Source of the DNA: Eledone cirrhosa | Taxonomy: Eukaryota | Assembly: GCA_964016885.1 (NCBI GenBank) | Contig: OZ024740.1 | Location: forward strand, 250,356,001 to 250,420,000 | Length of the DNA: 64,000 nt | Reading direction: 5' to 3' | Shown: one piece after another, positions 1 to 64,000 of the stretch | Numbering within the stretch: the stretch's first letter is position 1 | Layout: each line of letters begins with the position of its first letter | Made by a program: the position numbers and the translations under genes | Notes under the pieces: generated by a model | The model's database searches: none | What the model saw: only the letters and a program-made list of their open reading frames with translations | What the model was told of the DNA's origin: nothing

Positions 1-1
1 C

Positions 2-184
2 CCGCGAATGTTTAGAGGTCGCTGTTTTAGGTGCCAGGGCCCGCACATCGCTAGAGACTGTAGAGAGTCAAGGCCGGAAATAATATGCTACCGGTGTAAG
101 CGACCAGGCCACATTGCTACTAAATGCGACCAGGGAAACGATCCAAGGGGAACTACTGCGCCGGTAGTTGCCCCTTATGAGTAG
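2..184 (+). CDS. gag: C-terminus of Gypsy gag with two zinc knuckles (partial)
   Basis: Manual translation: CFRCQGPHIARDC from 23 and CYRCKRPGHIATKC from 86 in the same frame; stop TAG at 182-184. Confidence 0.85.
   Translation, partial: PRMFRGRCFRCQGPHIARDCRESRPEIICYRCKRPGHIATKCDQGNDPRGTTAPVVAPYE
133..176 (+). promoter_or_regulatory. Candidate -1 ribosomal frameshift signal (gag-pol)
   Basis: G GGA AAC heptamer at 133-139 in the gag frame, 5-nt spacer, stem AAGGGGAACTAC / GTAGTT(G)CCCCTT at 145-176; pol is in the -1 frame. Confidence 0.7.
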
Positions 185-195
185 AGGCGCTGCCC

Positions 196-2978
196 GTGGT
201 GGAAGTCTTCGTGAGGGGAAAGCCACAGCGAGCCCTCATGGACACGTGCTGTACGACGACACTGGTGACCGCGGGGGTGGCGCAGAGGTGGATAGGGAAG
301 AGCAGCGTAAGGGTAGTCGACAGCAGGAAAATTGAATGCCGAAGTCGCAGCGAGGTGGAGATGGCGGTACGGGGAAGGAAAATAAGGCTTTCTGCCATCG
401 TAGTTGACAACGTGGTGGATGGGATCGGCGTGGTTATGGGCATGGACGCAATTGGCCGTCTAGGAGGCATCACAGTGAACAACGTCGGTGTGTCGTTTGG
501 CGGCGCTGCATCGGTATGCACTGTGAGTACGCGACAGGAGAACCAGAAGGCCCACGAGGAGAAATACCCCGCTTACACTGTGCAGGGCAAAGACTTCAAG
601 GCCGTGTTCGATGGGCAGCGATGGGTTGTTGAGTGGTACTGGAAAGGAGAACCACCAACACTGAAGACCAAAGTGGGCTGCTATCAACACACATTGAAGG
701 GAGACATTAGGAGCGAGTTCGAGCGAGAGGTAGAGAGATGGGTTTAGGAGGGCATACTGCTTCCCATGAAAGAGGAGGTGAAGTGCGGAGTATTGCCGTT
801 AATGGCAGTGGCGCAACCCACAAAGAACAAGGTGAGGCCGATGCTGGACTTTCGGGAGCTGAACGACCATGTGTCATGCTACACGGGTGGAGAGGTCACG
901 GATGTCTGTGGGGAAACCCTGCGTGAGTGGAGAGGCATGACGAGGGGTTCAGCAATCGTAGATCTAAAGTCGGCATACTTGCAATTGTATATGGATGAGA
1001 AGCTCTGGCAGTATCAGCTGGTCAGGTATGAGGGCCGGACATATTGCCTGACCAGGCTCGGTTTCGAACTGAGCTCCGCACCGAAGATCATGGCGGCAGT
1101 CCTCAAGACCATTCTGGGAAAAGCCGACAAGATGAAGAGGGCCACTAACTCCTACATAGACGACATCCTAGTGGACGAGTCTGTAGTGTCGGCGGCGGAG
1201 GTCACGAGCCATTTACAGGAGTATGGACTGGCTGCGAAGCGGTCAGAAGCGTTGGAGGGAGGAGCCGCGCTGGGACTTAGGCTACGGCGAGACAGGACGG
1301 GCGTCTTGGTATTCCAGAGGGGAAATGAAGTTCCAGAACTGGGCCCAAGTATGAGTAGGCGGGAGCTTTTCTCGGTGTGTGGAAAGTTGGTGGGTCACTA
1401 CCCGATTGCTGGGTGGCTCCGGACGGCATGCAGCTATGTCAAGAGACGAGCGGGAGGGGTGACTTGGAGTGACAGAGTGGGAGAGAGGACGGTGACCATG
1501 ATGCAAGAGGTCGTGGAGAGGGTGAAGGCCGACGACCCAGTGCGGGGACGCTGGTATGTTCCCAAATCGCAGAGCGGGACCGTATGGTGCGATGCCAGCA
1601 GCATAGCGCTGGGTGTCACATTGGAGATAGGAGGTGTTGAGGTCGAGGATGCAGCCTGGCTTAGGAAGAAGGACGACTGCAACCACATCAATGTGGCCGA
1701 ACTGGACGCAGTGTTGAGAGGGGTGAACCTCGCCCTGAGGTGGGGACTGCGCACCATCGAGATACGCACTGACTCGGCTACTGTACTCGGATGGGTGAGA
1801 TCAGTGCTCACCAGTGAGAAGAGAGTGTGAACGAGAGGGGCGGTGGAGATGCTGATAAAGCGCCGCCTGGGAACTTTAGGAGAGCTGGCCACCGAGTGCG
1901 ACCTGAGGCTGAGCGTAGTTTTCGTGTTCTCAGAGAAAAATAAGGCGGACGTCTTAACCAGGGTGAAGAAAGCTTGGATGGAAGCGCCGGAGGAGGTAGA
2001 AGATGAGATAGCTGCCGTGTGTCAGCTGACCGAGTCGGATCTGAAAGGGTTGCATGACATGCACCACATGGGAGTGGATAGGACCCTGTTCCTAGCCAGG
2101 AGAATCGACTCGGACGTTAACAGACACAGTGTTCAAAGGGTGGTTAGAGGCTGCGTCCGATGTCAGTCAATTGATCCCACTCCGGGTGTGCACGAAACGG
2201 GAAGCCTCCCGGTGGATCGCGACTGGAAGCGATTGGCGGTGGATGTAACGCACTACCGACAGGGAACGTACCTCTCGATGGTCGACTGTGGACCAGGACG
2301 GATGGCCATATGGAGGGAGATGAAGACTGGAACGGCCGAGGAAATCATGCAGACGTTGAGAGAGGTGTTCTTGGAGCGGGGCCCTGTGGATGAACTGCTG
2401 ATGGACAACAGCACAGCGTTCTGCTCGGAGGCGCTGAGGGAGATGCTCGATGGATGGAAGGTGGACCGTTTCTTCAGAGCAACGCACAGGCCGAGCGGGA
2501 ATGGAATTGTGGAGCGACACCACCGGAGGATCAAAGCAATGGCGGAGCGGGGCCAATGGAGGCAGTGTTCTGGTACATGTCCCCTCGGGTGGGACAGGTT
2601 GAGGAATCAGTGCCACACAGAGCAGTATTCAGATACGAGTGGCGGCACCCGTGCACGCCACCACAACGGCCAGTGGGGAGAGAGAATGCATTCGTGCAGG
2701 TGGGCGAAGAAGTCTGGGTTAAGCCCCCAGATGCACGTTGCACATCTCAATGGGGAAGGGGAACGGTGACGGCCGTAAATTCCCAGAACAATGTGTCCGT
2801 GGACGGAGTACCACGTCATGTCCTGGATGTCCGTAGAATCACTGTGTCAACGGACTCCGAGGAAGAGGAAACCCAAAGTGCCGCCCCAACACTGCGGAGA
2901 TCGCAAAGAAGTCGCAAACCACCAACCTGGACAGCAGACTTTCATATGCAGAAGGACGAGGGGGAAATTGATCCTTGA
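196..2978 (+). pseudogene. pol: Gypsy pol (protease, RT, RNase H, integrase), interrupted
   Basis: ALMDTCC protease motif, DLKSAY and YIDD RT motifs, WCDAS and INVAEL RNase H, HHCC plus DVT/MDN/NGIVER integrase; stops at 745 and 1828, frameshift near 2550. Confidence 0.9.
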
Positions 2979-2991
2979 GATCAGGGGGGCG

Positions 2992-3261
2992 TGTGGGTAT
3001 GGTGTGGTGTGCGGTGGCCGGAAGCTGGGGAGTGCTCGACCGGAAGAGTGCTTGACCGGAAGGGTGCTTGGCCGGAAGGGTGCTCGACCGGAAGGGCCAG
3101 CAGATCGGTCTCTCTCTAGTGGTGACCAGGAACTGTGTGGACGCGAGTTTGGCAGCTCCCGGGTGTTAATGAATTCGACGCACGTGGAAGAGGAGAAACC
3201 AGCCATGGGATTTAGCGGCGCCTATGAAAAGCGGTAAGTGAGATAGTTTTTTCTAACCACA
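2992..3261 (+). repeat. 3' LTR (about 270 bp), preceded by a polypurine tract at 2983-2991
   Basis: AGGGGGGCG followed by TGTGG...CCACA inverted termini; the 5' LTR is not in the window to confirm. Confidence 0.75.
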
Positions 3262-3438
3262 GTTCTCTGTATGTAGGCCCTTGTCATCTTTAAAGAAAAA
3301 AAATTATTTCTTCTTTTTATTCTTCTTCTGTATTATTGTTTTTATATTGTTTACTCGATTTTTCTGTAAAAGCCACACTGTCCCCTATATGTTAGCCCTT
3401 GTGGCCAATAAAGAAATTATTATTATTATCATTATTAT
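3262..3438 (+). mobile_element. 3' UTR remnant of a Tx1-like LINE with (ATT)n tail
   Basis: Ends GCCCTTGTGGCCAATAAAGAAATTATTATT like the other Tx1-like copies. Confidence 0.7.
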
Positions 3439-3440
3439 AA

Positions 3441-3662
3441 AGGGCGGTGGATTGGCAGTATCAATAAGCATCAGATACCATGCTTTGCAGCATAGAGTTA
3501 CGGCCCTTTATGATCTGAGTTCAAATCCTGCCTTTGATCCTTACGGGGTTGATAAAATAAAGTACCAGTCATGCACCGAGGTCGATTTAATCGACGTTCC
3601 CCTCCCCCAAAATTGCTGGCCTTGTGCCTATATAAGAAACCATTATAATTATTATTATTATT
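3441..3662 (+). mobile_element. tRNA-derived SINE, long variant
   Basis: A-box-like TGGCAGTATC, B box GAGTTCAAATCC, central GCCTTT.ATCCTTACGGGGT.GATAAAATAAAGTACCAGT core (resembles the Deu/Nin SINE core, from recall), ATT tail. Confidence 0.85.
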
Positions 3663-6600
3663 GCACATGTGTGAAGACGTTACAAGTCTGCAGGAGAAAA
3701 GGTTCGTAAGTTTAAGTTGTTTTAAAGTATTATTTTGTGTATTTTCTTGTCGATAATGTAGCATAAGGTACCCATCTTGGTTCCAAAGAGAGGAGACCTC
3801 TCAATATTTGGGCTTTAAGCCTGAATATTCGGATTTATTTTAAAACACTTTGAAAAAATCACTTCCCCACCAAAACATAAAAAATTCGACCTTCAAACGG
3901 TAAACAGCTTACAGGTCAAACAGTAAAAAACAACCACTATAGCTCCCACTACTACAACTATTACTACCACAGACATGTGCGATATGTCTGTCGTTAACTC
4001 TACTGAATGTAAGAAGACAACACAAGAGATGGGAGTGGTTAACAACACTGTATCACCTCCAACTGACATCGCCACCACCACTGCTACCATCACAACAACA
4101 ACCAAGAAAAACAACAACATCAACAGCCTCAATATAAGCACTAATAACGGTAGCAGCAGCAACAACAACAACAGCAAGAACGGCAACACCAACAATGAAA
4201 GCAACAACAAGCTCAATGGCGGTGCCACATTTGCAGCAGCAGCAGCCAAAAAGAATGCGCTTTTTCAACGTGGAAATCAGCGATAAGGAATGACAGTTGG
4301 TCAAGGCATGGAGGTTAATTAAACGCGAGAAGTCCTGGGCCAATCTAACCATCCTGGACGAGGCCATAGCAGCCATGCAAAGAAGGACTGTATACTTTCA
4401 ATGCATTTTGGTGCAAACTTGGAAGGTGGTACTCGCCAACCAGGCAGAAGGCGAGGTTGCTTTGGAGTGCATCAAGAGTGATATTGAGTACCAAGTAAGG
4501 GCCAAGCAGTTCGGTACCATCTCAGTTCAAAACCGAGGCCTTTGCTATTAAGCACTCCGTGACCCCCTGCAGAACAGAACGCATTATCATGCACCCGTCC
4601 TACCTGGACAAAAGGACAGTAAAGGTCTGCATTCCTAGGATCCCACCAGGAATGAACCTATGGTGGCTCCTGGGATGTGTAATCGAGGAGGGCACAGACA
4701 CTACCGTCGTAGATATTAAAAAGATGGAGAGAGAGGAATGGATTTGGAGAGTCTTCTCCAAATGAAACCAGAGGACCTCAACAACATCCCGGATTTTGCT
4801 CGCCTGCAGGACGGGAAAACGATTCAATTAATCAGTGAGGGAAGATGCTGCACTCCTTTGTCTGCGGGGAAGCAGCAACGCATCTGCAAGCCTTCTGCCC
4901 TCAGCTCAAAAATGCAGGGGGTCGCAAACCTCCTTCGCTTCCAACGCCAGTGTCGACATGGAAAGCTCCAGCACCACCAACAATGACACGGGGAGCCCCA
5001 CCAACAGCAACAACAGCTGGACCACCACCAGTACCAAAACCAACCCAAGGGGAAAACGAGGAGAGCTCTCCCACTCCCCCTACCCCTCAAAATATACACT
5101 TGGACAAAACCATTAATGCACACGCAGACACAGATACACTCACAGCCAGCAGTGAAGATGAAGGAAAACCCAAAAGTGCCAAAAAACAAAAGAGAAAGCT
5201 CACAAAAAAGCCCTCCCAAAACACAAAAACATACACAACAAAAAATACAGACACTACTAACGCAAACACTTCCCCAATAACATCAACAACATCAACATCA
5301 ACACCACCCTCACAATCCCCTAAACACAAACAACCTAAACAAACACAAGAACAAATAAACACACAGACACCTGAAATTGCAGACACTACACCTACAACAA
5401 ACACAGACATACACGAAACAACACCATCAAAACCATCACCACCACAGTCACCATTCCAGACAGATCCATCCACGAGAACCTCCATCTCATGCGATACATT
5501 ATAGAGAGCGTGGTTAAAGAACCTGGCACGGGTGGGGCCATGATCAACTTGGATCAATCTATAGCATTTGATAGGGTCCACCATCGGTACTTGGCTGCGG
5601 TCCTCGAGGCGACATGCTTTGGGCTCGTTTTCCGGAGCTGGATCACTGCGATGCACAGCGACATCTGCTTGATTGTGAGGGTGAATGTTCACCTGTCACA
5701 GCCGTTTAGCATCATGCGCTCGGTCCGGCAGGATTGTCTCCTCTCGTCCCTCTTGTACATATGAGCTCTCGAGCCGTTACGGCACAAATTGGAGACGATG
5801 GGGGTGAGGGTGTGCCACGCAAACTGGGATGTGGGAGATCCATGTCAGTTTATGCTGACGACGTCACCGTGGTGGTGTCGAGCACCAAACATGTCCAGAT
5901 GCTCGGCATCGCTCTCAAGGAATACGAAACGATGACAGGAGCAAAGATAAACCATGAAAGTCAGTGGGCTTGCAACTCAGCACCTGGAGAGGCAAGACCA
6001 TGCCTTCCGACAGCGTCGTGAGCCGCTGGATGGAAGGACCGATTAAATTGCTCGGGGTCTGGTTTGGTCCGGACCTCCAGATGGAGAAAACAGAGCTGTA
6101 GTCCTGAATCAGGAAAAGACCGAGGGATAGCGCTTGGAAGCTGGAACATCTCCAAGCACTCACAGCCTTCTACCAGCTGGGCACTAGTATTGGCGGAACA
6201 TCCACCTAGTGTAGGGGAAGTGCAACAACATTCTTGGGGAGACCCTGGGTGTCGAAGATGATCAGCTGTTCGCTCTCTTCGAGAGATTTTTTTGCCCAGG
6301 GCCTATGGACAACTTCCAGAAATCCCTGGCCTGGCAGTGCTACCGGGGAGCATTGCTGGTTTGGGATAAACTCTACAGGCACGGAGGTGCTGTCAGCCGA
6401 GCCTGTGCACGCACTTGTTCAGTGCCCGAGAATTGCTGACTTGTGGGGCTATGTCGAACAGCTGCTGTCGTGTGTAGGACGGATCCGGTTATTGACTGAG
6501 TCCATTGCGCAGATAGCCCCACCGTCCTCCTTTAAGGAGGAGGAAGGGCAGGCAGTTTTCATCTGCCTGGTGGCCATGGCGAAAGAGATTGTATGGTGGA

Positions 6601-6998
6601 CAAGGTTGAAAGGATTGAAGATGGACACTTTCCTCTCTGCCAATCCCTGATTAACTTCTTCAAGTTTCACTTGAAGAGTAAAATCAGGGTGGAGAGGCAA
6701 GTGCTGTCATCTAATAAGTTTGTTGAAAGGTGGGTGAAAGTGGTGCGCCTGGTCTGACTGAACGGGCCTGCTCTGAGTATGCGCCTGTAGGCAGAGGAGT
6801 GGGAAAACGGAGGTTTCTCCCTTTTTGGGGAATTTTTGTTTGAATTTGTTTTGATTTGTTTTTACACATTTCTATCTTGTTATAACCATTTTACACATCC
6901 AAAACGCACTTTGTATCGTCCTGTACCATTCTGTGCCGTCTGTAATGTTTTTCTTAATTGTGGCCATTAAAGAAACCCTTATTATTATTATTTTTATT
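3663..6998 (+). mobile_element. Decayed chimeric Tx1-like LINE: F2-type ORF1 joined near 5450 to an F3-type RT and 3' end
   Basis: 4600-5450 matches ORF1 at 36805-37690; 5452 onward matches RT at 29390/45790; ORF2 stop at 6788-6790; ATT tail. Confidence 0.8.
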
Positions 6999-7366
6999 GA
7001 GGTTGACTTTGCCTTTCATCCTTACGGGGTCGATAAAATAAAGTACCAGTAATACAATGGTTAATTGGTGGCCTTGTGCCTAAAGTAGAAACAATTATTA
7101 TTATTATTATTATTATTATTATCATTATTATTATTATTATTATTATAAAGACGGTGGATTGGCAGTATCGGTAGAGGATCGGATGCCATGCTTTGAAGCA
7201 TAGAGTTACCTCCCTGTATGATCTGAGTTCAAATCCCGCCGAGGTTAACTTTGCCTTTCATCCTTCCGGGGTCGATAGAATAAAGTACCAGTAATGCGTT
7301 GGGTAATTGCTGGCCTTGTGCCAAAAGTAGAAACAATTATTATTGTTATTATTATTATTATTATTA
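6999..7366 (+). mobile_element. Two SINE copies (5'-truncated 6999-7146; near full-length 7147-7366), each with an (ATT)n tail
   Basis: Shared core and GGCCTTGTGCC.AAAGTAGAAACAATTATT end. Confidence 0.88.
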
Positions 7367-8113
7367 TCTCTGGCCTGGCAGTGCTACCGAGGAGCCTTGC
7401 CAGTTCGGGATAAACTCTACAGGCATGGAGGTGCCGTCAGTCGGGCATGTCCGAGATGCGCGCAGGGCGACGAAACCGTCCTGCACGCACTCGTCCAGTG
7501 TCCGAAAATTGCTGACTTGTGGGTTTATGTCGAACACCTGCTGTCGCGTTTAGGACGGATCCGGCTATCATCTGAGTCCATCGTGAGGATTGCCCCGCCC
7601 TCCTCCTTTAGCCGGGAAGGGCAGGCAGTTTTTATCTGTCTGGTGGCCATGGCGAAAGAGATAGTATGGTGGACACGTTTGAAAGGGCTGAAGACGAGCA
7701 CTTACCTCTTCGGTGATGCTCTGATTGACTTTTTCAAATTTCATTTGAAAAGGAAAATCAGGGTAGAGAGGGAAGTGCTCTCTTCCCAGCATTTTGTTGA
7801 AAGATGGGTGAGAGAAGCAAGAATAGCCCGAGTGAATGAGCCTACTCTGAGTATATATCTGTAAATTAAAGGTGGAAAACTGGGAGAGGGCACTTGCCTT
7901 GGTGGTCAGGGTCATTGTGTCTTTTTACTGGGCTTTCTCCACAAATGTCCCTCCGAAGGGGAATTTTTCATTGTTATTTTTTGTTACATCCTCTGTTTTT
8001 GTTTTTTACACGCAGAAATGCCCATTTGTACCGTCCTGTATTGTCCTGCACTGTCCTTAATGTCTACTTTATGTAAACCTTTGTGGTTAATAAAGAAATC
8101 ATTATTATTATTA
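7367..8113 (+). mobile_element. 5'-truncated Tx1-like F1 copy (ORF2 C-terminus and 3' UTR)
   Basis: ORF 7343-7864 has CPRC..ETVLHALVQC and is nearly identical to the end of 55097-58516; AATAAA then ATT tail. Confidence 0.92.
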
Positions 8114-11100
8114 TATCATCTAGATCGTATATAGACAGAATCTTCATTAGGAAAATAGATAGAAATAGTGTGGGCTGTCCACTTTTTAAAACGGTCGCCT
8201 ATTCAGATCACAAATTTGTGATCTGTACGGTCGACCTAAATAAAACGCGTAGGTTAGGACCGGGTTACTGGAAGCTGAACATGTCATTTCCGGCACGTAA
8301 GGCTTACAGGGACCGAGTCAATAAGTTAGTTAAGCAAAAGTTGACAGGGGGGATCATCAACATCATCAACAACAGATGGTGGGGGGCTCTCAAAAGAGAG
8401 ATTTGAGTAACTTCGATAGAGTTCAGCAAAGAACTAGCGTTAGAGAAAAATAGAAAGGAGGGGGAGCTGGTAGATAAGTTAGACGAGGCTATTTGTAGTG
8501 GCATCGCAACTGACGTGCTAGCGGCGAGAATGGCATTAGACCATTTCTTCAATGCCAAACACGAAGGTTGCATTGTCAGAGCTAAGGCGCGTGCGCTGAG
8601 AAACGAGGACACTAAAGCTGTTCGATGGGCCCGCGTGGCGGAGGCGCAGCGTGGTAATAAAACCACAATACGGTCTTTGGCGGACTGAGACGGACACGAG
8701 ATAAGCGATTCCAAGCGGATGTGTGAGGCCTTTCGCCAGCACTTTGCTCGGTTGTTCGGGGAGAGTGGCGAGTCAGAGAGAGTAGCGGATTTCAGTCCCT
8801 ACGTTGACGGCTTGCCGCGGATCTCGACGGTCGACGCTGAGCGCTGCGAAAGGCCGATTACTTCAGCCGAAATTCAGGACGCCCTTGTCGGCTGCATGAG
8901 GCGCAAGTCACCCGGCTTGGATGGCCTGCCCTACGAGCTTTACGTAAATATGCCAGACTTGTTCTCCGAACTCCTCGAAGCACTCTACTGTAACTGGCAG
9001 CAGAATGGGAGTATTCCCAGTTCTGTGAGCAGGGGAGTGGTGACGCTGATAAGGAAAGACGAGAACAAGAGGGATACATTAGACAACTTCAGGCCCATAA
9101 CTCTGCTCAACACAGAGTTTAAGATTTTGGCCAAGGTGTTAGCAAAGAGATTGGCGCTTGTCGTCGAGGATTTGGTTGGGGAGGCGCAAACTTGCGCAAT
9201 CCCAGCCAGGTCCATACACGACAATCTCCACCTCATGCGATACATCATAGAGAGGGTAGGGTGTAAACCTGGCTTCGGTGGGGCACTGATCAATTTAGAT
9301 CAATCGAAAGCATTCGATAGGGTCGACCATCGGTATCTGGAGTTTGTCCTCAAAGCAGCTGGCTTCGGCCCTGTCTTTAGAAGCTGGATCGTTGCAATGC
9401 ACAGCGGCACACGCTCGGTGGTCAAGGTTAATGGCCACCTCTCGGAACCATTTCGGCTCTCCCGATCGGTCCGTCAAGGGTGCCCTCTCTCTTCCCTTCT
9501 GTACGTATTGACTCTCGAGCCTTTACTGCGGAAGCTGGAGCTGTTGCAGGGCATCCCGCTCGAACCGGGACGTGGAAAGGCGGTGTCGGCTTATGCGTGA
9601 TGGTGTCGAACACCTCAGAAATCGAGGTGGTCGGCACCTTATTGAAGGAATATGAAAGGTTGACAGGAGCCAAACTTAACCCGGAAAAGTCGGTGGGCTT
9701 GCAGCTCGGAACCTGGAGAGGCAAGCCCATGCCGTCCAACAGCGTCGTGGGGCGCTGGACGGACGGACCAGTAAAGTTGCTCGGGGTTTGGTTCGGACCT
9801 GACCTCCAGGTGGAAAAGAATTGGGACGAGGTAACGAGCAAAGTAGCCAGTCTCACCCAAAAATGGGCTGGGAGGAAGTTATCACTGAAAGGTCGCGCGG
9901 AGGTGGCGAATGCGTACATCGCGTCCGTCATCTATTACCGCCTAACCGTCGTGCCTTGCCCCCGTCCGCGCCTCGTCAAGTTGGAACGGCTCCTCTTCAA
10001 ATTCTTGTGGAGGGGACAAGTTCCGTTGGTGAGGCGGTCAATCTGCTGCCAGCACCCTCTACGCGGAGGGCTGGGCATGCCGTGGCTAATGATGCGCAGA
10101 CATGCGTTGAGGCTGCGACATCTCCAGATATTCTGCCTCAATGGTGAACAGGTGTGGTCGCCGTTTATCAGACGGGCCTTTCCGCAGCTCATTTCTTTGA
10201 CTGAGCTGCAGTCCTGGGTCAAGAAGAGACCGAGACTGGGTGACTGGCACCTGGAATGTTGCCAGGCACTTACTGCCCTCTACCAAGCGGGAAATGCGAT
10301 CAGTGGAACTTCCACTCTCGAGTTATATAGAGGATTAGTGGTGGGCAAGTGCGATGACGCACTCGGAGAAGCTTTGGGCCTCGACGAAGTCGAACTGACC
10401 AGTCTGTACCGGAGGACTTTTGAGCCGGGGACGATGGACAATTTCCAGAAATCCCTCACTTGGCAGTGCTACCGGGGGGCACTGCCGGTTCGGGATAAAC
10501 TCTACAGGCACGGAAGTGCTGTCAGACGGACCTGCCCAAGATGCGCACAGAACGACGAAACCGTTCTGCACGCACTTGTCCAATGTCCGTGCATTACTGA
10601 CTTGTGGAGTTATGTCGAACAGCTACTGTCGCGTGTGGAACGAATCCAGTTATCGGCCAAGTCCATAGTGAAGATCGAGCCGCCACCTTCCTTAGGTCAT
10701 GAAGAGCAGGACATTTTCCTCTGTCTGGTGGCAGTTGCGAAAGAGATTATATGGTGGACCAGGTTGAAAGGACTAAAGACAGACACTTTTCTCTTCGGCC
10801 AATCCCTCATCAACTTCTTCAAGTTTCACCTGGAAAGGAGGGTGAGGGTGGAGAGAGAAGTGCTGCCCCCAGTACATTTGCTAAAAGGTGGGTGAATGTG
10901 GCGAGAATGGCTCGTGTGAATGGGCCTACTCTGACCATGCGCCTATAGGCTGGCTAACTTGAGGAGAGGGGTGCTCTCCTGGGTGCCCTAGAAGCGCAGG
11001 GTGGTTCAGGATTGGTGGGGTACCCGAATCACCCCAGGGTCGTCCACACCCTATCGGGGAATTTATTTTGTTATATTTTGCATAGTTTATTTTATATTTT

Positions 11101-11222
11101 ATATTTTCATTGTTAAATTAGTCTTGCCATTGTGCACTTTTACTCGACCTTATTGTAAACCCCCACTGTCCCTGTCTTTGTATTGTCCCCTACATGTCGG
11201 CCCTTGTGGCTAATAAATGAAA

Positions 11223-11284
<62 letters not shown>

Positions 11285-11285
11285 G
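8114..11285 (+). mobile_element. 5'-truncated Tx1-like F2 copy, ORF2 broken
   Basis: ORFs 8083-8406, 8719-9600 and 9480-10895; near-identical to 38645-41744; a small deletion near 9597 removes the DD of YADD; tail of about 20 ATT units. Confidence 0.93.
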
Positions 11286-13582
11286 TTCTTTGAGTCTCAG
11301 TCATTGATGTTAGTTAACTGGAAAGTTTGTTGAAATGAATATCAAGGCTCTACCTGCAGCCTCAGATATTCAGGACGTATCGGAGGGTTCTTGCTGTTTC
11401 CAGCAAGCATGCCTTTTGAAGCGTTCCAAAAAGGGTGGCGGGGCTAATTTTTTTTAACCATCCCTGGAAACTTTTTGAGATAGTACCTAGTGCGCCTATG
11501 ACAATCGGGACCACATTGACTTCATGGCAGTTCCAAATCCTTTTTACCTCCCACTTTAAGTCCTGGTATCGGTTAATTTTCTCCCTCTCCTTCTCTTGCA
11601 CTCTCGTGTCGAATGGGCAGGCCACATCCACAATCAGGCACGATCTTTTTTCCTGGTCCAAAACCACCAGGTCAGGTCTATTGTGTTCCTGTTTCTTATC
11701 CGTCTGTATCCTAAAATCCCACAGCACCTTCACCTGATCGTTTTCTATCACCGACTCTGGCTTATGCTCATACCACTTCTCAGAATGTGGTAAATTGATT
11801 ACTTTGCATAGGTGCCGGTGGATCACCCTGCCCATCACATCATGTCTCCAGCCTTTATAGTGAGTCTGGGCTAGGTGTTTACACTCGGATACAATGTGCG
11901 CCACAGTCGCCTCTCTCTCTCCACAGATCCTGCACAGTAGGCTAGCCTCCTTGTAAATATGGTGTTTCAACCACTTCGTTTTGAGGGCCTGCTCTTGCGC
12001 AGCCATTAGCATTCCTTCTGTAGCCTTTTTAAGGTCTCCTCTTTTCAACCAGTTCCATGTCTGTGGATCTCTGAATTCAGTTTTCTCAAAGAAGGTACTA
12101 TGAAAGGATTTTTCACGAAGGCTGCTCTTTCTCCTTGATGTTATTTCCTCCTGGGACATCCCCTGGTCTATTGTCCTCTCCTTCAGTACAATTCTGAGCA
12201 TTGGCTCCTTACTATCAGTCACGTATTTATGTAGGTTGTTTTTCTCTATCTGAACACAGTCCTCTATGCTGATAAGACCTCTTCGACCTTCAGATCTCCT
12301 TAAGTAGAGTCTATCGACATCACTCCTCTTGTGGAACATGTAGATAGTCAATAGCTTCCTAGTCTTTCTATCCATTTCTTTTTGTTCAGCAACATTCCAT
12401 CTCAGAATTTCCGCACTGTACCTGATAATAGACACAGCTCGGAAATTTACTGAACTTATGGCATTCCTACTGTTCAGATGTGGCTTTAATACGCTCCTTA
12501 CTTTCCAAATGTATTCAGATCTTATCAATTCCTTCATTTTTTTGTTCTTGATGTCATCAGCCTCCAGAACACCCAAATACTTGTATCCTTCTTCAGTGTC
12601 AATTTCCTTTATCATCTCACCTGTTGGTACCTGGATTCCGTTGCTTCTGCTCAATTTACCCCCCTTCATCACACGGACTCCACACTTACTAATACCAAAT
12701 TGCATACATATATCATTGCTGAAAATATGGACAGTGTCAACAAGCACATCCAACTTCTCACACTTCCCGAAGAGCTTAAGATCGTCCATGAAGAGGAGGT
12801 GATTGATGGTAAGCTCTCCTTTTCCCAACTTGTATCCTGCTCTCACTTTTTGCAATAAAATGGTCAGGGGTATCAGGGCAAAGACAAACAGCAGAGGGGC
12901 CAAACTATCTCCCTGGAAGATACCTCTCTGGATCTTCACACCTCCCAAGGATTCTCCACCGAATGTTAACTCTGTTTCCCAGGACTTCATACTTTTGCTC
13001 AACAACTGTCTGATGATATCTGCCACCTTGAAGATCTCTACTAGGCTTTTGGTTATCCAAGAATGAGGTACCATGTCAAATGCCTTTTTGTAATCTATCC
13101 ATCCCATGGCAAGACCAGTGTGTCTCCTCTTGCAACTCCTCATTACGTTTGTACCACGGGACTTCTTTCGACATCCTTTTTGTTCGTCCGGTAACAAGTT
13201 GTTTATGTGGAGGTGATGGTAGATTTTCTCAGACACAATGCTTGTTAACAGTTTCCACATTACAGACAGACATGTGATAGGTCTATAGTTGGTAACATCA
13301 TTACCCTTGATTTGGTCTTTCATTACCAGAACTGTGGTACCTTTTGTCAAACACTCTGGTACCTCACCTGACATCAAGCAGTAATTGAACATGGTTGTCA
13401 GTTTCGGGTGGAGGGATGTTATATTTTTAATCCAATACCCCTGCACACCATCTGGGCCTGGTGATTTCCAGTTGGTTAGCCTTTTTGCCTGTCCCTTAAG
13501 AGTTTCAACTGTGATACTCAAATCAGTTTGTTGGTGTGCCTGTTCACTAATCTCCTTTGGAAGGAAGGAGATTAGTGAACAG
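11286..13582 (-). mobile_element. 5'-truncated R4/Dong-like non-LTR element (family A)
   Basis: RT plus C-terminal restriction-like endonuclease; 3' end abuts (TAA)n on its own sense strand. Confidence 0.9.
11362..13521 (-). CDS. RT and restriction-like endonuclease polyprotein (partial, 719 aa)
   Basis: WKSPGPDG, YRPITCL, IDYKKAFD, QGDSL, LFMDDL, CRIC..H..C, RHD, PDLVV..IVDV, KINRYQDL, IVIGALG. Confidence 0.9.
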   Translation of the reverse strand: MSITVETLKGQAKRLTNWKSPGPDGVQGYWIKNITSLHPKLTTMFNYCLMSGEVPECLTKGTTVLVMKDQIKGNDVTNYRPITCLSVMWKLLTSIVSEKIYHHLHINNLLPDEQKGCRKKSRGTNVMRSCKRRHTGLAMGWIDYKKAFDMVPHSWITKSLVEIFKVADIIRQLLSKSMKSWETELTFGGESLGGVKIQRGIFQGDSLAPLLFVFALIPLTILLQKVRAGYKLGKGELTINHLLFMDDLKLFGKCEKLDVLVDTVHIFSNDICMQFGISKCGVRVMKGGKLSRSNGIQVPTGEMIKEIDTEEGYKYLGVLEADDIKNKKMKELIRSEYIWKVRSVLKPHLNSRNAISSVNFRAVSIIRYSAEILRWNVAEQKEMDRKTRKLLTIYMFHKRSDVDRLYLRRSEGRRGLISIEDCVQIEKNNLHKYVTDSKEPMLRIVLKERTIDQGMSQEEITSRRKSSLREKSFHSTFFEKTEFRDPQTWNWLKRGDLKKATEGMLMAAQEQALKTKWLKHHIYKEASLLCRICGEREATVAHIVSECKHLAQTHYKGWRHDVMGRVIHRHLCKVINLPHSEKWYEHKPESVIENDQVKVLWDFRIQTDKKQEHNRPDLVVLDQEKRSCLIVDVACPFDTRVQEKEREKINRYQDLKWEVKRIWNCHEVNVVPIVIGALGTISKSFQGWLKKISPATLFGTLQKACLLETARTLRYVLNI

Positions 13583-13607
13583 CACCTTATTATTATTATT
13601 ATTATTA

Positions 13608-13989
13608 CAGTTGCATTTATCTTGCTTTATGTTCATACGAGTTATCACCAAGTCACAACCAGTGACCTCAAGAGACAACAAGGTCCGCCATGTTCAAGAA
13701 AGAACATACATACTCACACATGCATCTTTAGTGTTTAGACTTGTGATGTACTTATATTGACAGAATCTTCCTTAGTATATGGGCAGTTCCCATTAGTACT
13801 ATTTTTTGTATTTCTCCTATACGCGGGTTTCCTGGGATTTGCGATAAGTAATCATTAGACCCCTTAGGTATCATTCCCAGAGCGCCTACAACCACTGGTA
13901 TTGTTTTAGTTCTCAATTTCCACATTTTTCCAATTTCTATCTCCAGGTCCATATACTTGCTCAATTTTTCAAATGTTTTTATAGATACA
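13608..13989 (-). mobile_element. 3' fragment of a second R4/Dong-like family (family B)
   Basis: ORF 13752-13964 KYMDLEIE..PVVVGALG..GTAHILRKILSI is homologous to the RLE C-terminus; different 3' UTR; flanked by (TTA)n and (TTC)n(TTA)n. Confidence 0.8.
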
Positions 13990-14036
13990 TTCTTCTTCTT
14001 CTTCTTCTTCTTCTTCTTATTATTATTATTATTATT

Positions 14037-17000
14037 GGCGACCTACATTGGAAATCGTATCAGCGTGAGCTCCGCAAAGGTTTGTTGTTTTCGTTTGTTT
14101 AAAATTGCCATTTATGGAAAATTTTTGTTGTTAACTATTTATAAGATCACAAAATTTGCTTTCGGAAAAGGGCACTCAAAAAGATTGGGGCCTTGAGCCC
14201 AAAATTTAAACTTTTATAATTATCAAACAAAAACATTTCTTTGAAAAATCATGGACGACTCACAGCCACACCTTCCTCACAAACTAACACCTCACACCGA
14301 CACCACCATTGTATATATTACTACGTTTGCCAACACTAAAAATATAAACAGTAGCAATAATTTAAATTTGTCTCATGCAGACATTCATTTCCCGCCATTA
14401 CCAATGTTGAAGGTGTTAAAGCCGCCACCCCCACCACCACCACAGCGACAACAGAAGCAAAAGAAAAAATAAATTAACTCGTGACATCGAAATGGATTCA
14501 CCCAGAATGGACTCTTCCACACTGATCACCACTGACGCCGCCACCACCACCACAATTGAAACTAAAAATAACAATAACAAAAATAACGATAACAACAACA
14601 GCAACAACAACAATGAGAATAAGAAAACCACCCTGTCTTTTTGCCAGAGCAGCAAAAAAGTGCGAAGCAATCCAGGTAACTCAGGAGGAATTAGATGAAG
14701 CCAAGAGAATGGTAAAGAAAGATGGGTACAGGGTCAGCCTCACCTCCCACCTAATAAAATTGAGTATCGGCACCTATGCACCGTGTCTTATCGGACGATT
14801 AACATAAAATCGCGCCGAGTCGAACGGGCATCCGAGTCCCAAATCCAAAAAGCTTTGAGACATGTGTGGGCAAAAAAACCTACATCAGACGTGGGCAGAA
14901 ATATGGAACCGTGGACGTGTTCTTTGGAACACCACAGGAGGCCAGAGAACACTCCATGGCCCCTTTAAGTGACGACTTCACACTCGTCCCAAGCTATTGT
15001 GGCCAGAGTCTAGTGAAGATCAGGGTGACCCACGTTCCACCGGCCATCGAAATTCCCTGGCTAATGGCTGCCGTCCTCGCCGGCATCGAGGCCAACACCA
15101 AGATAATCGAAATAGCGAAAGGAAAGCAGGAGAACTGGTCCGGATCTGGGGTGGAGCTCCTGATCCAAGGGGACCAAAAAAGCATTGAGGAGATCCCAGA
15201 GACAGCAGCCACCTCACCGTAATCGTCGAGGGCAGAAAGCCTAGGTGTGTCGTTTGTTGTGAAGGAACCCACCTAAGGGCTTTCTGCCCTCAGGCTGAAA
15301 GGTTGAGGCCACCTCTCTTACCCACCCCAGTGACTCAACCATCAACACCACCAGCAGCAGAAATGGCAGCAACAACAGAAGCAACTGTAGCAGCAACAAC
15401 CCCAGCAACAGTAGCAAAAACCAACACCACCACCACCCAACGCGCCAGAACTAGCACCAGCGCCTACACCATCCACCACGCCACAACCAAAATCAATGCC
15501 TGTGGAGGATTTTCCACTCCCCGACCTATCGCAACTGGAGACAGATTGTGACGACGAGGAGTGGGAAACGGTATCAGAAAAAAAAGAAAAAGAAAAAAAG
15601 AAAAAGAAACCAAAAAAGAAAAAATCCCCTTCCTTCCTCCTCCAAAAACAAAACACAGAGGGAAACAAATAAACTATCAAACAAAAAAGTTAGGACAGCT
15701 ATGCCACCATCCACACCAGCAGCATCAGCTCCATCACCACAAACACCAACACCATCACCATCATTAACTCCAAAACCACCATCACCAACACCACAAAATT
15801 ACCAAAAAGCGAAACAGAAACAAACCCACAACAAACGCAAACAAAACAAAACAACCAAAACGATACACACTAGACAGCATTAAATTTGAACAACAACCAA
15901 TTATTACACTATGTCCAACACAACACCAGCATCACAGAAAAAGACTACACAACAACCCAAAAGTTCACACCACCTCCACACATACAAATCACTCGCATCA
16001 CATAGAAAACGTACACGACACTAAAACAAAAATTACCCCAAAGACATCGGAGGCTTCCGAAAAGCACTCTCCAGGAGGATTTATAAGGACATCCTTCCGG
16101 AGGAGGCCACAAGCAGTGAAAAGGATGGAGAAACCGTCCTTCCTCTACGAGAAGTAAGGTAAGTGGTCTTTCCCACCTTTTCCACTGCATTTCAACATGA
16201 CCTCACTCAGAATAGGCAGCATAAATGTGCGTGGCTTGGGGTCGTCATAGAAGCAGGGCCACCTGCTCAACGACCTCAGGTCACTAAACATAGGTGTAGT
16301 GGCCATCAGCGAGACCAGAATCTCCAAAGTACGGGCCTTCGCACCGATCTTCGGCGACTACGATGTGTACGCATCTCTCAGCCGTCCTGGATCGGGGGAG
16401 GAGTTGCTGTGCTTTTTAGGAGAGGTTTGGATCTCGCCATACGGGCCATCTTCCTGGACCCAGAAGGTAAGTTGGTGGTGCTGGACGTGACCAGCGGAGA
16501 TGGGCAAGCTTTCAGGCTAGTGGCCATCTATGCCCCGACAGGAGCAGGGCGGCCTGATTTCTTCCGGCGTCTGGAACGGGGTGACTGGAACGGGATCTTA
16601 GATACACGCTGGAACTGTGTGACAGGTACCGATTGGATTTTCCGAATGTGCCAATGTGGACTTGGACAAACCGCATAGGGTCATCCAGATCATATCTAGA
16701 TAGAGTATTTTGTAGGGAAATAGATAGGTCTAGCATAGGCTGTCCACAATTCAAGATAGTCAGCTACACGGACCACAAATTCGTGATCTGTGTGCTTGAC
16801 TTAGATAGGCTTCATAGACGAGGACCCGGCTATTGGAAGCTAAACGCATCCTTACCAGCGCGCAAGGCCTACAGAGACTGGTTTAGCGAACTAGTTAAGC
16901 GGGCGTTGACGGGGGCCATCGTCAACAACAAGTGGTGGTTTGCTCTGAAAAGAGTAATTAGAATAGAGTCCATTAGGTTTAGTAAGGCTTTAGCAATAGA

Positions 17001-19399
17001 GAAAAATAGAGCAGAGGGAGAATTAGTTAGAAAATTAGACGAGGCGCTTAGCAAAGGCATTGCGTATGACGTACTTGCGGCGAAATTGGCCCTTGACCAA
17101 TTCTTCAATGCAAAGCACGAAGGCTGCGTTGTCAGAGCTAGGGTGCGTGCTCTTAGACACGAGGGGACGAAAGCCTTACGAAAGTTCAATGCGCTCGAGT
17201 GGCGGAGGTGCGTCGTGGCAACAAAGCCACGATCCGATCTTTGGTGGACCACGACGGGCGCATGCTACTCGATCCCGGGCAAATGTGTGAAGCTTTTCAG
17301 CGACACTTCGCTCAGCTGTTCGGGAGCAGCGGCGGGCCGGGTCGAGGGATGGACTTAAGTGACTACCTCGATGGACTGCCGCGGCTCTCGGCCACTGAGG
17401 CGGAGTGTTGCGAAAAGCCGATAACAGCCGCTGAAGTATGGGAGGCAATGACTGGCTGCACAAGGGGTAAATCACCTGGTTTGGATGGTCTGCCCTATGA
17501 ACTTTATGTACAGATGCCAGACTTGTTCGGAGGCCTCTTGGCGGACGTCTACTGCAACTGGCAACAGAACGGGAGAATTCTCAGCTCTGTGAGCCGAGGA
17601 GCGGTGGTGCTGCTGAGAAAGGATCCGAACAAAGAGGATAACATAGATAATTTCAGGCCCATAACTCTGCTAAACACAGAGTTCAAGATTTTGGCCAAGG
17701 AGCTAGCAAAGAGGTTGGCGCTTGTCGTTGGTGGTCTAGTGGGAGAGGCGCAGACATGCGTCATTCCCGACAGATCCATCCACGACAACCCCCACCTCAT
17801 GCGATACATCGTAGAGAGGGTGGCTAGGGAACCTGGCACGGGTGGGTCCTTGATCAATTTAGATCGCACTACACTAAGAGAATACGAAGCGGTGACAGGA
17901 GCAATGATCAACCAGGAAAAGTCAGTGGGCCTGCAGCTCGGCACCTGGAGAGGCAGGTCCATGCCGTCCAACAGCGTCGTCGGGCGCTGGACAGACGGAC
18001 CGGTTAAATTGCTAGGGGTCTGGTTCGGTCCGGACCTCAAGACGGACAAAAACTGGGACGAGGTGACGAGCAGGGTGGCTTCTCTCACCCAGAAATGGGC
18101 CGAGAGGAAGCTATCCCTGAAAGGTCGAGCGGAGGTGGCTAACGCGTACATCGCGTCCGTCATCTACTACCGCCTGACCGTCGTACCTTGTCCTAAGCCC
18201 CGCCTGACTGCGCTGGAGCGTTTGCTCTTTCGCTTTTTGTGGAAGGGGCGCGCTCCGATGGTCAGGCGGTCCATCTGCTGTCAACACCCGCTACGCTGGG
18301 TATGCCGTGGCTGATGATGCGCAGACACGCGCTCAGGCTACGACATCTCCACCTCTTCCTCGACGGTGATCAGGTGTGGTCGCCGTTTGCTAGACACATG
18401 TTTCCCCAGCTTGTCTCCTTGGCAGAGCTGCAGTCCTGGGTCAAACGAAGACCGAGAGGGAGCGCTTGGAGACTGGAATATCTTCAGGCGCTTACAGCCT
18501 CCGACCAGTTGAGCAATACAATCACTGGAAACTCCACCTTGGCGTTCTATAGAGGATTAGTGGAGGGAAAGAGCAACGACGTCCTTGAGGAGATTCTAGG
18601 CGTTGCTGAAATCCAACTCCCCAATCTCTTCGGAAGAACTTTCGGGCCGGGGTCCATGGACAACTTCCAGAAATCTCTGGCCTGGCAGTGCTACCGAGGA
18701 GCCTTGCTACTTCAGGATAAATTCTCCAGGCATGGAAGTGCCGTCAGTCAGGCCTGTCCGAGATGCGCGCAGGGCAATGAAACCGTCCTGCATGCACTCG
18801 TCCAGTGTCCGAGCATTGCTGACTTGTGGGTTTATGCCGAACACCTGCTGTCACGTGTATCAGCTGAGTCCATCGAAAAAATTGTCCCACCGCCTTCTTT
18901 TAGCCGAGAAGGGCAGGCAGTATTTATCTGCCTGGGGTCCATGGTAAAAGAGATTGTATGGTGGACACGCCTGAAAGGGTTGAAGACGGGTACTTTCCTC
19001 TTCGGTGACACCCTCATTAACTTTTTCATGTTTCATCTGAAGAGGAAAATCAGGGTGGAGAGAGAAGAGATGCCTTCCAGCCAGTTTGTTGAAAGGTGGG
19101 TGAGAGAGGCTAGAATGGCCCGTGTGCCTGTAACATTGTAGGAGGAAAACTGGAAGAGGGAATTTGCCCTAGTGGTCTGGGTAACCATAGCTTTTCTTGT
19201 GGGCTTTCTCCATGAGCAACCCTCGGAAGTCTCCACCCTATTGGGAATTTTTCATTGTTTCCTTTTGCCACACTCTGTTTTTGTTATTTTACATGCAGAA
19301 ATGCCCATTTGTATTGTCATGTGTTGTCCTTAATGTTATACTTTGTGTCAACCCTTGTGGTTAAAAAAGAAAGCATTATTATTATTATTATTATTATTA
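14037..19399 (+). mobile_element. Full-length Tx1-like F1 copy, decayed
   Basis: Same GGCGACCTAC 5' start as 47127 and 52858; ORF1 about 14251-16162; ORF2 from 16197 with stops and a deletion near 17865 that removes the RT core; ATT tail. Confidence 0.92.
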
Positions 19400-19806
19400 G
19401 GTCGGTGGATTAGCAGTATCGGTAGAGGGTCGGACGCCATGCTGTGCAGCACAGTTACGTGCCTTTACGGATTGAGTTCAAATCCCGCCGAGGTTAACTT
19501 TGCTTTTCATCCTTACGGGGTCGATAAAATAAAGTACCAGTAATGCACTGGATAATTGCTGGCCTTGTGCCAAAAGTAGAAACAATTATTATTATTATTA
19601 TTAGGGCGGTGGATTGGCAGTATCGGTAGAGGGTCGGATGCCATGCTTTGACGCATAGAGTTACGGCCCTTGCCATTCTGAGTTCAAACCCCACCGAGGT
19701 TAACTTTGCCTTTCATCCTTACGGGGTCGATAAAATAAAGTACCAGTAATGCACTGGATAATTGCTGGCCTTGTGCCAAAAGTTGAAACAATTATTATTA
19801 TTTATT
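19400..19806 (+). mobile_element. Two tandem full-length SINEs (19400-19602, 19603-19806)
   Basis: Each has an A box, B box, core and ATT tail. Confidence 0.9.
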
Positions 19807-20200
19807 AACTTCTTCAGGTCCCACTTGAAGAGGAAAATCAGGATGAGGAGGGAAGTGCTTACTTCAGAGCAATTTGTTGAAAGGTGGGTGAGAGAAGTGA
19901 GCATGGCTTGAGTGAATAGGCCCACTCTGACTGAGAACCTAGAAATCAGTGCACCCGTGGTTTTATGGGTTTTTTTCTGAGTAACCCTCACACATCTCCT
20001 CTCTATTGAGGAACCTTCTTTGTTTTAATTTTATTCTCATCTTCTTTTTTTTTAACATTGTTAAAATTTGTTTATGCACAAAACCACACATCCACATACA
20101 CACACAGAGACACACACTGTGTCCCATACTGTCATAATGTTTTTTATGCAAACCCTTTGTGGTTAATAAAGAAATCCTTATTATTATTATTATTATTATT
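19807..20200 (+). mobile_element. Short 3' fragment of a Tx1-like LINE
   Basis: Encodes NFFRSHLKRKIRMRREVL..FVERWVRE; ends TTGTGGTTAATAAAGAAATCC(TTA)n. Confidence 0.8.
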
Positions 20201-23200
20201 AATGTTGACAAAAGTGTAAGACATACAAGTCTGGGCAACAAAAAGTTTGTGAATTTAAGTTGTTGGAATTGCTATTATGTAACCTCTTTCATTGATAACA
20301 GGGCATGAAGCACCTGTATTTTCCCCGAGGAAGGGAGACCTTTTAATATTTGGGCCATCGTCCCAAATACTTTTGGGAAACATTTTTTATATAAACACTG
20401 CCCCTACTACCACCATTATGAAGAGTGTTACAACTACCATCACCACATACATCGTCACCGTCGACAATAACAACAACAGCAGTAGTAGCAGCAGCCTGGC
20501 AAGAGGAAGTGAAAGCTACAAAAACATTTTCCTACTTTATTGCCTTAACTACACAAAGTATCGGTCAAAACAAGAAAGAAAAAAAACCAACTATATTGCA
20601 AACACCACCACCACCACCACTACCACAACAACAGCAACAGGGACAAAGTGTAACAGAAACAAATAGGAATAACAACAACAACAGAGGCAACAGAGATGAT
20701 AAGGCCTCAAAAGCGACCATATCTTTCGCAAAGGCGGATAAAATCATGGAATGAGCTTATGACAATGAAGAGGAGATGAGGGAGGCTAAGCTGTTGGTGA
20801 AGATGAGCGGTCATACAGTCAGCCTCTCTCATCCACCCGACATCACGGAGAACAGACATCTTTGTATGGTCTCATACTGCCCAATTAATACGAAATCGCA
20901 CAAGGCAGCACGCGACGAAGTCCCAAAGACTATGGGCGCCGTGAGGGCACATAAAATATACATAGCCCAGGGGACAAAATATCATACTGTGAATGTTCTC
21001 TTTGCCACCTCTCAAGAAGCCAAGACATACTCAATCACACCACTCTGCTGCAAAGAGATCCCCATGGAGCCAACGTATTGTGGGGTTAGAATAACCCAAG
21101 TGCTGCCCTCAATAGCTATTTCTAAGCTTATTGGTGGCTGTCCTCGCCGACAATCCTGAACATGGTAAAAGTAAAGCAAGAAAACTGGACAGGATCAGTG
21201 ATGGAATTGCTGATAAAAAAAAAAACAAGAAAATATAGAGGCCATCCCTAATGTGATAAACCTCGACAGCGGCATCAACCTACTTCTGACCTTCGAGGAT
21301 AGAAAGCCAAGGTCCCTCATCTGTGGGGAGAAAATCCACCTAAAGGCCTGCCCAACACAAACATAGGCAGGGACGAAGCTCCCTCTCCTTCCCATACCAG
21401 ATCACATACTGGGAGCAACAAAGCCGGCTGCAGCCGGCCGCAGTCACAGCAAAAAAAAAAAGCAGTACTAGTATCAACAACGGCAACAACAAAAACGCAC
21501 CTCCACCACAAACTGCAACACCAATTCCTGTAAAAGATCTACCCCTCCTTGATGTCACACAAATGGACATGGATTGTGACGAAGATGAAGTGCGGAAAAC
21601 AATCAGGGAAAAAAAAGACCTCCCCTTCACCCTAAAAAAAAATCGTGAAACAAACAAGAAAAAACTCAAAACTTCAATGCCACCACCACCATCATCATCA
21701 TCATCTGCCCACTGCCATCACCACCAACATCATCACCATCATCATCTCCACCGTCATCACCCTCAACACCTCAAAAAACACCAACAACACCTCAAAAAAC
21801 ACCAACAACAACCCAAACAAAAACAAACCCACATCCGCAACAAGCTCAAATCCAACAAAATGATACAACTGTTATGCACTACACAGCAATAAACATGAAC
21901 AAAAAAATTACTTACCAACATAAAACACAATATTACAGAAAAAAATTACTTAACACCCCAAAAATTTGCATCACCCACACATAAAAATTACACAAATAAA
22001 TAATAAAAAAAAAACTCTTCTCAAGAAAATTTTCCCTGATTTAATTGGAGAATTTCGAGAAATCCCTCTCCACAAAAATATACAAAGACATCCTTGTGGA
22101 GAAGGCCACAACTAGCCAGACAGACGAAGCAACTGTTCCTCCACCAGAACACTAAGGGTAAATTCTCACTTGTTTCCTCCTTTTAAACATAGCCTTGCTC
22201 AGAACACGCAGTATAAATATACATGGTTTGGGGTTGCCTTGGAAGCAGGGTTACCTGTTCAATTACCTCAGGTCACTTAAGATACTTGTGGTGGCCATCA
22301 GTGAGACCAGAACCTCCGAGGTATGAGCCATCATGCCCATATTCAGCGGCTACAATATGTATGCATCTCCAAGCCATCTGAAATATGGAGGCGAAGTAGC
22401 TGTGTTGTTTCAAAGTGGACTGGAACTTGCAGCACAAGCCATTTTCTTAGACACAGAAGGTAGGTTGGTGGTGTTCAGCATGACCAGCAGTGACAGGCAC
22501 ACTTTCAGGCTAGTGGTTGTCTATATCCCGAGAGGAGCAGGGCAGCCTGATTTTTTCCGGAGCCTGGAAATGTTTCTAGCAACGTCTCACTCTTTAGTGT
22601 TAGTGGGTGATTGAAATGGGATCTTGGATGCACACTGACTATATGGGACTAACGGATAGGGGAGGATGGTGTAAAAGCCTTGCAAACCTGCTCAGACGCT
22701 TTCAACAGGTACTGACTGGATTTCCCAAATATGCCAATGTGGACATAAACAAACCACATTGGGTCATCCAGATCATATCTAGATAAGGTATTCTGTAGGG
22801 AAGTTGACAAGCCTAGCATAGACAGTCCACAATTTAAAGTAGACGAATACACAGACCATAAATCTGTGATGTTTGTAATAAATCTAGATAGGCTCCATAG
22901 GCAAGGACCCGGTTACTAGAAGGTGAACGCCACATTCCCAACACGCAATGCCTACAGAGACTGAATTAGAAAATTAGTTAAGCGGGTGTTGACAGGAACA
23001 ATCGTCAACAAGAAATGGTGGCATGCCCTGACAAGTGCGATTAGAGTGGAATCGAGAAGGTCTAGCAAAGCCCTAGCAATAAAAAAAAACTAGAGCAGAG
23101 GAAGAGCTAGTTATCAAAGGCATCGCAGCCGACATTCTTGTGCTGAGATTGGTCCTGGACAATCTTCTTCAATGATAAAGCACAAAGGCTGTATGGTTAG

Positions 23201-24840
23201 AGCTAAGGCGCATGCTCTTAGACATGAGGGGACGAAAACCATTCAATGGGTCTGATTAGCGGAGGCCTGGCGAGGCAACAAACCCACAATCCGATCTTTG
23301 GAACACCATGACAGGCACATGATGTATGCAGCTTTTCAGCAGCAATTGTTTGGGATTTGCAGCGGGCCAGAGCGCAAGATGAATTTAACAGATATCTTGA
23401 AGGTCTGCCGCGGCTGTCGGCGACGGAGGCATATTGTTGTGAAAAGCCAATAACAGCACTGAAATACAGGGGGCATTAGCCGACTGCATGAGGGGCAAAT
23501 CGCCTAGTTTGCATGGTCTGCACTACGAGCTTTATGTTTTAATGCCAGACTTGTTTGGTAACTTCTTGGCATAACTTGAAATTTTGGCCAAGGTAGTCTG
23601 ATAGGGGAACTGCAGATATGTGTTATTCCAAACAGATCCATCCAAACAGATCCTCCATCTCATGCGATACATCATAGAGAGGGTGGCTAAAGAATCTGGC
23701 ACGGGTGGGGCACTGATCTACTTGGATCAGTCCAAAGCATCCAATAGGGTCTACCACCAGTAACTGGCGGCAGTCCTCAAGGCAGTAGGCTTTGGGCCCA
23801 GTTTCAGGGGATGGATCACTGCTATGCACCGTAACATCTGCTCTGTGGTCAGAGCAAGTGGTCACTTCTAGGAAACATTCAACATCATGCGCTTGGTCCG
23901 CCAAGGCTGTCCTCTCTTATCCCTGTTGTATGTATTGACTCTCGAGCCACTACTACACAAATTTGAGATGTGTGGACTAGGAAAAGGAATATCTGTGTCA
24001 GCTTATGCCGATGATGTCAGTCATAGTGTCGAACACCAAACACATTGAAGTGAGTGACACTGCTCTGAGGGAATATGAAGCGCTGATGGGAGCAAAAATC
24101 AACCATGAAGAATCTGTTGGCCAGCAACTCGGAACATTGAGGAGCAGATCCATGCCATCCAATGGCGTTGTCAAATGCTGGACGGACAGGCTGGTTACAT
24201 TGCTTGGGGTCTGGTTCAGTCCTGACCTCCAGATGGACAGAAACTGGGACGAGGAGACAAACAGAGTGTTCAATCTCACCCAGAAACGAGCCGAGAGAAA
24301 GCTGTCCTTAAAAGGTAGGGCAGATGTAGCGAATGCCTTCATCGCATATGTCATCTACTACTGCCTGATCATTGTGCTTTCTCTCAAACTCTGTCTGACT
24401 GCACTGGAGCCTTTGTTCTTCTGTTTCTTGTGGAAGGGACATGTTCTAATGGTCAGGTGATCCATCTGCTGTCAACAATCACTGGGAATGCCGTGGCTAA
24501 TGATGCACAAACATACACTGAGGCTACGATTTCTCTATCTCTTCCTTAACAGTAAACAGGCGTGGTCGCCGTTCACCAGATGCATGTTCTCCCAACTTGT
24601 CTCTTTGATGGAGTTGCAATCCTTGGTTTAGCGGAGACAGAGGGGGAGCGCTTGAAAACTGGAATGTCTTCATATGCTTACAGCCTTCCACCAATCGGGC
24701 ACTACAGTTGGTGGAAACTCCAGCTTGGCATTCTATAGAGGGTTAGTGGTGGATAAAAATGACAACGTTCTTGAGGAAACTCTGGGCATTGACGAAAATC
24801 AACTAAATCTTCTGCAGGACTTTCGGTCCAGAACCTATGT
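20201..24840 (+). mobile_element. Old Tx1-like F4 copy (ORF1 and ORF2, heavily decayed, 3' end missing)
   Basis: Fragments homologous to F1 ORF1 (GHTVSLSHPP..LCMVSY), the endonuclease (FRLVVVY..LVGD) and the post-RT region (LLGVWF, KLSLKGRA). Confidence 0.82.
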
Positions 24841-24894
24841 GATGAAACTATCTTGCACATAATCAGCTTGAGCATTGCTGACTTAAGGGTTTAT

Positions 24895-26715
24895 GTCAAA
24901 TACCAAGATAACATTGAGTTCAAGACAAGGGGCAGGCAATTTGGCACAATCTTGGTGCTGTTTAAGTCTGAAGCCCTTGCTCTGAAATGCTTAGTGGCCC
25001 CTAACATGGGCAGAAGGACAGTCAGGACCGCAGTCCAGAGATCACACCAGGACTGGACATGTGGTGGAACTGGGATGTGTGATATAGGAGGGTATGGATG
25101 CGTCACCCATTGAAGTTACAAAAACAACTGGTCTGTGGTTGATTTGGAGATTCTTCTCCAAATCAAACCAGAAGGCAGATCGCATCCACCTACAGGATGG
25201 GATGGCCATACAAGTGGTCACTGAGGGCAAAAGGCCGCACTGTTTCCTCTGCAGCAAAACCACACATTTGAAAGCCCCCAGCTCAAAAACACAGGGTGCT
25301 GCAAACTTTCATTGATGCCAATACCGGGGCGTGGACAACCAACCCAGCACCAACAGCACCGCCAGCACCATCAGTGCCAGCACTGACAGAACATCAGCAT
25401 CAAAATCAACCCAGGGGGAAAATGAGGAAAGCTCTCCCACTTCTCCCAAGGCAAATATACACATAAACACAGACAAATACTCACACACATGTAAACACAC
25501 TCCAACTCCCCCCTGACAAAGAGTCCCCAGACACTAATCACTCTTCATCTCCAAGTGAAGATGAGGTAGAACCCTCCCAAGAAAAAACAAAAAACGAACA
25601 AAAACAAAAATTCATTTTCACACACACCTACAATCACACAGAACATACAGCAAACACAGACACACCTACAACAAAACCAACACCACAACCATCAATAAAA
25701 ACACCCCCCCCCCCCACCAATAACAACACAGACAGAACTGCAACTCATGTTCCACAGAAGGAAACATACTCAGGCACTAACAACAACAGAAACACCCAAC
25801 TTCATGTTACTAAGAAGGGCAAACAAAAAACTTATGGCCCTTGTAACATGAAGTCAAGATATTGAGAATGTGGGGGAGATTTTAGGCACCTTCAAAGTAC
25901 CCCAAACATTGCTGATGCCAGTAAACACGTATAAAAACATTAAAGAGAGCTTCCCCAACAACATATGAAAGCCTCAAGTTGGCTTTTAAGGGGTTTCCCA
26001 AAGGAAACCTCACAAATCATGGAGGTTGAGCCACTTGACCTCTACAAACCCCAGGGAAGTAAGTAGACCTTTCCTCTCTCTTTTAGCCTACCAACATAGC
26101 CACCGTAAGAGTGGGATGTTTAAATGTTTGTAGCCTGGGGTCGTCCTGGAATTAGGGTCACTTGCTGAATGACCTCAGGTCACTAGATATGGATGCAGCT
26201 ACTGTCAGTGAGACCAGGATTTCCAACATGCATGCACTAGCCCTCATTTGATAGGGGAAGTGCAAACTTGTGTAATCCCGACCAGGTTCATATACGACAA
26301 CTCCCAGTTCATGCGATACATCATAAGTGTAAACTTGGCTTCAGTAGGGCTCTGATCAATTTAGTCCAATTGAAAGTTTTCGATAGGATTGACAATCGAT
26401 ACCTGGAGGCTGTCTTCAAGGCAACTGGATTCAGTCCCTTCTTCAGGGGCTGGATCGCTGCAATGTACAGCTTCGTCTGCTTGGTGGTCAAAGTTAATGA
26501 CTATCTTTCAAAATAGTTTCAGATCTCTCGATCAGTCCGTTAAGAGAACCCTCTCCTCCCTTCTGTATGTATTGACTCTCAAACCTTTACTGCAGAAGCT
26601 GGAGCTGTTACAGGGCATCCCGCTCGAACTGAGACATGGACAGGCTGTGTCAGCATATGAAGAGGACATCACAGTAATGGTGTCGAACACCTCAGAAATC
26701 AAGGTGGTCAGCACA
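24895..26715 (+). mobile_element. Decayed F2-like Tx1 fragment (ORF1, start of ORF2, deletion into RT)
   Basis: EGKRPHCFLCSKTTHL knuckle; junction at 26057-26100 like 38019-38063; RT piece like 39700-40170. Confidence 0.75.
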
Positions 26716-29129
26716 TAAGGCAAGCACATAAGCCAGATTGACTTCCTGCTAGTTAGACAGCGAGACAGACAGATGGTGTCAAATACTAAGGTATACCCCG
26801 GGGAAGAATGTACCTCACGACATAGGTTAGTCGTTGGTGACATCTCAGTAAGCAAGAGAAAGAATGAGACATACAGGAAGGTGTGGAAAAGAAAGGTCTG
26901 GAAGCTAAAAGACCTTTCATTAAAATATAAATTTAGCAAAGCCCTTCAAGATGTGTATGACGAAAAAGAAGACGATTTAGAGGTGTATGACATAGATGGT
27001 AACTGGAATTTCTTGCGGCTACTGAAGAAACTTGTGGTTGGGGCAGAGGTTCAACCAGACAGAGAGTGACCTGGTAGTGGAACAGCACGGTAGATGCCAT
27101 TAGAGACAAAAGACTGGCACGGAAGGCTTGGAAAAATGGTGGGAGTAGAGAAGGATACACAGCTGCTAAGAGAGAAGCTAGACGTCAGGTGTACGTAGCA
27201 TGCAGGGACGCTGAGAGTAGGAGGTTTGCCAGTGTTCTTTAACGGGAAGATCAGACACATGCGGTGTTCCGCATTGCAAGGCAGTGTGTCAGTGCAAATC
27301 AGGATGTTGTTGGAGATAAGTGTGTCCGGAATGATGCCGGTGTACTTAGTGTCACGAATGATAAAAAAAAGGAGGCCTGGAAATGTCACTATGAGAGACT
27401 GATGAAAGTGGAGAACGAAGGGGACAGACAGAAATTACCCCCAGTAGACCCGACAGAGGGACGAGCTATGGAGATTGACGAATATAGGGTACAAGAGGCA
27501 ATTAAGGAAATGAAGAATGGTAAGGCTGCTGGACTGTCGGGGATAGTTGCTGAGATGCTGAAGGCATCAGGAGAAATAGGTACTAAACTAGTTGCACACA
27601 TCATTAATCGAGCTATATATGGTGGTGTCATACCCAAACACTGGTGCAACAGTATTCTCATAAATTGCTACAGAGGTAAAGGGGATACTCTAGAGTGGAG
27701 CAATTATAGGGGCATAAAGCTGATGGATCAGGTATGAAAGTGGCAGAGAGAATATTAACGCAACTGATTAGAGAAAGGGTCAAATTAGATGAGATACAGT
27801 TAGGTTTTGTGCCTCAGAAAAGTACAACAGATGCCCTCTTCTTAGTGAGGTAACTACAAGAGAGGTTCTTAGAGAAGAATAAGCCACTATACTTAGCACT
27901 TAGCTTTCATTGACCTAGAGAAGGCCTTTGATAGGGTACCCCAATCTGTTATCTGGTGGGCCCTAAGGAAACTAGGTATAGAGGAATGGCTTGTGAGGAC
28001 AGTGCAAGCTATGTACAGGGGTGCTGTCAGTAAAGTGAGAATAGGAATGGAGTTTAGTGAGGAATTCCAGATACAAGTAAGTGTACATCAGGGTTCGGTC
28101 CTCAGCCTGCTCTTGTTCATTATAGTCCTTCAAGCCATAACAGAGGAGTTTAAGACTGGCTGCCCATGGGAACTTCTCTATGCTGATGATCTGGTTCTTA
28201 TAGCAGAATCAGTAGAGGAGCTAGAGAATAAATTCTGGCTATGGAAACAGCTGTTGGAATCAAGAGGCCTGGGAGTGAACATAGCTAAAACAAAAGTGTT
28301 GATAAGTAGAAGAGGACAATACTCTGATTCCATTGGGGAAATGGCCATGTTCGATATGTAGGAAAGGAACTGGCATAAATTCCATAAAATGTACGCAATG
28401 CAGATCTTGGGTTCACAAGAGATGTAGTGGGATAGCAGGCAAACTAACAGGTAGGGAAAAATATATATTCAGTAGATGTACAGGGAAAGTTGGCAGTAGT
28501 AATCTCAGTGATAGACACATTTTTCCAATGCAGGTGGGTTCTATAGAAATGGTTGATAGCTTCCGGTACCTAGGTAATCAGATTAGCATGGGAGAGGGTG
28601 TTCCGAGACCATAGCATCTAGAATAAGGACGGTTTGGAAGAAGTTTAGGGAGCTGCTTCCTCTGTTGACAAAGAAGGGCTTCTCCCTGCATACGAAAGGA
28701 CGGTTATATGATGCCTGTGTGAGATGCGCGATGCTGCATAGTAGTGAGAAATGAAGCAAGTATGCTCCGTTAGATGTGCAATGTCAATGTGCGTGAATGA
28801 CCAAGCATAGACGAGTTGAGAAAGAAACTGGGTATAAGAGGGATAAGTTGTGGTGTGCAGGAGAGAAGGCTGAGATAGTATGGACATGTGATGCGCATGG
28901 AGGATGACCGCTGGGTAAAGAAGTCCCAAGAAATCCCAGTAGAAGGAAGATGCAGTAGAGGTAGGCAACGAAAAACATGGGCGGAGGTGGTTAGAGCAGA
29001 CCTCAGATTGCTGATAACCACGGAGGAGATGACGAAGGACCGTGACATGTGGAGAGATGCTGTGCTGAATAGGACTGGTCCCACCCTTGCAAGCTGGGAA
29101 AAGTGGACGTAAAATGGTGATGATAATGA

Positions 29130-29133
<4 letters not shown>
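26716..29133 (+). mobile_element. 5'-truncated RTE-clade LINE, decayed
   Basis: SQIDFLL..GEEC..HRLVV endonuclease end, GKAAG, NYRGIKL, FIDLEKAFD, HQGSVLS, LLYADDL, GRQRKTW; ends in a GAT-rich tail. Confidence 0.85.

Positions 29134-29196
<63 letters not shown>
29132..29196. repeat. (AT)n microsatellite
   Basis: About 30 AT units. Confidence 0.95.
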
Positions 29197-31265
29197 GTGA
29201 GCCGGGGAGCGGTGGCGCTGCTGAGAAAAGACCTGAACAAGGGGGATGTTATTGATAACTTCAGGCCCATAACCCTGCTAAACGCAGAGTTCAAGATTTT
29301 GGCCAAGGTGTTAGCAACGAGGTTGGCGCTTGTCGTCAAGGGTCTGGTGGGAGAGGCACAGACATGCGCCATTCCGGGCAGATCCATACATGACAACCTC
29401 CACCTCATGCGATACATCATAGAGAGGGTGGTTAAGGAACCTGGCACGGGTGGGTCCTGATCAACTTGGATCAATCCAAAGCATTCGATAGGGTCGACCA
29501 TCGGTACCTGGCGGCGGTCCTCGAGGCAGCCGGTTTTGGGCCCGTTTTCAAGGGTTGGATCGCTGCGATGTACAGCGACATCTGCTCAGTTGTGAGGGTG
29601 AATGGTCACCTGTCGCAGCCGTTCAGCATCATGTGCTCGGTCCGCCAGGGTTGTCCCCTCTCGTCCCTCTTGTACGTATTGGCTCTCGAGCCGTTACTGC
29701 ACAAACTGGGGGCGATGAGGGGCGTCCCACGTGAACTAGGATGCAGGAAATCCGAGTCGGCATACGCCGACATCACCATGGTGGTGTCGAGCACCAGACA
29801 CGTCCAGATGCTCGGCACCGCTCTCAAGAAATACGAAGTGGTGACAGGAGCAAAGATAAACCAGGAAAAGTCGGTAGGCTTGCATCTCAGCACCTGGAGA
29901 GGCAAGTCCATGCCGTCTGCCAGCGTCGTGGGGTGTTGGACGGACCGATTAAATTGCTGGGGGTCTGGTTCAGACCGGACCTCCAGATGGAGAAATATTG
30001 GAGCGAGGTGACGAGCAAGGTGGCCTTCCTCACCCAGAAATGGGCCAAGAGGAAGCTGTCCCTGAAAGGCCGGGCGGATGTGGCGAATGCGTACATCACA
30101 TCCGTCATCTTCTACCGCCTCACCATCGTCCCTTGCCACGGCCCAACTCTCACCTTGTGGAAGGGACGCACTCCCATGGTCAGACGATCCATCTGCTGTC
30201 AACACCCATTGCGTGGAGAACTGGGCATACCACAGGTTTTCCCACAGCTCGTCTCCTTGATGGAGCTGCAGTCCTGGGTCAGGAAAAAACCGAGTGATAC
30301 GCTTCAAAACTGGAATGTCTCCAGGCGCTCACTGCCCTCTGCCATTTGGGCACCAGTATCGGTGGAACATCCACCTCGGCATTCTATAGAGGACTAGTGG
30401 AGGGGAAGAGCGACAAATTCTCGGAGAGATACTGGGCGTCGAAGAAGATCAGCTGTTTGCTCTCTTCCGGAGAACTTTCAAAAATCCCTGGCCTGGCAGT
30501 GCTACCGGGGAGCGTTGCCGGTTCGAGATAAGCTCTACAGGCACAGAAGTGCCGTCAGCGAGCCTGACCGAGATGCCGTGATTCCACGAAACCGTCGTGT
30601 ATGCACTCGTACAGTGCCCGAGCATTTCTGACTTGTGGAGCTATGTGTAGGGCTGATCTGATTATAGACTGAGTCCATTGTGCAGATGGTCTCGCCGTCT
30701 TCCTTCAAGGAGGAAGGGTAGGCGGTTTTCATCTGCCTGGTGGCCATGGCGAAAGAGATTGTGTTGTGGACACGGTTGAAAGGGTTAAAGACAGATACTT
30801 TCCTCTTCGGCGAATCCCTAAATAACTTTTTCAAGTTTCACTTGAAGAGGAAAATCAGGGTCGAGAGGCAAGTGCTGCCTTCTAGCAAGTTTGTTGAAAG
30901 GTGGGTGAATGTAGCGAGAATGGTCCGAGTGAACGGGACCACTCTGAATATACGTCTGTAGTTTGAGAGATGGAAAATTTGAGAGAGGGCGCTTGCCCTG
31001 GTAGTCAGGGTGGCCGTTGTTTTTGTGTGGTTTTCGCCCCGAGTAACCCTCGGAGGTTTCCCCCCTATTGTGGAATTTTTCATTGTTTGAATTTTCATTT
31101 TTATTGTTTATATATATATATGTTTCTATGTCCTTTTTTTTTCTTTTCTTATATAAATAATAAAAATCTTTCCACGTCTAAAACCTACATCTTACCGTCC
31201 TGTGCCGTCTCTAATATTTTTCTTGATATCAACCCTTCTGACCAATAAAGAAATCATTATTATTA
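29197..31265 (+). mobile_element. 5'-truncated Tx1-like F3 copy
   Basis: RT matches 45620-46095; 3' UTR matches 46105-46427; ATT tail. Confidence 0.88.
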
Positions 31266-31475
31266 TGCAGTGGTTTGACAGTATCGGTAGAGGGTCGGAC
31301 GCCATGCTTAGCAGCAAAGTGTTACGACCCTTTATCATCTGAGTTAAAATCCCGCCGAGGTTAACTTTGCCTTTCATCCTTATGCGGTTGATAAAATAAA
31401 GTACCAGTAATGCACTGGGTAATAGCGGGCCTTGTGCCAAAAGTAGAAACAATTATTATTATTATCATTATTATT
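31266..31475 (+). mobile_element. SINE
   Basis: A box, degenerate B box, core, ATT tail. Confidence 0.85.
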
Positions 31476-34400
31476 GTTCTTTGAATCTCAGTCATTGATG
31501 TTAGTTAACTGGAAGGTTTGTTGAAATGAATATCAAGCCACTACCTGCAGCCTCAGATATTCAGGACGTATCGGAGGGTTGTTGCTGTTCCCTGCAAGCA
31601 TGCCTTTTGAAGTGTTCCAAAAAGCTGAGCGGGGCCAATTTTCTTTAACCATCCTTGGAAACTCTTTGCGATAGTACCTAGTGTGCCTATGACAATCGGG
31701 ACCACTTTGACCTCATGGCAGTTCCAAATCCTTTTTAACTCCCACTTTAAGTCCTGGTATCGGTTAATTTTCTCCCTCTCCTTTTCTTGCACTCTCGTGT
31801 CAAATGGGCGGGCTACATCTACAATCAGACACAATCTTTTTTCCTTGTCCAAAACCCCCAGGTCAGGCCTATTGTGTTCTAGTTTCTTGTCCGTCTGTAT
31901 CCTAAAATCCCACAGCACCTTCACCTGATCGTTTTCTATCACCGACTCTGTTTATGCTCATACCACTTCTCACAATATGGTAAATTGTTTACTTTGCAAA
32001 GATGCCAGTGGATCATCCTGCCTATCACATCATGTCTCCAGCCTTTATAGTGAGTCTGGGCTAGGTGTTTACACTCGGGTACAATGTGATCCACAGTCTC
32101 CTCTCTCTCTCCACAGATCCTACACAGTGAGCTAGCCTCCTCCTTGTAAATATGGTGTTCCACCAACTTCGTTCTGAGGGCTTGCTCTTGTGCAGCCATT
32201 AGCATTCCTTCTGTAGCTTGTTTAAGGTCTCTTCTTTTTAACCAGTTCCATGTCTGTGGATCTCTAAATTCAGTTTTTTTAAAGAAGGTGCTATGATGGG
32301 ATTTTCCATGAAGGCTGCCCTTCTTCCTTGTTATTTCCTCCTTGGATATCCCCTGGTCTATTGTCTTCACCTTCAGTACAATTTTGAGCATTGGTTCCCT
32401 GCTGTCAGTCACATATTTGTGCAGGTTATTTTTCTCCATCTGACCACAGTCAGTCCTCTATGCTAATGAGACATTTTCCACCTTCAGATCTCTTTAAGTA
32501 GAGTCAATCGACATCACTCCTCTTGTGGAACATGTTGTAGATAATCAATAGCTTCCTAGTCTTCCTATCCATTTCTTTTTGTTCAGCAACATTCCATTTC
32601 AGAATTCCCGCACTGTAGCTCGGGTATTCACTGCACTTATGACATTCCTACTATTTAGACGTGATTTTAATACGCTCCTTACTCTCCTAATGTACTCAGA
32701 TCTTATCAATTCCTTCATTTTTTTGTTCTTGATGTCATCTGCCTCCAGAACACCTAAATATTTGTATCCTTCTTCAGTGTCAATTTCCTTTATCATCTCA
32801 CCTGTTGGTACCTGGATTCCGTTGCTTCTGCTCAATTTACCCCCTTTTCATCACAATGACTCCACACTTATTAATACCAAATTGCATACATATATCATTG
32901 CTGAAAATACGGACAGTGTCAACAAGTACATCCAACTCCTTCTCACTCTTCCCAAAGAGTGTAAGATCGTCCATGAATAGGAGGTGGTTGATGGTAAGCT
33001 CTCCTTTTCCCAACTTGTATCCTGCTCTCACTTTTTGCAATAAAATGGTCAGGGGTATCGGGGCAAGGACAAACAGCAGAGGGGACAAACTATCTCCCTG
33101 GAAGATACCTCTCTTGATCTCCATGCCTCCCAAGGATTCTCCACCCGATGTTAACTCTGTTTCCTAGGACTTCATACTTTTTCTCAACAATTGTCTGATG
33201 TTATCTGCCACCTTGAAGATCTCTAGGCTTTTGGTTATCCAGGAATGATGTACCATGTTGAATGCCTTTTTGTAATCTATCCATCCCATGGCGAGACCAG
33301 TGTGTCTCCTCTTGCAATTCCTCATTACCATCTTATCAATAAGTAACTGGTCCTTTGTACCACGGGACTTCTTTCGGCATCCTTTCTGTTCGTCCGGTAA
33401 CAAGTTGTTTATGTGGAGGTGATGGTAGATTTCCTCAGACACAATGCTTGTTAATAGTTTCCCCTTTACGGACAGACATGTGACAGGTCTATAGTTGGAA
33501 ACATCATTACCCTTGATTCAGTCTTTCATTACCAGAACTGTGGTACCTTTTGTCAAGCACTCTGGTACCTCACTCGACATCAAGCAATCATTGAACATGG
33601 TTGTCAGTTTCGGGTGGAGGGATGTTATATTTTTAATCCAATACCCCTGCACACCATCTGGGCCTGGTGATTTCCAGTTGGTTAGTATTTTGGCCTGCTC
33701 TTTAAGAGTTTCAACTGTGATACTCAAATCAGTTAGTTGGTGTGCCTGTTCACTAATCTCCTTCTGTACTGTCTCAATCCACACTGCCTGATCATTATGT
33801 TCAACATCCTGCTCCCATATTCCTCTCCAGAATGTCTTAGTTTGTTCCGCCTCAGGGATCAAGTCATTGCCTCTTTCTTTCCCTTCAAGCTGCCCAAACA
33901 ACATCTTCTGGTTGTTGTCAAACATGCGGTTCTATCTATACTGACTGACTCTGCTCTCATACCGCCTAATCTTTGCACTCTTTGCTACAATGCGTTGCTT
34001 CAGTTCCTCTATGATAATATTTAGCTTTTTCCTCCTAGTTTTGTACTTTATTTCCAGTCTATTTTTAGTCTCTATGTTTTGTAGTGTCCCATTCAGTAAG
34101 GACTCAAGCTTTCTAATGTCTTTTCTCATTTCCTTGATTTGACCATTCAGTCGTTTCTTCCACCAAGGTTCTGATCTTTCTTGTTTGTTGTTTCCTCTCG
34201 TTTTTATGCCAAGTAATTTCTTCACCGCACTTGCTGTTGCTTTCAAGATATTGTTGCATTGGTGAAGGTTACTCGCCTCAAGGTATGGGATGACTTTGTT
34301 TTCCTCAGCGGTTGTTTCTTTAACTTTTTCCTGTCTACAAATCTTAGGTTCATAGGTTTTCCACTATCATTGTTGATTTAATCTACCACTAAGTTCAGGA

Positions 34401-35292
34401 TATCAACCAAATCTTGTCCTAGCTCGTCAGCATTCATTTCCTCAAAGGCTGTATCTTTTTTCCAGATGTTATTTATTTCAGCATTCAGATCATTGTCTGC
34501 TTCGGGTGCTTCCTCAGGTATCTCAACCTCTTCACCTTCATTTCACACTGGCTCGTTTGCCTGACATACTCCACTCTCCATTTCCAACTTAATCTCTCTG
34601 CTCAGTTCCTCCAGTTCCAACTCGCTTATCCATCCATTAGTTCTTATTATCCGAACCTGCCCGGCCAATTTTTGTTCATCTAATTTAAATAGACCAATCT
34701 CATTCCAGATGTTATGCATCCGTTTCCTATAGCCTTTTTCCATGGGGTTACTGTTCAGGTAACACTTCATGACAGTTCTATTCAATTCTTTCGTTCCTTC
34801 TTCTTCCTCCAACACCAGCAGTATTTAGATGACAGCACTTGCTGAGTGAGAGTCTGTCACATGACGTTCCAGTCTCCTCTTCACCGTTATTCGAACTGTT
34901 TAGGTTCGACATTTAAACACTCATATCGAGGATTGGTGAATGTATGGTTACATAACCACCGGTGATTTCATCACCCCCGGTGATTTTAGCGTGGCACTAT
35001 CACGCTGTAGACGAACATAGATAAATAAACAAATAAATAGATAAGAACTTAAAAAAATAAACATAAGCTTCATTGTAATGTTTGAATGTCTGACTTAGTT
35101 TTTCTGTTTGTTTTTTTTCCTTTTTGTTTTTCAAGGCCAGTACTGTTGTTGTTGCTGCTGCTGCTGTTTTTGATTTTAGCAACGAGGGAAGTAGGAGTTG
35201 TTGCATTCAAAACTTTTGAAATTTGTTTTTCTTTTGTTGTTGCGTTTGTTTTTGTCTGTGTTCTGTTCTGTAATTTTTCGACTTGTTGCTTA
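31476..35292 (-). mobile_element. Probably full-length R4/Dong-like element (family A) with a broken single ORF at about 34912-31553
   Basis: N-terminal KELNRTVMKCY..GYRKRMHNIW..EQKLAGQ motif, EPWWKKRL, RT and RLE fragments near-identical to 11362-13521; ATT tracts at both ends; 5' boundary uncertain (35020-35292). Confidence 0.87.
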
Positions 35293-35326
<34 letters not shown>

Positions 35327-35529
35327 GGGCAGTGGATTGGTAGTATTGAGACGCCATGCTTTGATGCATAGAGTTACGGCCCTTGCCATTCTGAGTTCAA
35401 ATCTCGCCGAGGTTAACTTTGCCTTTCATCCTTATGGGGTCGATAAAATAAAGTACCAGTAATGCACTGGGTAATTGCTGGCCTTGTGCCAAAAGTAGAA
35501 ACAATTATTATTTTTATTATTATTATTAC
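35327..35529 (+). mobile_element. SINE
   Basis: B box GAGTTCAAATC, core, ATT tail. Confidence 0.87.
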
Positions 35530-36679
35530 ACTTTTTGTGGCAGGGACGTGGAGGGCTGGGCATGCCGTGGCTGATGATGTGCAAACACGCGCTCAGGCTA
35601 CGACATCTCCACCTCTTCCTCGACGGTGATCAGGTGTGGTCGTCGTTTGCTAGACGCGTCTTTCCCCAGCTCATCTCCTTTACGGAGCTGCAGTCCTGGG
35701 TCAAGCGAAGACCGAGAGGGAGCGCTTGGAGACTGGAATGTCTTCAGGCGCTCACAGCCCTCGACCAATCGGGCAATGTGATCGGTGGAAACTCCACCTT
35801 GGCATTCTATAGAGGATTACTGGAGGGGAAGAGCGACGACGTACTTGGAGAAACTCTAGGCGTCGACGAAAATCTTTGGAAGAACTTTCGGGCCGGGGCC
35901 TATGGACAACTTCCAGAAATACCTGGCCTGGCAGTGCTACCGAGGAGCTTTGCCAGTTCGGGATAAACTCTACAGGCATGGAGGTGCCGTCAACCGGGCA
36001 TGTGCGAGATGCGCACAGGGCGACGAAACCGTCCTGCATACACTCGTCCAGTGTCCGAGCATTGCTGACTTGTGGGTTTATATCGAACGCCTGCTGTCAC
36101 ATGTAGAACGGATCCGACTATCAGCTGAGTCCACCGTGAGGATTGCCCCGCCCTCTTCCTTTAGCCGGGAAGAGCAGGCAGTTTTTATCTGTCTGGTGGC
36201 CATGGCGAAAGAGATAGTATGGTGGACGCTTCTGAAAGGGCTGAAGACGAGCACTTACCTCTTCGGTGATGTCCTAATTAACTTTTTCAAATTTCATTTG
36301 AAAAGGAAAATCAGGGTAGAGAGGGAGGTGCTCTCTTCCCAGTATTTTGTTGAAAGATGGGTGAGAGAAGCAAGTGGCTCGAGTGAATGGACCTACTCTG
36401 AGTATATGCCTGTAAATTGAAGGTGAAAAACTGGGAGAGGACATTTGCCCTGGTGGTCAGGGTCACTGTGGCTTTTAATGGGCTTTCTCTACGAATGTCC
36501 CACGGAAGTCTCCCCGTATTGGGGAATTTTTCTTTGTTATTTTTTTGTTACATTCTCTGTTTTTGTTTTTTACACGCAGAAATGCCCATTTGTACCGTCC
36601 TGTATTGTCCTGTACTGTCCTTAATGTCTACTTTATGTAAACCCTTGTGGTTAATAAAGAAAGCATTATTATTATTATT
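35530..36679 (+). mobile_element. 5'-truncated Tx1-like F1 copy
   Basis: ORFs 35535-35966 and 35902-36420 match the F1 ORF2 C-terminus; ATT tail. Confidence 0.9.
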
Positions 36680-36804
36680 CTGAGTTCAAATCCCGCCAAG
36701 GTTAACTTTGCCTTTCATCCTTACGGGGTCGGTAAAATAAAGTACCAGTAATGCACTGAGTATGTGCTGGCCTTGTGCCTAACGTAGAAACAATTATTAT
36801 TATT
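36680..36804 (+). mobile_element. 5'-truncated SINE
   Basis: Runs from the B box to the ATT tail. Confidence 0.85.
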
Positions 36805-39800
36805 GGTAAAAGGACAGTGAAGGTACGCATTCCCAGCATCCCACCAGTAATGAACATATGGTGGCTGCTGGGATGCGTAATCGAGGAGGGGGACAGACAC
36901 TGCCCTCCTAGACATCAAAAGGACAGAGAGAGAGGACTGGTCCGGAATGGATTTGGAGATTCTTCTCCAAATGAAACCGGAGGATATGAATAACATCCCG
37001 GATTTTGCCGGCCTGCAGGATGGGACAACAATCCAACTAATGATTGACGGAAGAAGGCCACGCTGCTTCGTCTGCGGGGAAGCAACGCATCTTCAAGCCT
37101 TCTGCCCTCAGCGCAAAAATGCAGGGGGTCGCAAACTTCCTTTGTTGCCAACGCCAGTGTCAGCACGGAAAGCTACACCACCACCACCACCAAAAACAAC
37201 ATCAACAAAAACACGGACACCAACATCAAAAGCAGCCGGATCACCACCAACACCAAAACCAATCCAAGGAGAAAACGAGGAAAGCTCTCACACTCCCCCT
37301 ACCCCCCAAATTATACACATAGACAAAACAATAAACGCACACACAGACACAGAGACACTCACAGACACAGACCCTTTGTCTTCCAGCAGCGAAGATGAAG
37401 GAAAACCCAAAAGTGCAAAAAAACAGAGAAAACTCACAAAAAAAAAAGCCCCAACAAAACACAAAAACACACACAACAAAAAATACAGACACCACTAACG
37501 CAAACACTTCCCCAATAACATCATCACCAACAGCAACATCGACACCACCTCCACAATCCCCGAAACGCAAACAACCTAAACAAACACAAGTACAAATAAA
37601 CACACAAATACCTGAAATTGCAGACACCACACCTACAACAAACATAGACATACCCGAAACAACACCACCAAAACCATCGCCACCACCTTCACCAAAACGA
37701 AAACAAATAGAACCACACCAACAAAATGTTAAAAACTTCGTGCTTGTCAGAAGGGCCAACGATAAACTGATGGCCCTCTTAGCGCGAAGCGAGGACATTC
37801 AAACAGAGGGGGAGATTTTTGAAATGAGCACATTTTGCGTGCCAGAAGATTTGCTTCTGGTCCGAATGTCACTCAATTCCTTCAAAGAAATTCGAGAGAG
37901 CTTTCCTCAAGACGTGGGAAACCCGAATGTGAAACCCACATCAAGACTTTTAAAGGGGTTCCCAAAAGAAACCCCACCAACCATGGAGGTCGAACCACCC
38001 GACCTTCACAAGACCCGGGAGGTAAGTAAACCTTCCCTCTCTCTCTCTTAGCTTACCAATATGGCCATATTAAGAGTAGGAAGTTTAAATGTTCGCGGCC
38101 TGGGGTCACCCTGGAAGCAGGGTTGCCTGCTCAACGACCTCCGGTCGCTGGAAATGGATGTTATTGCCGTAAGCGAGACCAGAATTTCCGACACGCGAGC
38201 ACTAGCCCCCATTTTCGACGACTATCAGATCTTCGCATCTGTTAGCAGGCCGGGAATGGGGAGTGGGGTGGCAGTGCTGTTTAGGAAAGGACTGGATCTC
38301 GAGGTAAGGTCGATCTTCCGGTGACGGACGGTAAGTTGGTGGTCTTGGATGTGAGCAGTAGCGAAGGTGGTGCCTTTAGACTGCTGGCCGTCTACGCCGC
38401 TACAGGGGCCGGACGACCTGACTTCTTTAGGCGCCTGGAGACCTTTCTGGGTACGTCTCGCCCTTTACTGTTAGCGGGGGACTGGAATGGCATCTTAGAC
38501 GCACGCTGGGATTGTGTGGGAGTAGCCGATAGGAGCGGGGAGTGCAAAAGCCTCAAGCACCTACTCAGCCAGTTCCAACTGTCTGACAGGTATCGACTAG
38601 ATTTCCCCAATGTGCCAGTGTGGACATGGACCAACCGAATGGGGTCATCTAGATCGTATATAGACAGGATCTTCATTAGGAAAATAGATAGAAATAGTGT
38701 GGGCTGTCCACTTTTTAAAACGGTCGCCTATTCAGATCACAAATTTGTGATCTGTACGGTCGACCTAAATAAAACGCGTAGGTTAGGACCGGGTTACTGG
38801 AAGCTGAACATGTCATTTCCGGCACGTAAGGCTTACAGGGACCGAGTCAACAATTTAGTTAAGCAAAAGTTGACAGGAGGGATCATCAACAACAGATGGT
38901 GGGGGGCTCTCAAAAGAGAGATTAGAGTAACTTCGATAGAGTTCAGCATAGAAGTAGCGTTAGAGAAAAATAGAAAGGAGGGGGAGCTGGTAGATAAGTT
39001 AGACGAGGCTATTTGTAGTGGCATCGCAACTGACGTGCTAGCGGCGAGAATGGCATTAGACCATTTCTTCAATGCCAAACACGAAGGTTGCATTGTCAGA
39101 GCTAAGGCGCGTGCGCTGAGAAACGAGGAAACTAAAGCTGTTCGATGGGCCCGCGTGGCGGAGGCGCAGCGTGGTAATAAAATCACAATTCGGTCTTTGG
39201 CGGACCGAGACGGACACGAGATAAGCGATTCCAAGCGGATGTGTGAGGCCTTTCGCCAGCACTTTGCTCGGTTGTTCAGGGAGAGTGGCGAGTCAGAGAG
39301 AGTAGCGGATTTCAGTCCCTACCTTGACGGCTTGCCGCGCATCTCGACGGTCGACGCTGAGCGCTGCGAAAGGCCGATTACTTCAGCCGAAATTCAGGAC
39401 GCCCTTGTCGGCTGCATGAGGCGCAAGTCACCCGGTTTGGATGGCCTGCCCTACGAGCTTTACGTAAATATGCCAGACTTGTTCTCCGAACTCCTCGAAG
39501 CACTCTACTGCAACTGGCAGCAGAATGGGAGTATTCCCAGTTCTGGGAGCAGGGGAGTGGTGACGCTGATAAGGAAAGACGAGAACAAGATGGATACATT
39601 AGACAACTTCAGGCCCATAACTCTGCTCAACACAGAGTTTAAGATTTTGGCCAAGGTGTTAGCAAAGAGATTGGCGCTTGTCGTCGAGGATTTGGTTGGG
39701 GAGGCGCAAACTTGCGCAATCCCAGCCAGGTCCATACACGACAATCTCCACCTCATGCGATACATCATAGAGAGGGTAGGGTGTAAACCTGGCTTCGGTG

Positions 39801-41744
39801 GGGCACTGATCAATTTAGATCAATCGAAAGCATTCGATAGGGTCGACCATCGGTACCTGGAGTTTGTCCTCAAAGCAGCTGGCTTCGGCCCTGTCTTTAG
39901 AAGCTGGATCGTTGCAATGCACAGCGGCACACGCTCGGTGGTCAAGGTTAATGGCCACCTCTCGGAACCATTTCGGGTCTCCCGATCGGTCCGTCAAGCG
40001 TCCCCTCTCTCTTCCCTTTTGTACGTATTGACTCTCGAGCCCTTACTGCGGAAGCTGGAGCTGTTGTAGGGCATCCCGCTCGAACCGGGACGTGGAAAGG
40101 CGGTGTCGGCTTATGCGGACGACATCACCGTGATGGTGTCGAACACCTCAGAAATCGAGGTGGTCGGCACCTTATTGAAGGAATATGAAAGGTTGACAGG
40201 AGCCAAACTTAACCCGGAAAAGTCGGTGGGCTTGCAGCTCGGAACCTGGAGAGGCAAGCCCATGCCGTCCAACAGCGTCGTGGGGCGCTGGACGGACGGA
40301 CCGGTAAAGTTGCTCGGGGTTTGGTTCGGACCAGACCTCCAGGTGGAAAAAGAATTGGGACGAGGTAACGAGCAGAGTAGCCAGTCTCACCCAAAAATGG
40401 GCTGCGAGGAAGCTATCACTGAAAGGTCGCGCGGAGGTGGCGAATGCGTACATCGCGTCCGTCATCTACTACCGCCTAACCGTCGTGCCTTGCCCCCGTC
40501 CGCGCCTCGTCAAGTTGGAACGGCTCCTCTTCAAATTCTTGTGGAGGGGACAAGTTCCGTTGGTGAGGCGGTCAATCTGCTGCCAGCACCCTCTACGCGG
40601 AGGGCTGGGCATGCCGTGGCTAATGATGCGCAGACATGCGTTGAGGCTGCGACATCTCCAGATATTCTGCCTCAATGGTGAACAGGTGTGGTCGCCGTTT
40701 ATCAGACGGGCCTTTCCGCAGCTCATTTCTTTGACTGAGCTGCAGTCCTGGGTCAAGAAGAGACCGAGACTGGGTGACTGGCACCTGGAATGTTGCCAGG
40801 CACTTACTGCCCTCTACCAAGCGGGCAATGCGATCAGTGGAACTTCCACTCTCGAGTTCTATAGAGGATTAGTGGTGGGCAAGTGCGATGACGCACTCGG
40901 AGAAGCTTTGGGCCTCGACGAAGTCGAACTGACCAGTCTGTACCGGAGGACTTTTGAGCCGGGGACGATGGACAATTTCCAGAAATCCCTCACTTGGCAG
41001 TGCTACCGGGGGGCACTGCCGGTTCGGGATAAACTCTACAGGCACGGAAGTGCTGTCAGACGGACCTGCCCAAGATGCGCACAGAACGACGAAACCGTTC
41101 TGCACGCACTTGTCCAGTGTCCGTGCATTACTGACTTGTGGAGTTATGTCGAACAGCTACTGTCGCGTGTGGAACGAATCCGGCTATCGGCCGAGTCCAT
41201 AGTGAAGATCGAGCCGCCGCCTTCCTTAGGTCAGGAAGAGCAGGACATTTTCCTCTGTCTGGTGGACCAGGTTGAAAGGACTAAAGACAGATACTTTTCT
41301 CTTCGGCCAATCCCTCATCAACTTCTTCAAGTTTCACCTGGAAAGGAGCGTGAGAGTGGAGAGAGAAGTGCTGCCCCCACTACATTTGCTAAAAGGTGGG
41401 TGAATGTGGCCAGAATGGCTCGTGTGAATGGGCCTACTCTGACCATGCGCCTATAGGCTGGCTAACTTGAGGATAGGGGTGCTCTCCTGGGTGCCCTAGA
41501 AGCGCAGGGTGGTTCAGGATTGGTGGTGTACCCGAATCACCCCAGGGTCGTCCACCCCCTATCGGGGAATTTATTTTGTTATATTTATGCATAGTTTATT
41601 TAATATTTTTATATTTTCATAGTTAAATTAGTCTTGCCATTGTGCACTTTTACTCGACCTTATTGTAAACCCCCACTGTCCCTGTCTTTGTATTGTCCCC
41701 TACATGTCGGCCCTTGTGGCTAATAAATGAAACCATTATTATTT
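36805..41744 (+). mobile_element. Tx1-like F2 copy truncated within ORF1; ORF1 ends 38051; ORF2 38061-41456 interrupted
   Basis: CFVCGEATHLQAFC knuckle; GSLNVRGL, AGDWN, YIDRIF, YSDH endonuclease motifs; RT with YADD; C-terminal Cys/His finger. Confidence 0.93.
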
Positions 41745-41889
41745 ATTTTTTTTTTTTTTTCTTATATAAATAATAAAAATATTTACACGCACAAAACCCA
41801 CATCGTACCGTCTGTACCGTCCTGTGCTGTCTGTAATGTTTTTCTTGATGTCAGCCCTTGTGGCCAATAAAGAAATCATTATTATTATT
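41745..41889 (+). mobile_element. 3' tip of an F3 copy
   Basis: Matches about 46300-46427; ATT tail. Confidence 0.8.
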
Positions 41890-44800
41890 GGTTGGTGAAG
41901 CCACGCTTCTTATCGCCTCCAGTCTTTTTCAACGTTTTACCTCTTTTTCAACCGTTCTAAACCTTTTATTCAAGTTTTAAATTTGATAAAAGTTTAGAAG
42001 AAGTGACCCACCTAATACAGGGGTTCACTAGTAAATAATACGGCACCCCTTTACGGGGCGTCGTATTCGTATTTGTGTAAAAGTACTTTTTGAAAAATTT
42101 CAACATGGATAACACAAAAAAGAGAGAGAGCGCTGTCAGACAACACAGAGAGAGGGAGACTTTATCAGCATGTCAACAAGACAGCGTTCCAGCGGAGGTA
42201 AATATAAACGAAAATATTACAAAGGAAAAAAAGATTGTTACAGATTTAAAATTAACAAATATTTCTAACACAAACAACACCAACAATAACACCAACAACA
42301 TCACCAACAACAACACCAAAAATAACAGCGGTAAGGTCGAGAACGACAATAACAAAAATAACAGCGGTAAGGTCGAGAACGACAATAACAATGACAATAA
42401 CAACAGCCACAACAACAATAATAGTAGGAACAGTATCAACAAAAACAACAATAATAACAACAGCCACAATAACAGTAACAGCAGCAACAGTATCAACGAA
42501 AACAACACCAACAACTGTAACAGCGAAAAGAACAACAATGACACCGATACCTGTAATAGCGACCTCAGCACCACCAGTAAGACCAGTAGCGGCAGCAATA
42601 GTGGTGCTGCTGAAAAAGGGACCACTTCTTTTGCAGGTGTCCCCCGAAATATCGAAACAGTGTTAGTCACAGAGGAGGAGATGGCAGTCGCAAGGGCCAT
42701 GGTGACAAGAAGCGCAAATAGAGTTTCCCTGAAACCTCCACCCGATTTTTTCAAGGACCAGCAGCTACGAACGGTGAATTACCGCACCGTAAGCAAAATC
42801 TCACATCGAGTGGAGAGAGCCACGGAGGCTCAAATCCCAAAGGCCTTGGGGTGCGTCTGGGCACGCAAAACCCACATCACCCGAGGCAGAAAGTACGCCA
42901 CAGTAGACGTACTTTTCACCACCTCCCAGGAAGCAAAGTCTCACTCTTTGGAAACCCTAAAGAGTGAGGAGTTAGTCTTGGTGCTCTCCTACTGCGGGCA
43001 GAAAATTGTGAGGGTCAAAGTGACCCAGGTCCCACCGACGTGCCCATACCTTGGCTGGCCGCGTCTGTCCTTGCTGGAATTGAGAACAGGGCGACCATGC
43101 TGCAAGTAGAAAAAATAGGGAGAGAGAACTGGTCAGGTATAGGCATGCAAATGCTTATACAAACTGACCAGGAAAGTATCGAGGCTATCCCCGATATCAT
43201 AGACTTTGAGGAAGGACTCCAACTCCCTATAAGTGTAGAAGGAAGACGGCCAAAATGTTATCTCTGTGGGTCGAAAGGTCACCTCAGGGCCTTTTCCCCG
43301 CAGAAGACACCGAAGAGGGCCCCTCTCCTTCCAATACCTGGTCGGCTGCTACCAAGAGCAGGACAGACAACAAACGAAGAAGCCCCTTCCACGGTGAGTA
43401 GGACGGCAACGTCCGTAGCACCCGTACCAAGGCCACGGATAACTAAAGCAGCATCATCAGTAGCGGCAACACCAATAGCTACATTTGAAATAGCTACACC
43501 AGCAACAACATTGCCAAAGAGGGCTCCACTACCACCACCAACAGCCATGGAGCACATACCCCTCCCAGACGCCACGGAATCCGACATGGAGTTTGAGGCG
43601 GGAGTGACGTGGCAAACAGTCTGCCACAAAAAACAAAAAAACAAAAAACCCTTAGATTCACCCTCCAAAAGCGAAAGCATACAAAGAGGGGTAAAGGCAG
43701 CAAGGAAACTTGCAGCAACACCACCACAAACACCAACAACGCAAACACAAGACACACACATCAAACAGCAACAAGAAGAAAACGGCAACAAAATCACCCC
43801 TCCCTCCAAAAAGTACACAGCCATAAACATAGCAAAAAAAAAACTCATAAAATATATAAAGCAGCGCACAGACATCACGGAAAAAAATTACTACACCCCA
43901 CCAACACCAAGAACTCTCCCGTCAAACATAAGCATCATCGAAATCTTATTAGAACAATACAAACCTTTAAAACAAAAATTCCCCAACGCAGTTGGAGATT
44001 TCAGAGGAACGGTTACCAAGTGGATATACACTGACATCCTCTTGGAAACACCCATGACCAGCGAAAGGGACGGTTCTACTGTCCCTTCACCACATGAACA
44101 AGGTAAGTGACTCTTTCTCATTTGCCCCGTTTCTCATCCAACATGGCTGTACTCAGAATAGGAAGTATAAATGCACGTGGCCTGGGGTCATCTTGGAAGC
44201 AGGGTCACCTGCTCAATGACCTCAGGTCACTAAACATAGATGTGGTGGCAATCAGTGAAACCAGAATCTCCGAGCACGGGCCTTCGCACCGATCTTCGGC
44301 GGCTACGATGTATACGCATCTCCCAGCCGTCCAGGATCGGGGGGAGGGATTACCGTCCTTTTTCGGAGAGGCTTGGATCTCGCGATACGGGCCATCTTCC
44401 TGGACCCAGAAGGTAAGTCGGTGGTGCTGGACGTGACCGGCAGCGAAGGCAATGCTTTCAGGCTAGTAGCCGTCTACGCCCCAACAGGGGCAGGACGGCC
44501 AGATTTCTTCAGACGTCTAGAGACCTTTCTTGGAACGTCCCGCTCTTTAGTGTTAGTGGGTGACTGGAACGGTATCTTGGATGCACGCTGGGATCGTGTG
44601 GGGCTAGTGGATAGGGGAGGAGGGTGCAAGAGCCTCACCAACCTGCTCAGACGTTTTGAACTGTCTGACAGGTATCGACTGGATCACCCGAATGTGCCAA
44701 TGTGGACATGGACAAACCGCATCGGGTCATCCAGATCGTATCTAGATAGGGTATTCTGCAGGGAACTAGATAAGGCTAGTGTAAGTTGTCCACAATTTAA

Positions 44801-46427
44801 AATAGTCGACTACACAGACCACAAATTTGTGATCTGTGAGATCGACATAGACAGACTTCATAGACAAGGGCCTGGTTACTGGAAGCTGAACGCGTCTTTC
44901 CCGGCGCGCAAGGCCTACAGAGACCGTATTAGTTAAGCGGGCGTTGACGGGAGCGGTCGTCAACAACAATTGATGGTTCGCCCTGAAAAGGGCAATTAAA
45001 GTAGAGTCAATTAGGTTTAGCAAAGGAGTACTGATAGAGGAAAATAGAGTAGAGGGAGAGCTAGTCAGAAAGCTAGAAGAGGCGTTTAGGATAGGCATCG
45101 CAACCGACGTGCTTGCGGCGAGATTGGCACTCGACCAATTCTTCAACGCAAAACACGAAGGCTGCGTTGTCAGAGCTAGAGCGCGTGCTCTGAAACACGA
45201 GGGGACAAAAGTCGTCCAATGGGCCCGGGTGACAGAGGCGCGACGTGGCAACAAAGTCACAATTCGGTCTTTGTGTGACGAAAACGGGTGCGTGATGCTC
45301 GAACCCGAGCGGATGTGTGAAGTTTTTCAGCAGCACTTTGCTGAACTGTTGGGGAGCGGCGGCGGCCCAGATCGGGACATGGACTTCAGTGCATACCTCG
45401 ACGGAATGCCTCGGCTCTCAGCGACCGCAGCACAGTGTTGCAAAATGCCAATAACAGCCGGTGAAATACGGGAAGCGATGGCTAACTGCACAAAAGGTAA
45501 ATCGCCAGGTTTAGATGGTCTGCCCTACGAGCTTTATGCATTTATGCCAGACTTGTTCAGTGACCTCTTGGCAGACGTCTACTGCAACTGGCAGCAGAAC
45601 GGGAGCATATCCAGTTTTGTGGGCCGGGGAGCAGTGGCGCTGCTGAGAAAAGACCCGAACAAGGGTGATGTTATTGATAATTTCAGGCCCATAAATCTGC
45701 TAAACGCAGAGTTCAAGATTTTGGCCAAGGTGTTAGCAACGAGGTTTGCGCTTGTCGTCAAGGGTCTGGTGGGAGAGGCGCAGACATGCGCCATCCCGGA
45801 CAGATCCATACACGACAACCTCCACCTCATGCGATACATCATAGAGAGGGTGGTTAAGGAACGTGGCAAGGGTGGGGCCCTGATCAACTTGGATCAATCC
45901 AAAGCATTCGATAGGGTCGACCATCGGTACCTGGCGGCGGTCCTTGAGGCAGCCGGTTTCGGGCCTGTTTTCAGGCGTTGGATTGCAGCAATGTACAGCG
46001 ACATCTGCTCAGTTGTGAGGGTGAACGGTCACCTGTCGCAGCCATTCAGCATCATGCGCTCAGTCCGCCAGGGTTGTCCCCTCTCGTCCCTCTTGGCTCT
46101 TTGAATATACGTCTATAGTTTGAGAAATGGAAAAATTGAGAGAGGGCGCTTGCCCCGGTGGTGAGGGTGGCCGTGGTCTTTTGTGTGGTTTTCGCCACGA
46201 GTAACCCTCGGAGGTTTCCCCCCTATTAGGGAATTTTTCATTGTTTCAATTTTTATTTTTATTGTTTATATATATATATGTTTCTATGTCCTTTCTTTTC
46301 TTTTCTTATATATATAATAAAAATATTTACACGCACAAAACCCACATCGTACCGTCCTGTGCCGTCTGTAATGTTTTTCTTGATGTCAGCCCTTGTGGCC
46401 AATAAAAAAATCCTTATTATTATTATA
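41890..46427 (+). mobile_element. Tx1-like F3 copy with both ends; ORF1 about 42105-44110; ORF2 from 44143, deleted from mid-RT (about 46100) to the stop
   Basis: Asn-rich ORF1 N-terminus, CYLCGSKGHL knuckle, endonuclease, RT up to QGCPLS, then a direct jump to the 3' end. Confidence 0.9.
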
Positions 46428-46617
46428 AGTATCCCCCTCTATTGGGGAACTTTTCATTGTTATTTTTTTGTTGTTACATCCACAGTTTTTGTTTTTTACA
46501 CGCAGAAATGCCCTTTTGTACCGTCCTGTATTGTCATGTACTGTCCTTAATCTCTACTCTATGTAAACCCTTGTGGTTAATAAAGAAAGCATTATTATTA
46601 TTATTATTATTATTATT
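46428..46617 (+). mobile_element. 3' UTR tip of an F1 copy
   Basis: Matches about 58610-58786. Confidence 0.82.
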
Positions 46618-47092
46618 GTTCTTTGAGTCTCAGTCATTGATGTTAGTTAACTGGAAAGTTTGTTGAAATGAATATCAAGCCACTACCAGCAGCCTCAGAT
46701 ATTCAAGACGTATCGGAGGGTTCTTGCTGTTCCCAGCAAGCATGCCTTTTGAATTATTATTATTATTATTATTGTTATTACTCTTTGAGTCTCAGTCATT
46801 GATGTTAGTTAACTGGAAAGTTTGTTGAAATGAATATCAAGCCACTACCAGCAGCCTCAGATATTCAAGACGTATCGGAGGGTTCTTGCTGTTCCCAGCA
46901 AGCATGCCTTTTGAATTATTATTATTATTATTATTGTTATTACTCTTTGAGTCTCAGTCATTGATGTTAGTTAACTGGAAAGTTTGTTGAGATGAATATC
47001 AAGCCACTACCTGCAGCCTCAGATATTCAGGACGTATCGGAGGGTTCTTGCTGTTCCCAGCAAGCATGCCTTTTGAAGCGTTCCAAAAAGCG

Positions 47093-47094
<2 letters not shown>
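46618..47094 (-). repeat. Three tandem 3' tips of R4/Dong family A, 162-bp period including an ATT spacer
   Basis: CTTTGAGTCTCAGTC at 46621, 46783 and 46945; matches 11286-11430. Confidence 0.9.
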
Positions 47095-47126
<32 letters not shown>

Positions 47127-50100
47127 GGCGACCTACGTAGTAAATCGTATTATCGTGAGCTCCGCAAAGGTTTGTTATTTTCAGTTGTTTAAAATTGCCA
47201 TTATTGGAAAATCTTTATTGTTAACTGTATATAAGTGAACATACATTGATTTCTGAAAACGACACTCAAAAAGATTGGGGCCTTGAGCCCAAAATTTAAA
47301 CTTTTATATTTATCAAACAAAAACATTTCTTTGAAAAATCATGGACGACTCACAGCCACACCTTCCTCACAAACTAACACCTCACACCGACACCACCATT
47401 GTAAATATTACTACGTTTGCCAACACTAAATATATAAGTAGTAGCAATATTTTAAATTTGTGTCATGCAGACATTCATTTCCCGCCATTACCAATGACTG
47501 CAGGTGTTGAAGCCGCCACACCCACCACCACCACAGCGACAACAGAAACAAAAGAAAAAATAAATTATCTCGTGACATCGAAATTAATTCAACCAAAATG
47601 AACTCTTCCACACCGAACACCACTGACGCCACCACCACCACAACTAAAACTAAAATTAACAATAACAAAAATAACGATAACAACAACAGCAACAATGAAA
47701 TTAAGAAAACACCCTTGTCTTTTGCCAGAGTAGTAAAAAAATGCGAAGCATTCCAGGTAACTCAAGAGGAATTAGAAGAAGCCAAAAAAATGGTAAAGAA
47801 AGATGGCTACAGGGTCAGGCCCCCCCCTCCCTAATAAAATGGAGCATCGGCACCTATGCACCGTGTCTTATCGGACGATTAACATAAAATCGCGCCTAGT
47901 GGAACAGGCATCCGAGTCCCAAATCCAAAAAGCTTTGGCAAAAAAAACCCACATCAGACGTGGGCAGAAATATGGAACCGTGGACGTGTTCTTTGGAACA
48001 CCACAGGAGGCCAGAGAAAACTCCATGGCCCCATTAAGCAGTGACGACTTCACACTCATCCCAAGCTATTGTGGCCAGAGACTCGTGAAATCAGGGTGAC
48101 CCACCTTCCACCGACCATCGAAATTCCCTGGCTAATGGCTGCCGTCCACGCCGGCATCGAAGCCAACACCAAGATAATTGAAATAGCGAAAGAAAAGCAG
48201 GAGAACTGGTCTGGATCTGAGATGGAGCTCCTGATCCAAGCGGACAAAAAAAGCATTGAGGAGATCCCAGAGGTAATAGACCTCACTGACGGCAGCCGCC
48301 TCACCGTAATCGTCGAGGGCAGAAGGCCTAGGTGTGTCGTTTGTGGTGAAGGAACCCACCTAAGGGCTTTCTGCCCTCAAGCTAAAAGGTTGAGGCCACC
48401 TCTCTTACCGAACCACAGTGACTCAACCATCAACACCACCAGCAGCAGAAATGGCAGCAACAACTGTAGCAGCAACAACAGAAGCAACTGTAACAGCAAC
48501 AACCCCAGCAACAGTAGCAAAACCAACACCACCACCACCCAACGCACCAGAACTAGCACCAACGCCTACACCATCCACCACGCCACAACCAAAACCAACG
48601 CCTGTGGAGGATTTTCCACTCCCCAACCTATCGCAACTGGAGACAGATTGTGACGACGAGGAGTGGGAAACGGTATCAGAAAAAAAGAAAAAAAGAAAAA
48701 AGAAAAAAGAAAAAAGAAGAAAGAAAAAAGAAAAAATCCCCTTCCTTCCCCCTCCAAAAACAAAATACAGAGGGAAACAAATAAACTATCAAATAAAAAA
48801 GTTAGGACAGCTATGCCACCATCCACACCAGCATCACCAACCCCATCACCATCATTAACCCCAATACCACCATCACCAATACCACAAAAGTCACCAAAAA
48901 GCGAAACAGAAACAAACCCACAACAAACGCAAACAAAACAAAACAACCAAAACGATACAGACTACACAGCAATAAATTTGAACAACAACCAATTATTACA
49001 CTACATGCAACACAACACCAGCATCACAGAAAAAGACTACACAACAACCCAAAAGTTCACACCACCTCCACACATACAAATCACTCGCATCACACAGAAA
49101 ACGTACACAACACTAAAACAAAAATTCCCCAAAGACGAGAATTAAGGTAAGTGGTCTTTCTCATCTTTTCCACTCCATTTCAACATGAAATCACTCAGAA
49201 TAGGCAGCATAAATGCGCGTGGCTTGGGGTCGTCATGGAAGCAGGGCCACCTGCTCAACGACCTCAGGTCACTAAACATAGATGTAGTGGCCATCAGCGA
49301 GACCAGAATCTCCGAAGCACGGGCCTTCTCACCGATCTTCGACGGCTACGATGTGTACGCATCTCCCAGCCGTCCTGGATCGGGGGGTGGAGTTGCTGTG
49401 CTTTTTCGGAGAGTTTTGGATCTCGCCATACGGGCCATCTTCCTGGATCCAGAGGGTAAGTTGGTGGTGCTGGACGTGACCAGCGGAGACGGGCAAGCTT
49501 TCAGGCTAGTGGCCGTCTATGCCCCGACAGAAGCAGGGCTGCCTGATTTCTTCCGGCGTCTGGAAACCTTTCTTGGAACGTCCAGCTCTTTAGTGTTAGT
49601 GGGCGACTGGAACGGTATCTTAGATGCACGCGGGGACTATGTGGGATTAGCGGATAGGGGAGGAGGGTGCAAGAGACTCACCAACCTGCTCAAGCGTTTT
49701 GAACTGTCTGACAGGTCCCGAATGTGCCAATGTGGACTCGGACAAATCGCATAGGGTCATCCAGATCATATCTAGATAGAGTATTTTGTAGGGAAATAGA
49801 TAGGTCAAGCATAGGCTGTCCACAATTCAAGATAGTCAGCTACACGGACCACAAATTCGTGATCTGTGTGCTTGACTTAGATAGGTTTCATAGACGAGGA
49901 CCCGGCTACTGGAAGCTAAACCCGTCCTTACCAGAGCGCAAGGCCTACGCTAATCCGGATTAGCGAACTAGTTAAGCGGGCGTTGACGGGGGCCATCGAC
50001 AACAAGTGGTGGTTTGTTCTGAAAAGAGCAATTAGAATAGAGTCCATTAGGTTTAGTAAGGCTTTAGCAATAGAGAAAAATAGAGCAGAGGGAGAACTAG

Positions 50101-52820
50101 TTAGAACATTAGACGAGGCGCTTAGCAAAGGCATCGCGACCGACGTACTTGCGGCGAAATTGGCCCTTGACCAATTCTTCAATGCAAAGCACGAAGGCTG
50201 CGTTGTCAGAGCTAGGGTGCGTGCTCTCAGATTGAGGGGACGAATGCCGTTCAATAGGCCCGAGTGGCGGAGGCGCGTCGTGGCAACGAAGCCACGATCC
50301 GGTCTTTGGTGGACCACGACGGCCGCATGCTACTCGATCCCGGGCAAATGTGTGAAGCTTTTCAGCGACACTTCGCACAGCTGTTCGGGGGCAGCGGCGG
50401 GTCGCATCGAGGGATGGACTTTAGTGTCTACCTCGACGGACTGCCGCGGCTCTCGGCCACTGAGGCGGAATGTTGCGAAAAGCCGATAACAGCCGCTGAA
50501 GTACGGGAGGCAATGACTGACTGCACAAGGGGTAAATCGCCTGGTTTGGATGGTCTGCCCTATGAACTTTACGTACAGATGCCAGACTTGTTCGGAGGCC
50601 TCTTGGCGGACGTCTACTGCAACTGGCAACAGAACGGGAGAATTCCCAGCTCTGTGAGCCGAGGAGCTGTGGCGCTGCTGAGAAAGGATCCGAACAAGGG
50701 GGATAACATAGATAATTTCAGGCCCATAACTCTGCTAAACACAGAGTTCAAGATTTTGGTCAAGGTGCTAGCAAAGAGGTTGGCGCTTGTCGTGGTCTGG
50801 TGGGAGAGGCACAGACGTGCACCATTCCCGACAGATCCATCCACGACAACCTCCACCTCATGCTATACATCGTAGAGAGGGTAGCTAGGGAACCTGGCAC
50901 GGGTGGGTCCTTGATCAATTTAGATCAGTCGAAAGTTTCGATAGGGTCGACCATCGTTACCTAGCGGCAGTCCTGAGGGCGGCTGGCTTCGGGCCCGTCT
51001 TCAGAGGCTGGATCGCTGCCATGCACAGCGACATCTGCTCTGTGGTGAGAGTGAACGGTCACCTTTCGGAACCGTTCAACATAATGCGCTCGGTCCGCCA
51101 AGGATGTCCCCTCTCGTCCCTCTTGTATGTATTGACCCTCGAGCCATTACTGCACAAACTGGAGACGTTGAGGGGAGACCCGCGCGAACTAGGATCCGGA
51201 AGATCCGTGTCAGCATATGCGGACGATGTCACCGTAGTGGTGTCGAACGCCAAACACATCGAGGCGATCGGCACTACACTAAGAGAATACGAAGCGGTGA
51301 CAGGAGCAATGATCAACCAGGAAAAGTCAGTGGGCCTGCAGCTCGGCACCTGGAGAGGCAGGTCCATGCCGTCCAACAGCGTCGTCGGGCGCTGGACGGA
51401 CGGACCGGTTAAATTGCTAGGGGTCTGGTTCGGTCCGGACCTCCAGACAGACAAAAACTGGGTCGAGGTGACGAGCAGGGTGGCTTCTCTCACCCAGAAA
51501 TGGGCCTAGAGGAAGCTATCCCTGAAAGGTCAAGCGGAGGTGGCTAACGCGTACATCGCGTCCGTCATCTACTACCGCCTGACCGTCGTACCTTGTCCTA
51601 AGCCCCGCCTGACTGCGCTAGAGCGTTTGCTCTTTCGCTATTTGTGGAAGGGACGCGCTCCGATGGTCAGACGGTCCATCTGCTGTCAACACCCGCTACG
51701 TGGAGGGCTGGCCATGCCGTGGCTGATGATGCGCAGACACGCGCTCAGGCTACGACATCTCCACCTCTTCCTCGATGGTGATCAGGTGTGCTCGCCGTTT
51801 GCTAGAGACGTATTTCCCCAGCTCGTCTCTTTGATGGAGCTGCAGTTCTGGGTCAAGCGAAGACCGAGAGGGAGCGCTTGGAGACGGGAATGTCTTCAGG
51901 CGCTCACAGCTCTCGACCAATCGGGCAATGTGATCGGTGGAAACTCCACCTTGGCGTTCTATAGAGGATTAGTGGAGGGGAAGAGCGACGACGTACTTGG
52001 AGAAACTCTAGGCGTCGACGAAAATCAACTAGCCAATCTCTTCGGAAGGACTTTCGGGCCGAGGCCTATGGACAACTTCCAGAAAGCCCTGGCCTGGCAG
52101 TGCTACCGAGGAGCTTTGCCAGTTCGGGATAAACTCTACAGGCGTGGAGGTGCCGTCAGCCGGGCATGTCCGAGATGCGCGCAGGGCGACGAAACCGTCC
52201 TGCACGCACTCGTCCAGTGTCCAAGCATTGCTGACTTGTGGGTTTATGTCGAACACCTGCTGTCACGTGTAGGACGGATCCAGCTATCAGCTGAGTCCAT
52301 CGTGAGGATTGCCCCGCCCTCTTCCTTTAGCCGGGAAGGGCAGGCAGTTTTTATCTGTCTGATGGCCATGGCGAAAGAGATAGTATGGTGGACATGTTTG
52401 AAAGGGCTGAAGACGAGCACTTACCTCTTCGGTGATGCCCTGATTAACTTTTTCAAATTTCATTTGAAAAGGAAAATCAGGGTAGAGAGGGAAGTGCTCT
52501 CTTCCCAGCATTTTGTTGAAAGATGGGTGAGAGAAGCAAGTATGGCCCGAGTGAATGGGCCTACTCTGAGTATCTGTCTGTAAATTAAAGGTGGAAAACT
52601 GGGAGAGGGCACTTGCCCTGGTGGTCAGGGTCACTGTGGCCTTTTAATGGGCTTTCTCCACAAATGTCCCTCGGAAGTCTCCCACCTATTGGGGAATTTT
52701 TCATTGTTATTTTTTTATTACATCCTCTGTTATTTTTTACACGAAGAAATGCCCATTTGTACCGTCCTGTATTGTCCTTAATGTCTACTTTATGTAAACC
52801 CTTGTGGTTAATAAAGAAGG

Positions 52821-52857
<37 letters not shown>
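47127..52857 (+). mobile_element. Full-length Tx1-like F1 copy with frameshifts and stops
   Basis: 5' GGCGACCTAC start; ORF1 about 47341-49150; ORF2 49185-52583 in pieces; ATT tail. Confidence 0.94.
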
Positions 52858-53066
52858 GGCGACCTACGTAGGAAATCGTATTATCGTGAGCTCCGCAAAG
52901 GTTTGTTATTTCCGTTTGTTTAAAAATTGCCATTTATGGAAAATTTTATTGTAAACTGTTTATAAGCACACATACATTGTTTTCCGAAAAGGACACCCAA
53001 AAAGATTGGGGCCTTGTGCCCAAAATTTTAACTTTTATTATTATCCAAAAATTTCTTTGAAAAAGA

Positions 53067-55062
53067 ATGGCTAATTCCCCTCTGCACGAAGCAGCTGAAA
53101 GCCTTCCTCACAAAATAACACCTCACACCGACACCACCATTGTAAATGTTACTACGTTTGCCAACACAAAAAAAAATATAAACAGTAGCAATATTTTTAA
53201 TTTGTCTCAGGCAGACATTCATTTCCCGCCATTACCAATGACTGCAGGTGTTAAACCCTCCACCACCACCACCACCGCGACAACCACCACCACCACCACC
53301 ACCACCGCGACAACAGAAACAAAAGAAGAAAAAAATAAATTAACTCGTGACGTCGAAATGAAATCAAGCAAAATGGACTCTTCCCCACCAAAGACGACTG
53401 ACGTCACAACCACCACAACTGAAAATAAAATTAATATTAACGATAGCAACAACAACAACAATGACATTATAAAACCGACCCTCAGTTTCGGCATCGTAGC
53501 AAAACAATTCGAAGCGTTCACGGTAACCCAAGAAGATTTAGAAAATGCCAAACAAATGGTAAAGAAAGATGGGTACAGGGTCAGCCTCACCCCCCCCCCC
53601 CCCACCTAATAAAATGGAGCATCGGCGCCTGTGCACCGTGTCGTATAGAACAATAAATGTAAAATCGCGCCGAGTGGAACGGGCATCCGAGTCCCAAATC
53701 CAAAAAGCTTTGGGACATGTGTGGGCAAGAAAAACCCACATCAGACGTGGGCAAAAGTATGGAACCGTGGATGTGTTCTTTGAAACACCAGAGGAGGCTA
53801 GAGAACACTCCATGGCCCCATTAAAAAGTGACGACCTCACACTCGTCCCAAGCTATTGTGGCCAGAGACTCGTAAAGATCAGGGTGACCCACGTTCCACC
53901 AGCCATCGAAATTCCCTGGCTAATAGCGGCTGTCCTCACCGGCATCGAAGCCAACACGAAAATAATAGCAGTAGCAAAAGAAAAGCAGGAAAACTGGTCC
54001 GGATCTGGGATGGAGCTCCTGATCCAAGCGGACCTAAAAAGCATTGAGGAGATCCCAGAGGTAATAGACCTCACTGACGGCAGCCACCTCACGGTAATTG
54101 TCGAGGGCAGAAGACCTAGGTGTGTCGTTTGTGGTGAAGGAACCCACCTAAGGGCTTTCTGCCCTCAGGCTAAAAGGTTGAGGCCACCTCTCCTACCCAC
54201 CCCAGTGACAAAACCATCAACACCACCAGTAGCAGAGATGGCAGCAACAACTGTAGCAGCAACAACAGAAGCAACTATAACAGCAACAACCCCAGCAACA
54301 GTAGCAAAACCAACACCACTACCACCACCAGCAAAACCAACACCACCACCACCCAACGCTTCAGAACTAGCACCAGCGCCTACACCATCCACCACACCAC
54401 AACCAAAACTAACGGCTGTGGAGGATTTTCCACTCCCCGGCCTATCACAACTGGAGACAGATTGTGACGACGAGGAGTGGGAAACGATATCCGGAAAAAA
54501 AAAAAGAAACCAAAAAAGAAAAAATTCTCTTCCTTCCCCCTCCAAAAACAAAATACAGAGGGAAACAAATAAACTAAGAAACAAAAAAGTTAGGACAGAT
54601 ATGCCACCATCCACACCAGCATCACCAACCCCATCAACCCAAACACCAACACCATCACCATCATCATCCCCAGCACCACCATCACCTACACCACAAAAGT
54701 CACCAAAAAGCGAAACAGAAACAAACCCACAACAAACGCAAACAAAACAAAACAACCAAAACGATACACACTACACAGCATTAAATTTGAACAACAAGCA
54801 ATTATTACACTACATCCAACACAACACCAGCATCACAGAAAAAGACTACACAACAACCCCAAAATTCACACCACCTCCACACATACAAATCACTCGCATC
54901 ACACAGAAAACGTACATGACACTAAAACAAAAATTCCCCAAAGACATCGGAGACTTCCGACAAGCACTCTCCAGGAGGATTTATAAGGACATCCTTCCTG
55001 AGGAGGCCACAAGCAGTGAAAAGGATGGAAAAGCCGTCCTTCCCCTACGAGAAGTAAGGTAA
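53067..55062 (+). CDS. ORF1 nucleic-acid-binding protein (RRM-like region, CCHC knuckle, Pro/Thr-rich linker, basic patch); one frame break at the C run 53590-53603
   Basis: ORFs 53067-53609 and 53569-55062; CVVCGEGTHLRAFC is CX2CX4HX4C; WETISGKKKRNQKRK. Confidence 0.82.
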
Positions 55063-55096
55063 GTGGTCTTTCCCATCTTTTCCACTCCTTTTCAAC

Positions 55097-58000
55097 ATGA
55101 CCTCACTCAGAATAGGCAGCATAAATGCGCGTGGCTTGGGGTCGTCATGGAAGCAGGGCCACCTGCTCAACGACCTCAGGTCACTAAACATAGATGTAGT
55201 GGCCATCAGCGAGACCAGAATCTCCGAAGCACAGGCTTTCGCACCGATCTTCGGCGGCTACGATGTGTTCGCATCTCCCAGCCGTCCGGGATCGGGGGGA
55301 GGAGTTGCTGTGCTTTTTCGGAGAGGTTTGGATCTTGCCATACGGGCCATCTTCCTGGACCCAGAAGGTAAGTTGGTGGTGCTGGACGTGACCAGCGGAG
55401 ACGGGCAAGCTTTCAGGTTAGTGGCCGTCTATGCCCCGACAGGAGCAGGGCGGCCTGATTTCTTCTGGCGTCTGGAGACCTTTCTTGGAACGTCCCGCTC
55501 TTTAGTGTTAGTGGGCGACTGGAACGGGATCTTAGATGCACGCTGGGATTGTGTGGGATTAGTGGATAGGGAAGGAGGGTGCAAGAGTCTCACCAACCTG
55601 CTCAGACGTTTTGAACTGTTTGACAGGTACCGAATGGATTTCCCGAATGTACCAATGTGGACTTGGACAAATCGCATAGGGTCATCCAGATCATATCTAG
55701 ATAGAGTATTTTGTAGGGAAATAGATAGGTCTAGCATAGGCTGTCCACAATTCAAGATAGTCAGCTACACGGACCACAAATTCGTGATCTGTGTGCTTGA
55801 CTTAGATAGGCTTCATAGACGAGGACCCGGCTACTGGAAGCTAAACGCGTCCTTACCAGCGCGCAAGGCCTACAGAGACCGGATTAGCGAACTAGTTAAG
55901 CGGGCGTTGACGGGGGCCATCGTCAACAACAAGTGGTGGTTTGCTCTGAAAAGAGCAATTAGAATAGAGTCCATTAGGTTTAGTAAGACTTTAGCAATAG
56001 AGAAAAATAGAGCAGAGGGAGAATTAGTTAGAAAATTAGACGAGGCGCTTAGCAAAGGCATCGCGACCGACGTACTTGCGGCGAAATTGGCCCCTGACCA
56101 ATTCTTCAATGCAAAGCACGAAGGCTGCGTTGTCAGAGCTAGGGTGCGTGCTCTCAGACACGAGGGGACGAAAGCCGTTGAATGGGCCCGAGTGGCGGAG
56201 GCGCGTCGTGGCAACAAAGCCACGATCCGGTCTTTGGTAGACCACGACGGGCGCATGCTACTCGATCCCGGGCAAATGTGTGAAGCTTTTCAGCGACACT
56301 TCGCTCAACTGTTTGGGGGCAGTGGCGGGCCGGATCGAGGGATGGACTTTAGTGTCTACCTCGACGGACTGCCGCGGCTTTCGGCCACTGAGGCGGAGTG
56401 TTGCGAAAAGCCGATAACAACCGCTGAAGTATGGGATGCAATGACTAGTTGCACAAGGGGCAAATCGCCTGGTTTGGATGGTCTGCCCTATGAACTTTAC
56501 GTACAAATGCCAAACTTGTTCGGAGGCCTCTTGGCGGACGTCTACTGCAACTGGCAACAGAACGGGAGAATTCCCAGCTCTGTGAGCCGAGGAGCGGTGG
56601 CGCTGCTGAGAAAGGATCCGAACAAGGGGGATAACATAGATAATTTTAGGCCCATAACTCTGCTAAACACAGAGTTCAAGATTTTGGCCAAGGTGCTAGC
56701 AAAGAGGTTGGCGCTTGTCGTTGGTGGTCTGGTGGGAGAGGCACAGACATGCGCCATTCCCGACAGATCCATCCACGACAACCTCCACCTCATGCGATAC
56801 ATCGTAGAGAGGGTAGCTAGGGAACCTGGCACGGGTGGGTCTTTGATCAATTTAGATCAGTCGAAAGCCTTCGATAGGGTCGACCATCGTTACCTAGCGG
56901 CAGTCCTGAGGGCGGCTGGCTTTGGGCCCGTCTTCAGAGGCTGGATCGCTGCCATGCACAGCGACATCTGCTCTGTAGTGAGAGTGAACGGTCACCTTTC
57001 GGAACCGTTCAACATCATGCGCTCGGTCCGCCAAGGATGTCCCCTCTCGTCCCTATTGTACGTATTGACTCTCGAGCCATTACTGCACAAACTGGAGACG
57101 TTGAGGGGGGTCCCGCGCGAACTAGGATGCGGAAGATCCGTGTCAGCATATGCCGACGATGTCACCGTAGTGGTGTCGAACGCCAAACACATCGAGGCGA
57201 TCGGCACTACACTAAGAGAATACGAAGCGGTGACAGGAGCAATGATCAACCAGGAAAAGTCAGTGGGCCTGCAGCTCGGCACCTGGAGAGGCAGGTCCAT
57301 GCCGTCCAACAGCGTCGTCGGGCGCTGGACGGACGGACCGGTTAAATTGCTAGGGGTCTGGTTCGGTCCAGACCTCCAGACGGACAAAAACTGGGACGAG
57401 GTGACGAGCAGGGTGGCTTCTCTCACCCAGAAATGGGCCGAGAGGAAGCTATCCCTAAAAGGTCAAGCGGAGGTGGCGAATGCGTACATCGCATCCGTCA
57501 TCTACTACCGCCTGACCGTCGTACCTTGTCCTAAGCCCCGCCTGACTGCGCTGGAGCGTTTGCTCTTTCGCTTCTTGTGGAAGGGACGCGCTCCGATGGT
57601 CAGGCGGTCCATCTGCTGTCAACACCCGCTACGTGGAGGGCTGGGCATGCCGTGGCTGATGATGCGCAGACACGCGCTCAGGCTACGACATCTCCACCTC
57701 TTCCTCGACGGTGATCAGGTGTGGTCGCCGTTTGCAAGACACGTTTTTCCCCAGCTCGTCTCCTTGACGGAGCTGCAGTCCTGGGTCAAGCGAAGACCGA
57801 GAGGGAGCGCTTGGAGACTGGAATGTCTTCAGGCGCTCACAGCCCTCGACCAATCGGGCAATGTGATCGGTGGAAACTCCACCTTGGCGTTCTATAGGGG
57901 ATTAGTGGAGAGGAAGAGCGACGACGTACTTGGAGAAACTCTAGGCGTCGACGAAAATCAACTAGCCAATCTCTTCGGAAGGACTTTCGGGCCGGGGCCT

Positions 58001-58516
58001 ATGGACAACTTCCAGAAATCCCTGGCCTGGCAGTGCTACCGAGGAGCTTTGCCAGTTCGGGATAAACTCTACAGGCATGGAGGTGCCGTTAGCCGGGCAT
58101 GTCCGAGATGCGCGCAGGGCGACGAAACCATCCTGCACGCACTCGTCCAGTGTCCGAGCATTGCTGACTTGTGGGTTTATGTCGAACACCTGCTGTCACG
58201 TGTAGGACGGATCCAGCTATCAGCTGAGTCCATCGTGAGGATTGCCCCACCCCCTTCCTTTAGCCTGGAAGGGCAGGCAGTTTTTATCTGTCTGGTGGCC
58301 ATGGCGAAAGAGATAGTATGGTGGACACGTTTGAAAGGGCTGAAGACGAGCACTTACCTCTTCGGTGATGCCCTGATTAACTTTTTCAAATTTCATTTGA
58401 AAAGGAAAATCAGGGTAGAGAGGGAAGTGCTCTCTTCCCAGCATTTTCTTGAAAGATGGGTGAGAGAAGCAAGTATGGCCCGAATGAATGGGCCTTCTCT
58501 GAGTATGTGTCTGTAA
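55097..58516 (+). CDS. ORF2: APE endonuclease, reverse transcriptase and C-terminal Cys/His finger (1139 aa, uninterrupted)
   Basis: SINARGL, ISET, VYAP, GDWN, YLDRVF, YTDH; GKSPGLDG, RPITLLN, DQSKAFD, QGCPLS, YADD; CPRC..ETILHALVQC; typical L1/Tx1 layout. Confidence 0.96.
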   Translation: MTSLRIGSINARGLGSSWKQGHLLNDLRSLNIDVVAISETRISEAQAFAPIFGGYDVFASPSRPGSGGGVAVLFRRGLDLAIRAIFLDPEGKLVVLDVTSGDGQAFRLVAVYAPTGAGRPDFFWRLETFLGTSRSLVLVGDWNGILDARWDCVGLVDREGGCKSLTNLLRRFELFDRYRMDFPNVPMWTWTNRIGSSRSYLDRVFCREIDRSSIGCPQFKIVSYTDHKFVICVLDLDRLHRRGPGYWKLNASLPARKAYRDRISELVKRALTGAIVNNKWWFALKRAIRIESIRFSKTLAIEKNRAEGELVRKLDEALSKGIATDVLAAKLAPDQFFNAKHEGCVVRARVRALRHEGTKAVEWARVAEARRGNKATIRSLVDHDGRMLLDPGQMCEAFQRHFAQLFGGSGGPDRGMDFSVYLDGLPRLSATEAECCEKPITTAEVWDAMTSCTRGKSPGLDGLPYELYVQMPNLFGGLLADVYCNWQQNGRIPSSVSRGAVALLRKDPNKGDNIDNFRPITLLNTEFKILAKVLAKRLALVVGGLVGEAQTCAIPDRSIHDNLHLMRYIVERVAREPGTGGSLINLDQSKAFDRVDHRYLAAVLRAAGFGPVFRGWIAAMHSDICSVVRVNGHLSEPFNIMRSVRQGCPLSSLLYVLTLEPLLHKLETLRGVPRELGCGRSVSAYADDVTVVVSNAKHIEAIGTTLREYEAVTGAMINQEKSVGLQLGTWRGRSMPSNSVVGRWTDGPVKLLGVWFGPDLQTDKNWDEVTSRVASLTQKWAERKLSLKGQAEVANAYIASVIYYRLTVVPCPKPRLTALERLLFRFLWKGRAPMVRRSICCQHPLRGGLGMPWLMMRRHALRLRHLHLFLDGDQVWSPFARHVFPQLVSLTELQSWVKRRPRGSAWRLECLQALTALDQSGNVIGGNSTLAFYRGLVERKSDDVLGETLGVDENQLANLFGRTFGPGPMDNFQKSLAWQCYRGALPVRDKLYRHGGAVSRACPRCAQGDETILHALVQCPSIADLWVYVEHLLSRVGRIQLSAESIVRIAPPPSFSLEGQAVFICLVAMAKEIVWWTRLKGLKTSTYLFGDALINFFKFHLKRKIRVEREVLSSQHFLERWVREASMARMNGPSLSMCL

Positions 58517-58786
58517 ATTAAAGGTGGAAAACTGGGAGAGGGCACTTGCCCTGGTGGTCAGGGCCACTGTGGTCTTTTAATGGGCTTTCTCCACAAATGT
58601 CCCTTGGAAGTCTCCCCCCTATTGGGGAATTTTTCTTTGTTATTTTATTTCAACCTCTGTTTTTTTACACGCAGAAATGCCCATTTGTACCGTCCTGTAT
58701 TGTCCTGTACTGTCCTTAATGTCTACTTTATGTGAACCCTTGTGGTTAATAAAGAAAACATTATTATTATTATTATTATTATTATT

Positions 58787-58880
58787 AAATCCCGCCGAGG
58801 TTAACTTTGCCTTTCATCCTTACGGGGTCGATAAAATAAAGTACCAGTAATGTACTGGTTAATTGCTGGCCTTGTGCCTA
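58787..58880 (+). mobile_element. SINE fragment
   Basis: Core through GGCCTTGTGCC. Confidence 0.8.
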
Positions 58881-59290
58881 TTCTTTGAGTCTCAGTCATT
58901 GATATAATTTAACTGGAATGTTTGTTCAAATGAACATCAAGCTGCTACCTGCAGCCTCAGATATTCAGGGCGTATTAGAGGGTTCTTGCCCTTTGAAATG
59001 TTCCAAAAAAGGTGGCTGGACCAATGTTCTTTAACCATCCTTGAAAACTCTTCGAGATAGTACCTAGTGCTCCAAAGACAATCGAGACAACCTTGATCTC
59101 ATGACAGTCCGAAATCATTTTTAATTCTCACTTTAAATCGTGGTATCAGTTAATTTTCTTCTTCTCCTTTTCTTGCACACTTGTGTCAAAGGCGCAGGCT
59201 TCATTTACAATCAGGTACAATCTTTTTTCCTTGTCAAAAACCACCAGGTCAAGCCTATTGTGTTCTAATTTCTTGTCTGTCTGTATCAAA
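58881..59290 (-). mobile_element. Decayed 3' fragment of R4/Dong family A
   Basis: IQTDKKLEHNRLDLVV; the 3' UTR matches 11286-11360. Confidence 0.82.
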
Positions 59291-59539
59291 GATGATGTCA
59301 TCCTTATGCTCTTGTACTGGTGGCCAGTTCCCCACACAGTATATCTTCTGGGCTCATCCCATCCAGCATGCGATGTACGTGATCAAGCCATATATACATA
59401 TATATATATACTAGACCACCAGTGACCCGTTGGGTCACATTCACTTAAAAGTATTTTTTTTTAAATCATGTTTACTTAAAAATAATGTTTATATAATTAA
59501 GATATACACAGACATGTATATAATGTGAAATGAAATTGG

Positions 59540-60000
59540 TGTGTATGTGTGTATGTGTGTGTATCTATCTATCTATCTCTCTCTCTCTCTTTATATATAT
59601 ATGGGTGCCTGACCTATATACACTGGTCATAGACACACACACACATGTGTATACACACACACACACACATATATATACTCACACACACATATATACTCAC
59701 ACACACATATATACTCACACACACACACATATATATATATATACTCACACACACACACACATATATATATATACACACACACATCTTGTCCTAACACAGG
59801 TTATATGACACATATCACTAACTTTGAGTTAGATACAGTAAATCTGTATTTGATTCTTTATAATTTAATTCAACAACACCATCAGGTCTCTCTCTCTCTT
59901 CCATTTTTCTTCTCTGTCTCCTTTTCTCTCTCTCTCTCTCTGTATGTCTCTCTTTCAATCTACTCTCTCACAAACATTATCTCTTTCTCTCTCTCTATTT
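59540..60000. repeat. Mixed (TG)/(CT)/(TA)/(CA) microsatellite region
   Basis: Direct reading. Confidence 0.85.
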
Positions 60001-60186
60001 ATGAAGATACCCGGAAAAACCCTATATCTCAGGATCCCATGCTCAATTTACGCGAAACTTGTTTTATTCCATTTGTATTCCCATTTCAGGGGTGACTTTC
60101 TTTGAAAGTATTTTCCCATCATGAACTGTTTTGGCTGTATTAACTTACAGACACAATCACAGAGTTTTAGTTGTATATATATATGT

Positions 60187-60359
60187 AATTGTTTCTACTT
60201 TAGGCACAAGGCCAGTAATTACCCAGTGCATTACTGGTACTTTATTTTATCGACCCCGTGATGAAAGGCAAAGTCAACCTCGGCGGGATTTGAACTCAGA
60301 TCGTAAAGGGACGTAACTATGCTGGAAAACATGGCGTCCGACCCTCTACCGATACTGCC
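60187..60359 (-). mobile_element. SINE, minus strand, between (TA)n tracts
   Basis: Reverse complement of the SINE consensus (GGATTTGAACTC is the B box). Confidence 0.88.
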
Positions 60360-60397
60360 TATATATATATATATAATGCGTGAGTATGTGTGTGTGT

Positions 60398-62417
60398 GTA
60401 GGATGGACCACGTTGTGATGCACCCATCCACATTGGCAGGAGGACAGTGAGAATCTTCATTCCCAGGGTCCCACCAGGACTGGACATGCGGTGGCTCATG
60501 GGGTGTGTAATTGAGGAGGGTACCAATGGTACCCTCATAAATGTTATCAAAACTACTCGAGAGGACTGGTCCAAATCAAACCGGAACAGCTAAAAAAACA
60601 TCCCGGATTACGTTTGCCTCCATATAGATGTGACTGCTGACAATGAGACCAGGATTTCCGACATGCATGCATTGGCCTCCATTTTCAACGACTATCAGAT
60701 CTTCACATCTCTTAGTTGGCCAGCAATGGGAGGTGAGGTGACAGTGTTGATTAGGAAAGCCTGGATCTTGAGGTAAGGACGATCTTCCTGGACTTGGACG
60801 GTAAGTTTATGTTCCCGGACATGTGCAATAGCAAAAGTGGTGCCTTTAGACTGGTGACCGTAAACGCCCCAACTAGGGATTTCTGGATTTCTTTAGATGC
60901 CTGGTAGCGTTTCTGGGAAGGGAATGTCTCACCGTTTATTGTTAGTGGGGGACTGGAATGGCATCTTAGACACACGCTGGAATTGTGTGGGAATAGCTGA
61001 TAAGATTTGGGGGTGCAAAAGCCTCAAGTACCTGATTGGCCAGTTCCAAATGTCTGACAAGTACCGACTAGATTTCCCTAATGTGTCTGTGTGGACCTGG
61101 ACAAACCGCATAGGGTCATCTAGATCGTATATAGATGGGTATTTTATTAGGTCCATATATAAGGATAGTATAGGTTGTCCACATTTCCAAATAGTCGCCT
61201 ATTTAGATTACAAATTTGTGATTGACATGGTCGACCTAGATAGAACTCACAGGGACCAAGTCACAACTTAAGTTAGTTGACGGGGGAAGGGTTCGTTAAC
61301 AACGAGTGGTAGTGGGCTCTCAAGAGAGAGTTTAGAGTAGTTTCAATAAGTTTTAATAAAGTTTTAATAATAGCGTTAGAAAAAGATAGAAAAGAGAGGA
61401 AGCTGGTAGCTAAATTAGATGACACTATTAGAAGTGGCATTGCAACTGATGTGCTAGCAGCGAAAAAGGCATAAGACCATTTCTTCAAGGTGAAACACGA
61501 AGGTTGCATTTTCAGAGCTAAGGTGCGTGCTTTAAGAAATGAGGGAATGAAAGTTGTTCGATGAGCCCATGTGGTGGAGACACAGTGTGGTAACAAAACC
61601 ACAATTTAGTCTGTGGCCGACCAAGACAAATGTGTGTTAAATAATTTCAAGCAGATGTGTGCGGCCTTTCACCAACACTTTGCTTGGTTGTGAGGGGTGA
61701 GGGGGGGGGGGGGGTGAAATGGTGGAAAACCTCACTTCCTACCTCGACACCCTGCCATATCTCTTGCTAGCTGATGCTGAGTGCTGCCAAAGGCCAATAA
61801 CATCAGGTGAGATGTTTCAATTTTTTCATGTTTCAATTGGAAAGGAAGGTGAGGGTGGTACCTCCCAATACATTTGCTAAAAAGGATGGTGAATGCAGCA
61901 AGAATGGCCTATGTGAATGGGCCAACTTTGAGCATGTGTCTGTAGGCTGGATGATTCGAAGAGGAGAGGGGTACCCTTCCCGGTTTTCCTCGAAGCGTGA
62001 GGTGGTTCAGGATTGGAGGGGTACTTGAGTTACTCCTGGCTGGTTAGTGGTATTCTTTTGGGGTATTCTGTTGTTTATATTTTTGTTAATTGTTTTTGTT
62101 ATCATTTTTTAACACAATTTTATGTAAAACCCCACTGTCCCCGACTTTGTATTGTCCTATACGTTCAGCCCTTGTGGAAACGAAAATCAATTGAGAGCAC
62201 TTTCGGGTCGGGGCCCATGGACAACTTCCAGAAATCCCTGGCCTGGCAGTGCTACCGTGGAGCTTTGTCAGTTTGGGATAAACTCTATAGGCATGGAAGT
62301 GCCATCAGCCGGGCCTGTCCGAGATGCATGTAAATCCTTTCTGGTTAATAAATGCATGTAAATCCTTTCTGGTTAATAAATGCATGTAAATCCTTTCTGG
62401 TTAATAAAGAAATCATT
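60398..62417 (+). mobile_element. Decayed, internally deleted Tx1-like fragments (F2-like)
   Basis: ORF1 piece, endonuclease (VGDWNGILD, SRSYID), jump to the ORF2 end, then a second 3' fragment with a triplicated 28-bp end. Confidence 0.75.
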
Positions 62418-62844
62418 AGTAAAGATTTTTATGGTATAATTTTATACAGAATATTCTTGCAGAGCAGATGTTCAACATAAACTCACAAGTCAGCAATGCT
62501 TGGACATTAAATGAGTGTGTGCAGAATGGTCTTATTGCCCCATGTGCATCTTGGACAGGCCTGGCTGATGGAACTTCCACACCTGTAATGTTTTATTAAT
62601 TCTGAAGATTCCAGTTATTGGTTCATATAATTAATTAATCAATAATTAAATATATGACCAGTAAGATATATGATATAATTAGCTGTATTTGTTCTTATTT
62701 TCAATTACTCTCTCTCTATATATATATATAGTGAGTAATATTAAAAATTCCTCAATTACAAGTATGAATAGAGCTTGATGTAATATATGAAACAGTCGTT
62801 AGTTATTAAATGTTTGAAAGATTAAATACTCTTTGATTATTATT

Positions 62845-62906
<62 letters not shown>

Positions 62907-62954
62907 TGAAATAAGATAACAAGGACGATTGGTTACTCCTTCATTACGTTTATT

Positions 62955-63038
62955 GGTTGGTGACGCGCGTTTCGCCAGCTCTAGGTTCGATCTGTATCGA
63001 TCTAACCTGACTCTGTAATCCGCAGCTCGTCAGACCCC
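62955..63038 (-). ncRNA. Candidate minimal type I hammerhead ribozyme
   Basis: Minus strand reads GGGGU CUGACGA GCUG..(hairpin insert)..UGGC GAAA C GCGC GUC ACC; all core nucleotides are present. Confidence 0.72.
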
Positions 63039-63074
63039 GTGTAATGTTAATGGAAGAATATATATATATATATT

Positions 63075-63166
63075 TATTTAATATACAAGTGGCTTCTACA
63101 GGACTAGAACTGTTTTATTCAGGAGAAACAGTTCTAATCCTGTAGAAGCCATTTCTATATTAAATA
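63075..63166. repeat. 41-bp inverted repeat with a 10-nt loop
   Basis: Arms 63075-63115 and 63126-63166, 3 mismatches. Confidence 0.9.
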
Positions 63167-63279
63167 TTTATTCTCTGCTATGTATTGAGTACCTTACTTA
63201 TTGTGGTTACCCCCGATTGAACTCAGGATAAACTTATATATATATATATATATAAGTATACAAACATATATATATATAC

Positions 63280-64000
63280 ACAAACATAAATTATCGAGAT
63301 TCGCATTTCGGCCCACGAAATAACGAAAAACAACCTCCGAGATGTGTGGCAAGTGCTCAATGATTCAGATGAACCAGAGCTATAACAAACGTTAAAGGCC
63401 AAACACAATGAGACGATGGTCAAACAATCATTCGCATATCCAAAAAAAAACGATCAAGTAATTCGGGTATTGAAAAATTTACCCGGACCCCTGGAAGGTT
63501 GGCAAAATCCAGTATTTGGGTTTCTGCGGCTCCTAAATCAAATACCGTCCGCTTACATAAATAATGTCAGGCTTCTGGTAAGATGATTGAACAAGGAAGC
63601 CACTTTCTCAACAGGTTTTAGTTCAATGTTAATACAAGGACTGACTATTGCTGACTCCACGTGGGGATCGGCAAGGGAGGAAGCCCCTATATTAGGCGAA
63701 TAAATTCAGTTGTGTATATTTTTGCAAGAATGCCAAAACATCACAAATCGAATAGAGTTCTCAACAGAAGGGTTAAAATTAACATAAGCTATTCATCAGT
63801 CAATAGAATCAACTAAAAAATCAAGAAAATTAACTGGTCAATAGCTAGAGTCTGGATATAAATACAAACATAAATTATCGAGATTCGCATTTCGGCCCAC
63901 GAAATAACGAAAAACAACCTCCGAGATGTGTGGCAAGTGCTCAATGATTCAGATGAACCAGAGCTATAACAAACGTTAAAGGTCAAACACACTGAGACGA
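63280..64000. repeat. Direct repeat with a 584-bp offset; second copy cut by the window end
   Basis: ACAAACATAAATTATCGAGATTCG.. at 63280 and 63864, near-identical to the window end. Confidence 0.85.

Follow-up and report, generated by a model that had tools for sequence, protein, structure and literature searches.

The window, a 64,000-nucleotide stretch of the Eledone cirrhosa genome (contig OZ024740.1, positions 250,356,001–250,420,000), contains a 56-kb train of retroelements at 3262–59290, most of them joined by (ATT)n tracts. It opens with a fragment from the 3′ end of one L1/Tx1-like LINE (3262–3415, +), followed by (ATT)4-ATC-(ATT)2, a longer SINE variant (3440–3640, +) running into (ATT)5, and a LINE of family F3 that retains its 5′ end and has two internal deletions in ORF2 (3663–6978, +). 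A truncated SINE, (ATT)9-ATC-(ATT)7 and a full SINE, in that order, occupy 6999–7335 (+). Next come a 5′-truncated F1-type LINE with ATT tracts on either side (7367–8100, +) and a 5′-truncated LINE of family F2, 76% identical to F1 in DNA (8116–11224, +). An (ATT)20 tract (11225–11284) forms the tail-to-tail junction between F2 and a 5′-truncated Dong-A (11285–13586, −), whose 754-aa open frame (P0002) would encode a reverse transcriptase (RT), a CCHC finger and a C-terminal PD-(D/E)xK-type motif; a Dong-B 3′ fragment with 37% amino acid identity to Dong-A (13608–13989, −) has the 5′ junction (TTC)9(TTA)6.

The middle of the train holds an F1-type LINE with its 5′ end and internal deletions (14037–19374, +), two full SINEs head to tail, separated by (ATT)6 (19400–19790, +), a 5′-truncated L1/Tx1-like 3′ end (19804–20177, +) and an older F3-like LINE that has its 5′ end and has lost its 3′ end (20202–24839, +). 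Degraded L1/Tx1-like ORF1/ORF2 pieces without an ATT junction (25004–26714, +) precede an unrelated RT element (26790–29189, +, boundaries approximate), presumably RTE-like by resemblance, that terminates in (GAT)n(AT)29. Beyond it lie a 5′-truncated F4/F5-type LINE (29196–31255, +), a SINE (31265–31451, +) and a long, degraded Dong-A (31476–35292, −), which breaks off at an ATT site that other copies have inside the Dong 5′UTR, so that its true 5′ end is absent.

In the last third, ATT tracts bound each of a SINE, a 5′-truncated F1-type LINE (35529–36664) and a truncated SINE (together 35326–36792, +). These are followed by an F2 LINE truncated inside ORF1 (36805–41734, +), a short, truncated F4-type 3′ end (41745–41877, +), a LINE of family F4 with its 5′ end and with ORF2 residues ~672–1150 deleted (41890–46413, +), a short, truncated F1-type 3′ end (46427–46590, +) and three 162-bp Dong-A 3′ ends in tandem (46618–47094, −). 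A near full-length F1-type LINE (47127–52821, +) is 96% identical to the next copy, a full-length F1 LINE of 5902 bp (52858–58759, +) with (ATT)12 before and (ATT)9 after it. Its ORF1 (53067–55062, +) carries one CX2CX4HX4C knuckle; the frame is broken here at a C14 run (53590–53603) and is unbroken, at 661 aa, in another copy (L092). Its ORF2 (55097–58516, +; 1139 aa from the ATG) has predicted APE endonuclease, RT and zf-RVT domains. A SINE truncated at both ends (58787–58880, +) abuts the Dong-type 3′ fragment that closes the train (58881–59287, −; 69% amino acid identity to P0002). Just past the train end, a SINE on the − strand lies within (TA)n (60186–60362).

Strand polarity in the train and genome-wide

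On the + strand of the window, perfect ATT/TTA/TAT tracts with three or more units number 34, and AAT-class tracts are absent. Merging reduces them to 30, and leaving out those at 53035 (internal, in the F1 5′UTR) and 62836 (beyond the train) gives 28 junctions, matching the count of about 28 in the sequence-only reading. At four units or more, 27 ATT tracts face 0 AAT tracts, against 18 and 16 in 40 evenly spaced 10-kb stretches of control DNA (400 kb of the genome). The elements themselves are polarised as first described: homology to L1/Tx1-like ORF2/3′UTR covers 51% of 3262–59290 on the + strand and 0% on the − strand (2.8% in a random sample), and the 3′ ends of all six Dong-A and the single Dong-B copies are on the − strand. 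The 5′ ends at 14037, 41890, 47127 and 52858 were each found directly 3′ of an ATT tract, and no poly(A) tails were seen in the train, both as the sequence-only reading had it. The train is not pure, however: 24840–29195 is occupied by the degraded pieces and the unrelated RT element, the truncated copy at 29196 breaks the ATT rule by starting directly after (AT)29, and neither the SINE/Dong junction at 58880 nor the Dong end at 59290 has a tract.

Flanks and orientation tabulated across the genome were likewise ATT-bound and polarised rather than random. (ATT)3 precedes 2176 of the 2336 F1 5′ ends, AATAAT not a single one. Among 9101 F1/F6 3′ ends, 7776 continue into ATTATT plus a non-T base, which is C or G in only 191, leaving 7585/9101 that continue ATTATTA; ten of the remaining 3′ ends were fetched, and eight begin ATT, one CTTATT and one AATATT. 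At full-length 5′ ends the junction is pure ATT, also where the target is imperfect, so that these ends are no independent test of targeting. Exceptions to polarity comprised two truncated F1-type copies (L225, after (AAT)n; L229, after (TTC)n), an opposite-strand SINE (L219) and one candidate opposite Dong call. LINE and Dong junction counts together extend to the whole genome the claim that two unrelated endonuclease classes use one repeat in opposite polarity. That the two nick opposite strands follows from the target-primed reverse transcription (TPRT) geometry for the productive nick only; the strand may be chosen by the endonuclease or by RNA-primer pairing.

The LINEs, the Dong-like elements and the SINE

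Pfam recognises Exo_endo_phos, RVT_1 and zf-RVT in F1 ORF2, its closest solved structure is human L1 ORF2p (E 1e-51; R2, E 1e-20), and the catalytic motifs align. The LINEs of the train are assigned, on this predicted ORF2 architecture and these structure matches, to the L1 group (L1/Tx1). A quick RT tree places the window families in a single clade (SH-aLRT 100) together with a protein from Argonauta, the source of their nearest named relative; the only TX1-named entry (P0010, 32% identity) is not sister to them in this tree, which has weakly placed deep nodes and lacks characterised Tx1 or L1 references. The label ‘L1/Tx1-like’ is used accordingly. ORF1 proteins of the Tx1 clade carry a gag-like CCHC knuckle; Pfam made no call on the one visible in ORF1 here. 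The Tx1-type trait of target-sequence preference is present, as the genome-wide junction counts attest, and the (ATT)n site is common to at least six sister LINE families. Of 20 fetched loci among the best F1 matches, 19 were full length at 98–99% identity, 11 with an unbroken ORF2; to judge from these sequences, F1 activity is recent and the copies young.

The name Dong is given here on predicted architecture and target, the 120 homologues among the matches listed being unnamed or ‘hypothetical’. In P0002 the RT is followed by the CCHC finger and the putative PD-(D/E)xK endonuclease in a single ORF with no APE, and a full-length homologue (P0197) matches RVT_1, weakly zf-RVT, and HSDR_N_2, Exo_endo_phos being absent. 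The best 30 Dong 3′ ends, one of them the window copy, all run into (AAT)n, and 31/37 truncated 5′ junctions lie in that repeat, a set biased to trains in that most were from loci fetched for nearby LINE or Dong matches; the Dong trait of (TAA)n on both flanks, on the element strand, is thus present. The internal ATT site of the Dong-A 5′UTR, an insertion site whose empty form is known, holds one to three ATT-strand SINEs in 28/30 unselected copies (not all independent, as some have the first SINE junction in common), and the site is repeated after the last SINE.

The SINE, earlier described as ending in (ATT)n like the LINEs, is not microsatellite-specific but uses a loose ATTAT site: among 33 random copies, only 2 are followed by (ATT)3 and 26 by ATTAT, and the site has T at position 5 in 52/57 and is variable beyond. 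Variable 5′ truncation and target-site duplications (TSDs) are both present, with exact, non-repeat duplications of 10–20 bp in 18/58 copies (shuffled control: mean 0.7, maximum 4). The SINE and LINE 3′ ends align in a common block, CC-TTGTG-(G)CCAA..GAAA. Tail similarity gave shuffle p = 0.003 with F4 and p = 0.02 with F2; for F1 it was not significant (p = 0.075) and was no better than for the RTE-like element (p = 0.093), and no such similarity was seen to Dong. By eye, box-like motifs resemble the consensus of tRNA A and B boxes, and the SINE, which may have a tRNA-like head, had no Rfam match at gathering score.

Target duplication and the growth of trains

Regeneration of the target takes the form of a 13–19 bp TSD directly after the element. 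TSDs were found in 10 of 33 truncated copies with imperfect 3′ flanks (8 clear and exact, of 13–19 bp; 2 weak, in repeats), a set weighted towards cases without a tail, since a short 3′ tract was the basis of selection, and with many 5′ boundaries doubtful owing to internal deletions or age; a separate set yielded two more, of 17–19 and 25 bp. At imperfect targets, the first base 3′ of the element already belongs to the duplicated target; ATT units number zero in one copy (L084) and one each in two others (L360, L368). An added tail is therefore unnecessary, contrary to the proposal of the sequence-only reading that each insertion's tail supplies the new target. The simple TSD rule does not extend to full-length ends: in 12 informative full-length copies, the imperfect target was unduplicated in eight and duplicated over 30–50 bp in four, two of which sit in tandem arrays.

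Tracts are reused and 3′ ends cluster. Upstream of the first 30 F1 5′ ends on C1 lay a Tx1 tail in 11 cases, Dong sequence in 7 and a SINE in 1, while the first 30 3′ ends adjoined a Dong tail in 12 and a Tx1 head in 5. Neighbouring 3′ ends fell within 15 kb in 35/99 cases (uniform expectation 3.3), 31 on the same strand and 4 on opposite strands. The repeated site in the Dong-A 5′UTR, the reuse and the clustering together uphold the proposal that the site outlives each insertion and that trains grow. We consider it likely (probability about 0.75) that separate non-LTR copies are stacked in the train, LINEs and SINE on the ATT strand and Dong-like elements on the AAT strand, and that it grew as one target-primed insertion after another landed in a site duplicated each time.

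From TPRT geometry, the APE-type ORF2 would prime where the AAT strand is nicked, immediately 5′ of top-strand ATTATT, and Dong where the ATT strand is nicked. Truncated LINEs and SINEs, which leave a 10–20 bp duplication from the first base after the element, thereby turn one tract into two, with a gain of about six units; the element's terminal C plus the duplicated ATTATT rebuilds the same junction. Full-length 5′ ends are joined in pure ATT regardless of the sequence beyond the nick, and most likely arise by annealing of the cDNA end to ATT repeats, possibly via an (AUU)n RNA leader. Reuse of the new tracts by the same family, sister families, Dong and the SINE yields runs of Tx1 copies head to tail, and Tx1/Dong junctions that are tail-to-tail or head-to-head. 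The LINEs probably mobilise the SINE, with relaxed specificity (ATTAT), and tandem duplication would be a minor contributor. The TSD thus likely re-creates the landing site, which would account for the build-up of one-directional trains such as the 56-kb one.

A different source of polarity, which would alter only the priming step, is possible if somewhat doubtful: an APE with loose AT specificity would cut both strands alike, and extension would start only from a nick whose 3′ end pairs with the (AUU) end of a read-through RNA. For the SINE, which this enzyme probably also moves, ATTAT is enough; a polyadenylation-like AATAAA ~6 nt 5′ of the LINE 3′ tract implies that the RNA would continue into AUU repeats; and the endonuclease hairpin loop region aligns without gaps to human L1, the loop of the LTX chimera being longer. 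Annealing of RNA to target has been proposed for SART1 and R1Bm, yet in TRAS1/SART1 domain swaps, as described in the same source, the endonuclease set the target (PMC7265360). The stricter site of the F1-type LINEs (ATTATTA) compared with the SINE would moreover require an added selector. It is rather unlikely that an RNA-templated (ATT)n tail carried by each element makes the new tract: 3′ tracts of young full-length copies are longer (median 16) than 5′ tracts (median 10), and within pure tracts tail and target are indistinguishable, but duplicates at imperfect targets begin right after the element, SINEs in random DNA lack a tract, and unique sequence was repeated outside both tracts in 0/19 full-length loci by eye.

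It seems improbable that trains owe their formation chiefly to tandem duplication, to unequal crossing-over at the tracts or to co-mobilised read-through transcripts. Arrays with identical imperfect junctions at ~6.07-kb spacing do exist (six copies at C1:441.10–441.13 Mb, four at C2:188.06–188.07 Mb), as does the 162-bp triplication, but neighbours in the window belong to families 68–97% alike, differ in truncation point and include opposite-strand Dong copies. Every junction lies within repeats, as microsatellite-joined misassembly would have it, which is nevertheless very improbable, given that the same junction types recur at thousands of loci and that misjoins would not be expected to leave imperfect TSDs in pairs or to yield no 5′ join at all on the wrong strand.

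Precedents and significance

Every ingredient has a precedent: Kibi/Koshi, Dong, Keno/Utopia, TRAS/SART and R1 tandems. TRAS1 and SART1 are APE elements of the R1 clade. In Bombyx they share a single simple repeat, (TTAGG)n, in opposite directions (PMC7265360), at telomeres, whereas the pair here is APE plus RLE, and interstitial. Kibi targets (TC)n, Koshi (TTC)n and crocodilian Tx1 families (TTCC)n/(TTTC)n (PMC4494074, PMC3812793). Like these APE-type L1-group LINEs the present families insert into a microsatellite; from the accounts cited, they are set apart by target ((ATT)n, shared by at least six sister families) and by their invertebrate host. Dong elements of the R4 clade, with a single ORF, an RLE and (TAA)n flanks on their own strand, are described at TAA repeats in silkworm, mosquito and the snail Biomphalaria, a mollusc precedent (PMC3812793); compared with that description, the repeat here is also used by an APE family in opposite polarity, and the internal 5′UTR site is nearly SINE-saturated. 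There is precedent for APE and RLE elements with one target in common, in that Keno (APE, Tx1) and Utopia (RLE) converge on U2 snRNA genes (PMC4640811), there with a common 3′ flank in a gene, here on opposite strands of a dispersed, regenerated microsatellite. Double insertion of R1 or P elements, in which target preference and TSD keep the site, gives head-to-tail tandems, perhaps expanded by unequal exchange (PMC5932611); three element types and many families share one site class genome-wide here. Octopus L1-Tx1 and Dong-R4 repeats are abundant (PMC13282606, PMC8967140), with 421 and 1129 recently active insertions, respectively, and TE hotspots in the former survey (PMC13282606); the passages covered from these two are without the target-site, polarity and SINE-partner analysis given here. 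An (ATT)n-targeting Tx1-like clade together with Dong on the same repeat in opposite polarity was not found described in the literature, Repbase being outside the scope of that search.

A wider, tentative reading is that a single microsatellite niche, polarised by strand, is home to a community of three: a previously undescribed clade of L1/Tx1-like LINEs of octopods that target (ATT)n, the SINE of that clade, and Dong. The three would supply one another with targets, Dong with its internal, SINE-saturated site. Full-length LINE RNAs would start in the (AUU)n that lies upstream and would anneal by both of their ends, the cycle would make much of the genome's ATT microsatellites and TE hotspots, and the SINE, present in several hundred thousand copies, would have in this clade the partner LINE that it has lacked.

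These LINEs, from an invertebrate, extend the range of targets known for the APE-type L1 group to (ATT)n. Thousands of young copies, several intact, open target choice to statistical and in vitro study, and the LINE/Dong pair allows direct comparison of how APE and RLE divide two strands of one repeat. The very abundant SINE gains a candidate partner LINE. ATT/AAT microsatellite markers in such genomes often lie at element junctions, and the proposed cycle offers a concrete cause, open to testing, of both the TE hotspots and the strand-polarised ATT tracts in an octopod genome.

Polarity and composition of the train

Perfect ATT-class tracts of ≥3 units numbered 34 on the + strand of the whole window, and AAT-class tracts 0; merging of tracts left 28 junctions inside 3262–59290, in agreement with the sequence-only reading, which had put them at about 28. 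At ≥4 units the window held 27 ATT and 0 AAT tracts, compared with 18 ATT and 16 AAT in forty evenly spaced 10-kb control stretches of contigs C1–C3. L1/Tx1-like homology (ORF2 plus 3′UTR) made up 51% of the train on + and none on −, against 2.8% of a random sample and 20% and 10% of the 100-kb flanks, where both strands were in use, and all Dong 3′ ends in the train (7/7) were on −. The train had been described as polarised, with ATT junctions throughout; its polarity held but its purity did not, as 24840–29195 contains degraded pieces and an unrelated reverse transcriptase (RT) element (26790–29189, +; from its resemblance we take it to be RTE-like) with terminal (GAT)n(AT)29, directly after which a Tx1-like copy begins, and three junctions, at 29196, 58880 and 59290, lack an ATT tract. 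On the scale of the 3.0 Gb animal assembly scanned, the window, which spans C1:250356001–250420000, is a long example of an arrangement common in the genome.

Immediately left of the train, 181–2769 (+) is a stop-interrupted Ty3/gypsy-like pol remnant (aspartyl protease, DUF7047, RVT_3, integrase). To the right lie a SINE on − within (TA)n (60186–60362), a degraded Tx1-like copy on + (60418–62440) and a LINE 3′ end in a 28-bp triplication (62324–62408). The truncated 5′ junction of Dong-A at 13545–13586 carries a fold-back inverted repeat, and a 5′ inversion was also present in one SINE copy (L162). Runs of (TTC)n or (GAA)n occur beside or instead of ATT tracts at 13990–14034 and at four other loci (L024, L229, L275, L368), possibly reflecting another microsatellite-associated family or mutation of the tract.

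F1 (52858–58759) is a LINE with two ORFs, of which ORF2 has APE, RT and zf-RVT domains and human L1 ORF2p as its closest solved structure (E 1e-51, versus 1e-20 for R2), while ORF1 has one CCHC knuckle and a frame intact in other copies. Sister families in the window are 68–97% alike, and a quick RT tree placed four of them in one clade with an annotated Argonauta hians protein (59% identity), which points to an octopod host; the SINE likewise resembles an octopus repeat. The tree does not resolve where the clade stands relative to characterised Tx1 families, so architecture and target preference are the grounds for the label ‘Tx1-like’. Contigs from four sequencing runs, compared with F1, contributed nothing on ends, empty alleles or junctions; close relatives of ORF2 were present in runs of two further organisms. 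The endonuclease hairpin loop aligned without gaps to that of human L1, the LTX chimera having the longer loop, and this sequence comparison offers no positive indication that the loop is specialised; the single-sequence AlphaFold model of this domain (pLDDT 41) was not relied on. The domains recognised in the minus-strand element are an RT, a CCHC finger and, at the C terminus, a PD-(D/E)xK-type motif; no APE appears in a full-length homologue, and it is on this predicted architecture and on its target that the name ‘Dong’ is based. Rfam gave no matches across 3000–60000, and RNA folds of five element ends did not beat shuffles (best z −1.5).

Family F6 appears as a 5′-half swap of F1: the two have ORF2 and 3′UTR in common (95%) from F1 position 2158 and differ in 5′UTR and ORF1, and F6 obeys the same ATT junction rule (L264, L266, L269, L270, L279, L360, L366, L368). 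At 53005–53043 the F1 5′UTR contains a remnant that resembles the end of the SINE (3′), with (TTA)3 behind it, which suggests that a train junction may have been captured into the UTR.

Genome-wide flanks and restoration of the target

Counted genome-wide by an exact 24-nt pattern, 2176 of 2336 F1 5′ ends lay directly after (ATT)3 and none (0/2336) after AATAAT; in line with the sequence-only reading, flanks are predominantly ATT and orientation is not random. Counting by a 23-nt pattern gave 9101 3′ ends for F1 together with the related family F6, of which 7776 continued as ATTATT plus a non-T base, 191 of these stopping at C or G; in two of the base-pattern counts V also admits A, and those patterns were used for totals only. 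Ten ends among the first 100 failed the pattern, eight of them starting ATT and the others CTTATT and AATATT, with no poly(A). Dong 3′ ends ran into (AAT)n in all of the best 30 matches, and 31 of 37 truncated Dong 5′ junctions lay within (AAT)n, in a set of loci biased towards trains. Nineteen of the 20 best F1 matches fetched were full length at 98–99% identity, and the family is therefore recent; ORF2 was unbroken in 11 and both ORFs were open in three.

By the established geometry of target-primed reverse transcription, priming would use the AAT strand for the LINE and the ATT strand for Dong, the strand being chosen either by the endonuclease or by pairing between RNA and primer. In all 12 informative full-length copies, ≥4 ATT units immediately precede the 5′ end; a copy of the imperfect 3′-flank sequence was absent in 8/12 and spanned 30–50 bp in 4/12, two of these in tandem arrays. 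The full-length 5′ junction is evidently formed in pure ATT: either the cDNA end would anneal there, perhaps with the help of an (AUU)n leader, or the second cut, too, would require ATT. Because the junction is made in pure ATT, the 93% figure for 5′ ends is partly a trait of junction formation, and the independent evidence for targeting is that of 3′ flanks and truncated copies.

Pure tracts cannot tell tail from target, and imperfect tracts were therefore examined. Among 33 entries for truncated F1-type copies whose 3′ flank departs from pure ATT within three units, a set favouring short tracts, eight showed an exact 13–19 bp duplication whose first base directly adjoins the element, and two a weak one in repeats; none was visible in the remainder, many of which had doubtful 5′ boundaries. 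Two additional cases were found outside this set. The 15-bp duplication at one locus (L084) added no ATT units, and 18/58 SINE copies had exact, non-repeat duplications of 10–20 bp (control mean 0.7). It had been proposed that each insertion supplies a new target through its own (ATT)n tail; since at imperfect targets the duplicated sequence adjoins the element with no base in between, an element-encoded tail is not required and was set aside. The target is restored by its own duplication, not by an obligatory tail.

Clustering and reuse of sites

At the start of C1, 35/99 neighbouring 3′ ends lay within 15 kb of each other, against 3.3 under uniform placement, and 31 of the 35 were co-oriented. 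Upstream of the first 30 F1 5′ ends were a Tx1-like tail (11), Dong (7), a SINE (1) or other DNA (11); what lay downstream of the first 30 3′ ends was classed as a Tx1-like head (5), a SINE (2, one opposite-strand), other DNA (11) or a Dong tail, the last in 12/30 although Dong-A/B homology makes up 0.6% of random DNA. Further repeated sequence straight after F1 3′ tracts at three loci (L045, L047, L055) may come from a third Dong-like family, of which it would be the minus-strand end. A second recurrent site, an imperfect ATT/GTT tract behind an AT-rich run in another repeat family, has been hit by F1-type copies truncated at seven different positions (L221, L231, L246, L249, L258, L272, L274).

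Trains could also arise by tandem duplication, and this occurs too: LINE 3′ ends with identical imperfect junctions recur at approximately 6.07-kb spacing, six at C1:441098534–441134912 (all six sharing one junction) and four at C2:188056358–188074641, through tandem amplification or an assembly effect, and the window itself has a 162-bp triplication (46591–47077). Such duplication cannot, however, account for a train of mixed families, and misassembly is an unlikely source.

The SINE and precedents for shared targets

In random DNA, 26/33 SINE copies were followed by ATTAT and just 2/33 by (ATT)3, indicating a short site of the same polarity as that of the LINE. The last 30 nt of the SINE align with the LINE ends, significantly so for F4 (p 0.003) and F2 (p 0.02), with no significant match to F1 (p 0.075) or Dong and a weak one to the RTE-like element (0.093); it is likely that this LINE clade moves the SINE. 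What looks like a Dong 5′ end at 35292 is in fact an imperfect ATT site within the 5′UTR of Dong. This site (35286–35325 in the window; L280–L359) held one to three SINEs, all on the ATT strand, in 28/30 unselected Dong-A copies, frequently two or three in a stack, and in every copy whose distal UTR was covered it recurred past the final SINE. The sole clearly empty copy had a mutated site. As a natural empty site, this position confirms stacking. Twin priming, in which SINE RNA would be primed at the nick that Dong makes in the second strand, was weighed as a source of the head-to-head Dong/SINE pairs (26/30 scored) and rejected because the Dong 5′UTR resumes past the SINEs with a duplicated site. 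The SINE load here is far over the background rate, for which sequence context, open chromatin and inheritance are candidate causes; some first SINEs are common to several Dong copies and therefore inherited.

As far as the available portions of these sources go, the targets described are TAA for Dong (in insects and a snail), TC for Kibi and TTC for Koshi (PMC3812793); Tx1 families of crocodilians insert into (TTCC)n and (TTTC)n (PMC4494074); Keno (APE) and Utopia (RLE) have one common U2 site (PMC4640811); TRAS1 and SART1 insert into (TTAGG)n with opposing orientations (PMC7265360); and target-site duplications with site preference generate tandems (PMC5932611). Recently active L1-Tx1 and Dong-R4 and transposable element hotspots are described in Octopus vulgaris, the portion available holding no target analysis (PMC13282606), and the portions of PMC8967140, PMC3747384 and PMC4758252 add nothing on targets. 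Our literature search returned no (ATT)n/(AAT)n-targeting Tx1-like family and no octopus target sites, although Repbase, Dfam, subscription papers and supplements could hold one. Within the literature covered, there appears to be no earlier description of the (ATT)n target, the host group, the pairing of APE and RLE elements on opposite strands of a dispersed microsatellite, or the candidate SINE partner. Each principle has precedent, and the finding, with polarity, flanks, duplications, reuse, clustering and youth all directly observed, is real, genome-wide and mechanistically coherent.

Follow-up and report, generated by a model that had tools for sequence, protein, structure and literature searches.

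A conserved splice donor motif without a conserved acceptor at the ORF1 stop of Tx1-type LINEs of Eledone cirrhosa

The junction between the two ORFs of a LINE in the genome of Eledone cirrhosa raises the question of why a retroelement would carry a near-perfect splice donor exactly where ORF1 ends. LINE RNA is copied only if unspliced, and such a donor is therefore expected to be purged. The window analyzed here is a stretch of 64,000 nt (assembly GCA_964016885.1, contig OZ024740.1; all positions are window positions). Its preliminary description proposed that the donor opens a mini-intron whose removal fuses ORF1 and ORF2 into a polyprotein, with a mere U1-binding site as the fallback.

The element is a Tx1-type LINE of the L1 superfamily with two ORFs. 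An APE endonuclease, a reverse transcriptase (RT) and a C-terminal zinc motif are all present in ORF2, and the overall layout (ORF1 upstream, no LTRs, a poly(A) signal and a simple-repeat tail) is that of Tx1 elements. The closest named match of ORF2, and its only named relative, is 'Transposon TX1 149 kDa protein' (32%); the RT was placed in a quick tree built without a reference panel, the base of which was left unplaced. The element belongs to family F1, and in the youngest F1 copy ORF1 shifts frame within a poly-C run near 53590. The features of the youngest F1 copy in the window are as follows.

52858..53066, + strand: 5'UTR, beginning after an (ATT)n run
~52886 (GTGAGC) and ~52901 (AAG/GTTTGT), + strand: weak donor-like sites in the 5'UTR
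53067..55062, + strand: ORF1, ATG at 53067, stop TAA at 55060-62
55056..55064, + strand: donor motif AAG/GTAAGT (GT at 55059), which overlaps the stop of ORF1; the feature that is conserved
55067..55093, + strand: C/T-rich tract, anchored on the donor/stop side and not on an AG
55092..55100, + strand: ORF2 start, ATG at 55097, in a conserved (C/T)CAAC-ATG context
55097..58516, + strand: ORF2 (APE endonuclease, reverse transcriptase, zf-RVT), open throughout
55108..55110, + strand: proposed acceptor CAG (CTCAG, the first AG), whose phase is not kept across families
55365..55373, + strand: second AAG/GTAAGT, within the endonuclease (D-P-E-G-K), F1/F2/F3 branch only
58517..58787, + strand: 3'UTR, AATAAA near 58748, (ATT)n tail at 58760-58787
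near 58674, + strand: acceptor-like site in the 3'UTR

The layout originally described for F1 is all found in the sequence: a donor at 55059, a tract, a first AG ending at 55110 and an in-frame join. Removal of 52 nt with GT..AG ends and a strong donor places the two ORFs in one frame (..E-V-R-I-G-S-I-N-A-R-G-L). The repeats of the 52-nt unit at 16159 and 49147 were likewise recovered, and so were the units of F4 (22158-22202), F2 (38022-38051) and F3 (44103-44156). The F2-like unit exists too, at 26059-26086, one base to the left of the position first given, and is out of frame (phase 1 versus phase 0). Including the last bases before the donor, the other junctions of the window are these.

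16156..16210, + strand: decayed F1 copy
49144..49198, + strand: decayed F1 copy
22155..22202, + strand: decayed F4 junction, GGG/GTAAAT, with a stop immediately upstream
26056..26086, + strand: F2-like junction, decayed and out of frame (donor in phase 1, first AG in phase 0)
38019..38051, + strand: F2a junction, 30 nt, in frame; ORF1 continues past the donor and stops at a TAG that is in frame with ORF2
44100..44156, + strand: F3 junction, out of frame as a trait of the family (donor in phase 1, first AG in phase 2)

That divergent families keep the in-frame design did not hold up: the first AG gives no in-frame join in F3, in the F2-like unit or in F2b, F2c and F2d, the sister families of the one subfamily (found also at L085 and L086) to which the 30-nt in-frame F2 unit is confined. 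The suggestion that the F3 copy had lost a base fails as well: the mismatch is shared by the whole F3 family (454 copies), and at L196 an ORF1 open for 728 codons runs in phase 1. The proposed check of phase conservation was run on 24 family representatives from the Eledone cirrhosa genome, and donor/acceptor phase proved not to be conserved. In 12 representatives the first AG preserves the frame, and in 19 some AG does. Families D, E, E2, E3 and F5 have no in-frame AG upstream of the conserved Asn of the endonuclease, and in D and F5 there are copies with an open ORF2 of 1,166-1,172 codons. Among the families with a long open ORF1 to fix the phase, five of eight (F3, F2c, Bp1, D and F5) are out of frame, and B1 and Bp1, two sister families, have an acceptor in common but in opposite phases. 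The AG of 55108..55110 provides the first two bases of a conserved Arg codon in the first strand of the endonuclease.

Splicing of a 28-61-nt intron that fuses ORF1 and ORF2 and sets their ratio would draw support from the in-frame join in F1, which preserves the residues aligning to the first strand of the L1 endonuclease, from the in-frame AGs just counted and from the B families, in which the acceptor looks textbook. However, a cis-acting fused protein should leave intron-less copies, and the search for these in four families yielded none against 2,954 unspliced junctions (upper 95% bound ~0.1%), compared with ~2% spliced among full-length human L1 copies (PMC5860796); every genomic copy examined retains the junction unit. 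In databases, no fused ORF1-ORF2 protein was found among 15 matches, a weak search for longer relatives gave none, no endonuclease-like motif was detected in 150 ORF1 relatives, and nothing was found in the viral contigs searched. Fusion is also impossible in a distant relative at 41% ORF2 identity, in which 41 of 43 junctions read ..GAG TAA G/GTAAGT, 7 nt, ATG, such that the donor falls entirely downstream of the ORF1 stop. All 43 junctions come from one assembly and thus represent one lineage; ORF1 of the relative gives no blastp alignment with F1 ORF1, so that homology of the junctions rests on ORF2 and position, and there is no C/T tract. The polyprotein reading is accordingly highly improbable, ORF1-ORF2 fusion as a conserved design is largely refuted, and the feature is no new route to a LINE polyprotein.

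What is conserved is the donor itself. In a survey of 26 family representatives, a 9-mer matching the U1 consensus at at least 7 of 9 positions is present at the ORF1 end in 25, versus ~0.7 per kb for the rest of the sense strand, although the representatives share ancestry and the counts are not independent. Columns +1 and +2 are fixed by the rule used to pick the sites; the others show A at -2 in 25/26, G at -1 in 26/26, a purine at +3 in 26/26, G at +5 in 24/26 and T at +6 in 25/26, compared with a conservation of only 0.35-0.85 in the flanking columns, and the variation falls where real donors vary (+3, +4 and -3). The motif is retained in reading phases 0, 1 and 2, with five phase changes counted on the family tree, and across ~59% protein divergence. 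The U1-complementary motif is thus conserved at the nucleotide level independently of coding, and its retention in three phases, and outside the coding sequence in the relative, indicates that selection acts on nucleotides. Within the same subclade the donor is missing from one family (L302, L304), and among 27 more distant L1/Tx1 loci a similar motif was found in L111 only. The second donor within the endonuclease was considered as a general feature and dropped, being confined to one branch.

A second motif, GTRAGT, occurs within the first 100 nt in 11 of 14 5'UTRs versus 1.2 expected from shuffles, with one occurrence on the antisense strand and none in the following 100 nt. In most families the 5' end is 20-90 nt away, and the motif recurs even though the 5'UTRs are mostly unalignable between families; the F1 5'UTR has no perfect GTRAGT. 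An acceptor upstream of ORF1, which would have defined an exon or a back-splice, was rejected: the candidate site forms a hairpin loop in the 5'UTR, and A, C, F1, F2 and F3 have no AG there. No spliced genomic copies from 5'UTR donors were found. An ORF2-only RNA, spliced from the 5'UTR donor to an acceptor before the ORF2 ATG, was discarded as a general product (0 copies in Bp1; in F1, F3, A and D the first AG follows the ATG). The ORF2 start has the conserved context CCAACATG; its ATG is aligned in 24 of 26 representatives, and 24 of 26 have A at -3; F5 has ATA instead. In most families, folding predicts a hairpin between the GG at -1/+1 and the tract (pairing probability 0.97-0.98 on average; z = -2.4 for the F1 junction fold). 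Co-evolution of this hairpin to hide the donor was not upheld, given that cognate arms showed no pairing advantage over those of other clades (p ~0.32).

We consider it about an even bet (probability roughly 0.5) that the RNA of these Tx1-type LINEs, with a conserved donor at the ORF1 stop and no conserved acceptor, binds U1 without being spliced and that ORF2 is translated by re-initiation; the sequence evidence favours the fallback of the preliminary description, a putative U1-binding site. Under this reading, the two motifs would recruit U1 to an otherwise intron-less 6-kb transcript and U1 would help Pol II to reach the poly(A) site of the element, and the short distance to any nearby AG (28-61 nt), possibly with a local hairpin, would prevent splicing. 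The C/T tract may assist U1 loading, a role in which TIA-1-like factors act, or may protect the ORF1 stop from nonsense-mediated decay in a PTB-like manner. ORF2 would likely be translated from its own start codon, with re-initiation following termination, as reported for L1 and SART1 (PMC5972666). In mammalian cells, an unspliced 5' splice site blocks attenuation by Restrictor (PMC11741429). Several points count against this reading. In human cells, the combination of a 5' splice site with a poly(A) junction flags RNA for nuclear decay (10.1101/2024.07.23.604837), and this would be detrimental to the element. For the donor conserved in the human L1 5'UTR, an overlapping RUNX3 site provides the explanation (PMC5860796), so a donor look-alike can persist for another reason. 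The lack of a perfect GTRAGT in F1, the loss of the donor in L302/L304 and the ATA start of F5 also speak against U1 recruitment with re-initiation. Protection from HUSH appears an unlikely route here, since a 5' splice site was not needed for it and short introns did not protect (PMC8770142).

An alternative that we regard as unlikely, albeit a serious one, is long-range splicing from the donor, with the acceptor lying at the ORF2 stop, within the 3'UTR or in the flank, which would remove ORF2 and yield an ORF1-only mRNA or silence ORF2 in some tissues. Matching phases are not required, in agreement with the data, and in the relative, with the donor after the stop, ORF1 would be complete with any acceptor. 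The ORF2 stop is mostly CTGTAG, and in many families the next base is G; acceptor-like 3'UTR sites occur in F1, F6 and the relative, and a plant Ty1/Copia precedent for a Gag RNA exists (PMC5580714). However, no acceptor was found that is conserved in all families, apart from the relative only F1 and F6 have the 3'UTR site, and F1 ORF2 ends in TAA. Retrocopies joining the ORF1-end donor to a distal acceptor were found neither in B nor in F3 (11 places) nor in F1 (for acceptors whose exon starts with anything but GT), and in D/E 26 of 27 places retain the tract; these missing copies weigh less, because trans copying would be the only route for an RNA lacking ORF2. At L318, a D-family ORF1 fragment stops exactly at the donor and is joined to a 21-bp satellite just past an AG, as long-range splicing would predict, but a 2-nt microhomology explains the join equally well and the satellite array exceeds 24 kb. 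A 346-nt deletion from the donor at L220 ends in GG instead of AG and, with its GGTAAG/GGCAAG similarity, was read as microhomology. The fuller version, a two-RNA strategy resembling that of retroviruses or Copia, in which ORF2 is excised through a distant acceptor to give an ORF1-only mRNA and the 5'UTR donor belongs to the same splicing control, seems still more doubtful.

Rather improbable, too, is retention of the motif for translation or for protein or RNA structure (stop context, re-initiation hairpin or factor site) with incidental donor likeness. The motif always lies at, or a few codons from, the ORF1 stop, the hairpin is predicted in most families, and the RUNX3 case in L1 is a precedent for retention unrelated to splicing. 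Nevertheless, the stop lies before, inside or after the motif depending on the lineage, motif variation tracks the donor consensus, the hairpin is no better between cognate arms and the relative has no tract, and the 5'UTR motif is not close to any stop.

The preferred reading, an unpaired U1 site, has partial counterparts in known systems. Human L1 (G98U99 and SpIREs; PMC5860796) likewise has a conserved, rarely used donor, and its spliced RNAs leave genomic copies; here, the ORF1-stop donor is near-perfect and no spliced copy was found. In the Ty1/Copia element EVD (PMC5580714), a splice signal near the boundary of the structural and catalytic ORFs could similarly set a ratio, but EVD is an LTR element with a demonstrated intron and spliced RNA, whereas no acceptor is conserved in the LINE. 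U1 antitermination (telescripting and the Restrictor block; PMC11741429) also relies on an unspliced 5' splice site, although at promoter-proximal mammalian positions and not 2 kb inside a LINE transcript of another host. The RSE of Rous sarcoma virus, bound by PTBP1 (PMC4764554), is a CU-rich stretch directly after the stop of the upstream ORF in an unspliced retroelement RNA; it spans ~400 nt with many clusters, in contrast to the LINE tract of 15-45 nt, which is absent in the relative and whose shielding role is putative. If U1 is indeed recruited without splicing, an intron-less selfish RNA would pass as pre-mRNA, and the young intact families would make a small natural test system.

Among contigs from four runs of unrecorded kind, no joint of 55058 to 55111 is seen in the 15 listed (295 more exist), which is evidence neither way; the same applies to one X6 contig, from a run of unrecorded kind, that covers 55019-56803 with the junction unit intact. 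The families share with the Tx1 clade the two ORFs, the APE-RT-zf organization of ORF2, microsatellite tails and head-to-tail arrays, and differ in the ORF1-stop donor, which is seen in one subclade only.

All junction units named in the preliminary description are present in the window sequence, which belongs to a 3.0-Gb animal genome. The F1 unit, in frame as stated there, sits in a young non-LTR retrotransposon with the following layout:

52858, + strand: start of the F1 5'UTR
53067-55062, + strand: F1 ORF1, with a frame change within a poly-C run in the window copy
55097-58516, + strand: F1 ORF2, with endonuclease, RT and zf-RVT domains
+ strand: F1 3' end, AATAAA and then an (ATT)n tail

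The sole named protein relative is a TX1-labelled protein (32% identity), and the junction is 100% identical over 221 nt in all of the best 40 genome matches. The LINE is of an ordinary type; the new feature is a conserved unpaired splice donor. A full-text literature search, covering few subscription papers or repeat-database entries and most matches by their listing, turned up no paper that describes a Tx1-type LINE with a conserved donor at its ORF1 stop.

Junctions were sampled with two degenerate patterns (4,034 and 671 matches); some of the first 100 matches listed for each pattern were taken and hand-sorted into 26 families and subfamilies, with one natural copy apiece. The main branches share 65-73% DNA identity in ORF2. 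The donor at the ORF1 end matches the U1 consensus in at least 7 of 9 positions in 25 of the 26 representatives; 104 further sites at this threshold occur in 146.9 kb of sense strand. It takes the forms GTAAGT, GTGAGT, GTAGGT and GTAATT, occupies all three phases (0, 1 and 2), changing phase five times by hand count, and precedes by 7-10 nt a tract with a mean pyrimidine content of 87%. A CCAAC-ATG-G-like context is retained at the ORF2 start except in F5, which has ATA and reaches its first in-frame ORF2 ATG only beyond the conserved Asn of the endonuclease. F5 is a young family with both ORFs open (L251, L255; also L221-L232), in which the ATA overlaps the ORF1 stop (AAA-TAG) and the ORF2 frame overlaps ORF1 by ~64 nt; non-AUG re-initiation and a -1 slip at the stop are candidate routes to its ORF2. 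A hairpin spanning the donor is predicted, and a pairing comparison of its predicted arms found no sign of co-evolution. F2, D, E, G and F3 (e.g., L213, L192, L182) have another predicted hairpin directly upstream of the donor, within the final 45 nt of ORF1, whose paired bases apparently vary.

The phase of donor and acceptor is not constant across families: the first AG keeps the frame in 12 of the 24 phase-assigned representatives (one via an AG private to that copy) and the first YAG in 8. Some in-frame AG upstream of the conserved Asn occurs in 19 of the 24, with none in D, E, E2, E3 and F5, and only 6 of the 24 combine frame with at least 50 nt. Families I and K, outside this set, have by inspection a phase-2 donor and keep the frame at the conserved Arg codon. 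The AG of this codon, in frame wherever ORF1 terminates in AGG-stop, accounts for most in-frame cases. Where a long open ORF1 fixes the phase (n=8), F1, A and H are in frame and F3, F2c, Bp1, D and F5 out of frame; both ORFs are open in some copies of F2c and F5, and in D each is open in some copies. B1 and Bp1 share an acceptor and differ in donor phase, and ~44 of the first 100 B matches listed are of the out-of-frame type (hand count). The F3 frame break, attributed earlier to possible base loss in one copy, is a trait of the whole family. The F2 unit is indeed in frame, but in one subfamily only, where ORF1 reads past the donor to TAG; the F2-like unit exists at 26059-26086, not 26060-26087, and is out of frame.

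LINE proteins preferentially copy their own RNA, as established for L1 and restated in PMC5860796, and therefore spliced copies would be expected from RNA for a working ORF1-ORF2 fusion. Patterns with exact anchors, which miss copies with altered anchors on both sides, found no spliced junctions in the genome against 1,083 unspliced for F1, 1,163 for B, 254 for A and 454 for F3. Intron-less copies, a check proposed in the preliminary description, thus number 0 of 2,954 (upper 95% bound ~0.1%); in human L1, ~2% of full-length copies are spliced (PMC5860796). A wider search for the ORF1 exon end followed by any other sequence, excluding exons starting with GT in its F1 version, gave 4 and 9 places for F1, all point variants save a 346-nt deletion that ends in GG and was rejected as a splice product. 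All 11 places for F3 retain the tract, as do 26 of 27 for D/E, the remaining one being joined to satellite. At this locus (L318, position 4016; C5:21848353) the D-family ORF1 fragment stops exactly at the donor and abuts a 21-bp satellite array of >24 kb, immediately after an AG.

Tandem arrays of a relative with 41% ORF2 identity were found by a genome-collection scan in contigs of one assembly, which we infer to be animal-derived. The bacterial-MAG contigs L271-L315 consist of tandem eukaryotic LINE arrays and are likely host contamination. At 41 of the 43 loci inspected, the junction of the relative reads GAG TAA G/GTAAGT, 7 nt, ATG; the remaining two belong to a different family without the motif. 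Here the donor lies downstream of the ORF1 stop and there is no C/T tract; therefore, ORF1-ORF2 fusion is impossible. The relative, the motif-less family and the E. cirrhosa families form one strongly supported subclade in a quick tree without bootstrap; among 27 more distant loci, L111 alone has a motif resembling a donor where ORF1 ends. In L275 and related loci, GTRAGT also lies 14 nt past the ORF2 stop (33 of 41 rows), with an acceptor-like site ~250 nt further downstream; a 3'UTR intron in the relative is possible.

The donor is conserved and spliced copies are lacking. The best-supported reading, to which we assign a probability of roughly 0.5, is that the donors are unpaired U1-type sites on unspliced RNA, with ORF2 translated by termination-re-initiation. 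U1 would bind them, with antitermination to follow, by analogy with PMC11741429, and re-initiation at ORF2 would take the route described in PMC5972666. Against this reading stand the decay signal formed by a 5' splice site plus poly(A) (10.1101/2024.07.23.604837) and the HUSH results in PMC8770142. A long-range splice from the donor, yielding an ORF1-only mRNA, has a precedent in PMC5580714 and one ambiguous join, at L318, and we consider it possible but doubtful. That the motif is a translational or structural element, for which PMC4764554 provides a PTBP1 precedent, appears unlikely. In-frame fusion of ORF1 and ORF2 by splicing, with intron-length context in PMC13644364, is highly improbable.

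Of 14 5'UTRs, 11 (all except F1, F3 and C) also hold a perfect GTRAGT in their first 100 nt, versus 1.2 expected, in a set with two assumed 5' ends and five partly similar UTR pairs; the 5'UTR of the relative likewise has it. Genome patterns for splicing from these sites found no spliced copy. The motif lies at +20 to +90, followed by T-rich sequence, in UTRs that are mostly unalignable (L183, L192, L213, L255, L270 and others). All families have a hairpin 50-60 nt upstream of the ORF1 ATG (~52990-53030 in the window), with a G/C-rich core, a 4-5-nt loop and family-specific sequence. Because identical 5'UTRs occur on distinct ORF2 families (L193 and L255; L096 and L184/L189), exchange of 5' ends between LINE families is suggested.

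LINE copies are arranged head-to-tail in arrays with ~5.9 kb spacing. The F1/F2/F3 branch is located in, and terminated by, (ATT)n, and the B/D/F5/H/I branch (ATCT)n; family A is enriched, among the matches listed, at chromosome ends and on small chromosomes. The minus strand of the window carries, at 11362-13626 and ~32900-33800, a different RT-bearing element with ~24% identity to F1 ORF2.
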